A DNA stretch of 64,000 bases from Patiria miniata. Its lineage: Eukaryota. Shown here piece after piece: positions 1 through 64,000 of the stretch. How positions within the stretch are numbered: position 1 is the first letter of the stretch; every line of letters starts with the position of its first letter. Made by a program: the position numbers and the translations under genes. The notes below the pieces were generated by a model. That model had not been told where the DNA came from. It made no database searches and saw nothing but the letters and a program-made list of their open reading frames with translations. The stretch lies in assembly GCF_015706575.1 (NCBI RefSeq), contig NW_024037060.1, positions 1,073,983 through 1,137,982 on the forward strand, given 5' to 3'.

Positions 1-672
1 ATTTGCGTATGCACGCGCTGCTGCTCCTGATCGGATGAGCTGTAGTATAGAATCGATTTGAACAAAAATGAATTCGATTTGTACTCCCAGTACCAGTACT
101 GGAGCCGAGTACCGAGTCCAAAACCAACGAGTCCGTGCCAAAATAATCGAATACGGGCCGAGTCCAAATAATTTTCGAGTAGGCCGATCGAGTGCTTGCG
201 TGTAGTACTCGAGTTGTACAACACTGCTAATTTTTGGGCAACCGCTTGACATTGAGCAATCTCACCCATTTAATAATGGGATGGTCCAACTATTAAAGAT
301 ACTAGTGGCAGCATGGCAGGCGCGGCGCAGGCAGCACGGTACAGCACAGGCGCGGCTGTGTGAGTGTTGATCCGACCATCCGACGAAATGTCAAAGTTTT
401 CCGTCATTCAAATAGTCATACTCTTTCCACACATTGAACTAAAATAACTGCTAAATGTGTTTTGTAACCAAAGCTTCGGCAAATACAATATCTTATTACA
501 ATTAGGGGCCTACATGCAATTAATTATTTGTGAAGGACGGTGGAATCGCAGGGCGGCCTCGGACTGGTTTTGTACACACGGTAGGCCTACGTACTGCTGT
601 TTGGCATGTTTAGATGATGTGCTATATTCTGTACGAATCTCGTGATCCGGCCATTCAACCTTTTTTTAAGGC

Positions 673-1670
673 TGTTGTGCCCATTCTTGAAAATCACGCA
701 TTCTCGAGAATGGGCGCGCATTCTTAAGAATGAGCGCCCATTCTTAAGAACGAGCACGCGTTCTTAAGAATGAGTGCTCATTCTTAAGATTGGGTGGGAA
801 TATCACGTGCACAATTTATGAATTTTGCCCAATCTTAACAAACATTGCACGACATAATTATGTTAAATGAATTGTATAGCGGTTAAAAGGGAAACAATTC
901 ATATAAAGAGGAAAGAAAATGTTCTATGCTTCTGTACTCGTAAAACTACGATAATTTGAATCAAATTAAACCTGTTATTATTGCTTTTTTTCTGCCCACT
1001 ATGGGAAGTTTTGTAATAACGGAGGACTGGGAACTAGTCTGGGAAGTGCTTTGTTTAGGCTAAACAAGTTACAAGTCCCTGCATGTATCATATGCGTGCC
1101 ACGAAAAAAAAACGATGTCCAGAAGCTGCCAAAATTGCTCTTTTGACTAGATAGAATCCAGCTCTGCGACGTTATGGTGGGGTGTGAACAATAAATTGGT
1201 GGCAATTTAAATGGGAAATAGCATTAGCACTATGGGATGTCGCAGTATTCATTCTCATTCTTCACATTCTTCATTCTTACGTCCCCCCCCCCCCCCCCCC
1301 CCCCCCGCTTTTATTATCCCAAAAATCAGAATTCTTCGAACTAGTATTATTATGTCTCTTATTTTTTCCCGCTCCCCCCCCCCCCATATCAATACGCCTT
1401 TAGTTATCATATTCCACTCTACTTTTCAGCGCCTTGCGTTGCAACAGTATAATTATTGAGAATCAGTGAACGAGGATTCAGCTAGACTTGCCAAGCGCAG
1501 CCGGTGCTCGGCATCGACAAGACCGTTATCTTGTCGCGCATACTCAAGAATGTGCGCTCAATCTGGAAGAGTTATTTTTTGCCAAGATTGAGCAAGGATC
1601 CAGTTGCACATTCTCAAGAATGTGCATGCCCATTCTCGAGAATGCGTGATTTTCAAGAATGGGCACAACA
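673..1670. mobile_element. 998-bp non-autonomous TIR DNA transposon in the P1 upstream region (absent from P2-P4)
   Basis: Perfect terminal inverted repeats of about 43 bp (TGTTGTGCCCATTCTTGAAAATCACGCATTCTCGAGAATGGGC); subterminal palindromic CATTCTTAAGAATG repeats; 4-bp TSD AGGC (669-672 and 1671-1674); the empty site ttttttaaggcgattgtg is present in P2. Confidence 0.75.
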
Positions 1671-1904
1671 AGGCGATTGTGTAGGCCTAGGCGCAAGGCT
1701 ATACATGTATAGTTATTTCATCATAGTAGTACAGTGCAGTGTCCACCGGCCCCCTCTATCTTTTGGTCCTAAGACGACTGTGCCAACATGCACGCCTAGC
1801 ATGTCTGACTAAGCCTGACTTGCTATTGCGGCTTAATTTCCTTTCCTTAAATTGATCTTTGTTTTGTTCTAACCGGTTGTTTACATTTTAAAACTTTCTC
1901 CAAT

Positions 1905-2149
1905 TCTTTCAGTTTCAGCTCAGTGACGTGCCATGCGTGTGGGTGGTAATCAGGTTATGAACTGCCCACCTCTTTCAAGGGTCCTGCAAAAAGGATGTGG
2001 CAGGCTGCAGGCAGAGGCAGTCGCTACGTCTTAATTAATGTCACCCTTGCTGCATCTGGTGCAGATGTCCTGATATTACCAACAAATCCCACGCAGGTTG
2101 AGAGACCGCTAGTCACGACACTAGTTTTAATTGAACACATCAAGTAACC
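1905..2149 (+). promoter_or_regulatory. Conserved proximal promoter/5'UTR block of the + strand paralogs, containing TGACGTGCC (CRE-half/ACGTG)
   Basis: About 250 bp immediately upstream of the ATG is near-identical in P1, P2 (23110-23353) and P3 (34205-34442). In P4 (44170-44633) the same block is interrupted by a 208-bp insertion and the motif reads TGATGTGCC. Confidence 0.3.
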
Positions 2150-2414
2150 ATGGCAGAAACCGACGCCCTGTTGTCGTACGTATCACCCAAGGATTCACAC
2201 CCAAGCTTGACCAAATACAATACTGTCAATGGGGACAGCCTTAGTGCGGAGACCCCATCTCCTGTGACGAACAGCTTGAAGAATGAGAGGGGAAAGCCCA
2301 TGGCAGCAGAACACGTGGTGTACAAAGCAAGGTGGTTCATTCTGGCCGTCTTCTCGCTACTTTGTATGTTGCAAGCAGCAACGTGGAACACATGGGGTCC
2401 CATCGCAGACACAG
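2150..2414 (+). CDS. SLC49-family MFS transporter (DIRC2/SLC49A4-like) paralog P1, exon 1/11
   Basis: Kozak aaccATGG at 2150; GT donor at 2415-2416 (phase 1); encodes MAETDALLSYVSPKDSHPSLTKYNTVNGDSLSAETPSPVTNSLKNERGKPMAAEHVVYKARWFILAVFSLLCMLQAATWNTWGPIADT (TM1). Confidence 0.8.
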
Positions 2415-2877
2415 GTTTGTCACACAATTTCACCAGTCTGTGCTGACAGGAGAGTTGTAACCAAGTCATTTTTGTCCTAGTCAAGTCAAGTCACAAGTCA
2501 CATATTTTCAAGTCAAGTCAAGTCTCAAGTCATTTTTTTCCAGAGTGAAGTCGTCTCAAGTAAAAAAAAGTAGTGACTTGAGTCCGACTCGAGTCCAAGT
2601 CAGCGACTCGAGTTAACAACACTGGCTGACAGCGTTAGCAGAAAATGTCTGATCTAACCCAGTAACCGCAGAATCCTTCGTTACGGGATGTAAACATGTG
2701 TATAATCCAAAATTCCTCTCTAACCCGTAAAAATAATTTGATTCCTTTTAATTCTAGGACCTACCTATAGATCTGGAATTATATTGTGTACATAATATCA
2801 GATTTTCGATTTACTTATAAGCTTCATTGATTGTAATGCATGATTTTAAACCTAATTCTTCATCATCTGATTTCTAG

Positions 2878-2988
2878 CCAAGGTTGTGTTGGACTGGACG
2901 GATGGTGACATAGCCCTGTTGGCCAACTGGGGTCCCATTGCATTCGTAATCACCTGCTTTTTCTTTTCCTATCTACTTCTCATCAAAG
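2878..2988 (+). CDS. P1 exon 2/11
   Basis: ttctag|CC acceptor, AAAG|gtaaga donor; 111 nt; AKVVLDWTDGDIALLANWGPIAFVITCFFFSYLLLIK (TM2). Confidence 0.8.
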
Positions 2989-3442
2989 GTAAGAAATTGT
3001 AGCACAATAATCTCATGGTTTTCATGTCGTGTTTTGTGAAATTTGTTGTTTTTATGAGAGCTACCTTGTGGGGTACTTGCACAAATGGAACAATGGTGCC
3101 GTATTTGTGTCTGCCGGTTGTTGTCTAACGGTGCCCAGAAGGGAAATTCTAAAGAAGAAGAATAAGAGTAGAACAATGCAAGACCCATAAGCCTCATCTA
3201 TAAGGTTGGGTGTAGGCCGGTGCAGGGGAGGGGGGGGGGTAGTTTGGGGCAGTATAAGGTGTTAACATCCCTCCCTCCTAAAACAGACAAAATTTGAATG
3301 GAAAAAAAAAAACGCACTTCCCTTTGAAAATAATTTTTAGAACACATGCTTTAAAGACATTATATAGCGTTAACATGTTTGAAACTCACGGAAATAGTGC
3401 AAAATAATTCATCAGCTATCTGTTTCTTTTCGTGTCCTGCAG

Positions 3443-3533
3443 GTCTCAGGTTTTTCGTATTATGCAGTTCCTTGATCTTCCTATTGGGAGTCACTATACG
3501 GTGCATTCCTGTCGGTGTAGAAAACGTGAAGTG
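3443..3533 (+). CDS. P1 exon 3/11
   Basis: ctgcag|GT acceptor, AAGTG|gtaaga donor; 91 nt; GLRFFVLCSSLIFLLGVTIRCIPVGVENVKW (TM3). Confidence 0.8.
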
Positions 3534-3795
3534 GTAAGAAAAATTATGAAGGCACAAATTGATTAATTTTCTATTTTTTTTATGAGATGGAAATAGATTC
3601 TGTTTCGTCCACGGGCTGCGAGAAACTAATCATTAGCTTACTTAGGTGGGACTTGAACCCAGGACCTCCTGGACTAGTGCAGATGTCTCAACATGACTAC
3701 GTTGTAGTACCATATTCAAACCATGGAATATTCATTGTCACATTGTAAATTGTCGTCTTAGATTCATTAAATACCTGTTTTGTGTTTTATCCAAG

Positions 3796-3996
3796 GACAA
3801 TGAATGCTGGCCACGTTTTAATTGGCATAGCTAGTCCTGTTATGATGTCAGCACCAACTGAATTATCAGCGGTCTGGTTCCCGCCTCACCAACGGACTAC
3901 GTCCACAGCCATTTCTTTGACCTCAGCAGGTTTTGGCATGTCCATGTCGTTTCTGGTGGGGCCATTAGTGGTCACAAGTCTTCCGCAAAATGCAAG
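3796..3996 (+). CDS. P1 exon 4/11
   Basis: ccaag|G acceptor, GCAAG|gtagta donor; 201 nt; ...[55 protein letters not shown] (TM4-5). Confidence 0.8.
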
Positions 3997-4254
3997 GTAG
4001 TAACCTTACCTATTTGGTTAGTTTCACGTTTGATCTTTTTTTAGAGCAACTGATCTTTGGAAAGAGAACTAATTGAAATCAATTGTCTCTTTTGACAATG
4101 GAAAAGAAGGTTTACTTTTGTTAAATTGAAGAATTATGAATTGTTAAAATGTTCCTCTTAATATCGCTAAGCTGTTACCAAATAATGTTTTTGTTGAATA
4201 AAAAAAAGAAGAAAAAAAAGACACTGCATTGTAACAGTGAATATTTGGTTTCAG

Positions 4255-4328
4255 TTCAAATGCAGAATCCATAGACCCAAAGGAGAAAGCACTGTACTTC
4301 AATGAGATAATGAAGTTAATGTATATAG
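4255..4328 (+). CDS. P1 exon 5/11
   Basis: tttcag|T acceptor, ATAG|gtatgt donor; 74 nt; SSNAESIDPKEKALYFNEIMKLMYI (cytoplasmic loop). Confidence 0.75.
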
Positions 4329-4595
4329 GTATGTACAAACTGTTGTCTTTCCAAAAAGTTACAGGGCTTAATGTTTTGGTCGTAGTAAAACTTCAGTTAA
4401 GGCAAACAGAATGTTGCCTGTAACAAAGATCTAACTGTATTTCAGTAAGTAAGCAGTCTGCAGCAATTTAGTCTTTTAAATATTCGTTGTCAGATTTGAT
4501 TCCAAAAAGGGAGGCTTCGTGATTTGTTTTTAATTTTGTTGAAGTTGAAAAAAAAACCATAAAAGACTTCCCTGAAAAGTCATTTGACTGTTGAA

Positions 4596-4722
4596 CCCAC
4601 TGCTGTTCCGGATTTAAACCAGCCGGAAACCAAACCAACCAAGGTGGTCGAGTGATTAAACATGATTGCGCTTTTAACCAAAATGTTGTTGGCTCAAGTC
4701 CCACCTGAGCAAGCTTGAGGCT
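4596..4722. mobile_element. tRNA-derived SINE-like relic (D-arm-like GTGGTCGAGTGATTAAAC, T-arm-like GGCTCAAGTCCCACC) in intron 5; orthologous in all + paralogs
   Basis: The same element sits at 26160-26290, 36850-36990 and 47095-47230. No acceptor-stem pairing, so it is not a functional tRNA. A second relic (GGGTTCAAGTCCCACC on the minus strand) is in intron 3 (3640-3700 and paralogous sites). Confidence 0.4.
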
Positions 4723-4869
4723 TTTATTTTCTGACTAGTCGCCAGACAGTGTTTAGTGTATATAAATTGCTGCGAGTGCCTATTAAATAACATTGGGGAA
4801 GGGTGAAACCTAATGTAAACAATAGATATTACACACATTTGTATTATTTGTTTTCATTTGATGTTTCAG

Positions 4870-4999
4870 AATGTGGAGCTGTGGCCGTCGTGGTCATCGC
4901 GGCTCTATTGTACTTCCCTGAGAAGCCACCAACCTCGCCCAGCTTATCTGCCACCAAACCTCGGGAAAGCTTCAAAGATGGAGCCCTGAAGATGATCAA
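4870..4999 (+). CDS. P1 exon 6/11
   Basis: tttcag|AA acceptor, ATCAA|gttagt donor; 130 nt; ECGAVAVVVIAALLYFPEKPPTSPSLSATKPRESFKDGALKMI (TM6). Confidence 0.8.
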
Positions 5000-5169
5000 G
5001 TTAGTCTTTAGACAACTGTCCAAAAATTGAAAGAAGAAAACTTCATTTTCAATTTTTTAAGAAACATGCTTTAATTCAATCAAGTGTCAACACGTATTAA
5101 TCATAATCCTTAACTCTGAAACAGCTAAAGATTAAAAGAGTCCCATTTTTGTTGAATATTTGATTAAAG

Positions 5170-5281
5170 GAGCACCCATTTTTGGATTCCTGCGGCAGCC
5201 TACAGCATATCATCTGGAGTTTACAGTGGCTGGACCACGCAAATGGACACAATTTTCAAGAATACTCTGAATATAGGACAG
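5170..5281 (+). CDS. P1 exon 7/11
   Basis: ttaaag|G acceptor (an alternative AG lies 3 nt downstream), GACAG|gtaaca donor; 112 nt; KSTHFWIPAAAYSISSGVYSGWTTQMDTIFKNTLNIGQ (TM7). Confidence 0.7.
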
Positions 5282-5454
5282 GTAACAATCACAGTATTCA
5301 AAATTATTTATAATCGCTGAAAGTTTTGTTTAGTACAAGTGCGGCACTGTCCAATATGCTATGCTATGTCTCTGTTGAGTTGTGCTTAGCTGTGTTGTGT
5401 GATTTAGCCATGTTAGCGGATGAATTTCTAATATTTGGGTGGGGTTTTTTTCAG

Positions 5455-5522
5455 GACACTGTTGGTTGGATTGGATTCATCTCCAATATTGCCGGGATGC
5501 TGGGAGGCTTGATAGTTGCAAG
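5455..5522 (+). CDS. P1 exon 8/11
   Basis: tttttcag|GAC acceptor, GCAAG|gtgagt donor; 68 nt; DTVGWIGFISNIAGMLGGLIVA (TM8). Confidence 0.8.
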
Positions 5523-5979
5523 GTGAGTGGTGCAACAGTGTCACAAAAGTTTCACTTCAGTAGAAAAAATTGCTCCTCGTTGAGCTTTGGTCCCAATGGA
5601 GGATCAAGGAGGGCGCTGGGGGGGGGGGGGGCTTAGTCCCCTTAAACTCTCCAGTAAGGTTAAAAAGTCTGGATCTTAAGCTCTGACATTTTGTAGTTTA
5701 CATGTATGTGCCTGGGTTGGTCTACCTTTCCACTCCCCATTTTATAAAATGTACCAGTCCATTGACCTGTGTGGTTAGATTAGGTGGGTGATAAGGCATA
5801 CAGGATCACCAGGTCAGTGCCACGCTCATGTAGATGGTCACACAGGGTGAAAGTTTTCCATATGGTGGGTTAAAAATCCTCGAAAAAATCATGCATTCAG
5901 ATGCTGATCTGGATCACTTCCAAATGAAATTAACTATTATTAACTATTTTATCTCTCCTTGTTTTTGTGACTTCACCAG

Positions 5980-6098
5980 ACTTGTAGACATCCTAGGCGG
6001 TAGGATGAAGGCAGTATTGATTTCACTCACCCTGGCAGCCTTCGTTAGCTGTGTATGGTGTGTCCTACTCTCAATGAAGTATATCTCATACAGTTTAG
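5980..6098 (+). CDS. P1 exon 9/11
   Basis: tcaccag|A acceptor, TTAG|gtgagt donor; 119 nt; RLVDILGGRMKAVLISLTLAAFVSCVWCVLLSMKYISYSL (TM9). Confidence 0.8.
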
Positions 6099-6463
6099 GT
6101 GAGTAACATGAGATAGTGTCGAAAAAAATGTAATGCGCACTTTTTATGTAAGTCGTGTGTGCTTCAACTTCAAGTTGAGATTATCTGAAAGATTGTGAAA
6201 TTGAAGCAGATACGGGCAAATTTCTAACAGGGGTGCAGAGTTTCGAAATTTTCAGGTTGTTTTATTTATCTTAAAAAGCTTCATAAGAAAATGTGAACAC
6301 CCCTAATAAAAAAATATGAAATATGACAGTCACCCAGGTTTTACAAATGTTTTAAGCTTATATCAGACATACATTGCAAGTGTTTTCAATGTTTATTTTT
6401 GGGAATTGTTTATTGGACATTCACCTATATTTGATTCTGTGATTTGTTTCTCTTTGGTTGCAG

Positions 6464-6646
6464 TGAGTGTCTACATTGCATGTATCTTCATTGGACTTTT
6501 CATCAACGCCTCCTTCCCCATATACTTTGAGATCACGGTCGAGGGCATGTATCCTGTCTCGGAAGGCAACATAACAATGGTGATGACATTCCTGACCAAT
6601 GTGGTTTCTGTGATATTCCTGTTGCTGCCGATGATTCCAAATCTAA
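6464..6646 (+). CDS. P1 exon 10/11
   Basis: ggttgcag|TG acceptor, CTAA|gtaagt donor; 183 nt; VSVYIACIFIGLFINASFPIYFEITVEGMYPVSEGNITMVMTFLTNVVSVIFLLLPMIPNL (TM10-11). The acceptor was chosen by homology to P5, since the ORF reads through upstream. Confidence 0.75.
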
Positions 6647-6823
6647 GTAAGTTCAAAATTCTGAAATAACTGAGGCTGCTACCACCGTCACAATGGACTC
6701 AGTGCGCAAACAAGAGAGGGCGCTTTTTCTACCACTTTTGAGAGCCATGTGGACGGGAGACATCATGTGCCCGTTCTGGTTCATGCACCTGCAGCATGAA
6801 GGAGGCATGACTAGTTTTGTTTT

Positions 6824-7098
6824 CAGGGGCTGATCCAGAACACAATTTTTTTTGGGGGGGGGCCAAAAAAATGTTGGTCCCCAAAAAGTGGGTCCAAGAA
6901 TATAACTGTGTGGGTTTTGGGGACCGCTTAAGGGCCCCCCCCCCCCCCCAATTTTTTTTTGGATTTTAGTGGTGTGATCTGTGGTGCGATCTGAGGCAAT
7001 TTTCTGACCACTTTGACCCAATTTTTTTGAGGAAAAGATGGTGGTGTACGCAGTGCCTGCCTTTATGACCCCCCCCCCCCCCCCCGGATCTGCCCTTG
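6824..7098. mobile_element. MITE family A (TIR CAAGGGCGGATCCAG, G/C homopolymers) in P1 intron 10; the copy is orthologous in P1-P4
   Basis: Terminal CAGGGGCTGATCCAG ... CCGGATCTGCCCTTG; the same insertion site occurs in P2 (28500-28713), P3 (39393-39670) and P4 (49414-49731). Confidence 0.7.
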
Positions 7099-7837
7099 TT
7101 TATTTTGAATATGCATATAGCAGGGTTCGACCTTAGCGGTGGTCCGCTGGCCAAATGCCAGTTGAATTGCCGGCGGACCAGCTGAAACACCTTGCCAAGT
7201 GGTCCGGCTGGCCAGCTGAAAAAATCTGCGTCAAAAAAATGCTTGTTGTATTTATTTGGTTTCTTACTTACATTCGCTATTTTTTCAAAAGAAACCTCTG
7301 TTATTTTTACAAATTTGCTTCGCGATATGACGACTTCGCAATTCGATGTCACGGTGACTATAATCATGTGCGTAATCCAGCCCAATGCGGCGATGACTGG
7401 TTCCCGCCGCGCCAATTTAGAAGACATCATGATGAAAATGCGGTAACTATTCTGTGCACGGCTATGCGATCGATAGAGCATGGCTATGCATCGTGCTCTG
7501 TCAACTGGTCGGATTCGACATCGAAAAAATGCCAAGAAAACACTTATGGAGAAAGAACATTTTTGCAAGTTAATTTTATACAGAATTGAACTAGCTTGCC
7601 TGTGTATGTATTTTCTGTGTTCAAGAGTTCATTTTGAGAACGCATTACTCGTATTTGGAGTGATACATGCCGTGTGTTTCCCGAAATTTTTGACCGTGAA
7701 AACGGGTCTGTCGGCCCATGGTGGGCCGCTTGCCACACACGCACGCATCACACACCTCGGAGTTTTGGCCAGCTCCCCACGTCTTGACTAGCATTGTGCA
7801 TATGGTGCGAACGACCTGAATTTTCCATTATTTTTTG

Positions 7838-8249
7838 GGTAATCCTTACTTTTAGGACCCCTTTCCTATATAAGGTTAAAAGACTCACCAACACAGCTGA
7901 CTAAATGACACTCAAAAGTGACATTCTGTTATTTCTTGGCACATTTGAACAGTTGGCAATGACACCTCTTGAATATCAGCAGGTTTGATTTTGTAGAAAG
8001 AGGGCAGGGTTTTGATTTATGAGGGGACGATGACAAACAGAAAATAGATTTAAAAAGCAAGATGGCGAACTGCAAAAAAAGGTAGGAAAGTCACTTTTTC
8101 TTTCAAAATAATAACTAACATGAGTTTGTTAGAAGAAAAAAGACTTCTTTAGCCTGCAAAAGTCACTTTGGTACTGGACAGTCATCTGCAAAAGTCAGTT
8201 TTGAACAGAACTCGTACAAAATAGAGGTGTCCTAAAAGTAAGGATTACC
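7838..8249. mobile_element. MITE family B (21-bp TIR GGTAATCCTTACTTTTAGGAC)
   Basis: Perfect 21-bp inverted termini at 7838-7858 and 8229-8249; AT-rich flanks; TSD ambiguous. Confidence 0.55.
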
Positions 8250-8561
8250 ATTTTTTTGAAATTATCGAACGTAAATATATTGACAATAATTAAAAGTAGG
8301 TTTTATTCACTTTTTGTCGCCATTTCGTGTATAGCTTTCGTAGTGCAATGAAAATAGTTCAGGCTAATACTTCGCATATAAATAATTGAATACCCCATTC
8401 AATCTGCATTAAAAAAATTGGCAAAAAAAAGAATACTTTCCGACCAACCGACCCTATTTTTGAAAGGCATGTAATCGGAAGCAGAACTATATTTTTTTGG
8501 CCTAATTAAGGTAGGTTTTATTCACTTTTTGTGGCCATCATTTTGTGTATAGCTTTCGTAG

Positions 8562-9037
8562 TCAAGGGCGGATCCAGGGGGGGGGGGGCATCCCCCCCCC
8601 CCCAAAAACGAAACCAATTTTTTTTTTTTGTATGTGACATTGCAATAAAGGCAGGCAATGAGTACACCACCATCTTTTCCTCAAAAAAAAATTGGTGAAA
8701 GTGGTCAGAAATTGCCTCAGATCGCAGAGCATCTAGAATCCAAAATGTTTTCGGGGCCCTTAACCCTTAATACCAAAACGAAACCAATTTTTTTTTTTTT
8801 TTGTATGTGACATTGCAATAAAGGCAGGCAATGAGTACACCACCATCTTTTCCTCAAAAAAACATTGGTGAAAGTGGTCAGAAATTGCCTCAGATCGCAG
8901 AGCATCTAGAATCCAAAATGTTTTCGGGGCCCTTAAGCGGGCCCCGAACCCCACGCCGTAATTTTTTTGACCCACTTTTTTTGGGGACCACAATTTTTTT
9001 TGGCCCCCCCAAAAAATGTATTCAGGATCCGCCCTTG
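8562..9037. mobile_element. MITE family A copy, opposite orientation, with an internal roughly 150-bp duplication
   Basis: CAAGGGCGGATCCAGGGGG...CAGGATCCGCCCTTG; inserted into the second copy of a local roughly 250-bp tandem repeat (8270-9230), whose first copy gives the empty site. Confidence 0.65.
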
Positions 9038-9675
9038 TTTGTATTACAATGAAAATCAATCAGGCTAAAACTTCGCCTACTGAGGCCTAATTGAATACCC
9101 CTTTCAAGCTGCATAAAAAAAAATTGGCCAAAAAACCCCCAAAAATCCGACCGACCAACCCTATTTTTAAAAGGCATGTAATCTGAGGCAGAACTTTATA
9201 TTTTTTTTGCGGCCTCAGATCATGGAGGAAGAAAATAGACCTCTATTGCTCAGGTGACATGGGTGTTGACTATAGTCTAGTTATAACTTATGTGAAACTG
9301 ATTAACTGGTGGGTACACGCTGTATAAGACGGACCAGTCAAAAACCTGGCAGACCAGTCAAAATTCTAGCCAACTGGTCCGGCTGGCCAGTCAAAAAAAA
9401 AGTTAAGGGCCATGTCATCCCGCATGAGCGTCAGGCGTCAGCAATGCATTGGAATGTCTCTCCCAGTGGTCTCCCCCAACTCTGCCCTTCTTACCGTTGA
9501 GGGGGTACTTGTGCACAGAGCCCGTAGACTCGCCCATTATGCCCTGCCCAATTTTGTTTCAACCAATCACAGCCTTAAAGTCTAGCAACAAGTCCAATAA
9601 GTCCTCAGCAAATTTTTGTACTGAGTAGCTGTATGAAATTGTGTTGGTCATTGATATTTTCCTCTTTGTTCGCAG

Positions 9676-9806
9676 GTGTGATTTGGATGAACTGGCTCCT
9701 TCTAGGTTCCCGCTTTGTGTGCTTGCCTCTCCTCATGATGTATAAGGAGCATTATAATCGTCTGGATGAAGATATGACGGAAGTATCCAGAGAGGATAAC
9801 AAATGA
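9676..9806 (+). CDS. P1 exon 11/11 (terminal, TGA 9804-9806)
   Basis: ttcgcag|GT acceptor after a 3.0-kb intron 10; SVIWMNWLLLGSRFVCLPLLMMYKEHYNRLDEDMTEVSREDNK* (TM12 plus tail). Total CDS 1485 nt, 494 aa. Confidence 0.75.
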
Positions 9807-12114
9807 TATTGTCCTCTTCTAGGGCTAATTTCATATTTGATTATTCTAACTTGGATTGATTGAATATTCAAATATATGAATTGCACCGATCAAAATTAAC
9901 TGGCACTTGAATTATCATGTTTTTAATTCATAATTTTCTCTCATTAACTAAGTTATGAACTTGCCAATGAGACGTTGCACGCAAATCTTCTGACAGTATG
10001 ACGGTTAAGTTTGAATTGGAGTGACTTGCTCCCAAGTTTTGACAGTATTTCTTCTATATCCCCCTGGACTGTGTGGAGTACTAAGTGTAATACAGCATTA
10101 TTACTTTTAAAAAGTACAGTTTTTTTCCCACAATTAGTGGGTATGTGGAAGACTGACATACTAACTTTGCAACTCATATTTGCTTGTATTCCCACATCTT
10201 CTCAACCAAGAAGTATTGAGGGCATTATTTCATTTAATTGTTTATTTTGATAGTTATTCACCAAAGTAAAATTAATTTTGTTTTAAAATCAACTAACTTG
10301 TAATTAATAGAATGTTTTGAAGCATTAGGGTTGTAATGGGATTTTTGGATTTTTGTTTTGTTTTGTTTTGTTGTTGTTGTTTTTTTGGGATTTTGTTTAT
10401 GATTGTAAAGCGCCTTGAACGTCAATTTGAAGGATTTGGCGCTATATAAGGATTTAATTATTATTATTATTATTAATAAGAAAACGGTGCAAGACATGAC
10501 TTTTGACGGAATGCTTGCCTCAGAGAGACATAGATTGTAATTTTGCTTGAACACCTGTGCAAGTTTGTTGTATTGTTATCTCACCAGCTCATGGAAACCA
10601 CTGAATATATAATGAGTAAATAACAAAGATATTTAAACTTACAAGATATTTTCACATCAAAGGTGTATTAATATTAACATGTAACATGTATCACTCAGGT
10701 CACCTGTAAAGTGAATATAATAATTACATAATGTACATAGGTCTACATATTAATATTACAGGCAATGTTAACTTTTAATGAGGCTTTATCAATGCTATTG
10801 CATTTCCGATAACATTAAGAGGTGTTCAAGGCAGTGCTTATGTATCGAAGGTGGTTCGTTCTTAAATTTATACAAACTTAAAAAAAATAAATTTTCCAAC
10901 AATGTACATTGATAAAGATGATACTCGTTTTTCGTGTGTATAATGCTTGAAATTATACACACGAAATAATGCTACCATGACTGTAAATTTAATTGGTATA
11001 TTTTTTAAATTCAAAACAAATAGTCGACTTTTATCCAATTTCTCGTCACCCCAATCATGATTGCTGCCTTATGCCATTGAATTTAAACTAAACTTTTTTC
11101 TAGACGGTTTGACGCAAGTCTTGTAAATATGGGTAAAATGTTGGTGGTTTTTGTTAGATGATTATTTGAGTTATGATTAATTGTATTTCCTTTTGTAGTA
11201 CATATATGTGGCAATTATGGTGAAACTTCAAACCGATTGTTGCACTAAAAACATTTGTTATAAAAAAATATCAATAGAAACCAAGTCTTTCACATACTGC
11301 CATGTTTTATTTAAATGTCAATTATTTTAAGGATAGTCATAAATTAACATGAAATCATACGGTGGGCAGAAAAGTGATATTGTACTTTATTATTATATCA
11401 CAAATTTGACATAAGCCTATCGTTGTTTATTGCCATAACAAGAGAAAAAGAAAAAAGAAGATTCCATTCATGCGACTACCGCAGCCATTGTTTAATATAA
11501 CATCAATTTATAACATTTTTAAACACCTTGCAAAGCAATAATGCCGTACATTTTTCTTAGTTTTGTGCTGGAGAATTTCACTTTATTTATTAAGTAAACG
11601 CTTCAGATTTCAAATATGCACTTGTTATTTTTCAAAGCTGGGTTGGGGCAACCTTGAAATTATAAAGCAAATAATTCTGCGCAAAATTACTGCATTTATT
11701 AATGTTACTCGAGAAAAATTAATATTAACAAAGTTCATGAAGTACAAAATAATGATACCAGTTGGTATGAATAAAACATGGCCATTTGCTTTTACTACCA
11801 AAATTTTAGCATTTTTGCATCAGTTCTGTATGAGTAAATTTTAATAAACGCTTTTAATGAAAACCATTTGCTAAAATCTGATTAGTTTGCTGCACTGTTA
11901 GCGTTTACTTCGTTTCGTACGAATAATAAAAAAGGAGTATATATTTGCTGCAGAGTTCAACTAATATATTTCAAAGCTGGATTGTGGCTTCCTTGAAGAT
12001 ATAAAAGCAAATACTTTTGCGCAAAAACTACTACGTTTTAAAATGTGGATCGCGAAAAATTAATATACAAAAGTTCATAAAGTACAAATAATACCATATC
12101 GTATGAATAAATAC

Positions 12115-12420
12115 TGGCATTTGCGTATGCACGCGCTGCCGCTCCTGATCGGATGAGCTATAGTATAGAATCGATTTAAACAAAAATGAACTCGATTTGT
12201 ACTCCCAGTACCACTCCTGGAGCCGAGTACCGAGTCCAAAACCACCAACGAGTCCGCGCCAAAATAATCGAATACGGGCCGAGTCCAAATAATTTTCGAG
12301 TACTCAGAGTCGGGCCGATCGAGTGCTTGCGTGTAGTACTCGAGTTGTTCAACACTGCTAATTTTTGGCAACCGCTTGACATTGAGAAATCTTACCCCTG
12401 GACTTTTCCATTTCACGATA
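12115..12420. repeat. Unit-boundary repeat of the tandem array
   Basis: 12115-12420 matches 1-300; 43310-43620 also matches, as does 32700-32830 in part (atttgcgtatgcacgcgctg(c/t)cgctcctgatcggatgagct...cttgacattgagcaatctcacccatttaataatgggatggtccaacta). Confidence 0.7.
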
Positions 12421-12424
12421 GTGA

Positions 12425-13090
12425 GGTACCTTAGTGAAAAAATCGTGACACAGTGGACAAAAGCACCATTTTTTCACCAAAGCATCTCCATGGTATACCT
12501 TTTCGAAAAAAAAGACGGACGCAAAAAATTGGATGAAAAAATATAAATTGATAATAATCTTCAGAACTACAAGCATTACAACAACAAATGTGGTATCAAA
12601 TTAAAGGGGACAGCAAGCTCTTTCATTTGAGTGGTATGTCATGGGGATGGAATATAGTTAAGGGTGATTTTGTGGGTCAAACAGACCCCTTTTTGGGGTC
12701 AAAAGACATGTTTTTAGGCTAAAATCATGGATTTTGGGTAGTCACATTGGCACCTTGTTTTAACATGCAAACAGTCTGTGGTATTGTGAGATGTTGCTTT
12801 TAAGTTCGAGAGAAAAGTTCAAATTCTATGCCAAAACAGTTTTTGTAATTGATTATTAGTATCATAAATATGTTTAAACTTGTTCCAAAGACAAGCGGAA
12901 AAGTGAGGCATCTTATAGCGAGCTACATTAGTAACAAAAATGCTATTAGGATCGTTACATGGTATTTAAAAGCACCATTTTTTTCACCAAAGCTTTGCCA
13001 ATGTGTTACGATCAAAAATAGGGTAGGATGCAAAAAATCGGATGACAGGAAGGGTACTTTATGACGTTATAATGACGTCACAATATACTA
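12425..13090. repeat. Left arm of a roughly 670-bp complex inverted repeat (partner 19215-19906)
   Basis: 12436-12840 is the reverse complement of 19490-19906; 12900-13080 is the reverse complement of 19230-19400. Together they bracket about 6.1 kb inside a roughly 10-kb block that exists only between P1 and P2. Confidence 0.6.
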
Positions 13091-15059
13091 CCAAGCTCGT
13101 ACAGTAATTAATTGTAGAAAATAAGGTCGTGAAGCGTTGTGATGAGATTCCAAGTAATTAATTTGACATTTTGAGGGTCAGGGAATTGAAGAGTGATATA
13201 ATCAGTGACATTTAAGTAACAATAAGCTGATTTGCTGTTGCAGTGACGTCACTATTTTCAAATTTTCTTGAAAAATCTAAGCATTTTTTGATTATGGACA
13301 AAAGTGCTACAATGACGGTATTCGTCACGCAGAAAATAAATTGTGTGAAATTGTGCGGCTCCTTGAATTTGGTCTTTACCACATCCATTTGTTTTGACCA
13401 TTTACTATAGCTGGAAGACGTAACATTCTTATATGTGTTGTATATTACGGGTAATGAGGTATGGGTTAGGAGCCAGACAAAAAAGGAACGTGGTAACCTG
13501 AAATAGATTAACAGAGTGGCCGGAAATGGTGATGGTATTTCCTTTAACAATGTATTACAAACGGGGGCCGCCCGATAGTCCGAAGGTCCAATAGTCCGAA
13601 GGTTCTTTAGTCCGAAGGTTCGATAGTTCAAATCAGGGGCGGATCCAGGATTTTCAAAAAGGGGGGCACAAAAACTTTGTGCGCGTTGCACACATAACGA
13701 GACTGAAGCGCGAAATCCCTTGCGGGCAGGGTTGAGGGCACTGGAAGCTCTACGATTCTAGATGTTCTCTCCTACATCATGAGTACTTTAAGCCATTAAG
13801 AGCAAAATTCACAATGTTTATTTTTTACTTTTAATAACACTATTTTTGCCTATCAAATATAGAATTTAAAGTCACTGTTGATGTAAGTTGAAAATGAACC
13901 CCAAAATTAGAAGGTGCTGATGACAGCCCCCGGGTGAAAAATATGAACATGTGTTATTTTGCGAGCGAGCGGAGCGAGCGAGCCAAAAAAAAGTCATGTT
14001 TACTATTAAAACATACATTTCTACCCAGAAATTTGCCTTGCAAACAAAGAAAATAAAATAAATTGAATTTCATTAGGGGACAGCCTGCCCCAAGCAGCCC
14101 CTACCCCACCCCACCCCACGGCTGAGCAAATCAACCGGCCCAGAAAATTTCTCCGTCCCAATTCCTTTGAAAAATGTTGTATAACTTATAAGCCTGCTGA
14201 GTATTACATTACGAATAGTCTTTACAAACAAAAAGAAGAAATAAAACTTTATTTCAAAACCATCTCGGTTGTCATAAAAAAAATTGATGATATTAGCAAA
14301 ATTTCCCCGTAGCGTTTAAATGTTTAGTCAAGACTTCAAAAAGACTGCCGCCTGTGTCCCAGTATAATGTGAGGTAACTGCGGTCACATATATACTAACT
14401 TTGTATATACACTTGTATACACTTTAACCACCATTTTTTTCCATGTTCTTTTGAAGTCTGCTGGCTAAATAATTTAAGACGAAATGAATCGTCTGCATTC
14501 TGCAAGTGTTGTCGAATCACTTCAAGAAATGTCAAGGCCTGAGGAAAATCGTTTATTTGTATTTTTTTGGGGGGGGGCGCCGATTTTCTTAAAAAGAAAA
14601 CAAAAAAAAACAAACTTTAATTTAACGGAAATGCAAACTACATCAAAATTCCAAATTCCAAAATATGAAAAAGTTTGTCTGCACAAATTTCCCGAAAGTG
14701 GCAGCATTCCTGAGCTGTTATCAAAGGCCTTAAAGTTCGGTGGCCTACAGCTGAACCCAAATGTATATGCTTTGTAATGAACAAGAGTAGCATTGTATCA
14801 ATTTGAACAATGCGGCTATCAATCATTCTCTGGAAAGGCTTTTCGGAGCTGAGATTTTATTTGGGCATTTGTTTTCCTCAGAGACAGGGGAAACCTTTAT
14901 GCGAAAAATGTGGGAAACTGAATTGAACGTGAAATTTCACCTCCGTGTTGTGTACATGCACATAGATAAACGATTGGGGGATGATATTCCAAGTCCAAAT
15001 AATTCATTAAATGTAGGGCTCCCGATGTCTTTTTTCGTAGTACGATTTTATTCTTCGCT

Positions 15060-15780
15060 TATTAAAAAAATAAAACTGCATGGCCTACATTATTTTTGTA
15101 AATGTTACTCTAAAATATTTCGGAATACATTTTGAAATTAAGTTTGAAGTCAAAGGGCTGTTGATAATCTTATTCGTATTCCTTTTAAAATTAGGAAAAA
15201 CTAAGCATAATTCGTATTAAAATTTCCCCTGGAATCTACAAAAGAATTAACTGAGGGTTCAGAACTTAATGGGCTAGGGTAGTTGAAATCGTTTTACTTT
15301 AAAAATAAATCGAGAGAACAAGACATACTAAATCGTATTAAAATAACCCCTATTTATTTGATTTCTCTCTATTTGAGGCAAAAGGGATGACGATTAATTC
15401 TTCGTGTATCTAAAAAATAAAATGCATGGCCTACATTATTTTGTGAAAATGTTTTACTCTAGAATATATTTTGGAATATATTTTGACGCTATTATTTGAG
15501 GGATGTTGTTAATCCTGATCATATTCATTTAAAAATAAGAAAAACCGAGCATAATTCGTATTAAATTTCCCCTGGAATCTACAAAAGAATTAACTTCGAG
15601 TACAAACTTTAACGAACTAGGTTTTTTTTAATCATTTTGCTTTTAAAAAAAAAGTTTTTGTAGAGAACCAGACGTAAATCTCTCTCTGAGGCCGGGAAAA
15701 TAAAAGAAGGGGAAGGCGATTTTATTCTTCATTTATTAAAAAAAACACATAGCCTACATAATTTCGTGTACCGGTACATG
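15060..15780. repeat. Roughly 355-bp tandem repeat (2 full units plus the start of a third)
   Basis: Units begin ...aaaataaaa(c)tgcatggcctacattatttt... at about 15068, 15418 and 15738 and share ...gcataattcgtattaaa(a)tttcccctggaatctacaaaagaattaact... Confidence 0.55.
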
Positions 15781-15782
15781 TT

Positions 15783-16141
15783 CTACTCAAGGGTGGATCC
15801 AGAACACAATTTTTGGGTGGGCCAAAACAAATTTTTGGTCCCCCCCCCCCAAAAAAAGTTTTGGTCCCCCCAAAAAGTGGGTCAAAAAAATTACGGCGTG
15901 GGGTTCGGGGCCCGCTTAAGGGCCCCGAAATTTTTTTGGATTCTAGATACTCTGTGGTGCGATCTGAGGCAATTTCTGACCACTTTAACCACTGTTTTAT
16001 TGAGGAAAAGATGGTGGTGTACTCATTGCCTGCCTTTATTGCGATGTCACATAAAAAAAAAAAATTGGTTTCGTTTTTTTTTGGGGGGGGGGGGGCATGG
16101 CCCCCTTTGCCCCCCCCCCCCCCCCCCCGGATCCGCCCTTG
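15783..16141. mobile_element. MITE family A copy inserted in the third unit of a roughly 355-bp tandem repeat
   Basis: CAAGGGTGGATCCAG...CCGGATCCGCCCTTG; flanks ctactc...ctactctagaatatattttggaata match the uninterrupted units at 15100 and 15460. Confidence 0.65.
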
Positions 16142-16727
16142 GCTCTACTCTAGAATATATTTTGGAATACATTTTGACATGAAGCATTAAATGCAAGTGC
16201 TGTATTAAATGTGCCCCTAGTGCAGCCGGGAAATAAAAAAGTGTCTTATAAAAATATATTCTTGCTTTGAAAGAAATTTTGAGACAATGATTGACAGGCG
16301 ACCTTCAAAACTTATACATTGTATATTTTTGTTGATAATTATGTATAATAGTTATGTTCCAAGCGATTGATTTGATGACCGCCCGTCCGCCCGCCATAAT
16401 GACTCCTCAAAAAGGAAAAAGATAGCCATGTTCTCAAAGGGATGTATTTAATGCGCGCCCGCCCTAAGATAACTCGTTAAAAAAAAAAATAAAAAAAAAC
16501 AGTTGCAAAAAGGGGGGCACGGGCCTGGTGTGCCCCCATCTGGATCCGCGCGTGGTTCAAATGCACAAAATTTCCATAAGAGGGGGTTCGTTGGTCCGAA
16601 AATGAAATAAGGTTCGTTAATCCGAACATTTGATGCAATAGTCCGAAGGTTCATTAATCCGAAGGTTCATTAGTCTGAAGGTTTATTTCTCCGAAGGTTC
16701 GATAGTCCGAATCGGTGATGTAGTGCC

Positions 16728-16850
16728 TTGATGCTGGGCCTTGGCCTTAAGGCTGCCTTAAGGCTGGACTTTAGGGCCTTGGCCTTGGCCTCGAGGCTTG
16801 AGGGCAAAAGCCTTGGCCTTGGCCTTGGCCTTGTCTACTGCGAAGGTGAA
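16728..16850. repeat. (GGCCTT)n-like microsatellite
   Basis: ggccttggccttaaggctgccttaaggctg...gccttggccttggccttg. Confidence 0.6.
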
Positions 16851-19214
16851 AAGAAAGAATGGTTTTGGAAAGAATGCATGCGACATGTTAAATGCCGTCA
16901 TGTAGCATGGACAGGGTAACCAATAGCACACATCAATCTGCATGGAATTGAAAACTTGCGGTACTTTATCTGAAAGGAAAAGAGGACCTAATTTTAGCAT
17001 AGTTAATGTTTTGCAAGTTGCTATCGATTTGTTGCTTCTACAATGTTTTCATATGTGAAGCTTGCTGACTGAAAAATGCACCTACTTCAACAGTTACGAG
17101 TTTCAAATTTGATAATATAATGAACCTTGCTTTTCAGTGTGGAACAGACCTTGCCAGCTTTATCCAGAGGAGGGACGAGGAATGCAGCAAGACGGGAGTA
17201 ACTCTCAAGACATACCATGGACCATTTCTTCAGTTCTTTAATGAGGTGACAGTGGCAAAGCTGTTTCGAGATGACCGTTTGTGGTATTAAAGTTTTAAAA
17301 TAACACATAAAGGTTTTCTGAAAATTTGGGAAGTTCATTTTTTACAATAAACTGATACAAAATAATGTATTTTGTGAAAAGTGACGCAATAACATTTGGA
17401 AAGAAACTTAACCTTTTTCAACAGCTTGTGCTCATCTAGTAAATAATTATCTGAAGTTGCTTCCCTTCAAGATGAATCAGAACAATTTATACCAAGTTTT
17501 GAAAAATCTACTTTCAAGATTAGGCAATTGTTAATAAGATTTATAATGAATTACAAGACAATTCAGCAAGTCTATCTGTAAAATTGGCAATTTGAAGAAA
17601 TCAAATGCTGAACTTAAAGTACAAATCTTGAATATCATCCAACTTCTATTGGGGAGAACCGGAGAACCACAAGATGGGTTCAAACTCAAAGTTAAAATTG
17701 ACTGAATCTGAGGGAGAGGGTGACGATATTACGGAAACTAAAATATAACATCCACTTATTAAAGGGAATATACATCATTTGCTTTTGCTGTAATTTTCAG
17801 AAATGGATGGAATTGGGGGGTTGGAAATATAAAGCAAATATAGTTACACTGACTTTTTGGAGGTTTTGGGTTCGAAAATGCTATAAAAACCAAGAAAAAC
17901 GATCATTTTCCTGTAGTCTGGTTCCCTGACTCCATATAAGAAGAAACAGAGCAGTTTACATACATTGGGGAATTGTAAGGTCAGGGAACCAGTCTAGCTG
18001 GCTCGTACCCGTTCATAGGTTTGTAATCGATTGCAAACAAGTGCAATGGTCAATTGGGGCCAGTATTTGAAAAAAAGCCAGTTGTTTCCAACGCTGATCG
18101 GCCGATCAGCGTTGGAAATTGATACAAAAATACCACTTTTCTTGAAAATGACAGTATACCAGGTGCCATAATTTTACAGGATGCTTTAGACTGTCATTTA
18201 CCAACATCCTGTTAAGGTATTTCGCAAAAACTTGGTAGTTTTATTTTTCGATGTTTACAAATGTTGTATATTCCCTTTAAGCAATGATGTCATTTGATGC
18301 AGGTCAGGTCGGTTGTTTTTGTTTGTCTTTTGTTAAAAAACAACCAAGACATGTTGGTTAGAATTCTGACTAATATAGATAGGTTGAAAAGCAAACCATT
18401 TCAGATTGGTTATTTTAAGCAATAGATTGGTTGGACACATATCTACCAACCACATTGGTTGAATTTGACTAATATATTGATTTCAACCAATTTGTTTTTA
18501 GAGTGTAGACACATGGATTACAAGATACGAGAACTGTTCGATTGCCTCATTGATGTTCTCCGAGGTCACCGTGTTAAAATTACAAAAAGTGTTAATTGTA
18601 GAAGGTTGTGAATCTTTTCTTTCAAAACTGAGGGAGGAATTATTGCAGTCATATTTATTTTATCGTCAATGTAAAATTGTGTCTTATTTCATTTTGTTCC
18701 CGGGTATTTTCTTGTTTTTTCTTTAGTGTGTGTATTTAATCTGAGTGTAGACCTATGTATGTCAACTAGGTTGTTTGTTTCTATGGGTTGCATTTTTCTC
18801 TCTGGGGAATGGGATTGCTTTTGTTTCTCGGTTTTGTTTTGTTTTGTTTTGTTTGTAATAATCTCTTTAGCCCGTTTGTCATTCGTTCCCGTTATTGAGT
18901 CTGAAGGGTTTAGGGCAATAAATGCATTGCCAGTTGATGTAGAATACGGAGCCGAAGGGACAGTAGAATAGCTACTAACGAATCATTGATCACAACAGGG
19001 GATAGGAGCGAGGGTCAAATGTACATGTACATACATGTTTAATTTAATACATTAAATTAGGAAACATCCCTCATTTTATCAAACTATTTGTATTTAAATC
19101 TTTTAAAGATAGTCTAAGAACAAAATTGGCAACTGCACTGATTTCCTTGATCTCAGAAACGTATATTAAATGTAAAAAAAACGATCCATGGCTTATTCCT
19201 AGATAATATTTCAA

Positions 19215-19906
19215 TTTTAATGTATAAGTGTTTAATAATTAGCCGATGACGTCATAATGATGTCATAAATGGCCCTTCCCATCATCCAATTTTTTGCATC
19301 CTACCTTTTTTTCGAAAACGTAAACAATGGAGATGCTTTGGTGTGAAAATGGTGCTTTTCTCCACCCGTGTCACGATTTTATCACCAAGGTACCTCACTT
19401 TTCCGCTTATCTTTGGAACACTAAACATTTAAGATACTAATAATCAATTACAAAAACTCTTTAAGCATAGAATTTGAGCCTTTCTCTCTGACTTCAAAAC
19501 AACATCTCACAATACCACATACTGTTTGCATGTTAAAACAAAGTGTCAAAGTGACTACCCAAAATCCATGATTTTAGCCCCAAAAAACGGTCTTTTGACC
19601 AAAAAGGTTTTTTTGACCCACAAAATCACCCTCAACTATATTCCATCCCAATGACATACCACTCAAATGAAAGATCTTGTTGTCCCCTTTAATTTGATAC
19701 CAAATTTGTTGTTGAGATGCTCGCAGTTCTGAAGATTATTATTAATTTATATTTTTTCATGTAATAATTAGCTGATGACGTCATAATGACGTCATACATG
19801 CCCTTTCCATCATTCAATTTTTTGCGTCCGTCTTTTTTTCGAAAAGGTATACCATGGAGATGCTTTGGTGAAAAAATGGTGCTTTTGTCCACTGTGTAAC
19901 GATCCT
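19215..19906. repeat. Right arm of the complex inverted repeat
   Basis: See the left arm. Confidence 0.6.
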
Positions 19907-20295
19907 TAGCATTTTTGTTACTAATTATAATGTACCTCACTACGAGGCGAAGCCGAGTGAACTGAGAAAGTCCAGATTTTACCGAGCGATAATATTCCTC
20001 CCATTTCACAATTTAAAGCCACTCAATATTTGTTTTATATAGCTGACATATAGATCCTTGTCATTTGATATATTTGAACTTTTTTCAATACAAAACTGAA
20101 GGAAAATCTATTTCTCTCTTCCAGATCACCCCTTCACGAAAATATTTGAACCTAACGCTGTAGCGCTGGCTCTTTGGAACAATACGCGCTACGCGCAACG
20201 CTGAACGCGCACACCAGCATTCATTTGCACACAAATACCGCGTCATGATCCTAACTGTTGAATAGTATTTCCCATTCCCCATGGGCGGATAGTAT

Positions 20296-20420
20296 CCAAA
20301 TACTTCGAGTGGTGTAGTAAAACTAGCCTCCCGAGGTGATGCATGGACATTCTATTTTCCCGAGGCAAAGCCAAGGGAAAATAGAATGCTCCATGGATCA
20401 CCGAGGGAGGCTAGTTTTAC
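20296..20420. repeat. Perfect roughly 48-bp-stem hairpin with loop GAGGCAAAGCCAAG
   Basis: tagtaaaactagcctcccgaggtgatgcatggacattctattttccc | gaggcaaagccaag | ggaaaatagaatgctccatggatcaccgagggaggctagttttact. Confidence 0.6.
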
Positions 20421-20583
20421 TTCACCAAGAGATAAAGCATTCAATACAGGCGCGGTTCTAGAACCAATATTTTTGGGGGGCTAGCACGGTCGATCCAGAA
20501 ATTTTTTTCAGGGAGGCGTGCTGAAATGTTGACCGGTTATTTTTTCCAGACACTTAGGCCTCCGAAGATCAATAGGTGGTGGT

Positions 20584-20621
<38 letters not shown>
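20584..20621. repeat. Poly-G tract (about 38 G)
   Basis: Uninterrupted G run inside the hAT-like element; similar C/G runs occur at 1289-1306 and inside MITE-A copies. Confidence 0.8.
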
Positions 20622-20680
20622 CTCATGCCATATTTTCAACGGGGAACGCCAATAAAATCCTAAAATCATTCACACTATAG

Positions 20681-21001
20681 CAAGGGCGGATCCAGAACAC
20701 AATTTTTTGTGGGGGGGGGGCCCAAAAAAAATTTGGTCCCCCAAAAAAGTGGGTCCAAAAAATTACGGCGTGGGGTTCGGGGCCCCGAACAATTTTTGGA
20801 TTCTAGATGCTCTGTGGTGCGATCTGAGGCAATTTCTGACCACTTTAACCAATTGTTTTTGAGGAAAAGATGGTGGTGCACTCATTGCCTGCCTTTATTG
20901 CGATGTCACATAAAACAAACAAAAATTGGTTTCGGTTTTTTTTTGGGGGGGGGGGCGATGGCCCCCTTTGGCCTCCCCTCCCCCTCCTGGATCCGCCCTT
21001 G
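20681..21001. mobile_element. MITE family A copy nested inside the hAT-like element
   Basis: CAAGGGCGGATCCAG...CTGGATCCGCCCTTG. Confidence 0.65.
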
Positions 21002-23353
21002 CACTATCTATACTACAATTCAAGGAATCTCTGTCTGTCTGTCCGTCTGTCTGTCTGTCTGTCTGTCCGCCGATTATCTCCAGAACTGGGCACCGTATGA
21101 AGTTGAAAATCGGCGGGTGTATTGCTCGGGACACCAGAATGTGCAGTGCCAAATTTGAAGGGGTTTGGAAGAGCGGTTGTCGAAAAAGCTGCAAAAAAGC
21201 AGCATTTTTTGAGACTCAACGTGGCAGAGTATAGCCTAGAACTCCACGCACTACTGTTCTTTTCAATTGTTTACGTCATGTTAAAGCTAAAGCGCGCGTG
21301 CTCAATATGACGCAAACAATGCAAAAAGGACGAGCACGCGCACGTGCATTGTAGGGCGATACCATTGTCCAGTATGGGTGAATAGCACTGCGTACCATAT
21401 GTTTCCGTACGTGATGACTGCACGGGCACATGCATTTTGCAGTCGATTGAACCACTATTGTAGGCGGTGGATTGAGCAACCTTACTCACGTAGGTGAGTA
21501 GCTGCACGGGCGTATTGGTGAATATCAGTGCCGGGGATGGCCTGGCGACATGTACAAAGTGCGCTCAACCTATGAGTGTGAGTTTAACATGTGAAAACAA
21601 CACAATTGAATCGTGTGCGTTGTTTGCATGATATGAGCATTTTGAAATTGCCCCTAACGAACAGGTGCATTTTTTTGACGGGCCCTGCAAAAATGACGGG
21701 CACATTGTAGGGAGATAAGCACTGCACACTATGTCTTCGTACGTACATATACGTGAGTAGCATGCACGGGCACATGCATTTTGTACTCAAATGAGCAACC
21801 ATCACTGCACTGTATGTGCCGGGGGGGGGGGGTGACGACATTTTGTGAGTTTAACTTGCGAGTGTGCTTTCACACCATTGAATAATGTGCGTTGTTTGCA
21901 CGAGCTGCAGTTCTCAACTGCCCCTTCCGAACACGCACATTTTCGACTGGCCCTGCACTAGTATTAACTAATGCACCCTTGTCACGGCTATTTCTTCTTT
22001 AGGGGGAGACCGTTCACATGTACATCACAATCCTTCTTTTTGCTAATGCAATTTGTTTTTTTACGGAATTTATTTTGGGGGGGCTAGACAAAATTTTTTG
22101 GGGGCTACAGCTCCCCCTAGCCCCCCCGTAGAACCGCGCCTGATTCAATATTTGTTTTTTTAACACTTCACCCACAGATTCTGCTTGATTTTAATATTTT
22201 AAATTATTTAAATCTGAACACAGTTGAAATTAACTTCAATTTCAATACAAAATTGGTGGAAAATGTATTTCTCTCTTAAAAACCACCCCTTCACGAAATG
22301 TTTGAACCGTAAGTCTGCGGCGCGCTCTCTTTGGAATAATGCGCGCTACGCACTACGCGCAACGCGCACACCAGCATGCATTTGCACACAAATACCGCGC
22401 CATGGAAATAGTACTTTGGTTGCTAATGGTATAGTACTTTGGTTGCTATGCGCATAGTACTTTTGGCCGTGCACAGAAAGATAGCAAAATTAGAAAGTAA
22501 CACGTGACTCGCTCTCGGCCAATCAAGACACAGAATCTGTGGGTGAGGTGTTATAATCCAAACAAGTACAAGTGCAGGCAGCACGTATACAGGCGCGGCT
22601 GTGTGAGTGTACGTGTACCGACGAAGTGTCAAAGTTTTCCGTCATTCAAATAGTTATACTCTTTCTGCACATTGAACTAAAATAACTGCTAAATGTGTTT
22701 TGTAACCAAAGCTTCGGCTCGTTACACCTACATGCAATTACTTGTGAAGGACGGTGGAATCGCAGGGCGGCCTCGGACTGGTTTTGTACACACTAGCTGA
22801 CTAGGCCTACGTACTGCTGCTGTTTAGCATGTTTAGATGATGTGCTATATTCTGTACGAATCTCGTGATCCGGCCATTCAACTTTTTTTAAGGCGATTGT
22901 GTAGGCCTAGGCGCAAGGCTACATGTATAGTTATTTCATCATAGTAGTACAGTGCAGTGTCCACCGGCCCCCTCTATCTTTTGGTCCTTAGGACGACTGT
23001 GCCAACATGCACGCCTAGCATGTCTGACTAAGCCTGACTTGCTATTGCGGCTTAATTTCCTTTCCTTAAATTGATCTTTGTTTTGTTCTAACCGGTTGTT
23101 TACATTTTAAAACTTTCTCCAATTCCTTCAGCTCAGTGACGTGCCATGCGTGTGTGGGTGGTAATCAGGTTATGAACTGCCCACATCTTTCAAGGGTCCT
23201 GCAAAAAGGATGTGGCAGGCTGCAGGCAGAGGCAGTCGCTATGTCTTAATTAAAGTCACCCTTGCTGCATCTGGTGCAGATACCAACAAATCCCACGCAG
23301 GTTGAGAGACCGCTAGTCACGACACTAGTTTGAATTGAACACATCAAGTAACC

Positions 23354-23591
23354 ATGGCAGAAACCGACGCCCTGTTGTTGACCAAATTCAATACTGTCAA
23401 TGGGGACCGTGACATCCTTAGTGCGGAGACCCCATCTCCTCTGACGAACAGCTTGAAGAATGAGAGGGGAAAGCCCATGGCAGAAGAACACGTGGTGTAC
23501 AAAAGAAGGTGGTTCATTCTGGCCGTCTTCTCGCTACTTTGTATGTTGCAAGCAGCAACGTGGAACACATGGGGTCCCATCTCCGACACAG
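23354..23591 (+). CDS. SLC49-family (DIRC2-like) paralog P2, exon 1/11
   Basis: aaccATGG; homolog of P1 exon 1 with an in-frame N-terminal indel (79 aa + phase-1 G); MAETDALLLTKFNTVNGDRDILSAE...WNTWGPISDT; GT donor at 23592. Confidence 0.8.
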
Positions 23592-23997
23592 GTTTGTCAC
23601 ACAATTTCACCAGTTTGTGCTGACAGGAGAGTTGTAACCAAGTCATTTTTGTCCTAGTCAAGTCAAGTCACAAGTCACATATTTTCAAGTCAAGTCAAGT
23701 CTCAAGTCATTTTTTCAAGAGTGAAGTTGTCTCAAGTCAAAAAAAGTAGCGACTTGAGTCCGACTCGAGTCCGAGTCAGTGACTCGAGTTAACAACACTG
23801 GCTGAAAGCGTTAGCAGAAAATGTCTGATCTTACCCAGTAACCGCAGAATCCTTCGTTACGGGATGTAAACATGTGTATAATCCAAAATTCCTCTCTAAC
23901 CTGTAAAAATAATTTGATTCCTTTTAATTCTAGGACCTACCTATAGATCTGGAATTATATTGTGTACATAATATCAGATTTTCGATTTACTTATAAG

Positions 23998-24363
23998 GCC
24001 CAAAAAAAAAAATATTCGGTCTCTGGTCAGACCAAATGTCTGCAATTGACGCGGCCACACGGCTTTTTTTTTTTTCTTCAAGCTTGGATTGTACAGACAA
24101 GGTGGGTACTATTTTGCTTTTTTGGTGTCCTCATGTACATTGGTGTCCTCCATAATTTGCCTTGGTGCTTTCGATCATTTGCCTTGGTGCAATTTCCCAT
24201 TCCTTGGTGCTCTTTGGTAAAAAAAATTGAGGAGGTGCGGAAATAGTGGGCGCCGTTTGGAGCTACCGCGGCGCGGAACATTTTGGAAAAAAAAAAGATC
24301 GATGCGCATGGTTAAAATCGACGTGCGCGCTGACCAGAGACCAACTTATTTTTTTTTTGGGCC
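23998..24363. mobile_element. 366-bp TIR element with GGCCC(A)11 termini inserted in P2 intron 1 (absent from P1)
   Basis: 5' GGCCCAAAAAAAAAAATATTCGGTCTCTGGTCAGACC, and the 3' end reverse-complemented gives GGCCCAAAAAAAAAATAAGTTGGTCTCTGGTCAGCGCG. 4-bp TSD TAAG; the P1 empty site is cttataagcttcattg. Confidence 0.65.
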
Positions 24364-24423
24364 TAAGCTCCATTGATAGTAAACCATGATTTTAAACCTA
24401 ATTCTTCATCATCTGATTTCTAG

Positions 24424-24534
24424 CCAAGGGTGTGTTGGACTGGACGGATGGTGACATAGCCCTGTTGGCCAACTGGGGTCCCATTACATTCGTAATCACC
24501 TGCTTTTTCTTTTCCTATCTACTTCTCATCAAAG
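24424..24534 (+). CDS. P2 exon 2/11
   Basis: 111 nt, AG/GT conserved; AKGVLDWTDGDIALLANWGPITFVITCFFFSYLLLIK. Confidence 0.8.
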
Positions 24535-24985
24535 GTAAGAAATTGTCACACAATGATCTCATGGTTTTCATGTTGTGTTTTGTGAAATTTGTTGTTTTTA
24601 TGAGAGCTACCTTGTGGGGTACTTGCACAAATGGAACAATGGTGCCGTATTTGTGTCTGCCGGTTGTTGTCTAACGGTGCCCAGAAGGGAAATTCTAAAG
24701 AAGAAGAATAAAAGTAGAACAATGCAAGACCCATAAGCCTCATCCATAAGGTTGGGTGTAGGTGCAGGGGAGGGGGGGGGGGGGTAGTTTGGGGCAGTAT
24801 AAGGTGTTAACATCCCTCCCTCCTAAAACAGACAAAATTTGAATGGAAAAAAAAACGCACTTCCCTATGAAAATAATTTTTAGAACACATGCTTTAAAGA
24901 CATTATATAGTGTTAACATGTTTTAAACTCACGGAAATAGTGCAAAATAATTCATCAGCTATCTGTTTCTTTTCGTGTCCTGCAG

Positions 24986-25076
24986 GTCTCAGGTTTTTCG
25001 TATTATGCAGTTCCTTGATCTTCCTATTGGGAGTCGCTATACGGTGCATTCCTGTCGGTGTAGAAAACGTGAAGTG
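24986..25076 (+). CDS. P2 exon 3/11
   Basis: 91 nt, ctgcag|GT...GTG|gtaaga; GLRFFVLCSSLIFLLGVAIRCIPVGVENVKW. Confidence 0.8.
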
Positions 25077-25344
25077 GTAAGAAAAATTACGAGGGCACAG
25101 ATTGATTAATTTTCTATTTTTTTTATGAGATGGAAATAGATTCTGTTTCGTCCGCGGGCTGCGAGAAACTAATCATTAGCTTACTTAGGTGGGACTTGAA
25201 CCCACAACCGCCTGGACTAGTGTTAGATGTCTCAACATGACTACCTTGTACATGTAGTACCGTATTCAAACCATGGAATATTCATTGTCACATTGTAAAT
25301 TGTCGTCTTCGATGATTAAATGTCTGTTTTGTGTTTTATCCAAG

Positions 25345-25545
25345 GACAATGAACGCTGGCCACGTTTTAATTGGCATAGCTAGTCCTGTTATGATGTCAG
25401 CACCAACTGAATTATCAGCGGTCTGGTTCCCGCCTCACCAACGGACTACGTCCACGGCCATTTCTTTGACCTCAGCATTTTTTGGCATGTCCATGTCGTT
25501 TCTGGTGGGGCCATTAGTGGTCACAAGTCTTCCGCAAAATGCAAG
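25345..25545 (+). CDS. P2 exon 4/11
   Basis: 201 nt; homolog of P1 exon 4 ([35 protein letters not shown]). Confidence 0.8.
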
Positions 25546-25818
25546 GTAGTAACCTTACCTATTTGGTTAGTTTCACGTTTAATCTTTTTTTAGAGCAACT
25601 GATCTTTGGAAAGAGAACTAACTGAAATCAATTGTCTCTTTCGACAATGGGAAAGAGGGTTTACTTTTGATAAATTGAAGAATTATGAATTGTCCCTTGT
25701 CAAAATGTTCCTCTTAATATCGCTAAGCTGTTACCAAATAATGTTTTTGTTGAATTAAAAAAAGACCCAAAAAAAGGCACTGTCACACTGCATTGTAAAA
25801 GTGAATATTTGGTTTCAG

Positions 25819-25892
25819 TTCACATGCAGAATCCATAGACCCAAAGGAGAAAGCACTGTACTTCAATGAGATAATGAAGTTAATGTATATAG
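25819..25892 (+). CDS. P2 exon 5/11
   Basis: 74 nt; SSHAESIDPKEKALYFNEIMKLMYI. Confidence 0.75.
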
Positions 25893-26436
25893 GTATGTAC
25901 AAACTGTTGTCTTTCAAAAAAGTTACAGGGCTTAATGTTTTGGTCGTAGTAAAACTTCAGTTAAGGCAAACAGAATGTTGCCTGTAACAAAGGTCTAACT
26001 GTATTCCAGTAAGTAAGCAGTCTGCAGCAATTTAGTCTTTTAAATATTCGTTGTCAGATTTGATTCAAAAAAGGAAGGCTTCGGGATTTGTTTTTAATTT
26101 TATTGAAGTTGATAAAAAAAATCCATGAAAAACTTCTCTGAAAAATCATTTGACTGTTGAACCCACTGCTGTTCTGGATTTAAACCAGCCGGGAAACCAA
26201 ACCAACCAAGGTGGTCGAGTGATTAAGCATGATTGTGCTTTTAACCAAAATGTTGTTGGCTCAAGTCCCACCTGAGCAAGCTGGAGGCTTTTATTTTCTG
26301 ACCAGTTGCCAGACAGCGTTTAGTGTATATAAATTGCTGCGAGTGCCTATTAAATTACATTGGGGAAGGGTGAAACCTAATATAAACAATAGATATTACA
26401 CACATTTGTATTATTTGTTTTCATTTGATGTTTCAG

Positions 26437-26566
26437 AATGTGGAGCTGTGGCCGTCGTGGTCATCGCGGCTCTATTGTACTTCCCTGAGAAGCCACCAAC
26501 CTCACCCAGCTTATCTGCCACCAAACCTCGGGAAAGCTTCAAAGATGGAGCCCTGAAGATGATCAA
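26437..26566 (+). CDS. P2 exon 6/11
   Basis: 130 nt; ECGAVAVVVIAALLYFPEKPPTSPSLSATKPRESFKDGALKMI. Confidence 0.8.
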
Positions 26567-26711
26567 GTTAGTCTTTAGAAAACTTCATTTTCAATTTTTT
26601 AAGAAACATGCTTTAATTCAATCAAGTGTCAACACGTATTAATCATAATCCTTAACTCTGAAACAGCTAAAGATTAAAAGAGTCCCATTTTTGTTGAATA
26701 TTTGATTAAAG

Positions 26712-26823
26712 GAGCACCAATTTTTGGATTCCTGCGGCAGCCTACAGCATATCATCTGGAGTTTATGTTGGCTGGACCACGCAAATGGACACAATTTTCA
26801 AGAATACTCTGAATATAGGACAG
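26712..26823 (+). CDS. P2 exon 7/11
   Basis: 112 nt; KSTNFWIPAAAYSISSGVYVGWTTQMDTIFKNTLNIGQ. Confidence 0.7.
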
Positions 26824-27001
26824 GTAACAATCACAGTATTTAAAATTATTGATAATCGCTGAAAGTTTTGTTTAGTACAAGTGCGGCACTGTCCAATATG
26901 CTATGCTATGCTATGTCTCTGTTGAGTTGTGCTTAGCTGTGTTGTGTGATTTAGCCATGTTAGTGGATGAATTTCTAATATTTGGGTGGTTTTTTTTTCA
27001 G

Positions 27002-27069
27002 GACACTGTTGGTTGGATTGGATTCATCTCCAATATTGCCGGGATGCTGGGAGGCTTGATAGTTGCAAG
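27002..27069 (+). CDS. P2 exon 8/11
   Basis: 68 nt; DTVGWIGFISNIAGMLGGLIVA. Confidence 0.8.
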
Positions 27070-27647
27070 GTGAGTGGTGCAACAGTGTCACAAAAGTTTC
27101 ACTTCAGTAGAAAAAATTGCTCCTCGTTTAAGCTTTGGTCCCAATTGAGGATCAAGGAGGGCGCTGGGGGGGGGGGGGGGGGGGGGGGCGGGCTTAGTCC
27201 CCTTAAACTCTCCAGTAAGGTTAAAAAGTCTGGATCTTAAGCTCAGAATTTTTGTAGTTTACAGGTATATGCCTGGGTTGGTCTACCTTTCCACTCCCCA
27301 TTTTATAAAATGTACCAGTCCATTGACCTGTGTGGTTAGATTAGGTGGGTGATAAGGCATACAGGATCACCAGGTCAGTGCCACGCTCACGTAGCTGGTC
27401 ACACAGGGTGAAAGTTTTCCATATGGTGGGTGAAAAATCCTTGAAAAAATCATGCATTCAGATGCTGATCTGGATCACTTCCAAATGAAATGATTCGTAC
27501 TTGTACCAAGGACCACCCCTAAATGAGTGACGGCAGGAGTATGCCATCGAATAGTAAGACAATTCTTATTTGGCAATGCGTTTGACAAATTCCAGTCTTC
27601 ACTCTTGTTAACCATTTTATCTCTCCTTCTTTGTGTGACTTCACCAG

Positions 27648-27766
27648 ACTTGTAGACATCCTAGGCGGTAGGATGAAGGCAGTATTGATTTCACTCACCC
27701 TGGCAGCCTTCGTTAGCTGTGTATGGTGTGTCCTACTCTCAATGAAGTATATCTCATACAGTTTAG
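27648..27766 (+). CDS. P2 exon 9/11
   Basis: 119 nt; RLVDILGGRMKAVLISLTLAAFVSCVWCVLLSMKYISYSL. Confidence 0.8.
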
Positions 27767-28139
27767 GTGAGTAACGTGAGATAGTGTCGAAAAAAATGTA
27801 ATGCGCACATTTATTTTTTATGTGAGTCGTGTGGGCTTCAACTTCAAGTTGAGATTATCTGAAAGATTGTGAAATTGAAGCAGATACGGGCAAATTTCTA
27901 ACAGAGGTACAGAGTTTCGAAATTTTCAGGTTGTTTTATTTATCTTAAAAAGCTTCATAAGAAAATGTGAACACCCCTAATGAAAAAAAAACTGAAAAAT
28001 GACAGTCACCCAGGTTTTACAAATGTTTTAAGCTTATACCAGACATACATTGCAAGTGTTTTCAATGTTTATTTTTGGGAATTGTTTATTGGACATTCAC
28101 CTATATTTGATTCTGTGATTTGTTTCTCTTTGGTTGCAG

Positions 28140-28322
28140 TGAGCGTCTATATTGCATGTATCTTCATTGGACTTTTCATCAACGCCTCCTTCCCCATATA
28201 CTTTGAGATCACGGTCGAGGGCATGTATCCTGTCTCGGAAGGCAACATAACAATGGTGATGGCATTCCTGACCAATGTGGTTTCTGTGATATTCCTGTTG
28301 CTGCCGATGATTCCAAATCTAA
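28140..28322 (+). CDS. P2 exon 10/11
   Basis: 183 nt; ...EITVEGMYPVSEGNITMVMAFLTNVVSVIFLLLPMIPNL. Confidence 0.75.
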
Positions 28323-28499
28323 GTAAGTTCAAAATTCTGAAATAACTGAGGCTGCTACCACCGTCACAATGGACTCAGTGCGCAAACAAGAGAGGGCGCT
28401 TTTTCTACCACTTTTGAGAGCCATGTGGACGGGAGACATCATGTGCCCGTTCTGGTTCATGCACCTGCAGCATGAAGGAGGCATGACTAGTTTTATTTT

Positions 28500-28713
28500 C
28501 AGGGGGCGATCCAGAACACAATTTTTTTGGGGGGGGGGGGCCAAAAAAATGTTGGTCCCCAAAAAGTGGGTCCAAGAATATAACTGCGTGGGTTTTGGGG
28601 TCCGCTTAAGGGCCCCCCAAATTTTTTTTGGATTCTAGTGGTGTGATCTGTGGTGCGATCTGAGGCAATTTTCTGACCACTTTGACCCAATTTTGACCCT
28701 GGATCTGCCCTTG
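28500..28713. mobile_element. MITE family A copy (P2 intron 10, internally deleted)
   Basis: CAGGGGGCGATCCAG...CTGGATCTGCCCTTG. Confidence 0.6.
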
Positions 28714-29005
28714 TTTATTTTGAATATGCATATAGCAATGTCATCTCGCATGAGCGTCAGGCGTCGGAAATGTATTGGAATGTCTCTCCCAGTGGTCTCC
28801 CCCAACTCTGCCCTTCTTACCGTTGAGGGGGTACTTGTGCACAGAGCCCATAGACTCGCCCATTATGCCCTGCCCAATTTTGTTTCAACCAATCACAGCC
28901 TTGAAGTCTAGCAACAAGTCCAATAAGTCCTCAGCAAATTTTTGTGCTGAGTAGCTGTATGAAATTGTGTTGGTCATTGATATTTTCCTCTTTGTTCGCC
29001 ATCAG

Positions 29006-29136
29006 GTGTGATTTGGATGAACTGGTTCCTTCTAGGTTCAGTCTTTGTGTGCTTGCCTCTCCTCATGATGTTTAAAGAGCATTATAATCGTCTGGATGAA
29101 GATATGACGGAAGTATCCAGAGAGGATAACAAATGA
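29006..29136 (+). CDS. P2 exon 11/11 (TGA 29134-29136)
   Basis: 131 nt; SVIWMNWFLLGSVFVCLPLLMMFKEHYNRLDEDMTEVSREDNK*. Total CDS 1458 nt, 485 aa. Confidence 0.75.
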
Positions 29137-30561
29137 TATTGTCCTCTTCTAGGGCTAATTTCATATTTGAGTATTCTAACTTGGACTTGATTGAATATTC
29201 AAATATATGAAATGCACCGATCAAAATTAACTGGCACTTGAATTATCATGTTTTTAATTCATAATTTTCTCTCATTAACTAAGTTATGAACTTGCCAATG
29301 AGACGTTGCACACAAATCTTCTGACAGTATTAAGGTTAAGTTTGAATTGGAGTGACCTGCTCCCAAGTTTTGACAGTATTTCTTCTATATCCCCCTGGAC
29401 TGTGTAGAGTACTAAGTGTAATACAGCATTATTACATTTAAAAAGTACAGTTTTCTCCCCACAGTAAGTGGGTATGTGGAAGACTGCCGTACTAATTTTG
29501 AAACTCATAATTTGCTTGTATTCCCACATCTTCTAAACCAAGAAGTATTTAGGGCATTATTTCATTTAATTGTTTATTTTGATAATTATTCACCGAAGTA
29601 AAATTAATTTTGTTTTAAAATCAACTAACTTGTAATTAATAGAATGTTTTGAAGCGTTAGGGTTGTAATAGAAAAACGGTGCAAGACATGACTTTTGATG
29701 GAATGCTTGCCTCAGAGAGACATTGCTTGAACACCTGTGCAAGTTTGTTGTATTGTTATCTCACCTGCTCATGGAAACCACTGAATATATAATGAGTAAA
29801 TAACAAAGATATTTAAACTTACAAGATATTTGCACAACGAAAGTGTTATTAATATTAACATGTAACATGTATCACTCAGGTCACCTGTAAAGTGAATATA
29901 ATAATTACATAATGTACATAGGTCTACATATTAATATTGCAGGGAATATTAACTTTTAATGAGGCTTCATCAATGCTATTGCATTTCCAATAATATTAAG
30001 AGGTGTTAAAGGCAGTGCTTATGTATCGAAGGTGGTTCATTCTTAAATTTTACACATTTATACAAACTTTTTATAATTTTTTTTCCAGCAATGTACATTG
30101 ATAAAGATGATACTCGTTTTTCATGTATATAATGCTTGAAATTATAAATGCTGGCATTTCTACCATGACTGTAAATTTAATTGGTATTTTTTTAAATTTA
30201 AAACAAATCGTCGACTTTTATCCAATTTCTTGTCACTCCAATCATGATTGCTGCCTTATGCCATTGAATTTAAACTAAACTTTTTTTCTAGACGGTTTGA
30301 CGCAAGTCTTGTAAATACGGGTAAAATGTTGGTTGTTTTTGTTAGAAGATTATTTGAGTGATGATTAATTGTATTTCCTTTTGTAGTACGTATATGTTGC
30401 AATTATGGTGAAACTTCAAACCGATTGTTGCACTAAAAACATTTGTTATAAAAATATCAATAGAAACCAAGTCTTTCACATACTGCCATGCTTTATTTAA
30501 ATGTCAGTTATTTTAAGGATAGTCATAAATTAACATGAAATCATATGGTGGGCAGAAAAGT

Positions 30562-31803
30562 ACGAAAGCCCATTAGCGCCACTGCAAGTATATATGTTGC
30601 GGAATATTTAATTCGTTATTATGGATTATTAATTCGTTATTACGGATTACTAATTCGTTATAACGGATTATTTAATTCGTTATTACGGATTATTAATTCG
30701 TTATTACGGATTATTAATTCGTTATTACGGATTATTAATTCGTTATTACGGATTATTAATTCGTTATAACGGATTATTTAATTCGTTATTACCGATTATT
30801 AATTCGTTATTACGGATTATTAATTCGTTATTACGGATTATTAATTCGTTATAACGGATTATTAATTCGTTATTACGGATTATTTAATTCGTTATTACGG
30901 ATTACTAATTCGTTATAACGGATTATTTAATTCGTTATTACGGATTATTAATTCGTTATTACGGATTATTAATTCGTTATGGATTATTAATTCGTTATAA
31001 CGGATTATTAATTCGTTATTACGGATTATTTAATTCGTTATTACGGATTACTAATTCGTTATAACGGATTATTTAATTCGTTATTACGGATTACTAATTC
31101 GTTATAACGGATTATTTAATTCGTTATTACGGATTATTAATTCGTTATTATGGATTACTAATTCGTTATTACGGATTATTTAATTCGTTATTACGGATTA
31201 TTAATTCGTTATTACGGATTATTAATTCGTTATTACGAATTACTCATACGTTCCGAGTCATTACTCGGCAAGTATGGCACAGGGTGCAAACGTTGTATGC
31301 AAAGATAGCGCCGCCTAGCGGCGCTATATACACAGGCCCCTGGTCACGTGCTCTCCAAGTGTGAGAACATCAGACCTAATTCGTAATAACGAATTAATAA
31401 TCCGTAATAACGAATTAAATAATCCGTAATAACGAATTAGTAATCCGTAATAACGAATAAGTAATCCGTAATAACGAATTAATAATCCGTAATAACAAAT
31501 TAGTAATCCGTAATAACGAATTAATAATCCGTAATAACGAATTAATAATCCGTAATAACGAATTAAATAATCGGTTATAACGAATTAATAATCCGTAATA
31601 ACCAATTAGTAATCCGTAATAACGAATTAATAATCCGTAATAACGAATTAATCATCCGTAATAACGAATTAATAATCCGTAATAAAGAATTAAATAATCC
31701 GTTATAACGAATTAATAATCCGTAATAACGAATTAATAATCCGTAATAACGAATTACATAATCTGTAACATATATACTTGCAGTGGCGCTAATGGGCTTT
31801 CGT
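30562..31803. mobile_element. Foldback-type element: long TIRs built from 23/24-bp tandem repeats around a 125-bp unique core; 8-bp TSD AGAAAAGT
   Basis: Termini ACGAAAGCCCATTAGCGCCACTGCAAGTATATATGTT / AACATATATACTTGCAGTGGCGCTAATGGGCTTTCGT. Arrays of TTATTAATTCGTTATTACGGAT-like units run 30602-31250 and, inverted, 31376-31770. TSD at 30554-30561 and 31804-31811. Uninterrupted empty sites ggtgggcagaaaagtgat occur at 11360, 41461 and 51548. Confidence 0.8.
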
Positions 31804-33074
31804 AGAAAAGTGATTGTACTTTATTATTGTGTCAATAACTTGACATAAACCTATCGGTGTTTTTTTGTAATTGCCAGAGAAAAAAAAGGGAAATATCAAG
31901 ATTCCATTCAAGTGTGTGGACTAACAGCCATTTTTGAATCGTAGTAATAATTTAATATTTATAACATTTTTAAAACACCTTACAGTGCCTTGATACACAT
32001 TTTTCTTAATTTGTGCTTGGGAATTAAATCGATAAATCTCGAATAACAACTTCAACAGTAGCTGCATTTTCAACGCACTGTCTTAAGATTAAGAATCTTA
32101 CGATTAACCACAACGGTACTAATTAAATACTAATTAAAGTTTGCATTGTTTGCAATCAACACATAGTTTGAACGTACTAAATTCTGGGGGAAAATGATGT
32201 ATTCAATGTCTGCGTAAATATATTTTCACAAATCTTGAAAACATATTGATATCAATTAAAATTTAGGTTGCACAACACGGTTCTTGGAAGATTTAGTAAT
32301 TGTAAACACATTATAGTTACTCTCTTTAACAACTTCGATTTTGTTTTTTTTATAATAGAATTCATGTTTTCAATTAAAATAAAACCAACATTTTCTATTT
32401 TTCGACGACTGCAACCCTCCGATTTGTTTTTCTTTTTGACTTTGGGTAGCGCTCTTCTTAACGTACACAAAAAAAAATCCGGATGAATTATTGTCAATCG
32501 CAAAAAATCGAAATTTGTAAAGTAATTATTCCATAACACTACACGTCAACTTGACATATTTTCGTTTGATGTCTCATTTAAAAGTAAATAACTTTTGCAT
32601 TTCCAGGAAAAAAAGCTAGCTCGTGCTAGTCTTTTTTACCTGCCAGCATCCGGGGTGCGTTACGTGTCCGGATGGTCCGGGTATAGGCGCGTGGGACTTG
32701 ACTAAAGGCTAATCGAGTGCTTGCGTGTAGTACTATACTACTATACTCGAGTTGTACAACACTGCTAATTTTTGGCAACCACTTGACATTGAGCAATCTC
32801 ACCCATTTAATAATGGGATGGTCCAACTAGCACGGTGAACTAAAATAAACTGCTAAATGTGTTTTGTTACCAAAGCTTCGGCAAATACAATATCTTATTA
32901 TTACAATTACATGCAATTACTTGTGAAGGACGGTGGAATCGCAGGGCGGCCTCGGACTGGTTTTGTACACACGGTAGGCTTACGTACTGCTGTTTGGCAT
33001 GTTTAGATGATGTGCAGTGTACGAATCTCGTGATAATCCGGCCATTCAACTTTTTTCAAGGCGATTGTGTACAA

Positions 33075-34093
33075 GCATGTTTTATTTCTCCATGGTACAA
33101 GTATACAGTATTTCATCAACTCGGACCCACGACCAACTCGGACCAACGACCAACTCGGACCCACGACCAACTCGGACCCCAACTCGGACCCAACAATGAC
33201 TTAATCATTAGTTAAAGTTATTAATTTGAAATAGGCCTTTCATTTCATGTAATTGTTAGTTTTTTTAATTTTTTTTTTTTTTACGAATCTGTTTAACTTT
33301 TTATACTTTTTTGATTAACTTTTTTGTTCAATATGGAACCTTCGTTTTTCTTGCAGTGTATGCAATGGTGTTTATGTGTTTTTTTTTTTAAATACATGTA
33401 CATGTAGAGTTTAGAGTAGTCTTCGTTTTTATACCTTAATTATTTTATTTAATGACTTATATAATGTTTACTTATATTTATTGAATTAATAATGTCATGT
33501 TTGAAAGTGTTTATGTTTCAATGTCATACTTTTCAATTTTATTTTTCTATGAAGATCTGTTCTGAATTTATGTGGTGTTAATTAAAAAGGAAATAAATTG
33601 CTGTTAAATTGAGCAAGATGGCATGAACGATGTCAAATATGAAAATGAATAATTGGTTAAACTTTAATTTTAATTACTTTTGGTTAAAGTGCAATATGTT
33701 TCAATGGAAACAAATGATAAAAATAAATAATTAATTACACTTTTAAAAGCGCATTTCAAAATAGCATTTCAATGCGCTTACAACAACAAACTGCTGCAAG
33801 TGCAATACAGATATTTTACCTGACAACTACAATGAAAATTTATACTTACCAGTAACAGCATCACTGTATTAACAGATGATAAGTGGACAAACTGTATGAA
33901 ATTGTCGAATGATTGAAAACGCTGTCGAATGATTGTAAACGATGGGTCCGAGTTGGTCATACATGGGTCCGAGTTGGTAGTGGGTCCGAGTTGGTTGTGG
34001 GTCCGAGTTGGTGGTGGGTCCGAGTTGGTAGTGGGTCCGAGTTCGTATGGGTCCGAGTTGGCTCGGGTCCGACTTGGTTTGGGTCCGAGTTGG
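33075..34093. mobile_element. Foldback-like roughly 1-kb insertion with inverted arrays of the unit AACTCGGACCC, upstream of P3
   Basis: Left array 33115-33195 (CAACTCGGACCCACGAC x5); right inverted array 33945-34095 (GGGTCCGAGTTGGT x10). It replaces about 140 bp (aggcctaggcgcaaggct...gcctagcatgtc) that is present upstream of P1, P2 and P4. Confidence 0.65.
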
Positions 34094-34442
34094 ATCGAAA
34101 CCCTGACTAAGCCTGACTTGCTATTGCGGCTTAATTTCCTTTCCTTAAATTGATCTTTGTTTTGTTCCAGTAACCGGTTGTTTACATTTTAAAACTTTCT
34201 CCGATTCTTTCAGCTAAGTGACGTGCCATGCGTGTGGGTGGTAATCAGGTTATGAACTGCCCACCTCTTTCAAGGGTCCTGCAAAAAGGATGTGGCAGGC
34301 TGCAGGCAGAGGCAGTCGCTATGTCTTAATTAAAGTCACCCTTGCTGCATCTGGTGCAGATGTCCTGATAACCAACAAATCCCACACAGGTTGAGAGACC
34401 GCTAGTCACGACACTAGTTTGAATTGAACACATCAAGTAACC

Positions 34443-34713
34443 ATGGCAGAAACCGACGCCCTGTTGTCGTACGTAGCACCCAAGCATTCACACCCAAGCT
34501 TGACCAAATACGATACTGTCAATGGGGACCGTGACATCCTTAGTGCGGAGACCCCATCTCCTCTGACGAACAGCTTGAAGAATGAGAGGGGAAAGCCCAT
34601 GACAGGAGAACACGTGGTGTACAAAGCAAGGTGGTTCATTCTGGCCGTCTTCTCGCTACTTTGTATGTTGCAAGCAGCAGCGTCGAACGCATGGGGTCCC
34701 ATCGCAGACACAG
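34443..34713 (+). CDS. SLC49-family (DIRC2-like) paralog P3, exon 1/11
   Basis: aaccATGG; 90 aa + phase-1 G; MAETDALLSYVAPKHSHPSLTKYDTVNGDRDILSAE...RWFILAVFSLLCMLQAAASNAWGPIADT; GT at 34714. Confidence 0.8.
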
Positions 34714-35187
34714 GTTTGTCACACAATTTCACCAGTTTGTGCTGACAGGAGAGTTGTAACCAAGTCATTTTTGTCCTAGTCCAGTCAAGTCACAAGCCAT
34801 ATATTTTCAAGTCAAGTCTCAAGTCATTTTTTCCCAAGTAAAGTCAAGTCTCAAGTCAAAAAAGTAGCGACTTGAGTCCGACTCGAGTCCGAGTCAGCGA
34901 CTCGAGTTAACAACACTGGCTGACAGCGTTGGCAGAAAATGTCTGATCTAACCCAGTAACCGCAGAATCCTTCGTTACGGGATGTAAACATGTGCATAAT
35001 CCAAAATTCCTCTCTGACCCGTAAAAATAATTTGATTCCTTTTAATTCTAGGACCTACCTATAGATCTGGAATTATAATTTATATTTTGTACATAATATC
35101 AGATTTTCAATGTACATACTTATAATATAAGCTCCATTGATTGTAATGCATGATTTTAAACCTAATTCTTCATCATCTGATTTCTAG

Positions 35188-35298
35188 CCAAGGTTGTGTT
35201 GGACTGGACGGATGGTGACATAGCCCTGTTGGCCAACTGGGGTCCCATTACATTCGTAATCACCAGCTTTTTCTTTTCCTATCTACTTCTCATCAAAG
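35188..35298 (+). CDS. P3 exon 2/11
   Basis: 111 nt; AKVVLDWTDGDIALLANWGPITFVITSFFFSYLLLIK. Confidence 0.8.
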
Positions 35299-35745
35299 GT
35301 AAGAAATTGTCACACAATGATCTCATGGTTTTCATGTTGTGTTTTGTGAAATTTGTTTTTTTTTGAGAGCTACCTTGTGGGGTACTTGCACAAATGGAAC
35401 AATGGTGCCGTATTTGTGTCTGCCGGTTGTTGTCTAACGGTGCCCAGAAGGGAAATTCTAAAGAAGAAGAATAAGAGTAGAACAATGCAAGACCCATAAG
35501 CCTCATCTATAAGGTTGGGTGTAGGTGCAGGGGAGGGGGGGGGGTAGTTTGGGGCAGTATAAGGTGTTAACATCCCTCCCTCTTAAAACAGACAAAATTT
35601 GAATGGAAAAAAAAACGCACTTCCCTTTGAAAATAATTTTTAGAACACATGCTTTAAAGACATTAAATAGTGTTAACATGTTTTAAACTCACGGAAATAG
35701 TGCAAAATAATTCATCAGCTATCTGTTTCTTTTCGTGTCCTGCAG

Positions 35746-35836
35746 GTTTCAGGTTTTTCGTATTATGCAGTTCCTTGATCTTCCTATTGGGAGTCGCTAT
35801 ACGGTGCATTCCTGTCGGTGTAGAAAACGTGAAGTG
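35746..35836 (+). CDS. P3 exon 3/11
   Basis: 91 nt; GFRFFVLCSSLIFLLGVAIRCIPVGVENVKW. Confidence 0.8.
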
Positions 35837-36048
35837 GTAAGAAAAATTACGAAGGCACAGATTGATTAATTTTCTATTTTGTCTTATTAGCTTACTTAGG
35901 TGGGACTTGAACCCAGGACCTCCTGGACTAGTGCAGATGTCTCAACATGACTACGTTGTAGTACCATATTCAAACCATGGAATATTCATTGTCACATTGT
36001 AAATTGTCGTCTTCGATGATTAAATGTCTGTTTTGTGTTTTATCCAAG

Positions 36049-36249
36049 GACAATGAACGCTGGCCACGTTTTAATTGGCATAGCTGGTCCCGTTATGATG
36101 TCAGCACCAACTGAATTATCAGCGGTCTGGTTCCCGCCTCACCAACGGACTACGTCCACGGCCATTTCTATGACCTCAGCATTTTTTGGCATGTCCATGT
36201 CGTTTCTGGTGGGGCCATTAGTGGTCACAAGTCTTCCGCAAAATGCAAG
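36049..36249 (+). CDS. P3 exon 4/11
   Basis: 201 nt; homolog of P1 exon 4. Confidence 0.8.
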
Positions 36250-36509
36250 GTAGTAACCTTACCTATTTGGTTAGTTTCACGTTTGTTCTTGTTTTAGAGC
36301 AACTGATCTTTGGGAAGAGAACTAATTGAAATCAATTGTCTCTTTGCGACAATGGAAAAGAAGGTTTACTTTTGGTAAATTGAAGAATTATGAATTGTCA
36401 AAATGTTGTTCTTAAAAATATCGCTAAGCTGTTACCAAATAATGTTTTTCTTGAATTAACAAAAGAAAAAAAAAAATATTGCATTGTAACAGTGAATATT
36501 TGGTTTCAG

Positions 36510-36583
36510 TTCACATGCAGAATCCATAGACCCAAAGGAGAAAGCACTGTACTTCAATGAGATAATGAAGTTAATGTATATAG
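36510..36583 (+). CDS. P3 exon 5/11
   Basis: 74 nt; SSHAESIDPKEKALYFNEIMKLMYI. Confidence 0.75.
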
Positions 36584-37137
36584 GTATGTACAAACTATTG
36601 TCTTTCCAAAAAGTTACAGGGCTTAATGTTTTGGTCGTAGTAAAACTTCAGTTAAGGCAAACAGAATGTTGCCTGTAACAAAGGTCTAACTGTATTCCAC
36701 GTCACTCTAGTCAATAAGCAGTCTCCAACAATTTAGTCTTTTAAATATTCGTTGTCAGATTTGATTCCAAAAAGGGAGGCTTCGGGATTTGTTTTTAATT
36801 TTATTGAAGTTGAAAAAAAAAAACCATAAAAGACTTCCCTGAAAAGTCTTTTGACTGTTGAACCCACTGCTGTTCCGGATTTAAACCAGCCGGGCAACCT
36901 AACCAACCAAGGTGGTCGAGTGATTAAACATGATTGCGCTTTTAACCAAAATGTTGTTGGCTCAAGTCCCACCTGAACAAGCTTGAGGCTTTTATTTTCT
37001 GACTAGTTGCCAGACAGCGTTTAGTGTATATAAATTGCTGCGAGTGCCTATTAAATTACATTGGGGAAGGGTGAAACCTAATATAAACAATAGATATTAC
37101 ACACATTTGTATTATTTGTTTTCATTTGATGTTTCAG

Positions 37138-37267
37138 AATGTGGAGCTGTGGCCGTCGTGGTCATCGCGGCTCTATTGTACTTCCCTGAGAAGCCACCAA
37201 CCTCACCCAGCTTATCTGCCACCAAACCTCGGGAAAGCTTCAAAGATGGAGCCCTGAAGATGATCAA
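37138..37267 (+). CDS. P3 exon 6/11
   Basis: 130 nt; homolog of P1 exon 6. Confidence 0.8.
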
Positions 37268-37437
37268 GTTAGTCTTTAGACAACTGTCCAAAAATTGGAA
37301 GAAGAAAACTTAATTTTCAATTTTTTAAGAAACATGCTTTAATTCAATCAAGTGTCAACACGTATTAATCATAATCCTTAACTCTGAAACAGCTAAAGAT
37401 TAAAAGAGTCCCATTTTTGTTGAATATTTGGTTGAAG

Positions 37438-37549
37438 GAGCACCCATTTTTGGATTCCTGCGGCAGCCTACAGCATATCATCTGGAGTTTACGGTGGCTG
37501 GACCACGCAAATGGACACAATTTTCAAGACTACTCTGAATATAGGACAG
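37438..37549 (+). CDS. P3 exon 7/11
   Basis: 112 nt; KSTHFWIPAAAYSISSGVYGGWTTQMDTIFKTTLNIGQ. Confidence 0.7.
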
Positions 37550-37719
37550 GTAACAATCACAATATTCAAAATTATTTATAATTGCTGAAAGTTTTGTTTA
37601 GTACAAGTGCGGCACTGTCCAATATGCTATGCTAGTCTCTGTTGAGTTGTGCTTAGCTGTGTTGTGTGATTTAGCCATGTTAGCAGATGAATTTCTAATA
37701 TTTGGGTCATTTTTTTCAG

Positions 37720-37787
37720 GACACTGTTGGTTGGATTGGATTCATCTCCAATATTGCCGGGATGCTGGGAGGCTTGATAGTTGCAAG
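37720..37787 (+). CDS. P3 exon 8/11
   Basis: 68 nt; DTVGWIGFISNIAGMLGGLIVA. Confidence 0.8.
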
Positions 37788-38164
37788 GTGAGTGGTGCAA
37801 CAGTGTCACAAAAGTTTCACTTCAGTAGAAAAAATTGCTCCTCGTTGAGCTTTGGTCCCAATGGAGGATCAGGAGGGCGCTGGGGGGGGGGGGGGGCTTA
37901 GTCCCCTTAAACTCTCCAGTAAGGTGAAACAGTCTGGATCTTAAGCTCAGACATTTTGTAGTTTACATGTATGTGCCTGGGTTGGTCTACCTTTCCACTC
38001 CCCATTTTATAAAATGTACCAGTCCATTGACCTGTGTGGTTATATTAGGTGAGTGATAAGGCATACAGGATCACCAGGTCAGTGCCACGCTCACGTAGCT
38101 GGTCACACAGGGTGAAAGTTTTCCATTGAAAAAATCATGCATTCAGATGCTGATCTGGATCACT

Positions 38165-38400
38165 TCCAAATTATTTGGGGGGGGGGGCAAAAAAATGTTG
38201 GTCCCCAAAAAGTGGGTCCAAGAATATAACTCTGTGGGTTTTGGGGACCGCTTAAGGGACCGCCAAATTTTTTTTTTGATTCTAGTGGTGTGATCTGTGG
38301 TGCGATCTGAGGCAATTTTCTGACCACTTTGACCCAATTTTTTTGAGGAAAAGATGGTGGTGTACGCAGTGCCTGCCTTAATGACCCCCCCCCCGTACCA
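38165..38400. repeat. Internal fragment of MITE family A without TIRs (P3 intron 8)
   Basis: Matches the MITE-A core (GTGGGTCCAAGAATATAACT...GCGATCTGAGGCAATTTTCTGACCACTTTGACCC) but lacks both termini. Confidence 0.5.
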
Positions 38401-38539
38401 AGGACCACCCCTAAATGAGTGACGGCAGGAGTATGCCATCGAATAGTAAGACAATTCTTATTTGGCAATGCGTTTGACAAATTGCAGTCTTCACTCTTGT
38501 TAAATATTTTATCTCTCCTTGTTTTTGTGACTTCACCAG

Positions 38540-38658
38540 ACTTGTAGACATCCTAGGCGGTAGGATGAAGGCAGTATTGATTTCACTCACCATGGCAGCC
38601 TTCGTTAGCTGTGTATGGTATGTCCTACTCTCAATGAAGTATATCTCATATAGTTTAG
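38540..38658 (+). CDS. P3 exon 9/11
   Basis: 119 nt; RLVDILGGRMKAVLISLTMAAFVSCVWYVLLSMKYISYSL. Confidence 0.8.
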
Positions 38659-39032
38659 GTGAGTAACATGAGAAAGTGTCGAAAAAAATGTAATGCGCAC
38701 ATTTATTTTTATGTGTGTTGTTTGGGCTTCAACTTCAAGTTGAGATTATCTGAAAGATTGTGAAATTGAAGCAGATACGGGCAAATTTCTAACAGGGGTG
38801 CAGAGTTTCGAAAATTTTCAGGTTGTTTTATTTATCTTAAAAAGCTTCATAAGAAAATGTGAACACCCCTAATAAAAAAAAAATGAAATATGACAGTCAC
38901 CCAGGTTTTACAAATGTTTTAAGCTTATACCAGACAAACATTGCAAGTGTTTTCAATGTTTATTTTTGGGAATTGTTTATTGGACATTCACCTATATTTG
39001 ATTCTGTGATATGTGTTTCTCTTTGGTTACAG

Positions 39033-39215
39033 TGAGCGTCTACATTGCATGTATCTTCTTTGGACTTTTCATCAATGCCTCCTTCCCCATATACTTTGAG
39101 ATCACGGTCGAGGGCATGTATCCTGTCTCAGAAGGCAACATAACAATGGTGATGACATTCGTGACCAATGTGGTTTCTGTGATATTCCTGTTGCCGCCGA
39201 TGATTCCAAATCTAA
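39033..39215 (+). CDS. P3 exon 10/11
   Basis: 183 nt; ...EITVEGMYPVSEGNITMVMTFVTNVVSVIFLLPPMIPNL. Confidence 0.75.
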
Positions 39216-39392
39216 GTAAGTTCAAAATTCTGAAATAACTGAGGCTGCTACCACCGTCACAATGGACTCAGTGTGCAAACAAGAGAGGGCGCTTTTTCTA
39301 CCACTTTTGAGAGCCATGTGGACGGGAGACATCATGTGCCCGTTCTGGTTCATGCACCTGCAGCATGAAGGAGGCATGACTAGTTTTATTTT

Positions 39393-39670
39393 CAGGGGGT
39401 GAGCCAGAACACAATTTTTTTTGGGGGGGGGGCCAAAAAAATGTTGGTCCTCAAAAAGTGGGTCCAAGAATATAACTGCGTGGGTTTTGGGGTCCGCTTA
39501 AGGGCCCCCCCCCAAAAATTTTTTTTTTTGATTCTAGTGGTGTGATCTGTGGTGCGATCTGAGGCAATTTTCTGACCACTTTGACCCAATTTTTTTGAGG
39601 AAAAAATGGTGCTGTACGCAGTGCCTGCCTTTATGACCCCCATTGCCCCCCCCCCCTGGATCTGCCCTTG
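39393..39670. mobile_element. MITE family A copy (P3 intron 10)
   Basis: CAGGGGGTGAGCCAG...CTGGATCTGCCCTTG. Confidence 0.6.
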
Positions 39671-39943
39671 TTTATTTTGAATATGCATATAGCCATGTCA
39701 TCTCTCATGAGCCTCGGGCGTCTCTCCCAGTGGTCTCCCCCAACTCTGCCCTTCTTACCGTTGAGGGGGTACTTGTGCACAGAGCCCGTAGACTCGCCCA
39801 TTATGCCCTGCCCAATTTTGTTTCAACCAATCACAGCCTTGAAGTCTAGCAACAAGTCCAATAAGTGCTCAGCAAATTTTTGTGCTGAGTAGCTGTATGA
39901 AATTGTGTTGGTCATTGATATTTTCCTCCACGTTCGCCATCAG

Positions 39944-40068
39944 GTGTGATTTGGATGAACTGGCTCCTTCTAGGTTCAGTCTTTGTGTGCTTGCCTCTCC
40001 TCATGATGTATAAAGAGCATTATAATCGTCTGGATGAAGATATGACGGAAAGTATCCAGAGAGGATAA
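39944..40068 (+). CDS. P3 exon 11/11 (TAA 40066-40068)
   Basis: 125 nt; an extra A (GGAAAGT) relative to P1/P2 shifts the tail to ...EDMTESIQRG*. Total CDS 1485 nt, 494 aa. Confidence 0.75.
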
Positions 40069-41518
40069 CAAATGATATTGTCCTCTTCTAGGGCTAATTT
40101 CATATTTGATTATTCTAACTTGGACTTGATTGAATATTCAAATATATGAAATGCACCGATCAAAATTAACTGGCACTTGAATTATCATGTTTTTAATTCA
40201 TAATTTTCTCTCATTAACTAAGTTATGAACTTGCCAATGAGACGTTGCACACAAATCTTCAGACAGTATTAAGGTTAAGTTTGAATTGGAGTGACTTGCT
40301 CCAAGTTTTGACAGTTCTATATCCCCCTGGACTGTGTAGAGTACTAAGTGTAATACAGCATTATTACATTTAAAAAGTACAGTTTTTCCCCACAATAAGT
40401 GGGTATGTGGAAGACTGACGTACTAATTTTGAAACTCGTATTTGCTTGTATTCCCACATACTTCTCAACCAAGAAGTATTGAGGGCATTATTTCATTTAA
40501 TTGTTTATTTTTATAATTATTCACCGAAGTAAAATTAATTTTGTTTTAAAATCAACTAACTTGTAATTAATAGAATGTTTTGAAGCGTTAGGGTTGTAAA
40601 AGGAAAACGGTGCAAGACATGACTTTGACGGAATGCTTGCTTTAGAGAGACATAGATTGTAATTTTGCTTGAACACCTCTGCAAGTTTGTTGTATTGTTA
40701 TCTCACCAGCTCATGGAAAGCACTGAATATATAGTGAGTAAATAACAAAGATATTTAAACTTACAAGATATTTGCACAACGAAAGTGTTATTAATATTAA
40801 CATGCAACAAGTATCACTCAGGTCACCTGTAAAGTGAATAATTACATAATGTACATAGGTCTACATATTAATATTACAGGCAATGTTAACTTTTAATGAG
40901 GCTTCATCAATGCTATTGCATTTCCAATAATATTAAGAGGTGTTAAAGGCAGTGCTTATGTATCGAAGGTGGTTCGTTCTTAAATTTATACAAACTTAAA
41001 AAAAAAAAATTTCAACAATGTACATTGATAAAGATGATACTCGTTTTTCGTGTGTATAATGCTTGAAATTAGAAATGCTGGCATTTCTACCATGACTGTA
41101 AATTTGATTGGTATATTTTTTTAATTCAAAACAAATAGTCGACTTTTATCCAATTTCTCGTCACTCCAATCATGATTGATGCCTTATGCCGTTGAATTAA
41201 ACTTAACTTTTTTCTAGACGGTTTGACACAACTCTTGTAAATATGGGTAAAATGTTGGTGGTTTTTGTTAGAAGATTATTTGAGTGATGATTAATTGTAT
41301 TTCCTTTTGTAGTACGTATATGTGGCAATTATGGTGAAACTTCAAACCGATTGTTGCACTAAAACATTTTATAAAAATTTAATAGAAACCAAGTCTTTCA
41401 CATACTGCCATGCTTTATTTAAATGTCAGTTATTTTAAGGATAGTCATAAATTAACATGCGGTGGGCAGAAAAGTGATATTGTACTTTATTATTATATCA
41501 CAAATTTGACATAAGCCT

Positions 41519-41878
41519 TTATACAACACCTGAATAAATCCCCGTCATCTGATTGGTGAATTGTAGATCACGTGACATATTATTATTCGGTATAATGCAC
41601 GGTGCGACCATGCGTTATACCCATGCGTTATACCGTTTCACTTTGCGCTTGTTCCATGACGCGGTATTTGCGTGCAAAATGCATGCTGGTGTGCGCGTTT
41701 AGCGTAGCGCGTATTGTTCCAAGAATCCAAATAGCCAGCGCTACAGCGTTGGGTTTAAACATTTTCGTGAAGGGGTAGTTCAACATCTTTAAAATCAAAA
41801 TAAATTGTAGTTTATAATTTACCAATCAAATGACGAGAATTTATTTAGGTGTTTGTATAAAACAAATAACGAATGTTT
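41519..41878. mobile_element. Roughly 360-bp TIR element (about 55-bp TIR TTATACAA(A)CACCT(G/A)AATAAAT...) inserted in the spacer after P3
   Basis: Left 41519-41575 is the reverse complement of 41818-41872. Its internal module (gcgctacgcgc...gcacaccagcatgcatttgcacgcaaataccgcgtcatgg) also occurs at 20100-20270 and 22250-22410. Absent from the equivalent spacer after P1 (11400-11430). Confidence 0.5.
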
Positions 41879-41884
41879 TACGTT

Positions 41885-42005
41885 CGTGCGATGGAAAGAA
41901 TAATTTCATCGGTGACAGATTGAATGTTCTATTCCACTCGGCTTTGCCTCGTGGAATAGAACATTCAATCTGTCACCTCATGAAATTATTCTTACCATCG
42001 CACTC
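41885..42005. repeat. Second long perfect hairpin, with a loop nearly identical to the 20296 hairpin
   Basis: gtgcgatggaaagaataatttcatcggtgacagattgaatgttctattccactcggctttgcctcgtggaatagaacattcaatctgtcacctcatgaaattattcttaccatcgcac; the loop CTCGGCTTTGCCTCG is the reverse complement of CGAGGCAAAGCCGAG. Confidence 0.6.
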
Positions 42006-42094
42006 ACAAACATTCGTTATTTGTATAATATCGTTGTTTATTGTCATAACAAGAGAAAAAGAAAAAAGAAGATTTTATCCATGCGAACTAACGC

Positions 42095-42564
42095 CACTGA
42101 TCTCTATATAAAGACTGGATAGCTAATAAAGAGCTGCACAATGAATGAATTTGACGCCAAATTGGTGAGACCGGCTGGTGATCTACAAAGGACAAGTTGC
42201 CGTCTTTATAGACAGCATGATTTCTTTTGTAACGTCGCGGTTCACTTGACTTATATTTTGGCCACCACCACTGACCAACTGACCAAGGTTTACTACAATT
42301 TTTCTAACGTCGTGGTTACTTTTATAATGCCGCAAATCACTTTTTCGGCGTTTTTGAAATAATAATCACTACGGAAATGTGTCCCTTTTAGAACATCATA
42401 ATATGTGTACGTGACCAAAATGCGCGTCAACTGTTGATACAACGCGCGCGTATTTACGCGTAGAACGTTCGTATTATACGCGGCCATCTTCGTGAGACCG
42501 GGGGCGTCTACTGTGTTAATGTTGTATGCATATCCGCTATCCAGTCTTTATATAGAGATCAGTG
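42095..42564. mobile_element. 470-bp TIR element with 8-bp TSD ACTAACGC (hAT-like MITE) in the spacer after P3
   Basis: Perfect 29-bp TIR CACTGATCTCTATATAAAGACTGGATAGC; TSD at 42087-42094 and 42565-42572; the P1 equivalent (11470) has the single site gcgactaccgcagcc. Confidence 0.7.
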
Positions 42565-44378
42565 ACTAACGCAGCCATTGTTTAATATAACAACAATTTA
42601 TAACATTTTTAAACACCTTGCAAAGCAATAATGCCGTACATTTTTTTTAGTATTGTGCTGGAGAATTTCACTTTATTTATTAAGTAAACGCTTCAGATTT
42701 CAAATATGCACTTGTTATTTTTCAAGGCTGGGTTGGGGCAAGGCTTTGAAATGATAAAGCAAATAATTCTGCGCAAAAAGTACTGCATTTATTAATGTTA
42801 ATCGCGAAAAATTAATATTAACAAAGTTCATAAAGTACAAATGATACCAGTTGGTATGAATAAAACATGGCCATTTGCTTTTACTACCAAAATTTCAGCA
42901 TATTGTACGCATCAGTTCTGTATGAGTGAAGTACAAATGATACCAGTTGGTATGAATAAAACATGGCCATTGCCAGTGCTTTTACTACCAAAATTTCAGC
43001 ATATTGTACGCATCAGTTCTGTATGAGTAAATTTAAATAAACGCTTTTAATGAAAACCATTTGCTAAAATCTGATTAGTTTGCTGCACTATAAGCGTTAC
43101 TTCGTTTCATACGAATAATAAAAAGGAGTATATATTTGCTGCAGAGTTCAACTAATATATTTCAAAGCTGTGGCTTCCTTGAAGATATAAAAGCAAATAC
43201 GTTTGCGCAAAAACTACTACGTTTAAAAATGTGGATCGCGAAAAATTAATATACAAAAGTTCATAAAGTACAAATATTACATAATACCATATATCGTATG
43301 AATAAATACTGGCATTTGCGTATGCACGCGCTGTCGCTCCTGATCGGATGAGCTATAGTACAGAATCGATTTAAACAAAAATGAACTCGATTTGTACTCC
43401 CAGTAATTATATACTGGAGCCAGTACCGAGTCCAAACCAACGAGTCCGTGCCAAAATTAGCACAAAGACTCGAGTACGGGCCGAGTCCAAATAATTTTCG
43501 AGCAGTCGGGCCGATAACTTTTGTGTAGTTCTCGAGTTGTACAACACTGCAAATTTTTGGCAACAACTTGACATTGAGCAATCTCACCCATTTAATAATG
43601 GGATGGTCCAACTATTAAAGATCAAGGCAAAGCCGGCCGGTCGCGCCACAGGCTAGGCAGCGCAGCACGTACGTACAGGCGCAGCTATATGTCAAAGTTT
43701 TCCGTCATTCAATTTTAGTTACTCTTTCCGCACATTGAACTAAAATAACTGCTAAATGTGTTTGTAACCAAAGCTTCGGCAAATACAATATCTTATTACG
43801 ATTACATGCAATTACTTGTGAAGGACGGTGGAATCGCAGGGCGGCCTCGGACTGGTTTTGTGCACCGGTACTCGGTAGGCCTACGTACTGCTGTTTAGCA
43901 TGTTTAGATGATGTGCTGTATATTCTGTACGAATCTCGTGATCCGGCCATTCAACTTTTTCAAGGCGATTGTGTAGGCCCTATAGACTATTTCATCATAG
44001 TAGTACCGGTACAGTGCAGTGTCCACCGGCCCCTCTATCTTTTGGTCCTTAGGACGACTGTGCCAACATGCACGCCTAGCATGTCTGACTAAGCCCGACT
44101 TGCTTGTGGCTTAATTTCCTTTCCTTAAATTGATCTTTGTTTTGTTCTAACTGATTGATTGTTTACATTTTAAAACTTTCTCCAATTCTTTCAGCTTAGT
44201 GATGTGCCATGCGTGTGGGTGGTAATCAGGTTATGAACAGCCCAGCTCTTTCAAGGGTCCTGCAAAAAGGATGTGGCAGGCTGCAGGCAGAGGCAGTCGC
44301 TATGTCTTAATTAAAGGCACCCTTGCTGCATCTGGTGCAGATGTCCTGATAACCAACAAATACCACATAGGTTGAGAA

Positions 44379-44586
44379 ACCCCCGGACAACTTGTGAATG
44401 GAACATCCTCCCACCAGACGTTAGAGCTCAACCTGACATCAAATAATTCAAAGAGAGACTGCATCAAATAAATATGGATGAGCTGGTCAAAAAAGCTCAT
44501 TACAAAATTTAATCACCACTGCCACACTGACCTATACGTTATACCACCATCTGCAGTGTTTGCATACTATCCAGCAGAAGCAGAAG
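44379..44586. other. 208-bp P4-specific insertion 48 bp upstream of the ATG
   Basis: P1-P3 read ggttgagagaccgctagtcacg; in P4 ggttgaga|aacccccggacaacttgtgaatgg...cagcagaagcagaaga|gaccgctagtcacg. Confidence 0.6.
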
Positions 44587-44633
44587 AGACCGCTAGTCAC
44601 GACACTTGTTTCAATTGAACGCATCAAGTGACC

Positions 44634-44897
44634 ATGGCAGAAACCGACACCTGTTGTCGAGTGTAGCATCCAAGGATTCACACCCAAGCTTGACCAAATA
44701 CGATACTGTCAATGGGGACATTCTAAGTGCGGAGACCCCATCTCCTGTGACGAACAGCTTGAAGAATGAGAGGGGAAAGCCCATGGCAGGAGAACACGTG
44801 GTGTACAAAAGAAGGTGGTTCATTCTGGCCGTCTTCTCGCTACTTTGTATGTTGCAAGCAGCAACGTGGAACACATGGGGTCCCATCGCAGACACAG
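44634..44897 (+). pseudogene. P4 exon 1, disrupted: canonical ATG 44634 followed by a 1-bp deletion and in-frame TAG (codon 11)
   Basis: gacgccctgttgtcg changed to gacacctgttgtcg; exon is 264 nt versus 265 in P1; downstream homology (SKDSHPSLTKYDTVNGDILSAE...WNTWGPIADT) continues in the +1 frame. The next in-frame Met is at ...GKPMAGEH... just before TM1. Confidence 0.55.
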
Positions 44898-45377
44898 GTT
44901 TGTCACACAATTTCACCAGTTTGTGCTGACAGGAGAGTTGTAACCAAGTCATTTTTGTCCTAGTCAAGTCAAAAGTCACAAGTCATATATTTTCAAGTCA
45001 AGTCAAGTCTCAAGTCATTTTTTCCAGAGTGAAGTCGTCTCAAGTCAAAAAAAGTAGCGACTTGAGTCCGACTCGAGTCCGAGTCAGCGACTCGAGTCAA
45101 CAACACTGGCTGACAGCGTTAGCAGAAAATGTCTGATCTAACCCAGTAACCGCAGAATCCTTCGTTACGGGATGTAAACATGTGCATAATCCAAAATTCC
45201 TCTCTAACCCGTAAAAATAATTTGATTCCTTTTAATTCTAGGACCTACCTATAGGTCTGGAATTATAATTTATATTTTGTACATAATATCAGATTTTCAG
45301 TGTACATACTTATAATAAAAGCTCCATTGATTGTAATGCATGATTTTAAACCTAATTCTTCATCATCTGATTTCTAG

Positions 45378-45488
45378 CCAAGGGTGTGTTAGACTGGACG
45401 GATGGTGACATAGCCCTGTTGGCCAACTGGGGTCCCATTACATTCGTAATCACCGGCTTTTTCTTTTCCTATCTACTTCTCATCAAAG
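45378..45488 (+). CDS. P4 exon 2/11 (gene possibly pseudogenic or N-truncated)
   Basis: 111 nt; AKGVLDWTDGDIALLANWGPITFVITGFFFSYLLLIK; AG/GT intact. Confidence 0.55.
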
Positions 45489-45940
45489 GTAAGAAATTGT
45501 CACACAATGATCTCATGGTTTTCATGTTGTGTTTTGTGAAATTTGTTGTTTTTATGAGAGCTACCTTGTGGGGTACTTGCACAAATGGAACAATGGTGCC
45601 GTATTTGTGTCTGCCGGTTGTTGTCTAACGGTGCCCAGAAGGGAAATTCTTAAGAAGAGGAATAAGACTGAGAAGAACAATGCAAGTACCAATAAGTCCC
45701 ATCCATAAGGTGAGGTGTTGGTGAAGGGGGGGGGGGGGGTAGTTTGGGGCAGTATAAGGTGTTGACATCCCTCCCTCCTAAAACAGACAAAATTTGAATG
45801 AACCAAAAAAAGTCTATTCGAAAATGATTATTAAAAAACATGCTGGTTTAAAAGACATTAAATGGTGTTAACATGTTTTAAACTCACGGAAATAGTGCAA
45901 AATTATTCATCAGCTATCTGTTTCTTTTCGTGTCCTGCAG

Positions 45941-46031
45941 GTCTCAGGTTTTGCGTATTATGCAGTTCCTTGATCTTCCTAATGGGAGTCGCTATACGGT
46001 GCATTCCTGTCGGTGTAGAAAACGTGAAGTG
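45941..46031 (+). CDS. P4 exon 3/11
   Basis: 91 nt; GLRFCVLCSSLIFLMGVAIRCIPVGVENVKW. Confidence 0.55.
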
Positions 46032-46325
46032 GTAAGAAAAATTACGAGGGCAAAAATAGATTATTTTTCTATTGTTTTTTTTTTTTATGAGGTGGAAATA
46101 GATTCTGTTTTGTCCGCGGGCTGCGAGAAACTAATCATTAGCTTACTTAGGTGGGACTTGAACCCACAACCGCCTGGACTAGTGTAGATGTCTCACCACT
46201 CTCCAGGATTGGCTGAGATGGTTATCTCAACATGACTAGTACTTATTAAAACCATGGAATATTCATTGTCACATTGTAAATTGTCGTCTTAGATGATTAA
46301 ATGCCTGTTTTGTGTTTTATCCAAG

Positions 46326-46526
46326 GACAATGAACGCTGGCCACGTTTTAATTGGCATAGCTGGTCCCGTTATGATGTCAGCACCAACTGAATTATCAGC
46401 GGTCTGGTTCCCGCCTCACCAACGGACTACCTCCACAGCCATTTCTTCTACCTCGGCATTTTTTGGCATGTCCATGTCGTTTCTGGTGGGGCCATTAGTG
46501 GTCACAAGTCTTCCGCAAAATGCAAG
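46326..46526 (+). CDS. P4 exon 4/11
   Basis: 201 nt; homolog of P1 exon 4. Confidence 0.55.
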
Positions 46527-46783
46527 GTAGTATTTTTTTAGTTGGTTAGTTTCAGGTTTGATCTTCTTTTTTAATGCAACTGATCTTTTGAAAGAGAACT
46601 AATTGAAATCAATTGTCTCTTTCGACAATGGAAAAGAAGGTTTACTTTTGGTAAATTGAAGAATTAAGAATTGTCAACCTATTCCTCTTAGTATCTCTAA
46701 ACTGTTGCCAAATAGTGTTTTTGTTGAATTAAAAAAAAGAAAAAAAAAGATATTGCATTGTAACAGTGAATATTTGGTTTCAG

Positions 46784-46857
46784 TTCAAATGCAGAATCCA
46801 TAGACCCAAAGGAGAAAGCACTGTACTTCAATGAGATAATGAAGTTAATGTATATAG
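46784..46857 (+). CDS. P4 exon 5/11
   Basis: 74 nt. Confidence 0.55.
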
Positions 46858-47392
46858 GTATGTACAAACTGTTGTCTTTCAAAAAAGTTACAGGGCTTAA
46901 TGTTTTGGTCGTAGTAAAACTTCAGTTAAGGCAAACAGAATGTTGCCTGTAACAAAGGTCTAACTGTATTCCAGTAAGTAAGCAGTCTGCAACAATTTAG
47001 TCTTTTAAATATTCGTTGTCAGATTTGATTTCAAAAAGGGAGGCTTCGGAATTTGTTTTTAATTTTATTGAAAGAAATCCATCAAAAACTTCTCTGAAAA
47101 GTCATTTGACTGTTGAACCCACTGCTGTTCCGGATTTAAACCAGCCGGGAAACCAAACCAACCAAGGTGGTCGAGTGATTAAACATGATTGTGCTTTTAA
47201 CCAAAATGTTGTTGGCTCAAGTCCCACCTGAGCAAGCTGGAGGCTTTTATTTTCTGACTAGTCGCCAGACAGTGTTTAGTGTATATAAATTGCTGCGAGT
47301 GCCTATTAAATTACATTGGGGAAGGGTGAAACCTAATATAAACAATAGATATTACACACATTTGTATTATTTGTTTTCATTTGATGTTTCAG

Positions 47393-47522
47393 AATGTGGA
47401 GCTGTGGCCGTCGTGGTCATCGCGGCTCTATTGTACTTCCCTGAGAAGCCACCAACCTCACCCAGCTTATCTGCCACCAAACCTCGGGAAAGCTTCAAAG
47501 ATGGAGCCCTGAAGATGATCAA
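47393..47522 (+). CDS. P4 exon 6/11
   Basis: 130 nt. Confidence 0.55.
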
Positions 47523-47692
47523 GTTAGTCTTTAGACAACTGTCCAAAAATTGAAAGAAGAAAACTTCATTTTCAATTTGTTAAGAAACATGCTTTAATTC
47601 AATCAAGTGTCAACACGTATTAATCATAATCCTTAACTCTGAAACAGCTAAAGATTAAAAAAGTCCCATTTTTGTTGAATATTTGATTAAAG

Positions 47693-47804
47693 GAGCACCC
47701 ATTTTTGGATTCCTGCGGCAGCCTACAGCATATCATCTGGAGTTTACGGTGGCTGGACCACGCAAATGGACACAATTTTCAAGACTACTCTGAATATAGG
47801 ACAG
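47693..47804 (+). CDS. P4 exon 7/11
   Basis: 112 nt. Confidence 0.5.
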
Positions 47805-47974
47805 GTAACAATCACAGTATTCAAAATTATTTATAATCACTGAAAGTTTTGTTTAGTACAAGTGCGGCACTGTCCAATATGCTATGCTATGTCTCTGTTG
47901 AGTTGTGCTTAGCTGTGTTGTGTGATTTAGCCATGTTAGCGGATGAATTTCTAATATTTGGGTGGTTTTTTCAG

Positions 47975-48042
47975 GACACTGTTGGTTGGATTGGATTCAT
48001 CTCCAATATTGCTGGGATGCTGGGAGGCTTGATAGTTGCAAG
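47975..48042 (+). CDS. P4 exon 8/11
   Basis: 68 nt. Confidence 0.55.
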
Positions 48043-48620
48043 GTGAGTGGTACAACATTGTCACAAAAATTTCACTTCAGTAGAAAAACATTGCTCCTCG
48101 TTTGAGCTTTGGTCCCAATGGAGGATCAAGGAGGGCGCTGGGGGGGGGGGGAAGGGGGGGGGGGCTTAGTCCCCTTAAACTCTCCAGTAAGGTGAAACAG
48201 TCTGGATCTTAAGCTCAGAATTTTTGTAGTTTACATGTATATGCCTGGGTTGGTCTACCTTTCCACTCCCCATTTTATAAAATGTACCAGTCCATTGACC
48301 TGTGTGGTTAGATTAGGTGGGTGATAAGGCATACAGGATCACCAGGTCAGTGCCACGCTCACGTAGCTGGTCACACAGGGTGAAAATTTTCCATATGGTG
48401 GGTGAAAAATCCTTGAAAAAAATCATGCATTCAGATGCTGATCTGGATCACTTCCAAATGAAATGATTCGTACTTGTACCAAGGACCACCCCTAAATGAG
48501 TGATGGCAGGAGTATGCCATCGAATAGTAAGACAATTCTTATTTGGCAATGCGTTTGACAAATTCCAGTCTTCACTCTTGTTAACTATTTTATCTCTCCT
48601 TGTTTTTGTGACTTCACCAG

Positions 48621-48739
48621 ACTTGTAGACATCCTTGGTGGTAGGATGAAGGCAGTATTGATTTCACTCACCCTGGCAGCCTTCGTTAGCTGTGTATGGT
48701 GTGTCCTACTCTCAATGAAGTATATCTCATACAGTTTAG
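48621..48739 (+). CDS. P4 exon 9/11
   Basis: 119 nt. Confidence 0.55.
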
Positions 48740-49065
48740 GTGAGTAACATGACACAATCTCGAAAAAAGTGTAATGCGCACATGTATTTTTTATGTGAGT
48801 CGTGTGGGCTTCAACTTCAAGTTGAGATTATCTGCAAGATTGTGAAATTGAAGCAGATACGGGCAAATTTCTAACAGGGGTACAGAGTACAATGTGAACA
48901 CCCCTAACAAAAAAAACCCGAAATATGACAGTCACCCAGGTTTTACAAATGTTTTAAGTTTGTACCAGACATACATGGCAACTTTTTACAATGTTTATTT
49001 TGGGGAATCGTTTATTGGACATTCACCTATATTTGATATGATGATTTGTGTCTCTTTGGTTGCAG

Positions 49066-49248
49066 TGAGCATCTACATTGCATGTATCTTCATTGGACTT
49101 TTCATCAACGCCTCCGTGCCCATATACTTTGAGATCACGGTCGAGGGCATGTATCCTGTCTCGGAAGGCAACATAACAATGGTACTGACATACCTGAACA
49201 ATGTGGCTGCTCTGATATTCCTGTTGCTGCCGATGATTCCAAATCTAA
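49066..49248 (+). CDS. P4 exon 10/11
   Basis: 183 nt; ...VPIYFEITVEGMYPVSEGNITMVLTYLNNVAALIFLLLPMIPNL (more diverged than P1-P3). Confidence 0.55.
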
Positions 49249-49413
49249 GTAAGTTCAAGATTCGGAAATAACTGAGGCTGCTACCACCGTCACAATGGGC
49301 TCAGTGCGCAAACAAGAGAGGTCAATATTTCTACCACTTTGGACGGAATACATCATGTGCCCGTACTGGTTCATGCACCTGCAGCATGAAGGAGGCATGA
49401 CTAGTTTTATTTT

Positions 49414-49731
49414 CAAGGGCTGATCCAGAACACAATTTTTTTTTTTGGGGGGGGGGGGGGAAACGGTGGTCCCCAAAAAGTGGGTCCAGGTAAATAACTG
49501 CGTGGGGTTCGGGGCCTGCTTAAGGGCCCCAAACATTTGTTGGATTCTAGTGGTGTGATATGTGGTGCGATCTGAGGCAATTTCTGACCACTTTAACCCA
49601 ATTTTTTTGAGGAAAAGAAGGTGGTGTGTGCAGTACCTGCCTTTATTGCGATGTTTGCCTTTTGCCGACGTTTTTAGTGCCTGCCTTTATGGCCCCTGTT
49701 GCCCCCCCCCCCCTTCCCGGATCTGCCCTTG
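49414..49731. mobile_element. MITE family A copy (P4 intron 10)
   Basis: CAAGGGCTGATCCAG...CCGGATCTGCCCTTG. Confidence 0.6.
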
Positions 49732-50007
49732 AATGTGCATATAGCCATGTCATCTTGCGCGAGCTTCAGGCGTCGGTAATGTGTTTGGAAGGCTTCCAGT
49801 GATCTCCCCAACTCTGCCCTTCTTACCGTTGAGGGGGTACTTGTGTACAGAGCCCCTCGACTGACCCATTAAGCCCCGCCCAATTTTGTTTCAACCAATC
49901 ACAGCCTTGAAGTCTAACGACAAGTCCAACAAGTCCTCGGCAAGTTGGTGTGATGAGTAGCTGTATGAAATTGGTTTGGTCATTGATATTTTCCGCTTTG
50001 TTCACAG

Positions 50008-50132
50008 GTGTGATTTGGATGAACTGGCTCCTTCTAGGTTCCGTCTTCGTGTGCTTGCCTCTCCTCATGATGTATAAGGAGCATTATAATCGTCTGGATG
50101 AAGATATGACGGAAAGTATCCAGAGAGGATAA
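50008..50132 (+). CDS. P4 exon 11/11 (TAA 50130-50132)
   Basis: 125 nt; tail ...MMYKEHYNRLDEDMTESIQRG*, the same as P3. Confidence 0.55.
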
Positions 50133-53100
50133 CAAATGATATTGTCCTCTTCTAGGGCTGTGCATGTTCAAATAATTTCATATTTGATTATTCTAACTTG
50201 GATTGATTGAATATTCAAATATTTGAAATGCACCGATCAAAATTAACAGCCACTTGAATTATCATGTTTTTAATTCATAATTTTCTCTCACTAAGTAAGT
50301 TATGAACTTGCCAATGAGACGTTGCACACAAATCTTCTGACAGTATTAAGGTTAAGTTTGAATTGGAGTGACTTGCTCCCAAGTTTTGACAGTTCTATAT
50401 CCCCCTGGACTGTGTAGAGTACTAAGTGTAATACAGCATTATTACATTTAAAAAGTACATTTTTCCCCCCACAATTAGTGGGTATGTGGAAGACTGACGT
50501 ACTAATTTTGAAACTCATATTTGCTTGTATTCCCACATACTTCTCAACCAAGAAGTATGAAGGCATTATTTTATATATTTTGATAATTATTCAATGAAGT
50601 GAGATTGATATTTGTTTTAATATCAACTAACTTGTAATTAATAGAATGTCTGTGAAGGGTTGGGTTTGTAAGAAAATAATATTTTATGTTATGAATATTA
50701 CATGAACACCTGTCCAAGTTTGTAGTATTGTTATCTCACAAGCTCTTGGAAAGCACTGAATATATAACAATTATATAACAATGATATTTAAAATTTCAAG
50801 ATATTTGCACATATCTACATCAAAGGTGTTATTGATCAAAGGTGTTATTGATATTTACATGTAACAACTATCACTCAGGACACCGGTAAAGTCAATACAA
50901 TTAATACACAATGTATATAGGTCCACATTTTTAATATTGCAATGAATGTTGACTTTTGTGGCTTCATATAGTATGCTACTGCATTTCCAATAATATAAGA
51001 AGGTGTTATAGGCAGTGATTACGTATCATAGGTGGTTCGTTCTAAAATTTTACACATTTATACAAACTTTTTATAATTTTTTTTCCAGCAATGTACATTG
51101 ATAAAGATGATACTCGTTTTTCATGTGTATAATGCTTGAAATTAGAAATGCTGGCATTTCTACCATGACTGTAAATTTAATTGGTATATTTTTTAAATTT
51201 AAAACAAATAGTCGACTTTTATCCAATTTCTCGTCACTCCAATCGTGATTGATGCCTTATGCCGTTGAATTTAATGTAAACTTTTCATTCTAGACGGTTT
51301 GACACAACTCATGTAAATACGGGTAAAATTTTGGTGGTTTTTGTTAGATGATTATTTGAGTTATGATTAATTGTATTTCCTTTTGTAGTACGTATATGTG
51401 GCAATTTTGGTGAAACTTCAAAACCGATTGTTGCACTAAAACATTTTTATAAAATATCAACTGGAAATCAAGTCTTTCACATACTGCCATGTTTTATTTA
51501 AATGTCAGTTATTTTGAGGATAGTCATAAATTAACATGAAATCATACGGTGGGCAGAAAAGTGATTGCACTTTATTATTATGTCAAAATTTGACATTAAC
51601 GTATCGGTTTTCTTTGAAACTGCCAGAGAAAAAGAAAGGAAATATTAAGATTCCATTCAAGTATGTGGACTAACAGCCATTTTTGAATCGTAGTGATAAA
51701 TTAATATTTATAACATTTTTAAACACCTTACAGTGCCTTAATACACATTTTTCTTAATTTGTGCTTGGAATTAAATCGATAAATCTCGAATAACAACTTC
51801 AACAGTAGCTGCATTTTCAACGCACTGTCTTAAGATTAAGAATCTTACGATTAACCACAACGGTACTAATTAAATACTAATTAAAGTTTGCATTGTTTGC
51901 AATCAACACATAGTTTGAACATAATAAATTCTTGGGAAAAATGTTGTATTCAATGTCTGCGTAAATATATTTTCACAAATCTTGAAAACATATTGACATC
52001 GATTAAAATTTAGGTTGCACAACACGGTTCTTGGAAGATTTAGTAATTGTAAACACATTAAAGTTACTCTCTTTAACAACTTCGATTTTGTTTTTTAAAA
52101 TAGAATTCATGTTTTAAATTAAAATAAAACTAACATTTTCTATTTTTCTTTTTCGACGACTGCAACCCTCCGATTTGTTTTTTTTTTCTTTTTGACTTTG
52201 GGTAGCTTTAGCTCTTAACGTACAAAAAAAATCCGGAAGAATTATTGTCAATCGCAAAAAAAAATCGAAATTTGTAAAGTAATTATTCCATAACACTACA
52301 CGTCAACTTGATATATTTTCGTTTGGTGTCTCATTCAAAAGTAAATAACTTTTGCATTTCCAGGAAAAGAGCAGTTTGAAATACAAATCTATTTTCTGGT
52401 CACAATGAACTCGAAAATGGCACGGGAAAGGTCATTTTGTCTTAAAATGAGACCATTATTTCAAAGGTATGACTAAATATAATACATGCATGTCAGTGCT
52501 TCAGCCTCCAAATTGTGTACATTAAGACAGTGCCAACCCATTTACAATGTGACATGACACTGCAAAAAGTTCCAGTGTGTTATATATAAGTTATAACTAT
52601 AACTTGGAAATCTGTATTATAAGTGCCAACAGTAAATTCAATGCTTAAAGGAAAGATTGAAGAGCGTCATATTCCCGACAAATAGGAAATTGAAATTGTC
52701 ACCGGCCCAAGTTTTATTTCAGTTATTGGTACCTTACCGCACCCATACAAAGGAAGACAAAAGTAGACGGAAAGGATTAAAGAAGATCGTCGAAGTTGAG
52801 TTATTTATTTTAGCCCTTCTTTTTTTTTCTTTTCTTTTTAAAGTACATGTAACATAAACTGCTGCCGAAAGGGCTTTATATAGTAAAAAGTTGTTTTGAA
52901 ATAGTGCCTTCATCATCAGGCGTCGTCTTCACCCAACTTTTCCGATTTTTTCACGGCTATTTTGCTAGTATGCTAATGTTTTGCACTCACTTTGGAAAAA
53001 TCCTGGCTTCAACTATGCTTATTATCAGTGGTGGAAGAATCGACATTTTTGTTATTTGTGATTATGTAGTAAAAACAGTAGCTGCAGCCTGAGTCAACAA

Positions 53101-53177
53101 TTTATGTGTTTAGAAGAAAAATGAAAAGTCGTTGGCACCTAAGTTATATTTATAGCTTTGCTCGTGCGGGCCGGTGT

Positions 53178-53290
53178 TTACTCGTCCTTCGTGTCGAGAT
53201 TGAGCCGCTTATATTGCTCCTTGTACATCAAGAGGAGCGGGACGCAAATGACCACTGACCCAAGGAGCATCCAATTCATCCACACCACTC
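53178..53290 (-). CDS. P5 exon 11/11 (TAA = plus 53180-53178)
   Basis: 113 nt; GVVWMNWMLLGSVVICVPLLLMYKEQYKRLNLDTKDE*. Total CDS 1521 nt, 506 aa, all phases consistent. Confidence 0.7.
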
Positions 53291-53937
53291 CTAGAAGAAG
53301 AAAACACAACCGAAATTAATCAGTCACAATCCAGAACTTGTAGAAACTGCTGACATGCCTCCAGTTTTTTTTTTCGCCAAGTTTTATAGTAATGTTTTAC
53401 GCATAACGACCCGTCATAGTCATTCGCACTGAACAAGCATGGCCGGGGAGTGGCTTTTGGGGGTTCATTACCAACATATTACGCTTTTATTACCAACAGT
53501 GTACAAAATGATGTACAAAATGTAGTTTGCTTATAGGGCTGTAAAAATAAGAACGGAAGTAACAATTTATTGCACTTTTTACAAAAACGAAAATCACCTT
53601 CCTCTGACTGGCTCCGTTTTTGGTGTTCCGTTGTCCCGGTTACTGTGCTATGCCCCACATTTTGTAATAAGTATTTGGGGGGGGGGGAGACGAATATAGA
53701 TCCTCGAATCCTCAAATTGGCTCATAGCTAATGAAGCAGTAAAGGCCATGACAATGAGGAAAATGATAAGGTGCCTTGTTGCACTTGCAATCTTTAGGAA
53801 GAAATGAACAGTATTACGTGGAATAGACGCTCCCAAGAAGGCTTCGTCGCCGTGCCTGAGAATATTGCCTCGTGTGAATTGGTGTTTGTTAAAAAACAAA
53901 AGTCGTCGATGATATTGACAGTGTTTTGTTATTTTAC

Positions 53938-54120
53938 CTATGCCGTGTATCTGCGGTAGGAGCAGGAAGACCAGCACGCACACGTTGTTGAGCCACGTCA
54001 TCAGCATGGTGATGGTTCCCTCGGAGACGGGATACATGCCCTCTACCGTCACCTCGAAGTAGATGGGAATGGAGGCATTGATGAAGAAACCGATGATGAT
54101 ACAGGAGATGTACAGACTCG
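53938..54120 (-). CDS. P5 exon 10/11
   Basis: 183 nt; PSLYISCIIIGFFINASIPIYFEVTVEGMYPVSEGTITMLMTWLNNVCVLVFLLLPQIHGI. Confidence 0.7.
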
Positions 54121-54562
54121 CTACATGATCAAGAGAGAAAGAAATTTGATCACAATATCCACCCGTTTCTCTCGTTTCTCTGATATTATTTTTTCAATTC
54201 CTATTTTGTTTTCTCTCGCACTACAAAAGTCATTCACTTTAGAATGAGATAGCGAACGACAAAATCTGCCCACGCACGTTTAATTACCGTACAAAACGTG
54301 AGTTATTTGCGGCCCGATAATAAATCAGGAGGATTTTTTTGTGCGTTATATGAGTCGCAAAAGCAACCCCAAAATAAGTGTTGCAGACTGCCCCAAAGGA
54401 AACAAACATTGTCGAAATATAACAAAAGAATTGAAAACTCGTCGGGGAAATATAATTGTTTTTTTTTTTTTGGCAGGGCACGGGGCAAGTTTAAGTTCTC
54501 CAAGGAGGCATCGTACCCTCCTCCCAATTCGCCCTGGAAGTATATCAACTTGAGCTACTTAC

Positions 54563-54681
54563 GTAAGTTGAACGAGATGTAGGACATGGACAGCAGGACA
54601 CACCAGACACAACTACCGACCGAGCCAATCATCATCAAAATAAGAATCAACTTCATGCGACCTCCGAGGTAATCAACTAAC
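54563..54681 (-). CDS. P5 exon 9/11
   Basis: 119 nt; RLVDYLGGRMKLILILMMIGSVGSCVWCVLLSMSYISFNL. Confidence 0.7.
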
Positions 54682-54920
54682 CTGCCAATGGAACAAAGAA
54701 GATTTCAAAAATAGACGCATGGGTGATTTTTATTGTGAATTTGTACCAGATTTTTATTATGTAGTATAATTTTTCCCACCAATGATATGAAATATAGTAG
54801 CAGCCATAGTTTAAATAATGCAGTTTGTCTCAATTTTTGGAAATAATGAAGATATCTTGGACACGTTAAACGAATGTGTAACATTCAAAGGGCTCTTAAT
54901 ACCAATCTAGCAGCTCATAC

Positions 54921-56204
54921 TATAGTCAGGTGGCATATGGTCGGAATCGTGACCGACTGGTCCAAAGCACCAAACTTGGCAGATAGATTCTTATAGCCCT
55001 AGAGAAGATATTTAGAAGGGGTGACACCTGAAATTCTTTTGGGAAGGGTGCCTAATTTGCATAAATCGTTAATCCCTGCCGTGTAATATATTTATTCCCA
55101 TATTTGGGTATATTTTTATTTTTTATTTTTTTTGAAAAGTGTATTTTGGTGATTCTACTTGCATATTCTTACTTCAATAACATTTTGTAAAACATATAAG
55201 TGACTGAATAATTAGGAGGACATAGTAAAGAACCACAATTGCTACTATTTTACCCTAAAGTTACGCGCATTTACCTTTTCCTCAGATATCATCAACTAGT
55301 CTCGCCAAACGTTGGTATTGATGAGCTTCAAATTAACAAAGTTACTTACTGGCATAGTTACCCTGACAAAAATAAATGGGAAATCAAGTGAAAATTGATA
55401 ACATCTTGATGCTTAGCCCAAAAGACCAAAAAAGGGGAGAAAATGTGGTGTCCGTAAATTGGGCTAGTACGAGAAGGGTATAACGTGGGAACTTAAACAA
55501 GTTCAACAAAATCCCCCTTAAGAAGAGATTATTGTTGTTTACAATAATTTTGTCTACGCCAAAACGTTTTCTTAACAATAATTAGGGGAATTTTCTTGAA
55601 CTTGTTCCAGTGTTCCATATGTTAGGCAACCATTCACCTACTTGTTAGCCTAATTTATGGACACCTCGTTTTTCCCCAGTTTTTGTTTTCTGGGCTTAAT
55701 ATCACAATGTTATCATAGTTCACATGATTTTGCATAAGGTTTTAATAGGGTAGCTGTACCAGTAAGCTACTTGGTGAATTTGAAGTTCATCAATGCTAAT
55801 GTTTGGCAAGACTAATTGATGATATCTGGAGACAAGGTAAATGCGCGCAATTTTAGGTCATAATAGTAGCCATTTTGGATCGTTACTATGTCCTCATAAT
55901 TATTCAGTCACTTATATGCTTTGGAAAATGTTATTTAAGTAAAGATATGTAAGTAGAATCCCCAAAATACACTTTTCAAAAAAAATAAAAAAATGGAAAT
56001 ATACCCAAATATGGGAATAAATATATTACACGTCAGGGATTAACGATTTATGCAAATTAGGCACCCTTCCCAAAAGAATTTCAGGTGTCACCCCTTCTAA
56101 ATATCTTCTCTAGGTCTATAAGAATATATCTGCCAAGTTTGGTGCTTTGGACCAGTCGGTCACGATCTTGACGAAAATTAGATCTAAGCCACCTGACTAC
56201 TAGG
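54921..56204. mobile_element. 1.28-kb near-perfect palindrome (two arms of about 640 bp at about 90% identity, centred on AAAACGTTTT near 55565) in P5 intron 8
   Basis: 54921-55560 is the reverse complement of 55570-56204 (for example tagtcaggtggc...gaccgactggtccaaagcaccaaacttggcagata versus tatctgccaagtttggtgctttggaccagtcggtc...gccacctgactacta). Confidence 0.75.
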
Positions 56205-56209
56205 CCTAC

Positions 56210-56277
56210 CTTGCGAAGGCCAATCCACCAGCAACCGCCGCCAGGTTTCCGATGAAGCCGATCCATCCAACCGTGTC
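56210..56277 (-). CDS. P5 exon 8/11
   Basis: 68 nt; DTVGWIGFIGNLAAVAGGLAFA. Confidence 0.7.
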
Positions 56278-56725
56278 CTGTCTCAAAAGTAGACTAAATT
56301 ATTATCCTAAATAATTATCTTTAATATCTAACAAATTTCCGTTCAGTTTTGATCCTTGCAGAACCTAGGATCGAAACGTAGGCCGTTTAATTTTGTTTGA
56401 TTTGTACACGTACATGTATCTCAGAGCAGTCAGGGCAAAATTCAATGGTGCAAAATTCAATGGCGCAAAAACTTCATCAAAAATCCTTCATAATTCCATC
56501 CAAAGTTCCAAACACGTCCCTAAATTACAACTTCGCCATCAGCATACAATTACTGGTGGAATTTTAATGAGACTGGCGTTGTACCAAAATGACTCGAATT
56601 TGAGAGTGTCTCATCCGAAAACGGACGGCTGTTCACGACTACGGCCATCAAATTAGCCACAAATTTTCCGATTCTGACAATGCCAGATATTTAAGAAAGT
56701 AAATTCTATCAAAATGCATACCGAC

Positions 56726-56837
56726 CTGCTTAACGCCAAGAGACTTGTCAAAGATGACGTCCAGTTGCGTGCTCCATCCCGCGTACACTCCCGTACTCAC
56801 ACTGTACGCCAGGGCGGGAATCCAAAACTGCACGTTC
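56726..56837 (-). CDS. P5 exon 7/11
   Basis: 112 nt; KNVQFWIPALAYSVSTGVYAGWSTQLDVIFDKSLGVKQ. Confidence 0.7.
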
Positions 56838-57317
56838 CTGCAGTTTTTATTGATAAGTGTATAGTTAGTTCACCATCATTTAGCACTTCTTTTTCTTCTA
56901 AAAATATAACCACTTCATTTTTTTTCGGCTTGCAATACAGTGTATAGTACTAGTATACAATCCATTGTAATGTCATCTTTGGATTAAAATGACCAAAAAA
57001 ATCACTTTAAAGATGGCTAATGAATGCAAAGAGTGTATACATAATCTGTCAGTCCATTTAGAAATGTGAGAAACAATCGATATTCAACAGACAAAGTAGG
57101 CCTATGCACGTGGTAAATTTCAAAATCGGATCCGTTAAGAACACGTCACGTAAAGAAGTTGCAATGTAAAATACGGACTCCATGAAAAACGGACCCATGA
57201 CCATACTGCGCATGTCTATTGCAGAACTTGGGTCGCGTGAGTGGGCTATTCCAAAATAATAAAGTAAAAAAGGACCGGCTGTTATAAAAGTCAATATTTT
57301 CTATAATGACAACATAC

Positions 57318-57447
57318 TTCAGAAGACTTATGGCACCAGACAGGAAGCTTTCCCGGTCTTCGCTGGCTGATATGCTTGGTGGAGTCGGTGGCTTGTCAGG
57401 GAAATACAACATGGCGGCGATCACAAGAACGGCAGCCATTCCACATT
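57318..57447 (-). CDS. P5 exon 6/11
   Basis: 130 nt; ECGMAAVLVIAAMLYFPDKPPTPPSISASEDRESFLSGAISLL. Confidence 0.7.
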
Positions 57448-57644
57448 CTGTCCATTCAAAGAGAGAAAACAAAATCTTATAACCTAGGATACACGCTATA
57501 AGTTCTTAAAGGGGAAAAACAGATCAAATATATAAATTTTAAAACGAGTGTATGATTTTCTTTTAAATGTAAAGTGTGTTTCTGGAAGCTATTTTCCTCT
57601 TTAGAAATTCCCGATTGCATGGACTAAATGGTACGGAGTCTTAC

Positions 57645-57712
57645 CTATGTACAGAAGGTTCATGATTTCGCCAAAGTGTTGTGTTCGACTCTCCGCTGTA
57701 ATGTTGTTAGCT
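57645..57712 (-). CDS. P5 exon 5/11
   Basis: 68 nt (2 codons shorter than P1); acceptor catag|AGCT chosen to keep phase; TANNITAESRTQHFGEIMNLLYI. Confidence 0.55.
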
Positions 57713-57897
57713 CTATGTTATTTGAAAGTCAAATAAAATATAATCATTAGAAATTTTATTGTGAAATTGCACGAAACAAAATGTTGTCGACTATAATTAT
57801 ATTTCCTATAACATCAGAATACTTCTGCATGGGCTTCAAGATCCTAAACTTAACTTTAAAAATGGCCTTAAATTTGGCATGTGAATTATACAAAACC

Positions 57898-58054
57898 AAC
57901 CCGACCCAGCCCAACCCAACCCAGCCCAGCCCAGCCCAGCCCAGCCCAGCCCAGCCCAGCCCAGCCCAGCCCAGCCCAGCCCAGCCCAGCCCAGCCCAGC
58001 CCAGCCCAGCCCAGCCCAGCCCAGCCCAGCCCAGCCCAGCCCAGCCCAGCCCAA
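57898..58054. repeat. (CCCAG)n microsatellite, about 31 units, in P5 intron 4
   Basis: cccagcccaacccaacccag(cccag)n. Confidence 0.9.
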
Positions 58055-58079
58055 ACCCAACCAATGTGGTAAGTCTCAC

Positions 58080-58280
58080 GTGACATTCTTGGGCACATCG
58101 CTCACGATGTTCGGACCAATCAGGAAAGAGCAAGCCAGGCCGAAGTAGCCTGCCGTGGAGGCTATAGCCGTAGATGTAGTGCGCTGATGAGGTGGAAACC
58201 AGACTGCCGAGAGCTGCGTCGGTGCCGCTTGGAGAATGGGTGCTGACACGCCCACAAAGACCTGACCAATGTTGGCCGTC
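58080..58280 (-). CDS. P5 exon 4/11
   Basis: 201 nt; [67 protein letters not shown]; donor AC|gtgaga. Confidence 0.7.
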
Positions 58281-58722
58281 CTGGAAAAAAGGGAAATAGA
58301 GGTTTAGTGCGAAATTTGAACTTTATGAAATACGGACTGTAGGTTGTCTTGCGCAGGCCTCTTGAGGTGATTAAAAAAACAAAGAAAGGTGGAAGCCGTT
58401 CGTGAACATGACTGTGTGCTTGTATTTATGTGAACATTAGGATGAAATTGGGCCCTGAACTTGTTCTGTAATTTTGCAACGGAGTACAGGCACCATTTTT
58501 GAAAATGGTGACGGGCTTCAGGACTACTTCTACAGGGGTGATCATAATTATTTGAATGGAAATTTCTCCCAAAAGTCATCGGATTACCCCCCCCCCCAAA
58601 AAAAATGAACAGAAAATGAACGACGATGAAGTAAGCTTTAATTTGATGTGTATCAAATAACTTGGAGAGGTGCGAGTATTTTTTCTTGATTTTTGGAACA
58701 AAACATTTGGGGACATTCGTAC

Positions 58723-58813
58723 CATTTGATGTTTTCCATTCCGACTGGAATGCAACGTAAACCCATGCCGAACAGGAAGAGTAAAGCACTGCACAGCACA
58801 GCAAAGCGTAGTC
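58723..58813 (-). CDS. P5 exon 3/11
   Basis: 91 nt; GLRFAVLCSALLFLFGMGLRCIPVGMENIKW. Confidence 0.7.
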
Positions 58814-59267
58814 CTGTTAAGATAAAGTCAAACAAGAATCGTTTGGGTGGACTCTAACCAGCCAGTGAATCCGAACAAGATCATTGGTCGAAAGTCGAAA
58901 CACGTGTTTTTTTTTTAAGTTAACAGGTGGTTGTGTGCGAGCTTCTTGTGCTTTTTCTGACAATCCTATACGGAGGGTGCCGTGTTTAGATTGTGTAAAT
59001 ACTTCAAGTAAGAAGCAACCGCTGTAGGAAATAAGTATTAAATTCGCACACCAATTTTGATGTAACAAAATGGCGTTGTATATCGATGACCCAAAGTTAG
59101 ATTTTAAAATTCAATGATGTGGATTAACAAGACTAATTTTAAATATTTATACGACCTCCGTGCTATGGCTCATTAAAAAGAATTAATGACCGTCACATCA
59201 AAAATATATTCACAAACAAGATTGTTTTATTATTATACACACAAAAACAAAAACGTCATTCACCGAC

Positions 59268-59378
59268 CTTTGACCTTCAGTATATAGGAAAAGATGAATC
59301 CCGTCACGACGTACGTGATTGGCCCCCAGTTGATGCACAAGTCGAGGTCCGCTTGGGTCCACCGTAGAACTACTTCGG
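59268..59378 (-). CDS. P5 exon 2/11
   Basis: 111 nt; acag|CC...AAAG|gtcggt; TEVVLRWTQADLDLCINWGPITYVVTGFIFSYILKVK. Confidence 0.7.
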
Positions 59379-59962
59379 CTGTGTCAAACATCACAACAAA
59401 TGACTTGAAGAGCAAACAAATGTTTTGATAGCAAATTCTTATTGTTGAGGGCGTGAGTTTGAACGTTCTGAGGGAAGTTGCATTATATAAGCAAAAAAAA
59501 AAAAACCAAGCTTAAGGCCATCAACAGATGTTCCTCCGCTGGTGGCCCTCTATAATCACTGCACACGTAAATCCCAACCGAACAGCTGCGCAAACTTAAT
59601 TATCCCTCCACTCTTTTCCGCAGCATTGCACTGTACGCGGAATATGCTTAATTATGTTCCATTATAGAGTAAAGTATAGTCATCGCAAAAGGTAAAAAAA
59701 ACCCAAATTACCAGACAAATCATCAAACGAGTAGAGAGTAGGGGCGTGGGCTAAAATTTGGAGGGAGGAATTTGGAGGTAGTTCGCATCGTTTGAAGAGG
59801 GACTCAAAGGTTAAAAAAAAAGAGCTCATTTGCATTCAACGAATTCTGAGCGGGGAAAGCACAAGCCATGGAGGGGGTGGGGGGGGGGGCCGGGGGGTAC
59901 CCCCATTTCCCCCTTAATAACATCACTGCCATCAGAGAGACAAAACAATGAGGACATCTTAC

Positions 59963-60287
59963 TGGTATCAGCTATGGGACCCCACGTGTTCCAGGCAGCC
60001 GCCTGTAAGACAAAGAGAAGCGAGAAGACGGCCAGGATGTACCACCGTCTTGCATAGGCCACATAGTGCTCCTCCTGCAGATGCTCATGGTGCTTATGAT
60101 GATAACCGTCCAGACTCTGGCGAAGGCTGCAATTCTTCTCGGAGTCTCTGGGCGAGATTGGGGGAGGAGTGCAGGCGTCGTTCAGCGTGCACTCGGGCGG
60201 CCCGGCGAGGGGTGTGGTCCGAGGGAAGTCATCTTCAGCGTACGGCAGGAGCGGTCTTGTGTCGGGTTCTTTCTCAGTCCGATCCAT
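59963..60287 (-). CDS. Divergent SLC49-family (DIRC2-like) paralog P5, exon 1/11
   Basis: Minus strand; cgatATGGat Kozak (ATG = plus 60285-60287); MDRTEKEPDTRPLLPYAEDDFPRTTPLAGPPECTLNDACTPPPISPRDSEKNCSLRQSLDGYHHKHHEHLQEEHYVAYARRWYILAVFSLLFVLQAAAWNTWGPIADT; donor GT at 59962-59961. A longer N-terminus from an upstream ATG (60422) is possible but passes through a poly-T-derived FFF stretch. Confidence 0.65.
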
Positions 60288-62989
60288 ATCGAAAAAAAAA
60301 TCTGCCGAACTTAAAGAAACGGAGACGGAAAGTATGCAAAACTTGTCTAGATTTTTCCAGTCAATATTATTGACTATAGGAAAAATTGTTATGCAAATAA
60401 CTAAAACTGGAGTCAAATCCAACTAGTCAATATTTTGACTACATGTAAGTTGTTTTATTTCCTTTTAAAGTAGCAAATTAATCATTCAATTTCAGGTTTA
60501 AATTGAAGTTTATAAACACATTAATATGCATGACAACTAACTGAAGTGCCTTCCTAGATCTTACAATTGGACAGCGATAAGCAACCGGAATCGCAAAATC
60601 GCATTTTTTATTAGTAAAATTTGAAAGTTCTATATGGACCTCCATTACACTGTGATGTCCGTGTTTCCTGGTGTGAATTGTATGTCTGGTAAGACTCTGG
60701 TTCACTTCCCCTTTCAATTTAGTGCTGAATGAACATTTAAGCTATATCTGTCAAGGAAATAGTAAGCCGACACAGCTTTATGAAACTGTACTTTTTCATG
60801 CAGAGCAGAGGTATGTGTAATATCCACCATCGTGTTTACTGCATGAAGGTGCATACAAAGTTACTAACAAAAGCAACATTGTTGGTTTTCCTTTCGTGAC
60901 AGGCTTCAAAGTGTGATGGTTTGTTAGTGATGGTTTGTTAATGACGGTTTGTTCGCCATTTGTTGTAAATAGGATGCTTGCAACACATGTCTTTTATGCT
61001 GAGCTCCTCTGTAAAGCATATAAAAAAGTTAGTTTACGTGTGCGTTTTGTAACACGCGCGAACATCGCCAAAATTGACTGAAATGTGTGAAATCTAGATT
61101 GAAGCAAGCATGTTAACAGCGTCCCACAATGTGAACAAATGCCCTAAAGTAATGAGCAATCTGAATACGTTGAATACACAAGCCATTTGCCTTCCCGCAC
61201 TTGTCATATCATCAGCCGCATTACACCCAATTCACATTTAAATACAATATTAGTATAAGCGAACAAAGATTTCTCAATGTCATGAACAGGATAGCTCTTT
61301 TATCATGTGACCGCGGCCTGACTCGTGGAGAGTACACGCGCAATCGGAACTTCCTCTTCAAGGCTACTTCCTGTGTATAGGCTACGAATTATTTGCTTCA
61401 TATGTCATTTGGCGAACGATACCATCATGACGTCACTGAAGAAAGCCACATTCATTTTGAATTTATCTCATCATATCTTCTGGTTTGTGAGATATGGCAT
61501 TTTAACTTTTATAAATGGTCACATTTCTTAGTTTTCTAAAATCTGACATGACACGTTTAATATGCCTACGTTTATTGTGTACTGGAGTGTGTGCTCAAAC
61601 AGGCGCAGAAACAAAACTGGTGAAAAAGACGGCAGAAAAAAAATAATCTGAACAGAAACAAAAGGCGTTTGGGATACAAACTCGCGCTAGTTTGAATCAA
61701 ACAGATCAGTGTAATTAAAGCATAAAGTGACGCTATCTCATCTTACCTCAATTCCAAAGATAATCACGCCTTATTTCACACAGAAGGCAAACTAGAAGGA
61801 ACAAGCAGGGTCGAGTTTAGGTTTGCACATTTAAAGGCTCACACTTGATATATTCATGCACGCCTTCCCTAGCCCTGCGCGTGACTGCTTCGCGGTTTCG
61901 CACTCGTGAATATAACCCGACTGTTGAACTTTAACCACCAACAACAGACTACAAACAAATCAAACACTTATGAACAACTATGGACCATTGTGTTTCAAAG
62001 ATTGAACTAACTGTGATATAATATGTACATGCAATTCCCAGTATTTAGAGGGTATTTGACGTCGCCGGGGCGCATCAGAAAGATGGGAGTTAATAATTGG
62101 CCGAAATTGTGGAACTGTTTGTTGGGAGCTGGAGGGAAGTGCGGTCTTTTTTGAATGGTTTTATCATGACGAAATACTACACCGCGCAGCATTAAATAAC
62201 CTTAACGTCCTAGCCATTACTTTGGGATAAAGAACTGAGTACATGTACTACAGAAAACTTTCAGTGTTGTGCACGCTTAAGTGTAATATATGCTGAAGTA
62301 TTTCATACTATCGTTACTAGTACAGGTAGCTACGTGCACAACTTTTGCAAGGCGCAGTCCAATTTAAAAGCACTCCGATTCAAAATAACGGACTAAGTAC
62401 AGTTGAAAATTATCACGACTATAAATACATCGTCACCAGGCATGTTTATTTAATGTGCCAGAATTTCCAATTGACTAATACTACAAAGAAAGAGTGCTCA
62501 TCTGGCCAGTACATTTTAAAATTTATAATCACAAATTAATCGTTTTCATATTTCAAATATTATTTTTTTTCGGGAGGTCTACATATGACCATTTTTCATA
62601 TGAGAATTTTTTTCGTGACAGTATAAAGTTGCACTGCTTCAGCAACAGAAATCAAAAGAACTTGAGTAATTCCACTTCTTAATTGTAACATTTTTTTAAA
62701 TGTTCATACTGTGTTTTCAGTATTATAAACCAAGGCTTTTTTTTTTTTTTTTTTACAATATCAGCTTAAATAGAAAAGAACAACTTGTTGCACTTCTAAC
62801 TGATGTTTTAAAGTCACTTAAAACAATGATTTCACTTACCGGTCTTTTTTTGCTTTTTTTTGCATTAATTGATTTCGGACCTCAATTTAATAAAAAATAA
62901 AAACTGCCACTGTTCACACTTCGTTCACATATCTATTTGAATTTTTAGAAAAACGAAAAGAACAGATACTTCCACCATTCACTGGCATG

Positions 62990-63470
62990 GGGCACCAAAC
63001 CCCACATAGGGTACTGTGACTGTTGTGGGGCTCTACCTTTCTTAATCCTGCGAAATCCTCGCAAACATCTTGGTGGACTTTGAAGTGTCTGGGAAGATTG
63101 CGAGTGAACAGTTTCTTCCATTCTGAGCTCAACTCTCCTAGCTCTTAAAAAATCCTACAAATCTTCTGGTCTGTTGGAGTTTGAAAGATCTGGGAAGGTT
63201 GGGGTCAAACAAGTTTATCCTTTTTTTGTGTTATTCATGTAATAGCAACATGGCTCAACCTTCCTCAATCCTACAAAATCCTCCAAACATCCTCTTAGAA
63301 TCTGGATGATCAAAAAAGCTTAGTATTGAACAGTTTTTTCCTTTCATGTAATGTCATAGAGGAAGGGCTTAACATTCCTTGATCCTACAAATTCCTCCAA
63401 AACCTGTTGGAGTTTGAAGGATCTGGGAATATTAGGGTTGAACAGCTTCTGTATCTATCTGTCAACCATC
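62990..63470. repeat. Degenerate roughly 110-120-bp minisatellite (about 4 units)
   Basis: Recurring ...cttaatcctgcgaaatcctcgcaaacatcttggtggactttgaagtgtctgggaagattgcgagtgaacagtttcttcc... with variants (atcctacaaa(a/t)tcctccaaa...ggagtttgaa(a/g)gatctgggaa(g/t)(g/a)ttggggt(c/t)(a/g)aaca). Confidence 0.5.
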
Positions 63471-63488
63471 AAACAGTTGATTTTTGTT

Positions 63489-64000
63489 TTAGAAAATCAG
63501 TAGCTGGTCTCCATTCAAGCTGATTCTAGCTTGATTTTTGCTCCTCTTCTTGGTCGTCACATCCTTCTGCTCCGATTTGCTCAGTCGAATCCCAGTGAAC
63601 TCTTTAATCTTCGGCTCCTCTTCAGGTGTGTCGCTGCTCTCGTAATCATCGCTGGAGGGCTCCGGCTCAGACGTCTTTGACTTTCTTCTACTCTGAGGTG
63701 TCTTTGTTTTAGATAGAAGACCCTGGTCTTTTCTCAAACTGCTCGGCACTTTGGGGGTTTCGGGGACTACTTTGGGAGTGACCGAGGTATCCTTTGAGAG
63801 ATTCTTTGCTGTGCTCTTTGGCGTGGCTGCTGTGCTTTTCCTAGCATCTCCCGTCTTCTTTGGCGTCTCAAATTTGGACTTGACTGCTGGAGATGCTGCT
63901 CTCTTCAAAGACAACCTCCCACTTTTCCTGGTCTGGCTCAGAGCTCCTGATGACTTTTCCTCCTTATTTTTCTTGAGTGGGGATGCAGGAGAGGCAGCCT
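63489..64000 (-). CDS. 3' part of a K/S/P-rich (probably disordered, nuclear-type) protein-coding exon. The ORF is open to the window edge
   Basis: Minus-strand ORF runs uninterrupted from position 64000 to TAA at 63491-63489: ...KKNKEEKSSGALSQTRKSGRLSLKRAASPAVKSKFETPKKTGDARKSTAATPKSTAKNLSKDTSVTPKVVPETPKVPSSLRKDQGLLSKTKTPQSRRKSKTSEPEPSSDDYESSDTPEEEPKIKEFTGIRLSKSEQKDVTTKKRSKNQARISLNGDQLLIF*. Confidence 0.4.
   Translation of the reverse strand, partial: AASPASPLKKNKEEKSSGALSQTRKSGRLSLKRAASPAVKSKFETPKKTGDARKSTAATPKSTAKNLSKDTSVTPKVVPETPKVPSSLRKDQGLLSKTKTPQSRRKSKTSEPEPSSDDYESSDTPEEEPKIKEFTGIRLSKSEQKDVTTKKRSKNQARISLNGDQLLIF

Follow-up and report, generated by a model that had tools for sequence, protein, structure and literature searches.

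The human RCCX module, a C4-CYP21-TNX block of several genes arranged in tandem on chromosome 6, and the small tandem families that undergo concerted evolution, among them the primate gamma-globin pair, the red/green opsin array and RHD/RHCE, are the closest described counterparts of the locus reported here. The window analysed, a 64,000-nucleotide stretch of DNA from the bat star Patiria miniata with no N or gap within it, holds four paralogous genes, designated P1 to P4, all on the forward strand and recovered by self-blastn and a repeat search. We consider it probable that they constitute a tandem expansion of SLC49A4/DIRC2 specific to the P. miniata lineage, in which an older gene pair was copied once as a block and later reshaped by many short conversions.

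Genes of the array and their neighbour

Spliced 11-exon models give four RefSeq P. miniata proteins exactly, one for each of P1 to P4, and a fifth gene lies beyond them on the opposite strand:

2150-9806, forward strand: CDS of P1, 11 exons, XP_038058424, 494 aa, C-terminal tail TEVSREDNK
23354-29136, forward strand: CDS of P2, XP_038058425, 485 aa, tail TEVSREDNK, exon 1 with a 33-bp in-frame deletion
34443-40068, forward strand: CDS of P3, XP_038058418, 494 aa, tail TESIQRG
44634-50132, forward strand: P4 (RefSeq CDS 44783-50132), XP_038058426, 442 aa, tail TESIQRG
53181-60290, reverse strand: fifth, diverged SLC49A4 paralog, convergent with the array, all 11 exons present

In P4, a 1-bp deletion follows the canonical ATG, and the RefSeq model consequently starts at 44783. 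An MFS domain is present (Pfam MFS_1, E=8e-12, the query being a rough exon concatenate), the RefSeq proteins carry a precomputed PF07690 assignment, and all named echinoderm, mollusc and vertebrate matches are to SLC49A4 or DIRC2, with no other MFS family name among them; one of them, Latimeria SLC49A4, is matched at E=1.6e-52, with identity to the vertebrate protein of only about 34%. By these matches P1 to P4 belong to the SLC49A4/DIRC2 subfamily of MFS transporters. Lysosomal H+-coupled export of pyridoxine is known for the human SLC49A4 protein only (PMC9719028); the sea-star proteins are likewise MFS members named by RefSeq as SLC49A4 homologs, but whereas the human protein exports pyridoxine, the sea-star genes are homologs known from sequence.

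The fifth gene is only about 55% identical to P1-P4. By tblastn, its exon 1 shows 59% amino acid identity and exons 2-11 show 76-92%, and its ortholog is Acanthaster planci P0006. With it, P. miniata has at least six SLC49A4 paralogs, and it is itself missing among the P. miniata protein matches. Scanned in full, the window gave no Rfam or tRNA match.

Spacers, the block junction and mobile elements

Between and upstream of the genes lie two kinds of spacer and copies of a boundary repeat, here called the upstream repeat:

1-679, forward strand: upstream repeat of P1, its 5' end cut by the window start
11376-12118, forward strand: spacer A1, partner of A3
12119-12397, forward strand: first part of the upstream repeat of P2, 3.8% from the P1 copy and 12.8% from the P4 copy
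31804-32611, forward strand: spacer B2, partner of B4
32612-32700, forward strand: junction of the block duplication, 89 bp of filler unique in the window
32706-33069, forward strand: truncated upstream repeat of P3, starting at unit position ~170-181 and without 293-429
41460-43313, forward strand: spacer A3, with a private 1.05-kb insertion (41519-42563) and a 101-bp tandem duplication (42833-43028)
43314-43973, forward strand: upstream repeat of P4, found by self-blastn
51555-52368, forward strand: spacer B4, partner of B2, facing the 3' end of the fifth gene

The initial annotation proposed that spacer types alternate A/B/A/B, and they do: self-blastn pairs 11474-12397 with 42564-43589 and 31804-32611 with 51555-52368, substitution divergence being 3.5% between A1 and A3 (22/634) and 4.3% between B2 and B4 (34/799). 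The B-type sequence GTGTGGACTAACAGCCATTTTTGAATCG is found at 31914 and 51663 only, where chance would give 0 occurrences, and CCAGAGAAAAA at 31874 and 51623 only. The further suggestion that B is a diverged version of A holds for the first ~210 bp, where 11368-11577 aligns with 31804-32025 and 51555-51772 at 73-78% identity; over the remaining 540-590 bp no similarity between A and B is detectable. Past B4 the DNA is unrelated, and B4 probably represents the original 3' flank of the array.

Among the upstream repeats, 1-267 matches 12119-12397 at 91% and 1-679 matches 43314-43973 at 84%, while 181-292 and 430-679 correspond to the P3 copy at 32706-33069. Type A spacers had been described as ending in a full boundary repeat; they do run into it, "full" being relative to a reference copy that begins at window base 1, with its true 5' end out of view. 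That type B enters the repeat partway proved correct for B2, which ends at 32611 and is followed by the 89-bp filler and by the repeat resuming at ~32700-32706. This is the one novel junction of a block end with a block start, there being exactly one. It shows no homology across it, only unique filler, and unequal crossing-over between repeats, which the initial annotation had offered as an alternative cause of the mosaic, is therefore rejected as the amplification step; the junction looks like the product of end-joining or template switching.

The alternating pairing, the similar divergences of the two spacer pairs and the single novel junction support duplication of a two-gene block as the likely last amplification. 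The block itself had been foreseen, at about 21 kb; the present blocks measure 32.4 kb and 19.7 kb, and subtraction of copy-specific insertions leaves ~17 kb for each, the probable ancestral size. These insertions, of which every one of at least 100 bp in or between gene bodies is private to a single copy, include the following:

680-1669, unstranded: MITE private to P1, with 65-bp inverted ends and target duplication AGGC
7120-9408: private 2.3-kb insertion in intron 10 of P1
12398-22573, unstranded: 10.2-kb repeat-element insertion in the upstream repeat of P2, between P1 and P2, with inverted ends at 12442-13080 and 19247-19903
30562-31803, unstranded: foldback element private to P2, with 21-bp subrepeats in inverted arms and an 8-bp target duplication, AGAAAAGT

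The empty site of the P1 MITE is intact in P2 (22890) and P4 (43973). The 10.2-kb insertion, on which the initial annotation was silent, contains no long ORF. The 1.24-kb array of 21-bp repeats after P2 could be taken for a satellite, but its inverted ends and target-site duplication rule this out and mark it as a foldback-type transposon. Likewise, a ~1-kb upstream insertion that MAFFT presents as common to P1 and P3 (680-1680 with 33089-33983) resolves by sensitive blastn into two unrelated elements, which thus provide no character for block pairing.

Private insertions of this kind resemble insertion polymorphisms, and the blocks are only 3.5-4.3% apart in their spacers, a range that allelic divergence in echinoderms can reach. 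Both observations would suit an assembly artefact in which P1-A-P2-B and P3-A-P4-B are haplotypes of one two-gene locus wrongly placed in tandem. We regard this as very unlikely, given that the window is free of N and gaps, that the junction shows neither overlap nor gap but unique filler followed by a truncated upstream repeat, and that RefSeq annotates four distinct proteins. Moreover, alleles should match the closeness of P1 and P3, but P2 and P4 differ by 5-12% along most of the gene, with P2 only ~3% from P1 and P3.

Probable exchange among the gene bodies

The gene bodies do not pair as the spacers do, P1 with P3 and P2 with P4. Their 58 informative sites divide 24:18:16 over the three quartet pairings, with P4 as the outlier, and the excess of the 13|24 partition (24 vs 18 and 16) is not significant, so the evidence for the block duplication comes from one junction and ~1.4 kb of spacer. 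A second aligner gave 31:20:15 and the same picture. Neighbouring informative sites agree above chance (permutation p=0.002), with ~27 partition switches, and shared indels conflict among themselves, four favouring 12|34, three 14|23 and one 13|24. Topology is not uniform across segments, a point on which the initial annotation had staked its reading beforehand: spacers and gene bodies fit no single tree.

The characters on which that annotation based its mosaic were themselves thin. Its tails, TEVSREDNK common to P1 and P2 and TESIQRG to P3 and P4, recur in our translations, but they differ by a single 1-bp indel in an A-run (GGAAAG/GGAAG). Its intron-8 segment of ~120 bp is indeed present in P2 (27494-27597), P3 (38386-38489) and P4 (48467-48570) and gone from P1 at 5929/5930; it measures 104 bp, and, since the indel is private to P1, it is compatible with any tree and does not conflict with the pairing. 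The weakness of these characters, and the CpG context of 14/58 informative sites, might encourage a reading without exchange, in which duplications were successive and the conflicts stem from parallel mutation, alignment error or uneven mutation rate or constraint. This is scarcely credible and already contradicted: parallel mutation would give ~3.5 informative sites (maximum 11 in 2000 simulations) against the 58 found, the result is stable under the second aligner, multi-site shared haplotype patches are directly visible in the alignment, and patchiness is confined to P4 and persists in introns, while no one tree serves spacers and gene bodies together.

P1, P2 and P3 differ from one another by ~3%, evenly along the unit (p=0.08), whereas P4-private differences are patchy (p=3e-30; contingency p=8e-12; p=5.5e-16 in non-exon columns), dividing P4 as follows:

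44901-45465, 46908-48686 and 51144-51397: young tracts of P4
45466-46907 and 48687-51143: old tracts of P4

P1 and P2 diverge by 2.5-5.8% across the gene (5.8% in the final 0.9 kb of the 3'UTR) and by 27% just past the 3'UTR, and the greater closeness of the P2 upstream repeat to that of P1 than to that of P4 is opposite to the block pairing. A home-made GENECONV-like longest-run permutation gave p=0.0006-0.003 for some pairs; its top runs were mostly clusters of P4-private sites, and the partition-clustering and heterogeneity tests were used in its place. Together, the conflicting clustered partitions, the indels and the patchy divergence of P4 support interlocus gene conversion as the probable source of the mosaic, as originally proposed, and do so independently of the block duplication. 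Later conversion would explain why gene bodies do not pair by block; the genes themselves show no higher-order repeat.

At exons 3, 4 and 10, P4 keeps residues common to XP_038058623 and A. planci where P1-P3 share derived ones, seven of which cluster in the transmembrane region of exon 10. P4 is nearer to XP_038058623 (92.4% amino acid identity) than are P1-P3 (89-90%), as would be expected if all four copies were near-identical at the block duplication and the old tracts of P4 were imported later from a distant paralog outside the window, an account that needs no coincidence in time between conversion of P2 and the duplication. We nevertheless judge it unlikely. No suitable donor is known, P1-P4 alone making up the 90% protein cluster; XP_038058623 differs from P4 by five residues in exon 10 alone, and the fifth gene is too distant, at the identity given above. 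The P4 states also match A. planci, which plain retention of ancestral sequence would explain.

More speculatively, and with a small chance of being right, conversion may have carried a new functional allele across the array, with P4 retaining the ancestral form and in the course of losing its N-terminus. On the same footing, the foldback element, placed exactly at the point where P2 stops resembling P1 and P3 and begins to resemble P4, may have determined how far exchange reached on the 3' side of P2, acting either as a break site or as a heterology barrier. Positive selection on the array CDS is not demonstrable, dN/dS over the whole CDS being 0.5-1.0, which indicates relaxed constraint or mild diversification.

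A proposed history and its parallels in known systems

In the history we favour, that of one block copying followed by conversion, an older duplication would have produced a pair, Pa-A-Pb-B, with B the native downstream flank beside the convergent fifth gene and A a fusion of the initial ~210 bp of that flank with sequence lying more distally upstream. The ~17-kb block, from ~170 bp into the Pa upstream repeat to ~810 bp beyond Pb, would then have been copied in tandem once, by a non-homologous join with 89 bp of filler, to give P1-A-P2-B-P3-A-P4-B. Since then, and probably also earlier, many short interlocus conversions among the gene bodies, introns included, would have made P1, P2 and P3 a uniform star ~3% apart, with loss of the Pb-type sequence of P2 from the upstream repeat through the 3'UTR end, while P4 would have been overwritten in patches only. 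The sequence of events, P2 as the recipient of conversion and the origin assigned to spacer A are inferred in this way. P2 lies equally far from P1 and P3, at a value near the spacer divergence; a single wholesale conversion of P2 would need to have closely followed the duplication, and continual exchange of many short tracts is a candidate that would account better for this equidistance. Because the spacers and copy-specific transposons either fall outside the shared homology or break it up, they preserve the duplication record.

The locus is a compact case that lets duplication history (in spacers, junction and private transposons) be read apart from exchange (in gene bodies). It also carries a practical warning for echinoderm SLC49A4: trees of the paralogs will not mirror duplication order, and neither orthology assignments nor dN/dS values estimated across the array can be relied on. 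An expansion, specific to Patiria, of a transporter whose counterpart in humans moves vitamin B6 out of lysosomes may also interest those who work on echinoderm nutrient handling. The general view of tandem gene family evolution is unchanged by it.

As in RCCX, a multi-gene block has been tandemly duplicated, short-tract interlocus conversion has followed, and flanks and junctions record the modules. The array differs in that the two genes of the block are paralogs of each other, so that conversion can act within as well as between blocks, and in that the junction is non-homologous and bears filler; no population copy-number variation or phenotype is on record for it. Like satellite higher-order repeats, it alternates unit types, such that one true period spans more than one basic unit, but it comprises two periods only, its units are protein-coding genes of 8-10 kb, and the term applies by analogy only. 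With the gamma-globin, opsin and RHD/RHCE families it shares gene bodies and introns far closer than their flanks, short mosaic tracts, and conversion that stops near the ends of shared homology; unlike them, it belongs to another family and phylum, and one member, P4, is partly homogenised and has a 5' frameshift. Set beside these systems, the array is a real, clean but ordinary case of tandem gene family evolution, of a well-known kind.

Genes of the array and their relatives

The window is eukaryotic DNA (~40% G+C), contains no N, and on self-comparison resolves into a unit of 8-10 kb present four times, always on the + strand. The long open exons, roughly concatenated, match Pfam MFS_1 and, in a protein search, entries with the name "solute carrier family 49 member 4 homolog [Patiria miniata]"; the best match falls in a 90% protein cluster of four members, each of which a splice-aware search recovers as an exact 11-exon model in the window. 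The four genes (P1 to P4), all already in the RefSeq annotation, fall, within the MFS, in its SLC49A4/DIRC2 branch. The genes are:

2150-9806, + strand, CDS of P1 (XP_038058424, 494 aa)
23354-29136, + strand, CDS of P2 (XP_038058425, 485 aa)
34443-40068, + strand, CDS of P3 (XP_038058418, 494 aa)
44783-50132, + strand, CDS of P4 (XP_038058426, 442 aa)
60290-53181, - strand, fifth SLC49A4 paralog, seemingly intact and convergent with the array

The RefSeq model of P4 is shortened because the canonical ATG (44634) is followed, 17 nt on (codon 6-7), by a 1-bp deletion. Its protein can start only at 44783, ~50 residues short, and a private 210-bp insertion (44375-44650 region) lies ~50 bp 5' of the canonical ATG; these 5' lesions may be an early step to pseudogenisation. 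Between the P copies, dN/dS over the whole CDS is 0.5-1.0, typical for young duplicates.

The fifth paralog is ~55% identical to P1-P4, did not come up among the P. miniata matches of the protein search, and carries a (CCCAG)x30 microsatellite in an intron (57905-58053). We take it as the ortholog of Acanthaster planci P0006, given identities of 59% (exon 1) and 76-92% (exons 2-11). At the position of the array A. planci has a single gene (P0003/P0004), and a further P. miniata relative, XP_038058623 (P0002), lies on the same scaffold outside the window, with 89-92% amino acid identity. The array is thus an expansion within the Patiria lineage.

Spacers, junction and insertions

The elements that had suggested a two-gene higher-order repeat to the initial annotation are all present where it placed them, and its alternation of spacers is borne out: the type A spacers after P1 (A1, 11376-12118) and P3 (A3, 41460-43313) pair with each other, as do the type B spacers after P2 (B2, 31804-32611) and P4 (B4, 51555-52368), the only places where the type B strings occur. 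On pairwise realignment, substitution divergence is 22/634 (3.5%) for A1-A3 and 34/799 (4.3%) for B2-B4, the equality that one duplication event predicts. Type B had been called a diverged version of type A, which is true of the first ~210 bp (73-78% identity), but the remainder is unrelated. Spacer A enters the upstream repeat, found 5' of each P gene, at its first visible base and B2 joins it partway, as described, although, as that repeat already starts at window base 1, "full" means full only as far as the window shows.

B2 is followed by 89 bp of filler, with no other occurrence in the window, and then by the upstream repeat from position ~170-181. This junction occurs once, joins sequences without homology and has the look of a tandem duplication breakpoint. 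The block must have begun ~170 bp inside the upstream repeat of one gene and ended ~810 bp beyond the next, which makes a two-gene block the simplest reading. Its size had been put at about 21 kb; the present blocks measure 32.4 kb and 19.7 kb, and both come to ~17 kb after subtraction of copy-specific insertions. Because of the filler and the lack of homology, the block duplication was not the unequal crossover between misaligned repeats that had been proposed; end joining or replicative template switching, either of which may have produced it, suits the junction better. B4 is likely the native 3' flank, since the convergent fifth gene has its 3' end opposite it, and spacer A probably consists of the initial 210 bp of this flank plus distal upstream DNA, joined in an older duplication.

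The initial annotation omitted a 10.2-kb insertion (12398-22573) that divides the P2 upstream repeat. Within it, inverted repeats of ~650 bp (12442-13080 and 19247-19903) flank a unit of ~7.5 kb. No ORF in the insertion exceeds 160 aa, and it probably consists of several non-autonomous transposons nested in one another. Other elements are:

680-1669, MITE upstream of P1 (inverted ends of 65 bp, AGGC target duplication)
30562-31803, P2-private foldback-type transposon, with inverted arms of 21-bp subrepeats (x30, x18.5)
33072-34102, ~1-kb element upstream of P3, with terminal inverted arrays of a 17-bp subrepeat
6843-7078, 28504-28694, 39417-39641 and 49414-49654, ~230-bp SINE-like repeat, present in intron 10 of each of the four copies at the corresponding position
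8583-9037, 15849-16105, 20681-20966 and 38167-38394, extra copies of this repeat
63489-63914, - strand, K/S/P/T-rich ORF of 141 aa

The foldback transposon, whose termini are complementary at 56/60 positions, has an 8-bp target duplication (AGAAAAGT) and an empty site in P1 and P4, and coincides exactly with the switch of P2 from P1/P3-like to P4-like sequence. The elements upstream of P1 and P3 are unrelated yet occupy essentially the same spot, which may be an insertion hot spot. The extra SINE-like copies lie in the enlarged P1 intron 10, the 10-kb insertion and P3 intron 8, and the ORF is possibly an exon of a neighbouring gene with no relation to the array.

Discordance within the gene bodies

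Two characters had been set against the spacer pairing. The C-terminal tails do group P1 with P2 and P3 with P4, through a single base that shifts the frame (GGAAAG in P3/P4, GGAAG in P1/P2), and the P3/P4 frame is probably ancestral, since the A. planci tail ends ...ESSIQN. The tail of XP_038058623, TESISKEDNK, reads in the ...EDNK frame of P1 and P2 via another indel, downstream of TESI, so the extended tail arose twice or was exchanged. The intron-8 segment (104 bp) is indeed lacking in P1 only, but, being a P1-private character, fits every tree. What had been offered as a mosaic is a single homopolymer indel against the spacers, and the claim needed an independent test.

The four units were aligned with MAFFT, the 10.2-kb insertion taken out, and only those columns kept that had a base in every unit and well-aligned surroundings, giving 6113 over the gene body (P1 coordinates 1805-11375). 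Among 517 variable sites, 58 are parsimony-informative and split three ways (24 P1P3|P2P4, 18 P1P2|P3P4, 16 P1P4|P2P3; 31:20:15 with a second alignment method), and clean shared indels conflict likewise (four 12|34, three 14|23, one 13|24). Agreement between adjacent informative sites exceeds that seen in permutations (p=0.002), with ~27 partition switches along the unit and multi-site shared patches visible in the alignment, e.g. at 3662-3680, 4565-4716, 5661-5708 and 10870-10910. Duplication alone, with homoplasy behind the conflicts, is scarcely credible: independent parallel hits would yield ~3.5 informative sites (never more than 11 across 2000 simulations), just 14 of the 58 lie in CpG context, and the clustering and the patchiness of P4 also contradict it.

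P1, P2 and P3 differ mutually by 2.5-4% over the entire unit, their private differences evenly distributed (p=0.08), whereas those of P4 are uneven (p=3e-30 taken by themselves; p=8e-12 when compared with the other singletons in a contingency test; p=5.5e-16 in non-exon columns only). P4 is as near as the other copies at P1 coordinates 2418-2965, 4379-6045 and 10955-11207, and 5-14% distant at 2966-4378 and 6046-10954. Selective constraint is ruled out as the cause, since only one copy is affected, introns included. In exons 3, 4 and 10, P4 retains residues found also in XP_038058623 and A. planci, and P1-P3 share derived ones. Exon 10 (P1 6464-6646, homologous in P2-P4) has seven such derived residues within ~35 codons, reading SFPIY...MVMTFLTNVVSV in P1-P3 and SVPIY...MVLTYLNNVAAL in P4 and the outgroups. 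Import of the distant, old tracts of P4 from a donor outside the window is unlikely; no candidate donor was found.

P2 lies ~3% from P1 and P3, against 5-12% from P4, and its upstream repeat is 3.8% from the P1 copy and 12.8% from the P4 copy. P1-P2 divergence is 5.8% before the 3'UTR end and 27% after it, and only there does P2 turn P4-like. That the assembler placed two haplotypes in tandem is unlikely given the gap-free sequence, the filler at the junction, and a P2-P4 distance that is large beside the small P1-P2 distance.

Proposed conversion history and known parallels

Topology is thus not uniform, as had been anticipated: the spacers give ((P1,P3),(P2,P4)) and the gene bodies ((P1,P2,P3),P4) with a fine mosaic. 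Block duplication of an ancestral pair, Pa-A-Pb-B, predicts a P2 like P4, but P2 is not like P4. Most economically, P2 would have been overwritten by Pa-type sequence, and P4 in patches only. Many short conversion tracts would fit better than one large event, because P2 stands equally far from P1 and from P3, and the informative patches measure tens to hundreds of bp. Gene conversion, the other process originally invoked, is the right term, since single crossovers cannot make such an internal patchwork. In its evolution the array behaves as a small tandem family under concerted evolution of the classic type; the closest structural analogue is the human RCCX module, and the locus is a tidy further example of a well-known phenomenon.

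Follow-up and report, generated by a model that had tools for sequence, protein, structure and literature searches.

A recent, non-coding insertion with Ginger-like ends upstream of one of several tandem transporter-like paralogs

Ginger1 and metazoan Ginger2 transposons have TGTNR termini and 4-bp target site duplications (TSDs), with terminal inverted repeats (TIRs) of 40–270 bp in Ginger1 and 50–180 bp in Ginger2 (Bao, Kapitonov & Jurka 2010, PMC2836005). The TSDs of Ginger1 are CCGG in 75% of cases and CCGT/ACGG in 24%, together 99% of 112 Hydra insertions, and the target preference of Ginger2 is the AT-rich RTATAY (PMC2836005). Non-autonomous derivatives that share the ends of the autonomous element have been reported for Ginger1-1_BF (PMC2836005), and in later papers TG...CA ends together with a TSD of 4 bp (4–5 bp in Ginger2) mark integrase-like transposons (PMC10045372, PMC10741241). 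Here we compare with these systems a 998-bp segment at positions 673–1670 of a 64,000-nucleotide stretch of DNA, analyzed as a whole and hereafter called the window. The segment is almost certainly a transposable-element insertion, and very probably a TIR DNA transposon.

The window has a G+C content of 38.8% and carries, on the plus strand, at least four tandem transporter-like paralogs with GT-AG introns, four of which are referred to here as P1 to P4. The segment is flanked by inverted repeats and lies upstream of P1, the start codon of which is at 2150–2152 (+), which leaves 479 nt between the element and the ATG. Repeat finding placed the inverted arms at 673–720 (+) and 1623–1670 (−), 48 nt with 96% complementarity, and an exact 43-mer match pairs 673–715 (+) with 1628–1670 (−), for which 100 shuffles of the sequence gave an expectation of 0 matches; measured by BLAST, the TIRs are about 63 nt long at 92%. 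The left TIR starts with 5′-TGTTG and contains an internal hairpin (679–694 with 700–715), while the right TIR ends in CAACA-3′. The element was found once in the window, where a search with its terminal 16-mer, allowing up to 2 mismatches, returned no further copy.

The junctions read ...TTTTTAAGGC/TGTTGTG...CACAACA/AGGCGATTG..., and the tetranucleotide AGGC abuts the element on both sides, at 669–672 and 1671–1674. When the element and one AGGC were excised in silico, P1 aligned without gaps to P2, P3, and P4 across AAGGCGATTGTGTA, which makes AGGC a TSD of 4 bp. The numbers would also allow 5 bp (AAGGC), provided that the two ends of the element were asymmetric; the 6-bp target context is AAGGCG. 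The same exact, footprint-free empty site AAGGCGATTGTGTA, with a single AGGC, is present in P2 (AGGC at 22891–22894, upstream of the ATG at 23354), P3 (33059–33062, upstream of the ATG at 34443), and P4 (43963–43966, upstream of the gene), and in self-BLAST the flanking sequence on both sides runs on into the paralogs that lack the element. The original prediction had described 43-bp perfect TIRs, a 4-bp TSD, empty sites preserved in the paralogs, an insertion specific to P1, and a position about 480 bp upstream of the start codon. All of these features were recovered, the specificity to P1 within the 64-kb window. The insertion is thus real and cleanly delimited, yet of an ordinary kind.

With the element removed, identity between P1 and P2, taken in 100-bp bins from about −300 to +800 relative to the site, is 96–100% throughout. 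Identity between P1 and P4 is 91–98% in most bins, with lower values at −400 to −301 (65%) and at 0 to 99 (77%), where P4 has a short deletion. By these alignments, the insertion lies within an unbroken block of very recent duplication or conversion and postdates the duplication or conversion event behind the near-identity of P1 and P2; that only P1 carries the element would be explained by its integration after that event. The insertion had been called recent, and this description holds in the sense that the event which gave P1 and P2 their identity of about 97–100% around the site came first. Consistent with such youth, the TSD is intact, the TIRs are perfect, and the C24 tract in the interior is unbroken. 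A precisely bounded, recent, and paralog-specific insertion of this kind, its ends and its empty sites both intact, can help to date the tandem duplications. The original prediction had also placed the element between distal upstream sequence and a conserved proximal promoter block, a partition that the alignments did not bear out, as P1 and P2 are 96–100% identical across the site. In self-BLAST the introns are at least as similar as the sequence upstream of the ATG, whose identity is therefore uninformative about function.

The best protein matches to P1 exons 1–2 are 50–61% identical and include a protein of the bivalve Tegillarca granosa at 56%. A Pfam search of the N-terminal fragment of P1 returned no family, and its predicted identity as an MFS-type (MFS_1) transporter comes from the homologs P0019 and P0021. 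A fifth, more divergent transporter-like paralog (...YARRWYILAVFSLLFVLQAAAWNTWGPIADTSK...) lies on the minus strand at 59826–60422; it shares about 79% DNA identity with P1 exon 1 and has no upstream similarity in common with it. The spacing of the four paralogs is uneven, since P1 and P2 are 21.2 kb apart, about twice the distances of 11.1 kb between P2 and P3 and about 10.2 kb between P3 and P4. The part of the P1 upstream region farthest from the gene (1–292) recurs with 91% identity at 12119–12397, where no gene start follows, and is found also at 32706–32829 and 43314–43600. The doubled spacing, together with the recurrence of the distal segment at 12.1 kb, suggests that a further paralog was deleted or has decayed between P1 and P2, or that additional DNA was inserted there.

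Other repeats are scattered over the locus. About 55 bp downstream of the shared target site, P3 has an unrelated insertion of about 1 kb (33114–34096) of the foldback type, the inverted ends of which are built from 17-bp tandem repeats of CAACTCGGACCCACGAC, four at the left end and eight at the right, with arms of 63 nt at 94%. At this insertion P3 is missing about 95–125 bp of upstream sequence that is kept in P1, P2, and P4. Intron 1 of P1 contains, at 2462–2602, hairpin-prone tandem repeats of the CAAGTCAAGTCA type followed by their inverted complement GACTTGAGTCCGACTCGAGTCC. The CAAGTCAAGTCA block is present in all four paralogs (also near 23656–23739, 34820–34858, and 44979–45047) and therefore predates the duplications; an old MITE is one possible origin. 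A further dispersed repeat family occurs at 15766–16182 and 20709–21158, where its spurious ORFs share LRKRWWCTHCLPLLRCHIK, and is accompanied by long G/C homopolymers (16110–16129, 20584–20621, and 27163–27192), comparable to the C24 and C13 tracts within the element upstream of P1.

The interior of that element (799–1535) is non-coding, with short ORFs of low complexity and with poly-C tracts at 1283–1306 (C24) and about 1373–1385, and apart from homopolymers it has no similarity elsewhere in the window. The element has no credible coding capacity: its longest internal ORF spans 82 amino acids and is proline-rich owing to the C24 homopolymer, and a search of the concatenated stop-free translations of the element (529 amino acids) against 5.8 billion proteins returned no match at E ≤ 10. 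A SINE-like or RNA-derived element was ruled out by the empty results of the Rfam (gathering thresholds) and tRNA (ARAGORN) scans. With TIRs, a TSD, and no coding capacity, the element resembles the descriptive class of MITEs; its 998 bp exceed the length of a typical MITE (usually <800 bp). MITEs also usually occur in high copy number, and the 64 kb contain one copy of this element.

Both ends are lined with copies of a palindromic 14-mer, CATTCTYRAGAATG. The left subterminal array (682–798) contains six copies, starting at 682, 699, 719, 739, 759, and 779 on a 20-bp register that Tandem Repeats Finder (TRF) resolved as 4.7 units of 20 bp over 697–789, and the right subterminal region (1536–1661) contains four, at 1539, 1609, 1631, and 1648. 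No exact copy of CATTCTYRAGAATG occurs outside the element in the 64 kb. The element ends are strongly self-complementary: relative to shuffled sequences, single-strand DNA folding gave z = −11.1 for the left end (673–800) and z = −5.0 for the right end, compared with z = −2.2 for an interior control. Since mirrored, phased subterminal repeats are typical of the binding sites of TIR transposons, the CATTCTYRAGAATG arrays are probably transposase-binding sites.

Taken as a whole, the locus is best read, in our judgment with somewhat more support than doubt, as a non-autonomous cut-and-paste transposon mobilized in trans, most likely by an enzyme of the Ginger group. The non-coding element would have been moved by a DDE transposase whose gene lies at another place in the host genome and which is presumably of the retroviral-integrase-like kind. 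Such an enzyme would bind the phased CATTCTYRAGAATG palindromes in both subterminal regions, cut at the TGT...ACA ends, and join these ends to a target cut with a 4-bp stagger, the repair of which would yield the AGGC duplication. Integration at this locus would have happened once, after P1 and P2 had split.

Neither related copies nor an autonomous partner were found among the metagenome and genome contigs and the 5.8 billion proteins searched, collections that do not include the host genome. The terminal 20-mer had four matches of 20–22 nt among these contigs (L001–L004), all in bacterial coding DNA, and they were rejected as element copies and attributed to chance, as none extended past 20–22 nt. 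The first 20–22 nt of the TIR coincide with a coding stretch (...NPVVPILENF...) of Bdellovibrio and Bacteroidota contigs, which by our reading is dnaN-like, and this coincidence is a false-positive trap for TIR searches. If more copies of the element do exist, they would offer a handle on a possibly still-active transposase in the host.

Among the alternatives, the one that survives best, though we consider it unlikely, is that the element is a non-autonomous member of another superfamily with 4-bp TSDs and a non-integrase DDD/DDE transposase, mainly Sola or, less likely, a Chapaev-type EnSpm. The termini of EnSpm/Chapaev elements begin with CAC, unlike the TGT of this element. The TSDs of EnSpm span 2–4 bp (PMC7165386), and Sola elements have 4-bp TSDs, “very variable terminal sequences”, and TIRs of 11–1124 bp (PMC10741241) and are known in marine invertebrates, for example in bivalves (PMC10294476). 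Sola thus resembles the element in its 4-bp TSD, its highly variable TIR length, and its occurrence in marine invertebrates, and the AGGC target, which lies outside the preferences of both Ginger groups, favors a superfamily of the Sola or EnSpm type. However, TGT...ACA (TGTNR) ends are a specific hallmark of integrase-type elements (PMC2836005) and no stated hallmark of Sola, the DDD transposase of which is unrelated to integrases; our comparison with Sola is by its published description.

It is improbable that the segment is instead the solo LTR of a Gypsy/BEL-type retrotransposon, in which integration with a 4-bp TSD was followed by LTR–LTR recombination that left one 998-bp LTR. Its 5′-TG...CA-3′ ends, beginning with TGTTG, its LTR-typical size, and its lack of coding capacity would all suit an LTR. 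The terminal inverted repeats of LTRs, however, normally measure from a few to about 20 nt, and perfect inverted ends of 43–48 nt with mirrored motif arrays over about 125 bp are atypical of LTRs. The window also holds no reverse-transcriptase or integrase remnant and no second copy in direct orientation. The TSD itself fits, the range for LTR elements being 3–6 bp and including 4 bp (PMC10045372).

A transposon origin leaves room for the proposal, which we regard as doubtful, that the element is also a candidate cis-regulatory module that shifts the expression of P1 relative to P2–P4. A dimeric transcription factor might, for example, bind its TTCN4GAA palindromes, or the cruciform-prone ends might keep upstream elements away from the core promoter. 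In keeping with this proposal, the element lies 479 nt from the ATG, displaces by 1 kb upstream sequence that is otherwise near-identical, and has six TTCN4GAA sites in 998 bp compared with 0.45 per kb window-wide. Yet the motifs are phased and mirror each other at the two ends, which makes transposase-binding sites the simpler explanation; the flanks match the introns in identity and give no hint of selection; and in P3 an unrelated insertion of 1 kb is tolerated about 55 bp from the site. The effect on the host is most likely neutral or mildly perturbing to the cis-regulation of P1. The practical value of the element is limited. The pair formed by P1 and P2 is a natural comparison of near-identical promoters with and without it.

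There is also a slim chance that the element belongs to an undescribed integrase-type lineage, with a target unlike those of Ginger1 and Ginger2, a transposase that would recognize the 20-bp-phased 14-mer, and a new regulatory input to P1 through TTCN4GAA. If so, six TTCN4GAA sites absent from P2–P4 would have been placed within 0.5–1.5 kb of the P1 ATG.

Several superfamilies were rejected on their target sites, including Kolobok, which targets TTAA rather than AGGC, and hAT/Mutator/P/Merlin, which have long TSDs. piggyBac has TTAA TSDs; its termini are 5′-CC..GG-3′ (PMC10045372), and it fits neither the AGGC nor the TGT found here. The PHIS group (PIF/Harbinger, ISL2EU, Spy, Pangu, Nuwa), with TSDs of TWA, AT, none, ANT, CWG, or TNA and TIRs that start with A or G (PMC4482050), does not fit a 4-bp AGGC TSD and a TIR that starts with T, and animal AcademX elements have a 3-bp rather than a 4-bp TSD, 4 bp being known only from a red alga (PMC7165386).

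Closer in form are the IS481EU/Banshee elements, which share with the element TGT...ACA termini, TIRs that are mostly shorter than 50 bp, and, in many of their families, a TSD of 4 bp (PMC10045372). They differ in being known only from parabasalid protists, and some of their TSDs are about 15 or about 25 bp long (PMC10045372). Their host range makes membership unlikely, because the host here is an animal, as indicated by the introns of P1 and by a bivalve protein among its nearest homologs.

In the comparison with the Ginger groups, TGTTG at both ends of the element fits TGTNR, the 4-bp TSD agrees, the length of the TIR is within the Ginger1 range of 40–270 bp, and the host is an animal. The element departs from Ginger1 in having AGGC in place of CCGG or CCGT/ACGG, although a family preference cannot be read from a single insertion, and in having no Gypsy-integrase-like transposase linked to it. 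The Ginger1 enzyme is marked by HHCC, DDE, YPYY, and GPY/F motifs together with an OTU or ULP domain; a tblastn search of the window with Ginger1 and Gypsy integrases (PMC2836005 supplement) gave nothing below E = 0.5. It resembles Ginger2/TDD in its TGTNR termini, 4-bp TSD, and long TIRs, which are borderline in length (43 bp perfect, 48 at 96%, or about 63 at 92%, compared with 50–180 bp), and differs in its target, the context of this single insertion being AAGGCG and not RTATAY. The AGGC target is mildly unusual, on the evidence of one insertion. Because the element combines TGTNR ends with a TSD of 4 bp and with TIRs no shorter than 40 bp, a mobilizing enzyme of the Ginger group is the most likely one; whether the element is itself Ginger-type (integrase-like), with an atypical target, is by these terminal features about evenly balanced. 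The original prediction had found no obvious match to a common superfamily for this combination of TIR and TSD, but the combination is the published diagnostic of Ginger1 and Ginger2 (PMC2836005). The signature, being of the published Ginger type, leaves the classification of transposons unchallenged, and we provisionally file the element as Ginger-like with an atypical target.

Follow-up and report, generated by a model that had tools for sequence, protein, structure and literature searches.

Organization of the SLC49A4-like gene cluster

The locus examined here raises the question of how five genes for closely similar transporters came to lie side by side in a sea star genome, and whether the copies have since taken on different roles. 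The window analyzed, a 64-kb stretch of the Patiria miniata genome, was found to carry five 11-exon SLC49A4/DIRC2-like MFS genes (P1 to P5) within positions 2150-60287, with P1-P4 arranged head-to-tail on the + strand and P5 on the - strand, convergent with P4. Self-BLAST of the window revealed four direct repeat units of ~10-11 kb each at 93-96% identity, and exon mapping placed one 11-exon gene with GT-AG introns in every unit. The repeats thus share one orientation, each comprises a whole gene with its flanks, and the spacers are regular, in agreement with the direct tandem array of P1-P4 that had been proposed in the initial annotation.

The units differ in their inserted sequences, and the repeat ends short of P5. 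Unit 1 is longer than the others by self-comparison, due to a ~10-kb insertion at 12.4-22.6 kb (12398..22573, strand unassigned) that separates units 1 and 2, is absent from the other spacers and has inverted arms of ~0.6 kb (12442-13080 and 19247-19903) around ~6.2 kb; no Pfam-recognisable ORF was found in it. A 1.2-kb satellite is present in unit 2 alone. The 3' flank of unit 4 (50133..52368, +) is homologous by self-BLAST to its counterparts in units 1-3, with repeat homology stopping at ~52368, ~0.8 kb short of the P5 stop codon; the tail-to-tail spacer between P4 and P5 is ~3 kb. At the other end of the window, an inter-unit spacer and the P1 upstream region (1..2149, +) were found by self-BLAST to be homologous to 43314-43973, 22574-23378, 32836-33069 and the tail of the P1 3' flank (12119-12397). 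Positions 1-679 match the spacers upstream of P2, P3 and P4 as well as this tail, so that the window does begin inside a unit-boundary repeat as first noticed. Continuation of the array upstream is plausible, since a sixth close paralogue, P0002 (XP_038058623, 489 aa, 81-84% identical to P1-P4), lies outside the window on the same 8.3-Mb scaffold; RefSeq accession numbers are no guide to its position there. Twenty ORFs of 80-200 aa, taken from both ends of the window, the spacers, intron 10 of P1 and intron 9 of P5, had no credible Pfam match, and neither Rfam families nor tRNAs were found in the respective RNA and tRNA searches.

Gene models and exon structure

Each of the five gene models matches a Patiria miniata RefSeq protein letter for letter, under the name SLC49A4 homolog or SLC49A4-like, and the genes are already known in that the NCBI RefSeq annotation covers all of them. 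P1 (2150..9806, +; 11 exons, 494 aa, XP_038058424.1) has coding exons at 2150-2414, 2878-2988, 3443-3533, 3796-3996, 4255-4328, 4870-4999, 5170-5281, 5455-5522, 5980-6098, 6464-6646 and 9676-9806, with an intron 10 of ~3 kb that is swollen by repeat insertions. P2 (23354..29136, +; 485 aa, XP_038058425.1) has a private, in-frame 33-bp deletion in exon 1 that leaves an ETDALL motif in place. P3 (34443..40068, +; 494 aa, XP_038058418-421.1, P0001) has exons of 271, 111, 91, 201, 74, 130, 112, 68, 119, 183 and 125 bp, and P0001 aligns exactly to the genome as spliced P3. Four RefSeq accessions share this one P3 protein sequence and possibly represent separate transcript models. P5 (53178..60287, -; 11 exons, 506 aa, XP_038058242.1) has coding exons at 60287-59963, 59378-59268, 58813-58723, 58280-58080, 57712-57645, 57447-57318, 56837-56726, 56277-56210, 54681-54563, 54120-53938 and 53290-53178. 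For P1, P2, P3 and P5, exon mapping and translation gave the four protein sizes first assembled (494, 485, 494 and 506 aa), all RefSeq-identical.

The exon lengths had been described as identical in all copies, which holds for exons 2-10 among P1-P4 and, once P5 is included, for exons 2-4 and 6-10, but not for exons 1, 5 and 11. For P1 to P5 in turn, exon 1 measures 265, 238, 271, 264 and 325 bp. Exon 5 has 74 bp in P1-P4 compared to 68 bp in P5 and the orthologues, and a 1-bp indel distinguishes copies in the coding part of exon 11. All copies share the same intron phases, and 40/40 splice sites are canonical in P1-P4.

P4 (44634..50132, +) departs from the description of five complete genes, which fits P1, P2, P3 and P5. 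A 1-bp deletion at ~44650, after codon 5 and private to P4, disrupts the ancestral frame, such that the ancestral ATG at 44634 now heads a 10-codon uORF. The RefSeq CDS (442 aa, XP_038058426.1, '-like') begins at position 44783 with the first in-frame ATG, which is preceded by three upstream ATGs. Exons 2-11 and every splice site of P4 are intact; the 442-aa model is without the N-terminal ExxxLL lysosomal sorting motif. An error of assembly or a polymorphism might account for the frameshift, and P4 is flagged here as a gene whose annotated start depends on this change.

Family identity and predicted fold

The assignment of these genes to an SLC49A4/DIRC2-like MFS family was upheld by homologue, profile, structure and tree comparisons. 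Pfam MFS_1 was matched by P1 (E=4e-22, 79 bits) and P5 (71 bits) above the gathering cut-off of 33.4. The best homologues all carry an SLC49A4/DIRC2 annotation, and the named homologues overall are nearly all SLC49A4 or DIRC2, with one SLC49A3 (E=1e-10) as the sole other family name. An AlphaFold2 model of P1 (pLDDT 88.6, pTM 0.86) displays an MFS fold with 12 long helices, consistent with the 12 transmembrane segments originally counted. Its best Foldseek matches are FLVCR2 and FLVCR1 (target-normalised TM-score 0.94-0.95, rmsd 1.8-1.9 Å), and a family profile matched FLVCR1 at E=2e-65. Against the PDB, 436 matches were obtained at E<=0.001, and the best 50 of these 436 are all membrane transporters, mostly named MFS proteins. 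In a neighbor-joining tree rooted on SLC49A3 and built from sequences other than the FLVCRs, vertebrate SLC49A4 falls inside the clade of the P genes.

By best homologues and tree, human DIRC2/SLC49A4 thus falls in the same MFS subfamily, and it has the same 12-TM fold as the P1 model, with vertebrate SLC49A4 proteins ~33-35% identical to those of Patiria. Vertebrates had been credited with single DIRC2 and FLVCR genes; one SLC49A4 per vertebrate species is found among the matches listed, compared to five clustered copies in Patiria, but vertebrates have two FLVCR genes, and FLVCR1 and FLVCR2 both appear among the PDB matches. Human DIRC2 was shown in human cells in 2022 to be an H+-driven pyridoxine exporter, and changing its LL to AA sends the protein to the plasma membrane (PMC9719028). 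Its motif, E10RQPL14L15, corresponds to ETDALL in P1, P2 and P3 and to DTRPLL in P5, a [DE]xxxL[LI] pattern that recurs across the family and is missing from the P4 model. By homology, the products would be proton-coupled exporters with 12 TM segments in the lysosomal membrane, presumably sorted there by the N-terminal [DE]xxxL[LI] signal as in the human protein.

An ancient gene pair and a probable recent amplification

We compared the locus to those of two other sea stars. P5 clusters with a 502-aa protein of Acanthaster and a 490-aa protein of Asterias, and P1-P4 with a 484-aa protein of Acanthaster and a 489-aa protein of Asterias (bootstrap 93-100); P1-P4 together with P0002 are monophyletic at 100% bootstrap. 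The Acanthaster orthologue of P5, XP_022100532, is 85.9% identical in amino acid sequence. Both species have one gene of the P1-4 type (type A) adjoining one of the P5 type (type B). In Acanthaster planci (DF978612.1) the pair is adjacent and convergent, and has the same neighbouring RRM gene as in Patiria; in Asterias rubens (LR699094.1) it is likewise adjacent but, unlike in Patiria, head-to-tail. These orthologues also have 11 exons (x, 111, 91, 201, 68, 130, 112, 68, 119, 183 and 113 or 125 bp), and relative to them the Patiria type-A genes have gained 6 bp in exon 5.

Since Acanthaster and Asterias both have the two gene types side by side, the split between P1-4 and P5 predates crown sea stars, and the tree agrees with the earlier view that P5 stems from an older duplication. 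By contrast to the single type-A gene of each of these species, Patiria has four within the window and, elsewhere on the scaffold, P0002, and a four-fold expansion specific to the Patiria lineage, as initially put forward, is supported. We propose that a type-A gene (the source of P1-P4) and a type-B gene (now P5) were neighbours in the ancestral sea star and that, in the Patiria lineage, a ~10.5-kb unit spanning the complete type-A gene later multiplied, probably by unequal crossing-over, into no fewer than four direct copies. The expansion can in this way be dated to an ancient A/B pair followed by amplification in the Patiria lineage only.

Divergence and constraint among the copies

Protein identity is 93.7-96.5% among P1-P4, within the range of more than 90% given earlier, and 58.6-62.8% between P5 and P1-P4, close to the first estimate of about 55-60% for this minus-strand gene lying tail-to-tail with P4. 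P1 and P2 differ by 1.8% in exons and 3.3% in introns, with a dS of 0.031. Informative sites are mosaic and run in blocks (18 sites group 12|34, 21 group 13|24 and 10 group 14|23), and the divergence of unit 4 varies from ~1% to 10% along the unit. Such runs, with the varying divergence of unit 4, indicate gene conversion or recombination, and non-allelic gene conversion probably still homogenises the copies in part.

Within the array, 61 indel events were counted in 3951 intron columns compared to 3 in 1360 exon columns, and all three exonic events are in exon 1. Substitutions in exons accumulate at ~60% of the rate in introns. The dN/dS ratio is 0.48-0.99 within the array, statistically indistinguishable from 1, compared to 0.08-0.13 against the orthologues, and relaxed constraint alone could thus account for the substitutions. 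The copies would appear to be still selected for an open reading frame, with amino-acid constraint much relaxed. Dietary or xenobiotic selection, as first suggested for this family, would be conjectural, the raised dN/dS being the one observation in its favour. A cluster of substitutions in TM11 (9/47 variable sites, p=4e-4) was considered as a sign of positive selection and down-weighted, as divergence is just as high (8-10%) in the flanking introns of unit 4; it may instead be an older tract that escaped conversion.

Taken as a whole, these data make it probable that the locus is a genuine young Patiria tandem array, formed from an old A/B pair by type-A amplification, with copies of mixed fate. 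The most likely arrangement would be a mix of dosage copies and of copies that are diverging, or starting to decay, in pocket and targeting. An account in which the copies of a real array are functionally redundant, with one or two of them doing the ancestral job, P3 and P4 being incipient pseudogenes and no adaptive diversification, is the best of the alternatives and still rather unlikely. It would fit the dN/dS near 1 within the array, the P4 frameshift with three upstream ATGs ahead of the in-frame start, and a W79S substitution in P3, the sole substituter at a position occupied by W in 56/58 aligned homologues. However, exons 2-10 have zero indels in all four copies compared to ~15 per kb in the introns, every splice site is canonical, the P4 protein is the more ancestral in sequence and evolves no faster than the other copies, and P3 has its four same-sequence accessions.

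Substrate pocket and sorting signal

FLVCR1 and FLVCR2 (SLC49A1/A2) are the nearest solved (cryo-EM) structures, with TM-scores up to 0.95 at ~21% identity. The substrates of these two are choline/ethanolamine. FLVCRs are plasma-membrane uniporters, and a W125A change in FLVCR1 lowers transport (PMC11168923). This central TM1 residue corresponds to W79 of P1, P2, P4 and P5 and aligns to the W79S of P3, which differs from human DIRC2 in being without the conserved TM1 Trp. The other contacts are not those of FLVCR1 (Q214 is G/S/A, Y349 is G/S/V/A and Q471 is N in the sea star proteins), so that the substrate is expected, from these alignments, to differ from that of FLVCR1/2. P1 and P2 alter the positions equivalent to Q214 and Y349 through changes predicted to line the cavity (G169S in both, G310S in P1 and G310V in P2). 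Three of the five equivalents of FLVCR1 substrate contacts vary among P1-P4 (p ~0.008, post hoc), as mapped by mafft alignment from paralogues that are only ~21% identical and transport a different substrate.

These variants could be read as neofunctionalisation, with adaptive divergence of the substrate pocket and P4 serving as a plasma-membrane importer instead of a lysosomal protein, an interpretation that we regard as unlikely. Having lost the dileucine signal, P4 might import its substrate across the plasma membrane, by analogy with the human LL-to-AA mutant. Divergence of the P1/P2 level lies within the range of allelic divergence known from highly polymorphic echinoderms. It is nevertheless very improbable that divergent haplotypes of a shorter array (e.g., two genes) were assembled in tandem and that the true copy number is below four, a scenario compatible with the closeness of P1 and P2 and with the exact proteins being found in no independent source outside NCBI, but opposed by zero N runs (no assembly gaps) in the window, the features private to single units (10-kb insertion, 1.2-kb satellite) or genes (33-bp deletion in P2, frameshift in P4) that fit distinct loci, the collinear and regularly repeated spacers, a mosaic pattern spanning all four units, and the more diverged P0002 on the same scaffold.

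Comparison to other SLC49A families

Among marine invertebrates, solute-carrier genes are often duplicated in tandem. The array as understood here, from an old pair and young type-A copies, would be a real but ordinary young tandem duplication of little weight for general genome biology. Among the homologue matches are five SLC49A4-like proteins of Amphiura, seven of Pecten and three with consecutive locus tags of Sinanodonta, and C. elegans is reported to have eight SLC49A homologues (PMC13484576); these families have several paralogues as in Patiria, but by independent events, and with several SLC49A-like proteins in many other invertebrates the multi-copy pattern is a common one. A search of the literature for DIRC2/SLC49A4 in echinoderms retrieved nothing relevant. 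The substrate of SLC49A4 was characterised only recently, and the natural variants described here, which affect predicted substrate sites and sorting signals, could guide DIRC2 mutagenesis. In zebrafish, loss of slc49a4 has been linked to fewer red blood cells in a 2026 preprint (PMC13484576).

Gene models and organization of the array

The window (about 40% GC) is eukaryotic, with short ORFs only, and self-comparison revealed a unit of about 10-11 kb that is repeated four times in direct orientation at 93-96% identity, with starts near 1, 22.6, 33.1 and 43.3 kb. When the visible exons were roughly joined and used as a query, 117 homologues were obtained; those with a name were nearly all SLC49A4 or DIRC2, and the top matches were Patiria miniata proteins. 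The 494-aa RefSeq protein XP_038058418-421 was found to be encoded exactly by 34443-40068 (gene P3, + strand) in 11 exons with GT-AG introns. Genes of the other units were modelled by mapping of these exons, and the minus-strand gene P5 was assembled by hand. By this approach, P1 (2150-9806, + strand, 494 aa), P2 (23354-29136, + strand, 485 aa), P3 and P5 (60287-53178, - strand, 506 aa) were letter-for-letter identical to XP_038058424, XP_038058425, XP_038058418-421 and XP_038058242, respectively, as was a 442-aa version of P4 (+ strand, RefSeq coding sequence start at ATG 44783) to XP_038058426. Thus, the array genes are already annotated in RefSeq. The tandem array is most likely real and was correctly identified in the initial annotation, and it is an ordinary kind of event.

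Protein identity was measured at 93.7-96.5% among P1-P4, for which more than 90% had been claimed, and at 58.6-62.8% between P5 and P1-P4, in agreement with the earlier estimate of about 55-60%. Intron phases were conserved as described. Exon lengths, reported to be identical in all five genes, agreed within P1-P4 for exons 2-10, and P5 shared them in exons 2-4 and 6-10. Exon 5 differs, with 74 bp in each of P1-P4 but 68 bp in P5. Since the 68-bp length also occurs in all three reconstructed orthologues, the 74-bp form is a gain in the Patiria genes of the P1-P4 kind (type A, with the P5 kind termed type B).

By contrast to the five complete genes described initially, P4 was found to be 5'-truncated in this assembly. 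Its ancestral frame is broken by a 1-bp deletion after codon 5, near 44650 (GACGCCCTG to GACA-CCTG, compared to P1-P3), such that the original start codon (ATG 44634, with the strong context ACCATGG) is now that of a 10-codon ORF. Two further out-of-frame ATGs precede the in-frame ATG used by RefSeq. The remainder of P4 is intact, all splice sites included.

Family assignment, sorting motif and predicted pocket

P1 and P5 both matched Pfam MFS_1 well above threshold. An AlphaFold2 model of P1, built from a 58-sequence alignment, had twelve long helices (pLDDT 88.6, pTM 0.86), and its closest solved structures were FLVCR2 and FLVCR1 (target-normalised TM-score up to 0.95, rmsd 1.8-1.9 Å). The remaining matches listed were all membrane transporters, ranked about nine orders of magnitude lower by E-value. 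FLVCR1 was also matched by the family sequence profile (E=2e-65). In a neighbor-joining tree rooted with an SLC49A3 sequence, vertebrate SLC49A4 nested within the clade to which the echinoderm genes belong, which places the array genes in the SLC49A4/DIRC2 branch. Named homologues, structural matches and tree agree on the SLC49 family proposed initially, and each criterion of sequence and modelled structure that was applied points to this branch.

Human DIRC2 exports pyridoxine in an H+-driven manner, and its lysosomal sorting requires an N-terminal ExxxLL motif (E10RQPL14L15), and its LL-to-AA mutant is directed to the plasma membrane (PMC9719028). The N-terminal counterpart of this motif is ETDALL in P1-P3 and DTRPLL in P5; a motif of the same kind was detected in 22 of the 27 homologues scanned, from sponge to fishes. 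P1-P3 and P5 are predicted to be lysosomal, and the substrate of the array proteins is likewise a prediction. The 442-aa product of P4 is devoid of the N-terminal dileucine-type motif, a mildly unusual loss that we consider a testable lead rather than a finding.

Choline is reported to be contacted in FLVCR1 by W125, Q214, F348, Y349 and Q471 (PMC11168923), which correspond in the family alignment to P1 positions 79, 169, 309, 310 and 436. Three of these five are variable among P1-P4, with W79 changed to S in P3, G169 to S in P1 and P2, and G310 to S in P1 and V in P2. The binomial probability of this was about 0.008 given a background of about 10% variable positions, a post hoc value based on contacts borrowed from paralogues of about 21% identity. 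Position 79 is tryptophan in 56 of the 58 aligned homologues, P3 having the sole substitution and the SLC49A3 outgroup being gapped. In P3, three nonsynonymous changes within 11 bp of exon 1 (34678-34688, ACGTGGAACACA to GCGTCGAACGCA) convert the motif TWNTW to ASNAW, with loss of the TM1 tryptophan that aligns with choline-contacting W125 of FLVCR1. Substitutions at these predicted pocket positions are mildly unusual, and are offered as a lead for testing and not as a finding.

Evolutionary history in sea stars

Four clades of sea-star SLC49A4 genes were resolved in the tree. P1-P4 clustered with single genes of Acanthaster (484 aa) and Asterias (489 aa), together with a sixth P. miniata paralogue (XP_038058623, 489 aa) that lies outside the window on the same 8.32-Mb scaffold, whereas P5 clustered with an Acanthaster gene of 502 aa and an Asterias gene of 490 aa (bootstrap 93-100 for both). 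The Acanthaster locus is ordered as a TEP1-like gene, one type-A gene, one convergent type-B gene and an RRM gene; in Asterias (LR699094.1:9893994-9925389), type-B and type-A genes are adjacent and head-to-tail. This adjacency and the tree indicate that types A and B arose by an old tandem duplication, before these sea-star orders diverged, as had been suggested for P5. The convergent orientation of the pair in Patiria and Acanthaster, by contrast to that in Asterias, implies that one gene was inverted in one lineage after the ancient duplication. With a single type-A gene in each of the other two species, type-A amplification is restricted to the Patiria lineage. Taken together, these results revealed the evolutionary history in the initial annotation to be essentially correct; the dietary or xenobiotic selection put forward there is a hypothesis.

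In Acanthaster, the P5 orthologue has the RRM gene upstream of it, and the last exon of that gene (1113-1324 of the DF978612.1 locus) is 74% identical in DNA to window positions 63493-63704 (- strand, within an ORF at 63489-63914). Thus, synteny is retained next to P5, which forms the end of the array. The window begins, as noted initially, within a unit-boundary repeat, namely in a homologue of the inter-unit spacer and the tail of the unit 3' flank. Based on this start and on the sixth paralogue of the scaffold, it is plausible that the array continues upstream. Literature search turned up no description of an SLC49A4 expansion in echinoderms; in invertebrates, it is common for a species to have multiple SLC49A-like paralogues (PMC13484576), as also seen among the 117 homologues.

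Conversion and constraint within the array

Each of the three ways to pair the units was backed by parsimony-informative two-versus-two sites, which occur in runs (18, 21 and 10 sites), and unit 4 differed from the others by between about 1% near exons 6-8 and 8-10% near exons 3-5 and exon 10. These patterns point to exchange between units by non-allelic gene conversion or recombination, and divergence is therefore no direct guide to the age of a copy. TM11 holds 9 of the 47 variable sites, a cluster that is probably in the main an older tract that escaped conversion, because divergence of unit 4 is just as high in the adjoining introns.

Values of dN/dS were 0.48-0.99 between copies (not significantly different from 1), compared to 0.08-0.13 between orthologues and about 0.1 for P1-P4 versus P5. 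Thus, amino-acid constraint within the array is greatly relaxed. Redundant copies in decay would fit these near-neutral values, as well as the P4 frameshift and the W79S change of P3. Such decay is less easily reconciled with exons 2-10, which are without any indel in all copies. Per column, indels were about seven-fold less frequent in exons (3 events in 1360 columns, each of them in exon 1) than in introns (61 in 3951), and exons accumulated substitutions at about 60% of the intron rate; both observations show selection that keeps the reading frames open. That the array is in part an artefact of haplotypes assembled in tandem is unlikely, as the window is gap-free, the inter-unit spacers are regularly repeated, and units carry private structure: unit 1 is followed by the 10-kb insertion, unit 2 has a 1.2-kb satellite, P2 lacks 33 bp and P4 is frameshifted.

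Repeats and insertions

The insertion of about 10 kb (12398-22573) is private to the spacer of units 1 and 2 and unrelated to the units. Two inverted arms, each about 0.6 kb long (12442-13080 and 19247-19903, 83-99% complementary), enclose about 6.2 kb, and no Pfam-recognisable ORF was detected within the insertion, which is possibly a DNA element of the foldback or non-autonomous kind. Dispersed repeats of about 200-300 bp, in both orientations and 78-97% identical, were located at 6843-7078, 8583-9037, 15849-16152, 20681-21010, 28504-28694, 38167-38394, 39394-39641 and 49414-49654, most of them within the 10-kb insertion or intron 10 of P1-P4. They matched no tRNA or Rfam family, include a 173-bp unit in 1.9 tandem copies (8605-8936), and partly account for the 3-kb length of intron 10 in P1.

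The spacer after P2, alone among the units, has a large palindromic block composed of about 30 copies of a 21-bp satellite (CGGATTATTAATTCGTTATTA; 30600-31242), 134 bp, and about 18 inverted copies (31377-31768). In intron 4 of P5, a seemingly perfect (CCCAG)n microsatellite with about 30 repeats (57905-58053) starts 27 bp from the exon 4 donor. Just upstream of P3, a 17-bp tandem repeat (CAACTCGGACCCACGAC and its complement) is present in opposite orientations at 33117-33179 and 33964-34093. Within the P3 upstream region, positions 34046-34351 differ by 10-13% from their counterparts in the other units, compared to only 1.7% between units 1 and 2, and the promoter context of P3 may be different.

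Follow-up and report, generated by a model that had tools for sequence, protein, structure and literature searches.

The P1-P2 intergenic spacer

The window analysed here is a 64-kb stretch of the Patiria miniata (bat star) genome that carries four tandem SLC49A4-like genes, P1 to P4, whose exons show 100% identity to P. miniata XP_038058424, XP_038058425, XP_038058418 and XP_038058426. Homologous anchors at 5452, 26999, 37717 and 47972 define unit lengths of 21,547, 10,718 and 10,255 bp, in agreement with an earlier reading made from the sequence alone (the sequence-only reading), according to which an extra block doubles the P1-P2 spacing (21 kb versus 10-11 kb). The additional DNA amounts to 10,159 bp and is placed at 12398-22556, which sharpens the interval of about 12400-22550 over which a boundary repeat had been described as interrupted. 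The two halves of this spacer repeat lie on either side of the block:

11751-12397, forward strand: left half of the spacer repeat and target of the insertion; ends in ...ATCTTACCC; 88.6% identity to 42936-43589, with its final portion also similar to 1-267 and 32744-32804
22557-23281, forward strand: right half of the spacer repeat, after the block; 22627-23281 resembles 43690-44342, and 22574-22901 resembles 327-679

Three paralogous sites have this repeat unbroken: 42936-43589 / 43690-44342 between P3 and P4, 1-267 / 327-679 on the upstream side of P1 and, for part of the repeat, 32744-32804 / 32830-33071 between P2 and P3. Because it is continuous at all three, the extra DNA is specific to P1-P2; presence of the block between every pair of paralogs had been named beforehand as evidence that would speak against it. 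At least eight insertion events, at four levels of nesting, are recorded within the block.

Hairpin repeats at the edges of the block

The outermost parts of the block belong to X1 and X2, tandem copies, arranged head to tail, of a MITE-like repeat (~510 bp) that bears a hairpin; both lie in the P1-P2 spacer, and a further copy, X3, is in the P3-P4 spacer:

12398-12418, forward strand: X1 hairpin left-arm remnant, 21 nt (CTGGACTTTTCCATTTCA), with the left TSD CGA of element E1 (12416-12418); pairs with 19957-19975
19943-20289, forward strand: what is left of X1, with the right TSD CGA (19943-45), loop and right arm of the hairpin, and a 3'-truncated X core
20290-20446, forward strand: first part of X2, a near-perfect hairpin (20310-20427, loop GAGGCAAAGCC) up to a hAT insertion site
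22151-22556, forward strand: second part of X2, hairpin tail and X core
41518-42028, reverse strand: X3, a full-length X copy (hairpin and core)

X3 spans the region near 41640 with which the block had been reported, correctly, to share modules, and position 11418 in the P1-P2 spacer is an exact empty site for it. The X core in X2 has its own TIR of ~25-40 bp (TTAACACTTCACCCACAGATTCTG and its reverse complement), and the end of X2 is intact at GGTGTTATAA, adjoining the target sequence TCCAAAC.

Alignment to the empty sites shows that the 12397/12398 junction is a truncation, not the end of a TE: some 17 bp of target (ATTTAATAATGGGATGG) are missing, together with a probable loss of ~65 nt from the hairpin arm. 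All other junctions of the block are TE ends, and we therefore propose a deletion of ~80 bp that would have removed 17 bp of target along with the left terminus of X1, at a time that the nesting does not fix. To account for the left junction, either this additional deletion or a join made in assembly is required. A mis-join or collapsed haplotype, particularly at this junction or in the inverted arms described below, would account for a boundary of this kind, and inverted repeats and poly-G runs are difficult for assembly. Against this, the sequence has no Ns, and all other junctions of the block are matched TIR/TSD pairs whose removal restores coherent host sequence, an outcome that a chimera would not give; we regard an assembly artefact as very unlikely.

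E1 and its inverted arms

The largest component of the block, E1, occupies the loop of the X1 hairpin:

12419-19942, forward strand: E1, non-autonomous foldback-type TIR transposon, 7,524 bp; termini TAGTGAGGTAC...GTACCTCACTA, 3-bp TSD CGA/CGA
12419-13090, forward strand: left TIR of E1, 672 bp; A (~120 bp, 3'-deleted) - B (~370 bp) - A (~180 bp)
19228-19942, reverse strand: right TIR of E1, 715 bp; A-B-A, full length

When E1 and one CGA are removed, the flanks read CTGGACTTTTCCATTTCA-CGA-GGCGAAGCCGAGTGAACTGAGAAAGTCCAG and the stem-loop is restored, with the same loop, CGAGGCGAAGCCGAG (C-GAGGCRAAGCCRA-G), as in the X2 and X3 hairpins. Once reconstructed, X1 is colinear with both of these copies in alignment, and its stem at the E1 flanks is complementary at 16/21 positions, below the near-perfect X2 and X3 hairpins. 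TIRs that abut the TSD, together with host sequence restored on removal, are what a Class II TIR transposon would leave, and E1 is on these grounds best read as a single insertion.

The inverted arms of ~670-715 bp are the TIRs of E1. They had been noted before at 12425-13090 and 19215-19906, and are real and slightly longer. Their reverse complementarity, the absence of which would have undermined the earlier account, extends over a global alignment with 563 matches, 69 mismatches and 123 gap columns (89% identity over ~630 aligned columns), rising to 97% in the outermost ~95 bp. The motif ATCGTGAC..AAAGCACCA is present in every A, and those A copies that are complete contain paired ATGACGTCAT palindromes. 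Since the arms have diverged by 11%, with large indels, E1 is old and probably immobile. Its TIRs of hundreds of bp with internal repeats, around a variable non-coding middle, have the structure of a foldback element.

A second member of the E family lies outside the block:

54923-56199: E2, 1,277 bp; ~520-bp TIRs and a 226-bp spacer

E2 is flanked by a 3-bp TSD, CTA/CTA (54920-22 / 56200-02), and thus places the same termini at an unrelated site (n=2 within the window). The sequence TAGTSAGGTRS occurs exactly four times in the 64 kb, at the four ends of E1 and E2 (0.11 expected), and a 27-nt subterminal pattern likewise occurs four times in the window, at the same four ends (0 expected). Each element has one short-linker and one long-linker end, and the likeness between E1 and E2 is confined to ~60 nt at the ends. 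Their targets are A/CGA/GGC and A/CTA/GGC (slashes bounding the duplicated bases), or A/CNA/GGC (n=2). The TSD length of 3 bp is based on these two elements, and that of E1 could possibly be taken as 2 bp (CG) or 4 bp (ACGA), if an asymmetry of one base between the termini is allowed.

The sequence-only reading had also suggested a palindromic rearrangement product, that is, arms derived from local inverted duplication (e.g. fold-back repair or template switching) and not from transposition. Arms this long, at 89% identity and with several indels, could be viewed in that light, and the 21 nt to the left of the left arm are reverse-complementary to DNA on the right of the right arm, which is readable as a duplication extending outwards. 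However, the complementarity outside the arms belongs to the stem of a repeat with a hairpin, a family with two other copies, and the loop is present once only with exactly 3 bp duplicated, as insertion predicts, whereas rearrangement would need a precise 11-nt loop deletion. Moreover, the unlinked E2 has the same 11-nt termini, 27-nt subterminal motif and 3-bp duplication. We therefore set this suggestion aside as highly improbable, and retain the reading of E1 as a transposon insertion.

Elements nested within E1 and X2

Several further elements and simple repeats lie in the middle of E1 and in X2:

13575-13632, forward strand: left part of a 16-bp minisatellite (TAGTCCGAAGGTTC..)n in the E1 middle, resuming at ~16599-16715 past the hAT element
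13634-16554: 2.9-kb hAT-type non-autonomous element; TIRs CAGGGGCGGATCCAG / CACGCGCGGATCCAG, TSD GTTCAAAT
15788-16141: MITE-A copy in the 2.9-kb hAT element; TIR CAAGGGYGGATCC, TSD GTTCTACT / GCTCTACT, 7/8
~16725-16833, forward strand: interrupted (GGCCTT)n microsatellite in the E1 middle
17763-18276: Kolobok-like MITE; 19-nt TIR AGGGAATATACAWCATTTG (one mismatch), TTAA TSD (17759-62 / 18277-80)
20447-22142: 1.7-kb hAT-type non-autonomous element in X2, 1,696 bp; TIR CAGGCGCGGTTCTA, TSD ATTCAATA
20681-21001: MITE-A copy in the 1.7-kb hAT element; TIRs both CAAGGGCGGATCCAG with 0 mismatches, TSD CACTATAG / CACTATCT, 6/8

The 2.9-kb element splits the minisatellite and has an 8/8 TSD (13626-13633 / 16555-16562). 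It contains a two-copy tandem repeat of ~348 bp (15042-15653), previously given as a 355-bp repeat: the two copies stand, each being ~270 bp long at an offset of 348 bp and 79% identity (15042-15309 / 15390-15653). The 1.7-kb element, correctly recognised before as hAT-like and downstream of the arms, also has an 8/8 TSD (20439-46 / 22143-50) and includes a poly-G run (20584-20621), (TCTG)n and one of the two MITE-A copies. MITE-A copies score 7/8, 6/8, 7/8 and 6/8 for their TSDs. The Kolobok-like MITE ends in TTAA/AGGGAATATAC...GTATATTCCCT/TTAA (5'-AG...CT-3') and encloses a perfect 34-bp palindrome at 18085-18118. This palindrome (given then as 18083-18118), the microsatellite and the MITE-A copies had all been listed in the sequence-only reading.

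The same reading had proposed a large composite TIR element. It is right that the arms mark the limits of a discrete TIR element, but the 10-kb block as a whole consists of independent insertions with their own TIRs and TSDs. A stricter composite, in which two independently mobile ~690-bp A-B-A modules in inverted orientation mobilised ~6 kb of unrelated DNA in the manner of bacterial IS composites, would fit arms that are complex modules with internal direct repeats around a heterogeneous, non-coding middle, and a composite-like DNA transposon lineage, KolobokP, has been reported from P. miniata (PMC9587614). Yet the arms lack short inverted ends of their own (outer end TAGTGAGG, inner end ATGACGTCA), no solo arm is present elsewhere in the 64 kb, and of the 6.1-kb middle at least 3.4 kb are later nested insertions with their own TSDs. 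E2 carries the same ends around its 226-bp spacer, in a plain foldback architecture. KolobokP has terminal modules in direct orientation and TTAA TSDs (PMC9587614), both absent from E1 with its inverted arms and CGA duplication. We consider a composite origin improbable, and a KolobokP-like assignment was rejected.

Coding capacity

Pfam searches returned no match in six-frame translations of 13000-19300 or among ORFs of at least 60 aa at 20-22.6 kb, and tRNA and Rfam searches were empty, so that the earlier view of a region between the arms with no convincing genes holds. Transposase or helitron-like ORFs, which had been proposed as worth looking for, were not found by Pfam in the translations. 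A Helitron (5'-TC...CTRR-3' ends, A^T insertion, no TSD) was rejected: a Rep or helicase domain is absent from all frames searched in the block, and all resolved junctions have TIRs and TSDs. Neither E1 nor E2 yielded a coding remnant or a transposase.

The P1-P2 block is an ordinary, non-coding TE nest, and it is very likely that its constituents are non-autonomous DNA transposons that accumulated in this one intergenic spacer.

Proposed history

The nesting suggests an order of events. Head-to-tail X1 and X2 would first have come to lie in the spacer repeat; E1 would then have entered the loop of the X1 hairpin, duplicating 3 bp (CGA), and the 1.7-kb hAT-type element the X2 hairpin arm, with an 8-bp TSD. 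Last, hAT-type and Kolobok-type elements would have entered E1, and MITE-A copies both hAT elements.

Because E1 has no coding capacity, it is expected to have moved in trans. From the observed structures, TSDs, empty sites and shared termini we infer a transposase, a cut-and-paste route and a target preference (n=2): for a transposase encoded outside E1, the TAGTSAGGT termini and subterminal ATCGTGAC-N9-AAAGCACCA would be the recognition sites, and it would cut and paste E1 with a 3-nt staggered cut at the target.

Comparison with known systems

The elements at 13634-16554 and 20447-22142 and MITE-A resemble hAT transposons in their 8-bp TSDs and short TIRs beginning CA (CAGGG, CAAGG, CAGGC; YARNG-like), and these transposase-less elements are classed as hAT-type by TSD length and termini only. 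The element at 17763-18276 shares TTAA with piggyBac, whose CCC...GGG ends are absent from it. A TTAA TSD and 5'-RR...YY-3' ends define Kolobok elements (PMC9587614); this single-copy, transposase-less element has both (AG...CT), as Kolobok MITEs do, and appears Kolobok-like.

By structure, E1 and E2 class as foldback-type TIR elements. Like Drosophila FB, Tetris and Galileo and sea urchin TU, they have long TIRs with internal repeats and a short outer domain that is conserved, around a middle that is variable and non-coding, and they occur as non-autonomous copies. Their TSD of 3 bp differs from the 9 bp of FB and the 7 bp of Galileo. It differs also from the 8-10-bp TSDs of Tetris, for which these foldback features are described in PMC4079207, a paper that cites Liebermann et al. 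1983 for a foldback element of sea urchin. By contrast with foldback arrays of short tandem repeats, the E1 TIR consists of 1.3 copies of a ~545-bp unit. Membership in the Mutator-like FB/Tetris group, which has 8-10-bp TSDs, was rejected on the 3-bp duplication.

CACTA/EnSpm (CMC) elements share with E1 and E2 a 3-bp TSD (here CGA and CTA), repeated subterminal motifs and large non-autonomous derivatives. Their TIRs, usually 10-30 bp, are much shorter, and their termini are 5'-CACTA/CACTG...TAGTG-3'; the termini 5'-TAGTG/TAGTC...CACTA/GACTA-3' of E1 and E2 are the reverse of the defining 5'-CACTA...TAGTG-3', and this assignment was rejected. So was PIF/Harbinger, whose 3-bp TSD is TWA (TAA/TTA) and not CGA or CTA.

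In C. elegans, Tc4 cuts C/TNA/G and duplicates TNA within the longer target CTNAG, and Tc4 has so far been reported only in nematodes, arthropods and tardigrades (PMC11071193). E1 and E2 duplicate CGA and CTA in A/CNA/GGC, not TNA in the CTNAG palindrome, and TcMar-Tc4 membership was rejected on this target difference. No Tc4-type transposase was found with them. What the two elements do have in common with Tc4/Tc5 (TcMar-Tc4 clade) is a foldback structure together with a 3-bp duplication inside a longer, apparently preferred target.

Extra DNA in the P1-P2 spacer

A conceptual protein from plus-strand exons at 2150-6670 matches P. miniata proteins annotated 'solute carrier family 49 member 4 homolog', and four members of that protein cluster correspond, exon by exon and at 100% identity, to the four tandem gene copies in the window:

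2150-9803, P1, XP_038058424
from 23354, P2, XP_038058425
from 34443, P3, XP_038058418
from about 44783, P4, XP_038058426

Self-BLAST of the window gives unit lengths of 21.5, 10.7 and 10.3 kb. A repeat in the spacers is unbroken between P3 and P4 (42936-43589 and 43690-44342) and upstream of P1 (1-267 and 327-679), and partly unbroken between P2 and P3 (32744-32804 and 32830-33071), whereas in the P1-P2 spacer it ends at 12397 and picks up again at about 22557-22574. The extra DNA, 12398-22556 (10,159 bp; hereafter the block), is intergenic, between the 3' end of P1 and the start of P2. Because the repeat is split here and uninterrupted at the paralogous sites, the block is specific to the P1-P2 spacer and accounts for the doubled unit length, as the sequence-only reading had proposed. 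Another difference between spacers is a stretch of about 470 bp at 42094-42564, between P3 and P4, that is missing from the P1-P2 spacer between matches 11418-11482 and 11474-11835 and is probably another small insertion.

Pfam searches of the block's ten longest ORFs, of all six frames of 13000-19300 with stops masked, and of ten ORFs of 20-22.6 kb returned nothing above noise. This null result bears out the earlier impression that the block holds no convincing genes. Scans of the whole window for tRNAs and Rfam families found no match, and thus neither a tRNA-derived SINE nor a known RNA.

E1, a foldback element in a hairpin loop

The host repeat of the arm-bounded unit belongs to a family of about 510 bp, X, that consists of a near-perfect hairpin of about 170 bp (loop GAGGCAAAGCC; minimum free energy -109.5 kcal/mol with RNA parameters) followed by a core of about 340 bp with terminal inverted repeats (TIRs) of its own, about 25-40 bp long. 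The family's copy in the P3-P4 spacer, X3 (41518-42028, 511 bp), is an insertion; the matching empty site, at 11418, is precise and shows no clear target-site duplication (TSD), 1 bp at most. The other two of the three copies in the window, X1 and X2, follow each other head to tail in the right-hand part of the block. The block does have modules in common with the region near 41640. The intact end of X2, GGTGTTATAA, abuts the target sequence TCCAAAC. The block contains:

12419-19942, E1, foldback-type unit bounded by long inverted arms
13634-16554, 2.9-kb hAT-type element between the arms
15788-16141, copy of MITE-A, a hAT-type MITE family, inside the 2.9-kb element
17763-18276, nested element flanked by TTAA on either side, its ends AG...CT and its 19-nt TIR with one mismatch
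from 19943, right remainder of X1
20290-20446 and 22151-22556, X2, split by a 1.7-kb hAT-type element
20447-22142, the 1.7-kb element
20681-21001, MITE-A copy inside the 1.7-kb element, with TIRs CAAGGGCGGATCCAG at both ends without mismatch

Between the left arm and the end of the spacer repeat lie 21 nt (12398-12418, CTGGACTTTTCCATTTCACGA) that are complementary to the right hairpin arm of X1 at 19957-19975. In-silico excision of 12419-19942 together with one CGA leaves ...TTTCA-CGA-GGCGAAGCCGAGTGAA..., and the X1 thus rebuilt aligns colinearly with X2 and X3, whose stem and loop it shares; empty of E1, its loop would read …TTTCACGAGGCGAAGCC…. Because excision restores stem and loop, E1 is one insertion into the X1 hairpin loop; it is 7,524 bp long, its termini (TAGTGAGGTAC) are symmetric and its TSD is 3 bp. 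Were the duplication instead TA, as in Tc1/mariner elements, the X1 loop would keep 5 surplus nucleotides, and chance, at about 1 in 4,000, would have to explain why CGA/CGA flanks E1 and CTA/CTA flanks a second element, E2.

The inverted arms noticed earlier are indeed reverse-complementary: 12419-13090 and 19228-19942 align at 89% identity (563 matches, 69 mismatches, 123 gap columns); the outer ~95 bp reach 97%, the deeper parts 77-88%. Their divergence of 11% is similar to that of the paralogous spacers (~11%), which suggests that this copy of E1 is old and now immobile. Both arms have the layout A-B-A (A about 120-180 bp, B about 370 bp); every A unit carries ATCGTGAC..TGG..AAAGCACCA, and paired ATGACGTCAT palindromes close the full-length A copies. 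These palindromes are enriched in the window (9 matches, 1.4 expected), six of the nine lying within the arms. An exact search of metagenome and viral contigs with a 21-mer from the arm found no match.

The A-B-A layout could be read as a TRIM or other LTR-like element with A as a small LTR, but no primer-binding site lies beside A, and both A-B-A blocks belong to a single insertion, as its inverted ends. The split repeats of DIRS/Ngaro elements would be another model; here neither a reverse transcriptase nor a tyrosine recombinase has left a remnant, and the insertion has a TSD. E1 is a TIR transposon of the foldback type and non-autonomous; once the demonstrable later insertions (3.4 kb) are taken off, its middle amounts to about 2.7 kb of non-coding DNA that includes satellite sequence.

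Nested elements and the history of the block

The motif CAGGCGCGGTTCTA is found at two places only, 20447 on the plus strand and 22142 on the minus strand, and the element that it delimits is flanked by a perfect 8-bp duplication, ATTCAATA. These TIRs and the TSD identify a 1.7-kb non-autonomous hAT-type element and substantiate the hAT-like element suspected after the arms. The 2.9-kb element has the same TIR type and a perfect 8-bp TSD (GTTCAAAT); it interrupts a 16-bp minisatellite and holds, besides its MITE-A copy, a two-copy tandem repeat. Across the window the 8-bp repeats flanking MITE-A copies match at 6-8 of 8 positions, and MITE-A is therefore a hAT-type MITE; its presence in the block, noted earlier, is confirmed. 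The element at 17763-18276 agrees with the Kolobok criteria of PMC9587614 and encloses the 34-bp palindrome, which was recovered, as was the (GGCCTT)n tract. The '355-bp tandem repeat' of the earlier reading is only the pair of copies in the 2.9-kb element, 79% identical and offset by 348 bp.

The block is the product of at least eight insertions at four nesting levels and one small deletion, the nested TSDs giving a relative chronology for the insertions. X1 and X2 would have entered the spacer first, followed by E1 into X1 and the 1.7-kb hAT element into X2; the 2.9-kb hAT element and the Kolobok-like MITE would then have entered E1, and MITE-A the 1.7-kb element, with MITE-A in the 2.9-kb element as the fourth level. 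A deletion of about 80 bp at 12397/12398 would have taken away most of X1's left hairpin arm along with 17 bp of target. The doubled repeat unit in this tandem gene array thus reflects ordinary transposon accumulation, and neither an unusual rearrangement nor a hidden gene need be invoked.

Related elements elsewhere in the window

MITE-A, with G/C homopolymer tracts, is common in and around the gene units (6824-7098, 8563-9037, 28504-28714, 38167-38379, 39394-39671, 49414-49731). Copies lie directly 3' of the penultimate coding exon in every paralogue and therefore predate the array duplication. The orthologous locus of Acanthaster planci (DF978612.1, 797622-826151) lacks the repeat motifs seen in P. 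miniata, those of the E family and MITE-A among them; the closest homologue there has a TEP1-like gene upstream and adjoins an MFS paralogue that is oppositely oriented. Two further foldback elements are present:

30562-31803, P2-P3 spacer, FB/TU-like foldback transposon (TSD copies 30554-30561 and 31804-31811)
54923-56199, E2, 1.28-kb foldback with ~520-bp arms and a 226-bp spacer

The first, missing from three paralogous spacers, is a classical FB/TU-like foldback transposon, with a unique outer TIR of 35 bp (ACGAAAGCCCATTAGCGCCACTGCAAGTATATATG), inner tandem repeats of 21 bp (30 copies in one arm, 18.5 inverted copies in the other) and a perfect 8-bp TSD, AGAAAAGT, whose empty site is at 51555-51562.

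Both ends of E2 read TAGTCAGGTGG, then ATCGTGACCGACTGGTCCAAAGCACCA, and its flanks are CTA/CTA. In the 64 kb the terminal motif TAGTSAGGTRS has exactly four matches (0.11 expected), one at each end of E1 and of E2, and a 27-nt subterminal pattern likewise has four, at the same ends (0 expected). In both elements the linker between the two end motifs is 12 nt at one end and 22-28 nt at the other. E1 and E2 share the target A|CNA|GGC, ACGAGGC (12416-12418/19943-19951) and ACTAGGC (54919-54922/56200-56205), which, with the landing of E1 exactly in a hairpin loop, may reflect a target preference (n=2). E1 would have been moved in trans by a transposase binding the shared terminal and subterminal motifs and presumably making a 3-nt staggered cut at the target. 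The earlier suggestion of a composite TIR element draws on the long inverted arms; these have no ends of their own, and E2, a plain foldback, has the same ends around a tiny spacer, so the composite reading is not supported.

Comparison with known families

We see no sign of a new biological mechanism: transposons nested in one another within a spacer between genes are ordinary, and novelty, of a mild kind, lies only in a sea star having a foldback family whose TSD is 3 bp long. The termini, subterminal motif and TSD length of E1 and E2 can be used for repeat-family curation in P. miniata and for a transposase search. Somewhat doubtfully, E1 and E2 might represent a foldback family new for asteroid echinoderms (TAGTSAGGT termini, ATCGTGAC..AAAGCACCA subterminal motif, one short-linker and one long-linker end, 3-bp TSD at an A|CNA|GGC target) whose autonomous partner could belong to a 3-bp-TSD lineage unreported in deuterostomes, such as the Tc4-like clade.

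In structure E1 and E2 are foldbacks, a class that includes FB, Tetris, Galileo and the sea-urchin TU elements (PMC4079207). Mutator-like and P-like foldbacks are excluded because the TSD is 3 bp. CACTA elements have a 3-bp TSD in common with E1 and E2, but the termini here, TAGTG...CACTA, are in the reverse arrangement, so that this assignment fails. PIF/Harbinger elements duplicate TWA and fail on TSD sequence (CGA and CTA here). Tc4, which duplicates TNA within a CTNAG target and belongs to a clade so far known only from Ecdysozoa (PMC11071193), also fails on TSD and target, yet it is the nearest counterpart of E1 and E2 in that it too joins a foldback form to a 3-bp duplication.

Follow-up and report, generated by a model that had tools for sequence, protein, structure and literature searches.

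A block of A+T-rich DNA with sharp borders, at approximately 30562-31803, interrupts the sequence when positions 30300-32100 of a 64-kb stretch of Patiria miniata DNA (hereafter the window) are read. The block raises two questions, namely, whether it is a mobile element and, if so, which kind of transposase would have moved it. The initial annotation had described it as a classic Foldback transposon with a verified 8-bp target-site duplication (TSD), a name that refers to a shape and leaves the enzyme to be found.

An insertion in a tandem array of transporter genes

Self-comparison of the window revealed a tandem array of ~10.5-kb units. A single-exon protein query for the neighboring gene gave no match, and a concatenated exon model retrieved SLC49A4/DIRC2-like MFS transporters, with the best matches coming from Patiria miniata. 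Four such genes lie in tandem on the forward strand (2150-9800, 23354-29133, 34443-40065, and 44651-50129), and a diverged, inverted fifth gene lies on the reverse strand (60161-53181). About 420 of the first 454 residues of the RefSeq protein P0001 fall in exons that are 100% identical to unit 3. The last 40 residues of this protein, by contrast, match the last exon of unit 4 at 100% identity and unit 3 at only ~90%, a mixture suggestive of a chimeric gene model or of a haplotype or assembly difference.

The block occupies the spacer between genes 2 and 3, 1428 bp past the last coding exon of the former and 2639 bp ahead of the latter. Three paralogous spacers, 87-93% identical to the occupied one, carry the empty site GGGCAGAAAAGTGA in single copy (at 11364, 41464, and 51551) and, within it, a single GAAAAG on the forward strand (11369-11374 in repeat unit 1, 41469-41474 in unit 3, and 51556-51561 in unit 4). 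When positions 30561-31804 are excised and the remainder is aligned with these three sites, exactly one extra GAAAAG is left over. Nothing comparable to the inserted sequence, with its 39-bp ends and its 134-bp core, is found in the paralogous spacers or in the rest of the window. Since the paralogous sites are empty, the block is the insertion of a mobile DNA transposon, and the initial annotation was right to delimit a discrete insertion at ~30562-31803. Because the three other spacers keep an undisturbed site at 87-93% identity, the insertion took place later than the gene duplications. In addition, the intact duplication, the match of the termini at 38 of 39 positions, and the absence of the element from such similar paralogous spacers indicate that the insertion is young.

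Architecture of the element

The whole element (30561-31804) is 1244 bp long, has a G+C content of 28%, and reads 5'-TACGAAAG...CTTTCGTA-3'. It contains no open reading frame (ORF) longer than 74 aa, and this sea star copy is non-coding and non-autonomous. Rfam and tRNA scans found no RNA genes in the window. The 37-bp termini (ACGAAAGCCCATTAGCGCCACTGCAAGTATATATGTT) are perfect inverted copies of each other, located at 30562-30598 on the forward strand and at 31767-31803 on the reverse strand, and they are the only two matches in the window, where none is expected by chance. With up to 3 mismatches allowed, neither this terminus nor the 21-bp unit described below has another copy in the 64 kb. 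The inverted repeat reaches one base further outward on each side, thereby including T30561 and A31804. The left unique terminus (30561-30599, forward strand, 39 bp) is complementary at 38 of 39 positions to the right one (31766-31804, reverse strand), which ends in ...CATATATACTTGCAGTGGCGCTAATGGGCTTTCGTA.

Inside the termini, both arms consist of tandem arrays. In the left arm (30600-31242, forward strand), Tandem Repeats Finder detected 30.3 copies of a period of 21 (score 1065) with the consensus AATTCGTTATTACGGATTATT, and parsing resolved 30 units, 20 of which are 21 bp long and 8 of which are 22 bp long, the other 2 being irregular. In the right arm (31377-31768, reverse strand), the same program detected 18.5 copies of the same period (score 650), corresponding to 18-19 inverted units, with a consensus that is the reverse complement of the left one. 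These values replace the earlier estimates of a 23/24-bp unit, in fact 21 bp with a 22-bp variant, and of about 27 left and 17 right units; likewise, the core measures 134 bp (31243-31376) rather than 125 bp. The claim that the arms are inverted arrays has held up, given that their global alignment shows 97% identity over the aligned columns, with gaps that are multiples of whole units. Counted from the outer end, the two arms have a common register in which the third unit is a 22-bp ATAACGG...TTTA variant, and the innermost unit of each arm is the variant ...CGAATTA. Taken with the whole-unit gaps, the common register and the innermost variant indicate that the arms were once symmetrical and later changed length through slippage or unequal exchange.

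With lengths of 682 and 428 bp, the arms make up 1110 of the 1244 bp (89%) of the element. As such, it displays the long, internally tandem-repetitive inverted arms and the short middle that characterize the foldback-like structural class, and the architectural half of the earlier description stands. Folded in silico as single-stranded DNA, the whole element is predicted to form one long hairpin (-494.7 kcal/mol), in keeping with the palindrome that had been proposed for structure prediction.

The element contains ~48 copies of the 21-bp unit, which is itself quasi-palindromic (CGGATTA-T-TAATTCG). Nearly every unit includes GGATTA (= TAATCC), present in 43 exact copies within 1.2 kb (30600-31768). 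This hexamer corresponds to the core recognition sequence of K50 homeodomain proteins (Otx, for example), and binding of host factors to the array units would be pure speculation.

The unique middle domain has a G+C content of 54% and matches neither the rest of the window nor the related loci described below. It holds a perfect palindrome with a 10-bp stem (ATAGCGCCGC-CTA-GCGGCGCTAT, 31305-31327) and a second, smaller one (CCGAGT-CATT-ACTCGG, 31253-31268). On one strand, the larger palindrome loosely resembles a CTCF-type motif. Similarity between terminus and core is not significant, as 84 of 500 shuffles reach the observed score.

Relatives in an ENA metagenome assembly and their transposase

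The unit length of 21 bp, being divisible by 3, leaves the array open in some reading frames (IRYYGLL / SLLRIIN), and relatives were sought using the 68-aa translation across the left end of the element as a protein query. The search returned one 65-aa ORF (P0110) on a 58-kb contig, L002, of the ENA metagenome assembly ERZ26222911. Cluster look-ups of the genes neighboring this ORF added three further contigs of the same assembly (L003, L004, and L005), which are collinear copies of 91-99% identity. In that assembly, the four contigs bear the names ctg1007616, ctg678089, ctg587608, and ctg937681.

The L002 contig carries the unit ACGGATTACTAATCCGTTATT in five copies at 10023-10127 and in twenty inverted copies at 18353-18774. 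The ENA unit (AATCCGTTATTACGGATTACT) is identical to the sea star consensus at 19 of 21 positions and differs from it at 2. After the right array, L002 continues with ATATATACTTAGAGTGGCACTAATGGTCTT, which matches the sea star right terminus ATATATACTTGCAGTGGCGCTAATGGGCTT; its left arm is truncated, and the last 5 bp of its right tip are absent. The left end of the family is intact in L003, where ...AAAACT directly precedes TACGAAAGACGATTAGTGCCACTCTAAGTATATAT and 8 units follow. This terminus is identical to that of the sea star element over 30 of 35 bp and is also preceded by T. Beyond it, L003 is collinear with L002 10020-16475 at 91-97% identity. The right end is intact in L004, which is collinear with L002 12274-15901 (97-99% identity) and then runs through microsatellites and the right array to ...GGTCTTTTGTA, directly followed by CATTAG, so that the base after the terminus is A. 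The L004 contig represents a copy from which the transposase has been deleted, and L005 is a further truncated copy without arms. The ends of the relatives thus read T before ACGAAAG (L003) and CTTTTGT before A (L004), and a T on the left or an A on the right borders the terminus at all four intact ends (two in the sea star element, one in L003, and one in L004). No single contig spans both ends of an ENA copy, and no TSD was therefore read in this family. A further contig, L006, was considered as an empty allele and rejected, as it has only a 340-bp repeat in common with the L004 flank.

Exact-pattern scans with a 25-nt double unit and with termini of 19-22 nt found nothing in viral contigs or prokaryotic genomes. 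Their sole match among metagenome contigs (L001) was rejected as a chance match in a G+C-rich prokaryotic contig.

On the reverse strand of L002, between its two arms, a gene starts 44 bp inside the right array and comprises two exons (18309-17463 and 16986-16661) with GT/AG borders. The initial annotation had pointed to the cores of long copies as the place where a transposase might be found, and the spliced product of this gene is indeed a 390-aa DDE transposase of the IS3EU type. Pfam PF24764 ("Integrase core domain") is the only domain matched in this protein (E 2e-27); no MULE domain is present, and the spliced product matches PF24764 better than does exon 1 alone. A PDB sequence search and NCBIfam gave no match. 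To classify the protein, we compared it by BLASTP with the labeled transposase cores in Data S3 of Kojima & Bao 2023 (PMC10045372). All 15 IS3EU/GingerRoot references matched at E ≤ 4e-9, the core being 64% identical to IS3EU-1_CGi (E 3e-52), 60% to IS3EU-2_SK, 57% to both IS3EU-1_DR and IS3EU-1_TC, and 54% to the coral GingerRoot AD_GR-003, and the references from Ginger1, Ginger2, Polinton, Gypsy/Ty3, IS3, IS2, IS407, IS911, and IS51 all gave E > 0.04. In addition, almost every residue of the signature WHIDSYDKLKP...GCIDGFSR...D.GTEN...NQRIE.WW is common to the L002 protein and the IS3EU/GingerRoot cores. The 64-kb P. miniata window itself contains no IS3EU transposase.

The long copies (L002 12196-14073, L003 4425-6307, and L004 1-2021) also contain a conserved 625-aa ORF that runs in the opposite orientation to the transposase. 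This ORF has a weak C-terminal HECT match (E 1e-6) and may be a passenger or accessory gene of the ENA IS3EU family.

Other features distinguish the ENA copies from one another. A 13-copy array of a 44-bp sequence in L003 (2830-3403) is single-copy in L002, and (AAAAC)n and (CAGACC)n runs occupy the site of the transposase deletion in L004 (3747-4363); internal satellite growth therefore differentiates copies of the long element. Some right-array units of L002 (18580-18760) are flipped (...AATTCGTTATTACGG... among ...CCGTAATAACGG...), as expected if quasi-palindromic units undergo local inversion or hairpin-templated repair. Motifs of the form ATAGCGCC(A/C)CC, similar to the sea star core palindrome, also occur inside L002 at ~10398 and ~10935.

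The comparison of termini and units shows, at the level of sequence similarity, that the sea star element is homologous to the ENA family, in which a long copy carries the gene for an IS3EU transposase. The 134-bp sea star core bears no similarity to the ENA long copies, and because the cores are unrelated, simple internal deletion from the long family does not account for the element. Since the period and 19 of 21 bases of the unit have been kept across two families with unrelated cores, constraint on the 21-bp unit is suggested.

Probable assignment to IS3EU/GingerRoot and its consequences

In the published phylogeny, a single lineage with a bootstrap support of 99% unites IS3EU and GingerRoot, both of which lack an HHCC finger (PMC10045372), and elements of this superfamily have TA..TA termini and 6-bp TSDs (PMC10045372, PMC6839031, PMC12730594). 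GingerRoot elements, known from fish, corals, and other animals, combine a 6-bp TSD and mostly TA..TA ends with terminal inverted repeats (TIRs) of 100-150 bp (PMC6839031). Fungal IS3EU elements have TAYGG..CCRTA ends, 6-bp TSDs, and TIRs longer than 30 bp, and their passenger genes run in the direction opposite to that of the transposase (PMC12730594).

With this in mind, we re-examined the borders of the sea star insertion, which can be parsed in two ways. In the 8-bp parse, GGGC is followed by AGAAAAGT, the element (ACGAAAG...CTTTCGT), a second AGAAAAGT, and GAT. In the 6-bp parse, GGGCA is followed by GAAAAG, the element (TACGAAAG...CTTTCGTA), a second GAAAAG, and TGAT. The two copies of GAAAAG lie on the forward strand at 30555-30560 (within AGAAAAGT at 30554-30561 in the 8-bp reading) and at 31805-31810. 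The size of the duplication is ambiguous because the inverted repeat includes T30561 and A31804, and the three empty sites, compared with one P. miniata copy, fit both parses equally. The previously verified 8-bp TSD is thus real insofar as AGAAAAGT is found on both sides, and is not unique, as TA...TA termini (TA at 30561-30562 and at 31803-31804) with a 6-bp GAAAAG fit equally well. We prefer the latter since it fits both the enzyme of the relatives and the TA..TA ends that define the family, and we infer that the duplication is GAAAAG, 6 bp rather than 8 bp.

Altogether, these results make it likely that the sea star element is a young, non-autonomous IS3EU/GingerRoot transposon with foldback-like architecture. 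Like members of that superfamily, it has terminal inverted repeats and TA..TA ends, and one of the two readings of its duplication is 6 bp; its ENA relatives have a transposase core that is 54-64% identical to the closest reference cores, and their long copies carry a second gene in the opposite orientation, like multi-gene IS3EU elements. Its ends read TACGA..TCGTA, comparable to TAYGG..CCRTA in fungi. The sea star copy encodes nothing, and in contrast to the short TIRs of published IS3EU/GingerRoot elements, its long arms are almost entirely made of 21-bp tandem units. We found no description of a foldback-like IS3EU element in the literature searched.

The reading closest to the initial annotation, in which a Foldback-type element with a true 8-bp TSD (AGAAAAGT) was moved by a transposase of an 8-bp superfamily (hAT, P, Merlin, or MULE/Phantom), is in our view rather unlikely. 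An 8-bp direct repeat does flank ACGAAAG...CTTTCGT, with one copy in the empty sites, and most described foldback elements have been placed in Mutator, with TSDs of 8-10 bp (PMC4079207, PMC3169594). However, the T and the A are readable as ends of the sea star element, T...A also borders the termini of two independent relatives, and the enzyme of the relatives is IS3EU, not MULE, hAT, or P. The hAT superfamily has 8-bp TSDs, short TIRs, the end motif YARNG, and the target pattern nTnnnnAn, and the ends of P elements start with CA. Ends of ACGAA or TACGA fit neither YARNG nor a CA start, and the target AGAAAAGT does not fit nTnnnnAn. Both hAT and P were rejected on these ends and on the transposase of the relatives. 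A Mutator/Phantom foldback was rejected as well, the duplication being 6 bp, or 8 bp at most, versus 8-10 bp (typically 9 bp) and the relatives' enzyme being IS3EU. The Foldback label consequently survives for the shape, and the identity that it implied does not.

It is somewhat less probable again that the IS3EU link is coincidental, such that the transposase and the HECT-like gene form a separate element, or captured DNA, within the foldback arms of another superfamily, and the sea star element would be left unassigned. Only L002, a copy damaged at both ends, shows the transposase gene adjoining the right array, and unrelated sequences are known to occupy the middle of foldback elements. Nevertheless, no other inverted repeats bracket the transposase gene or the HECT region of L002, collinearity extends through the internal region and the arms in the three other copies, the ends are of the TAYG type as in published IS3EU, and TA..TA with a 6-bp TSD independently fits the sea star insertion. 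As for a non-mobile origin, by which a local minisatellite became palindromic through replication template switching or a long-read foldback chimera entered the assembly, it retains almost no probability. Homologous termini and units lie beside a transposase in the DNA of another organism, an exact short target duplication bounds the insertion, and the ends and core lack any counterpart in the spacers and window; although such processes can generate long palindromes and the two arms differ in length, this explanation is already effectively refuted.

If the element belongs to IS3EU/GingerRoot, an autonomous copy at another genomic location would provide an IS3EU-type DDE transposase in trans. 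This enzyme would have an integrase/RNase-H fold and an N-terminal helix-turn-helix region without an HHCC zinc finger, and it would recognize the TACGAAAG... ends and probably the 21-bp subterminal units as well. It would then excise the element and integrate it with 6-bp staggered cuts, the repair of which would produce the GAAAAG duplication. Slippage and unequal exchange may subsequently have expanded and contracted the unit arrays, giving 30 versus 18-19 units. By analogy, the 21-bp units would most likely be reiterated transposase-binding sites, a putative role that has also been proposed for the Galileo repeats, as quoted in PMC4079207.

The foldback shape is known from several superfamilies, with FB, Tetris, and Tm1 belonging to Mutator/Phantom and Galileo to P (PMC4079207, PMC3169594). 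The sea star element resembles Drosophila FB, Tetris, nematode Tm1, and Galileo in its long inverted arms of tandem subrepeats with strong hairpin potential, its short unique tip domains, its small non-coding middle, and its unequal arms. In those elements, too, the tandem units are thought to be extra transposase-binding sites (PMC4079207). It differs from them in its TA..TA ends, in the integrase-like IS3EU DDE enzyme found in its relatives, and in a duplication best read as 6 bp, versus 7-10 bp in FB, Tetris, Tm1, and Galileo. It also has features of a MITE, namely, a small size, a lack of coding sequence, TIRs and a TSD at its borders, and presumed mobilization in trans; however, its length of 1.24 kb exceeds that of typical MITEs, and tandem arrays take the place of simple TIRs in its arms. 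The TU foldback elements of sea urchins, described by Liebermann et al. in 1983, reportedly have long inverted repeats with short tandem repeats in their outer domains, a 15-bp repeat unit, and an 8-bp duplication. To our knowledge, TU has not been assigned to a superfamily. Set beside TU by description only, the sea star element is similar in its echinoderm host and in having inverted repeats with tandem outer domains, and dissimilar in its 21-bp, as opposed to 15-bp, unit.

These findings suggest that the foldback shape, known from Mutator and P, also evolved among integrase-like cut-and-paste transposons. A more far-reaching idea, which we put forward tentatively and regard as possible rather than probable, is that Foldback architecture arose independently in IS3EU/GingerRoot too, with the 21-bp unit serving as a conserved transposase-binding module common to the sea star and a marine organism. 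If this is true, a unit 19/21 identical in both hosts would point to long-term constraint or horizontal transfer and, by extension, historically unassigned echinoderm foldbacks such as sea urchin TU could join IS3EU/GingerRoot. With this assignment, an unclassified "foldback" gains a place in a named, little-studied superfamily; IS3EU/GingerRoot is known and includes non-autonomous families, and the element does not amount to a genetic system of a new kind. The locus also illustrates how a flanking T...A can disguise a 6-bp duplication as an 8-bp one. For the host, tandem genes interrupted by a 1.2-kb near-perfect palindrome are likely to be prone to replication stalling, deletion, and mis-assembly at that point, and the presence or absence of the insertion is a useful marker with which to date the duplications of SLC49A4 in Patiria.

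Two other repeats were observed in the window. Inverted repeats of 382 bp and 88.5% identity (12533-12914 and 19387-19760) bracket ~6.5 kb within the 12.0-22.5-kb segment that breaks up the tandem gene array, and the pair may mark either an inverted duplication or another TIR element, larger than the first. The other repeat, which is short, occurs in multiple copies scattered over ~6650-7020, 15766-16190, 20709-21158, 27100-27350, 28330-28640, and 58300-58800; it contains poly-G/poly-C tracts, yields spurious ORFs such as FFLGGGG...PPPPPP, and is probably a SINE- or MITE-like family.

Follow-up and report, generated by a model that had tools for sequence, protein, structure and literature searches.

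The Drosophila FB and sea-urchin TU elements consist of inverted arrays of short subrepeats around a heterogeneous, non-coding middle and are associated with deletions. Arm lengths lie between hundreds of bp and kilobases, the loop is often short, and the target-site duplications (TSDs) measure 8-9 bp. Both are named as foldback transposons (PMC4079207). Foldback-type elements are in general characterized by long, internally repetitive TIRs, a non-coding middle and TSDs of 7-10 bp; most of them are placed in the Mutator superfamily, some in the P superfamily (PMC4079207, PMC3573991, PMC3169594). The nearest published anatomy to the element described here is that of the Tm1 MITE-like elements of root-knot nematodes (Meloidogyne), which belong to Mutator/Foldback and are related to Phantom (PMC3169594). 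Tm1 elements are ~1 kb long, and their TIRs are built mostly of tandem repeats of 13-15 bp, with a terminal motif of 7 bp on the outside. For one copy, the lack of TSDs and a truncated 5' TIR were described (PMC3169594).

The window (the whole 64-kb stretch of DNA that was analysed) contains a gene with introns in four tandem copies, P1 to P4, with start codons near 2150, 23356, 34443 and 44634. The product is a major-facilitator (MFS) transporter. Homologues carry PF07690; among solved structures, FLVCR2 and FLVCR1 come closest (E-values 7e-7 to 3e-5). A search with four concatenated P3 exons retrieved MFS proteins from metagenomes with 35-55% identity. The four copies are 93-97% identical, introns included, and their downstream spacers are alike in pairs, P1 with P3 and P2 with P4. 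This spacer pattern suggests the relationship ((P1,P3),(P2,P4)) and the duplication of a two-gene unit. P3 looks like a working gene, since all six exon-supported coding stretches checked in it are open.

Upstream of P3 we found a segment that is missing from P1, P2 and P4, the flanks of which align to P3 on either side. It is bounded by two anchors common to the four paralogs, AGGCGATTGTG (33059-33069) and CTGACTAAGCC (34103-34113), and the P3 block without BLAST alignment to the other paralogs covers 33070-34102. The left limit of the element was set to the end of the residual host homology at 33118 and the right limit to the start of CTGACTAAGCC at 34103. Its right end lies 341 bp from the ATG at 34443. 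A second copy was not detected inside the 64-kb window.

The core motif GGGTCCGAGTTGG, allowing up to one mismatch, has 14 matches in the window, every one within this feature. Five of them, on the minus strand, form the left arm and nine, on the plus strand, form the right arm (Table 1); 100 shuffles gave 0 matches. The repeat unit comprises the conserved 13-bp core and a spacer of 3-4 nt, 17 bp in all. TRF reports a period of 17, with 95% matches in the left and 87% in the right array. The arms, 76 bp on the left vs 150 bp on the right, are complementary to 94% over 63 nt, and their GC content is 60-63%, compared with 25% in the core and 42-45% in the flanks. Folded as ssDNA, the element pairs arm to arm with -161 kcal/mol, whereas shuffles reach -94 +/- 7 (z = -9.6). 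Read from the inside outward, the left arm has the order U, U, TCGT-U, TCGT-U, TCGT-U, where the innermost two units overlap by 1 nt and the outermost unit is fused to host DNA (GGGTCCGAGT|TGATGAAATA). The right-arm spacers are, from inner to outer, TCATACAT, TAGT, TTGT, TGGT, TAGT, TAT, CTC and TTT. The two arms have different types of spacer (TCGT left vs TAGT/TTGT/TGGT right), and the left arm has no counterpart to either the four outer units with 3-nt spacers or the terminus ATCGAAACC of the right arm.

The middle has no ORF outside the arrays, and searches of the element and the window returned no Rfam family and no tRNA. Compared with the rest of the window, including the P1 element and FB1 described below, the middle gave just short AT-rich chance matches. 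A coding tandem repeat was rejected as an explanation of the arrays: the arrays are inverted, periods of 17, 16, 15 and 21 occur inside one array, and the period of 17 (variants 15, 16, 21) is not a multiple of 3. The initial annotation had described a foldback-like anatomy and an insertion present in P3 only, about 350 bp from the P3 ATG. The inverted arms, the motif count and the fold confirm the first, the collinear flanks in P1, P2 and P4 without the segment confirm the second, and the measured distance agrees. Its coordinates, 33075-34093, hit the location but neither the limits of the element nor those of the unalignable block.

Table 1. Features of the P3 upstream region and of the corresponding host sequence in the paralogs (positions within the window)
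Feature	Position	Strand	Remarks
P3-private element	33119..34102	.	984 bp; AT-rich middle between two inverted arrays, terminal motif at the right end
Diverged host remnant	33070..33118	+	33091-33118 alignable, 33070-33090 not
Left arm	33116..33191	-	5 copies of GGGTCCGAGTTGG
Middle domain	33192..33943	.	752 bp, 25% GC, non-coding
Two 20-bp direct repeats TGTCGAATGATTGAAAACGC	33903..33942	+	90-94% alike; adjoin inner end of right arm
Right arm	33944..34093	+	9 copies of GGGTCCGAGTTGG
Non-repeat right terminus ATCGAAACC	34094..34102	+	9 nt; directly abuts host CTGACTAAGCC
P3 proximal upstream block, intact	34103..34442	+	93-95% identical to P1, P2, P4
P3 exon 1 (MAETDALLSY...WGPIADT)	34443..34726	+	FLVCR-like MFS transporter
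Host sequence missing from P3, reference copy in P2	22942..23023	+	82 bp
Equivalent of the lost 82 bp in P1	1724-1804		81 bp
Equivalent of the lost 82 bp in P4	43998-44084		87 bp

The inverted arrays of short subrepeats, the heterogeneous non-coding middle and the association with a deletion are shared by the P3 element and by FB and TU. Unlike these, it lacks a TSD, and its arms measure just 76 and 150 bp, with a middle of 752 bp between them. The likeness to Tm1 includes the length of ~1 kb, the lack of coding sequence, the variable short-repeat TIRs (repeats of 15-17 bp, compared with 13-15 bp in Tm1) and the unequal arms. Tm1 differs by an unrelated repeat, by TSDs of 9 bp and by a known transposase-encoding relative (PMC3169594). 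For the P3 element, in contrast, neither a second copy nor a TSD or transposase that would assign it to a superfamily was found in the window. Galileo copies with two TIRs (P superfamily) and Tetris are also non-autonomous and have TIRs with internal tandem repeats (PMC3573991, PMC4079207). In both, as in the P3 element, the repeat number differs between the arms, and copies without matching TSDs occur. However, their units measure ~210-220 bp and their TIRs 0.6-1.7 kb, and their TSDs are 7 bp (Galileo) and 8-10 bp (Tetris) long, whereas the P3 element has none (PMC3573991, PMC4079207).

The foldback assignment of the P3 element rests on structure. It has TIRs built largely of tandem subrepeats and a non-coding middle between the arms; a 7-10-bp TSD at the ends is missing, and no transposase ORF is present in the 64-kb window. 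With its length it lies at the upper edge for a MITE. The element is present at one of the four paralogous sites, and no second copy was found in the window or in the metagenome, prokaryote and viral collections, so that we infer the mobility of the family from its structure and private presence. Transposon insertion is by a wide margin the best reading of the block, because it is private to P3, its ends are inverted arrays and the other three paralogs share the displaced sequence. It is likely to be a non-autonomous cut-and-paste foldback-type DNA transposon, which was inserted after the cluster duplication and the left end of which is truncated. As such it would be an ordinary transposon scar of a foldback kind that is already known. 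It was proposed that tandem repeats in TIRs serve as secondary transposase-binding sites (PMC3573991). By analogy with Galileo and Tm1, the GGGTCCGAGTTGG array is predicted to act as a multiple binding site for a transposase provided in trans.

For the TSD test, 66 left and 27 right candidate boundaries were combined to 1,782 pairs, and none of these pairs showed a target-site duplication of at least 5 bp. The longest flanking direct repeat has 4 bp, and such repeats are fewer than chance predicts. The right end abuts CTGACTAAGCC exactly where the paralog sequence resumes, and it looks complete, with nine units and the 9-nt terminus. The left end appears truncated: it consists of five inner-type units (4-nt spacers), lacks the terminal motif and is joined to host DNA. 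Unequal arms are, however, common among intact foldback elements. When the right end is reverse-complemented (TTTCGATCCAACTCGG), the left junction TTTCATCAACTCGG looks similar to it, and this likeness could mean either an intact left end or an imperfect microhomology that was used in joining. If the left end is intact, TATTTCATCA could belong to the element and not to the host, the loss would amount to ~70 bp and a one-step event would be favoured. Truncation implies GGTTTCGAT(CC) as the left terminus of the family, while an intact left end implies ...TATTTCATCAACTCGG. Ends of the hAT type (CAG...CTG) were rejected, as the CTG is host sequence in all paralogs. An 8-bp TSD is missing, and of the YARNG termini typical of hAT, a CAGGG at the right end can be read only by borrowing the host CTG.

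Host sequence was also lost at the site. The spacing between AGGCGATTGTG and CTGACTAAGCC is 123 bp in P1, 122 bp in P2 and 111 bp in P4, compared with 1033 bp in P3. The P3 block starts with 49 bp of non-array sequence. Within them, P3 33091-33118 (CATGGTACAAGTATACAGTATTTCATCA) aligns to P2 22914-22941 (CAAGGCTACATGTATAGTTATTTCATCA), P1 1694-1723 and P4 43981-43997. Of 3000 shuffles each, 3 reached the alignment score for P2, 25 for P1 and 104 for P4; an earlier, stricter scoring of the remnant alignment gave about 0.01. The 10-mer TATTTCATCA occupies the collinear position in each of the four copies. From this remnant homology, the left junction would lie at 33118|33119, and about 28-40 bp of the host segment survive in P3 in diverged form. 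Since part of the 111-123 bp survives, the net host loss is 81-87 bp, and 111-123 bp (unalignable) is the upper bound. An alternative MAFFT register places the junction at ~33106 and reduces the loss to ~70 bp. The presence of the host segment is probably ancestral, because of the ((P1,P3),(P2,P4)) pattern. We also searched for the unalignable piece 33072-33094 as filler copied from elsewhere in the window, and no match with up to four errors was obtained.

A separate P3-private deletion of 115-140 bp was detected at 32829|32830, ~290 bp upstream of the element. The sequence absent from P3 at this position corresponds to P1 293 to ~431 (~140 bp) and P4 43615-43729 (115 bp). It may be the source of the ~140 bp that the initial annotation gave for the loss at the insertion site. 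That conserved host DNA is gone there is borne out by the alignment of P1, P2 and P4 between the anchors, but the figure is too high. The same annotation had seen an insertion with an associated deletion. Insertion and host loss both hold; a single event does not follow, because the truncated left arm fits a later deletion at the left junction at least as well.

The present state would be reached in two steps. In the first, the element would have been inserted normally just upstream of CTGACTAAGCC. In the second, a deletion of ~150 bp spanning the left junction would have taken away 81-87 bp of host DNA along with the outer part of the left arm and one copy of the target site. The copy left behind is probably no longer mobile. 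This later deletion is favoured because it accounts for the missing outer units, the terminal motif, the TSD and the host DNA together. Within the transposon explanation, we infer the order of insertion and then deletion with about an even chance of being right.

Possible, though rather unlikely, is a one-step event, in which the two ends were joined to targets ~80-120 bp apart or the element was captured at a double-strand break, so that the host DNA was lost at insertion and no TSD was formed. Foldback elements are classically linked to adjacent deletions and rearrangements. Products of ectopic recombination were described for Galileo (PMC3573991). The missing TSD is consistent with such an event, and the host loss falls exactly between the two junctions. 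The likeness of the left junction to the reverse-complemented right end points in the same direction, and so does an imperfect microhomology that host TTTCATCA may share with the terminus TTTCGATCCA of the element. However, neither the outer-type units nor the terminal motif of the right side recur in the left arm, and a later deletion explains this arm with no special mechanism needed. A single sequence gives no relative date for insertion and deletion.

It is very improbable that the block is a chimera of two family copies which lay ~80-120 bp apart and recombined, with deletion of the intervening DNA, leaving non-matching flanks. Recombinant Galileo copies are recognized by such flanks in place of a TSD (PMC3573991), and the different spacer types of the two arms would fit. 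But two insertions within ~100 bp would be needed, while no other family copy exists in the 64 kb, and a recombinant of complete copies would keep the terminal motif that the left arm lacks. Equally doubtful is an origin without mobile DNA, either as a local pair of inverted minisatellites around AT-rich DNA or as an ancestral state that was lost by P1, P2 and P4. Only one copy is known and minisatellites are frequent in the window; against this, the three paralogs share a site sequence of 111-123 bp of which P3 keeps a remnant, the private block starts and stops with inverted arrays, and its core has no counterpart in any paralog. Least credible is an assembly artefact from misjoined reads or a hairpin, because, although four paralogs of 93-97% identity with inverted repeats are hard to assemble, a paralog mix-up cannot make 984 bp of unique sequence, a hairpin gives a near-perfect palindrome and not arms of 76 vs 150 bp with 94% complementarity around a unique 752-bp core, and both junctions are clean.

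A first foldback element, FB1 (30562-31803), is located between P2 and P3. It is non-coding and private to one inter-paralog spacer. Its inverted arrays of a 21-bp unit extend over 30600-31242 (~30 copies) and 31377-31768 (~18 copies) and enclose a loop of 134 bp. FB1 ends in unique termini of 38 nt (ACGAAAGCCCATTAGCG...) and is flanked by a perfect TSD of 8 bp, AGAAAAGT. P4 shows the empty site at 51555-51562, and it is also seen downstream of P1 and P3. FB1 resembles the P3 element in its inverted short-unit arrays and in being non-coding. It differs by arms of ~680 and 430 bp and by the TSD, and the two elements share no sequence. Since FB1 has a TSD and an empty site, repeat-armed elements do insert canonically in this genome, and by contrast the P3 element is an irregular copy.

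Another private element was found upstream of P1 (673-1670, ~998 bp). It has TIRs of 48 nt (TGTTGTGCCCATTCTTGAAAATCACG...), 20-bp palindromic subrepeats (CGCATTCTTAAGAATGAGCG, 4.7 copies at 697-789) and a C24 run at 1283-1306. It was inserted at AAGGC|GATTGTG and is flanked by a 4-5-bp duplication (AGGC/AAGGC). In aligned coordinates it lies ~50 bp upstream of the P3 junction and has no sequence in common with the P3 element. A hot spot for the two insertions ~50 bp apart is not clearly beyond chance and is not claimed here, because each ~9-kb unit has several private indels. P4 carries a private insertion of ~203 bp at 44382-44584, ~50 bp upstream of the ATG. In exon 1 of P4 (44634-44660), a 1-bp deletion near codon 6-7 results in in-frame stops, so that the gene could be a pseudogene or start elsewhere. 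Compared with P1 and P3, exon 1 of P2 (23356-23400) is shorter by 33 bp, an in-frame difference of 11 codons.

The P3 insertion cuts the conserved proximal block at -341, and the distal upstream sequence, which is 83-88% identical among the paralogs, is shifted ~0.9 kb farther off. The initial annotation saw possible regulatory consequences of the insertion, and P3 with its open coding stretches would offer a gene to regulate. Taken together with the insertions at ~-480 in P1 and ~-50 in P4 (~200-bp insert), this could be read to mean that unrelated repeat-armed transposons independently hit promoter-proximal DNA of several paralogs, that the paralogs diverge in expression or fall silent through such insertions and not through changes in coding sequence, and that the GGGTCCGAGTTGG arrays serve as a protein-binding or hairpin module. 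We consider this distinctly improbable. By itself, the P3 element is of little consequence, a further non-autonomous insertion of foldback-like type in a genome rich in repeats. As a clean structural marker, it distinguishes P3 from its neighbours of 93-97% identity, which is of use for genotyping, for checking assemblies and for expression assays specific to one paralog. Along with the insertions private to P1 and P4, it offers a small natural experiment on the alteration of upstream regions by transposons after recent gene duplication.

For identification of related arrays in other sequences, the pattern GGGTCCGAGTTG-N3-8-GGGTCCGAGTTG was used. In JGI metagenome contigs it matched five loci, none of which is an inverted array. 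Four of the five were rejected as lone adjacent pairs in contigs with 51-70% GC. The fifth (Ga0224511_10008430, 2199-2335) is a period-15 array of nine copies of CTCGGACCCGGTCAA and was rejected as an LGPGQ coding repeat inside an exon. Its contig is eukaryote-like, with 40% GC and introns, and the 12-mer shared with the P3 element is a chance match only. Prokaryote genomes gave two loci with 1-2 adjacent matches, and viral contigs no match. A text search for the 13-mer GGGTCCGAGTTGG in either orientation found no mention in the literature library used. If further copies exist, the family, defined by the core GGGTCCGAGTTGG and the terminus ATCGAAACC, would be fit for a species repeat library.

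Several other repeats occur in the window. A near-palindrome of 1.2 kb (54946-56166) is 83% identical to its own reverse complement and may be another inverted-repeat element. In the non-unit DNA that separates P1 from P2, ~7.2 kb are enclosed by an inverted repeat pair of 383 bp (12533-12914 and 19387-19760, 88.5% identical). Arrays of a 16-bp unit, ATAGTCCGAAGGTTCA, are located at 13575-13627 and 16636-16711 in the same orientation. An interspersed repeat with long G/C homopolymers was found at 6966-7120, 15848-16182, 20709-21010, 38127-38489 and 39392-39690. It recurs inside and between the paralogs (e.g., G38 at 20584-20621 and G27 at 27166-27192), and one copy forms a P3-private intron insert of ~300 bp. 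In addition, a fifth, divergent MFS paralog is encoded on the minus strand at 53648-54052 and 59826-60422, and its exon-like ORFs contain ...RRWYILAVFSLLFVLQAAAWNTWGPIADT... and ...TVEGMYPVSEGTITMLMTW....
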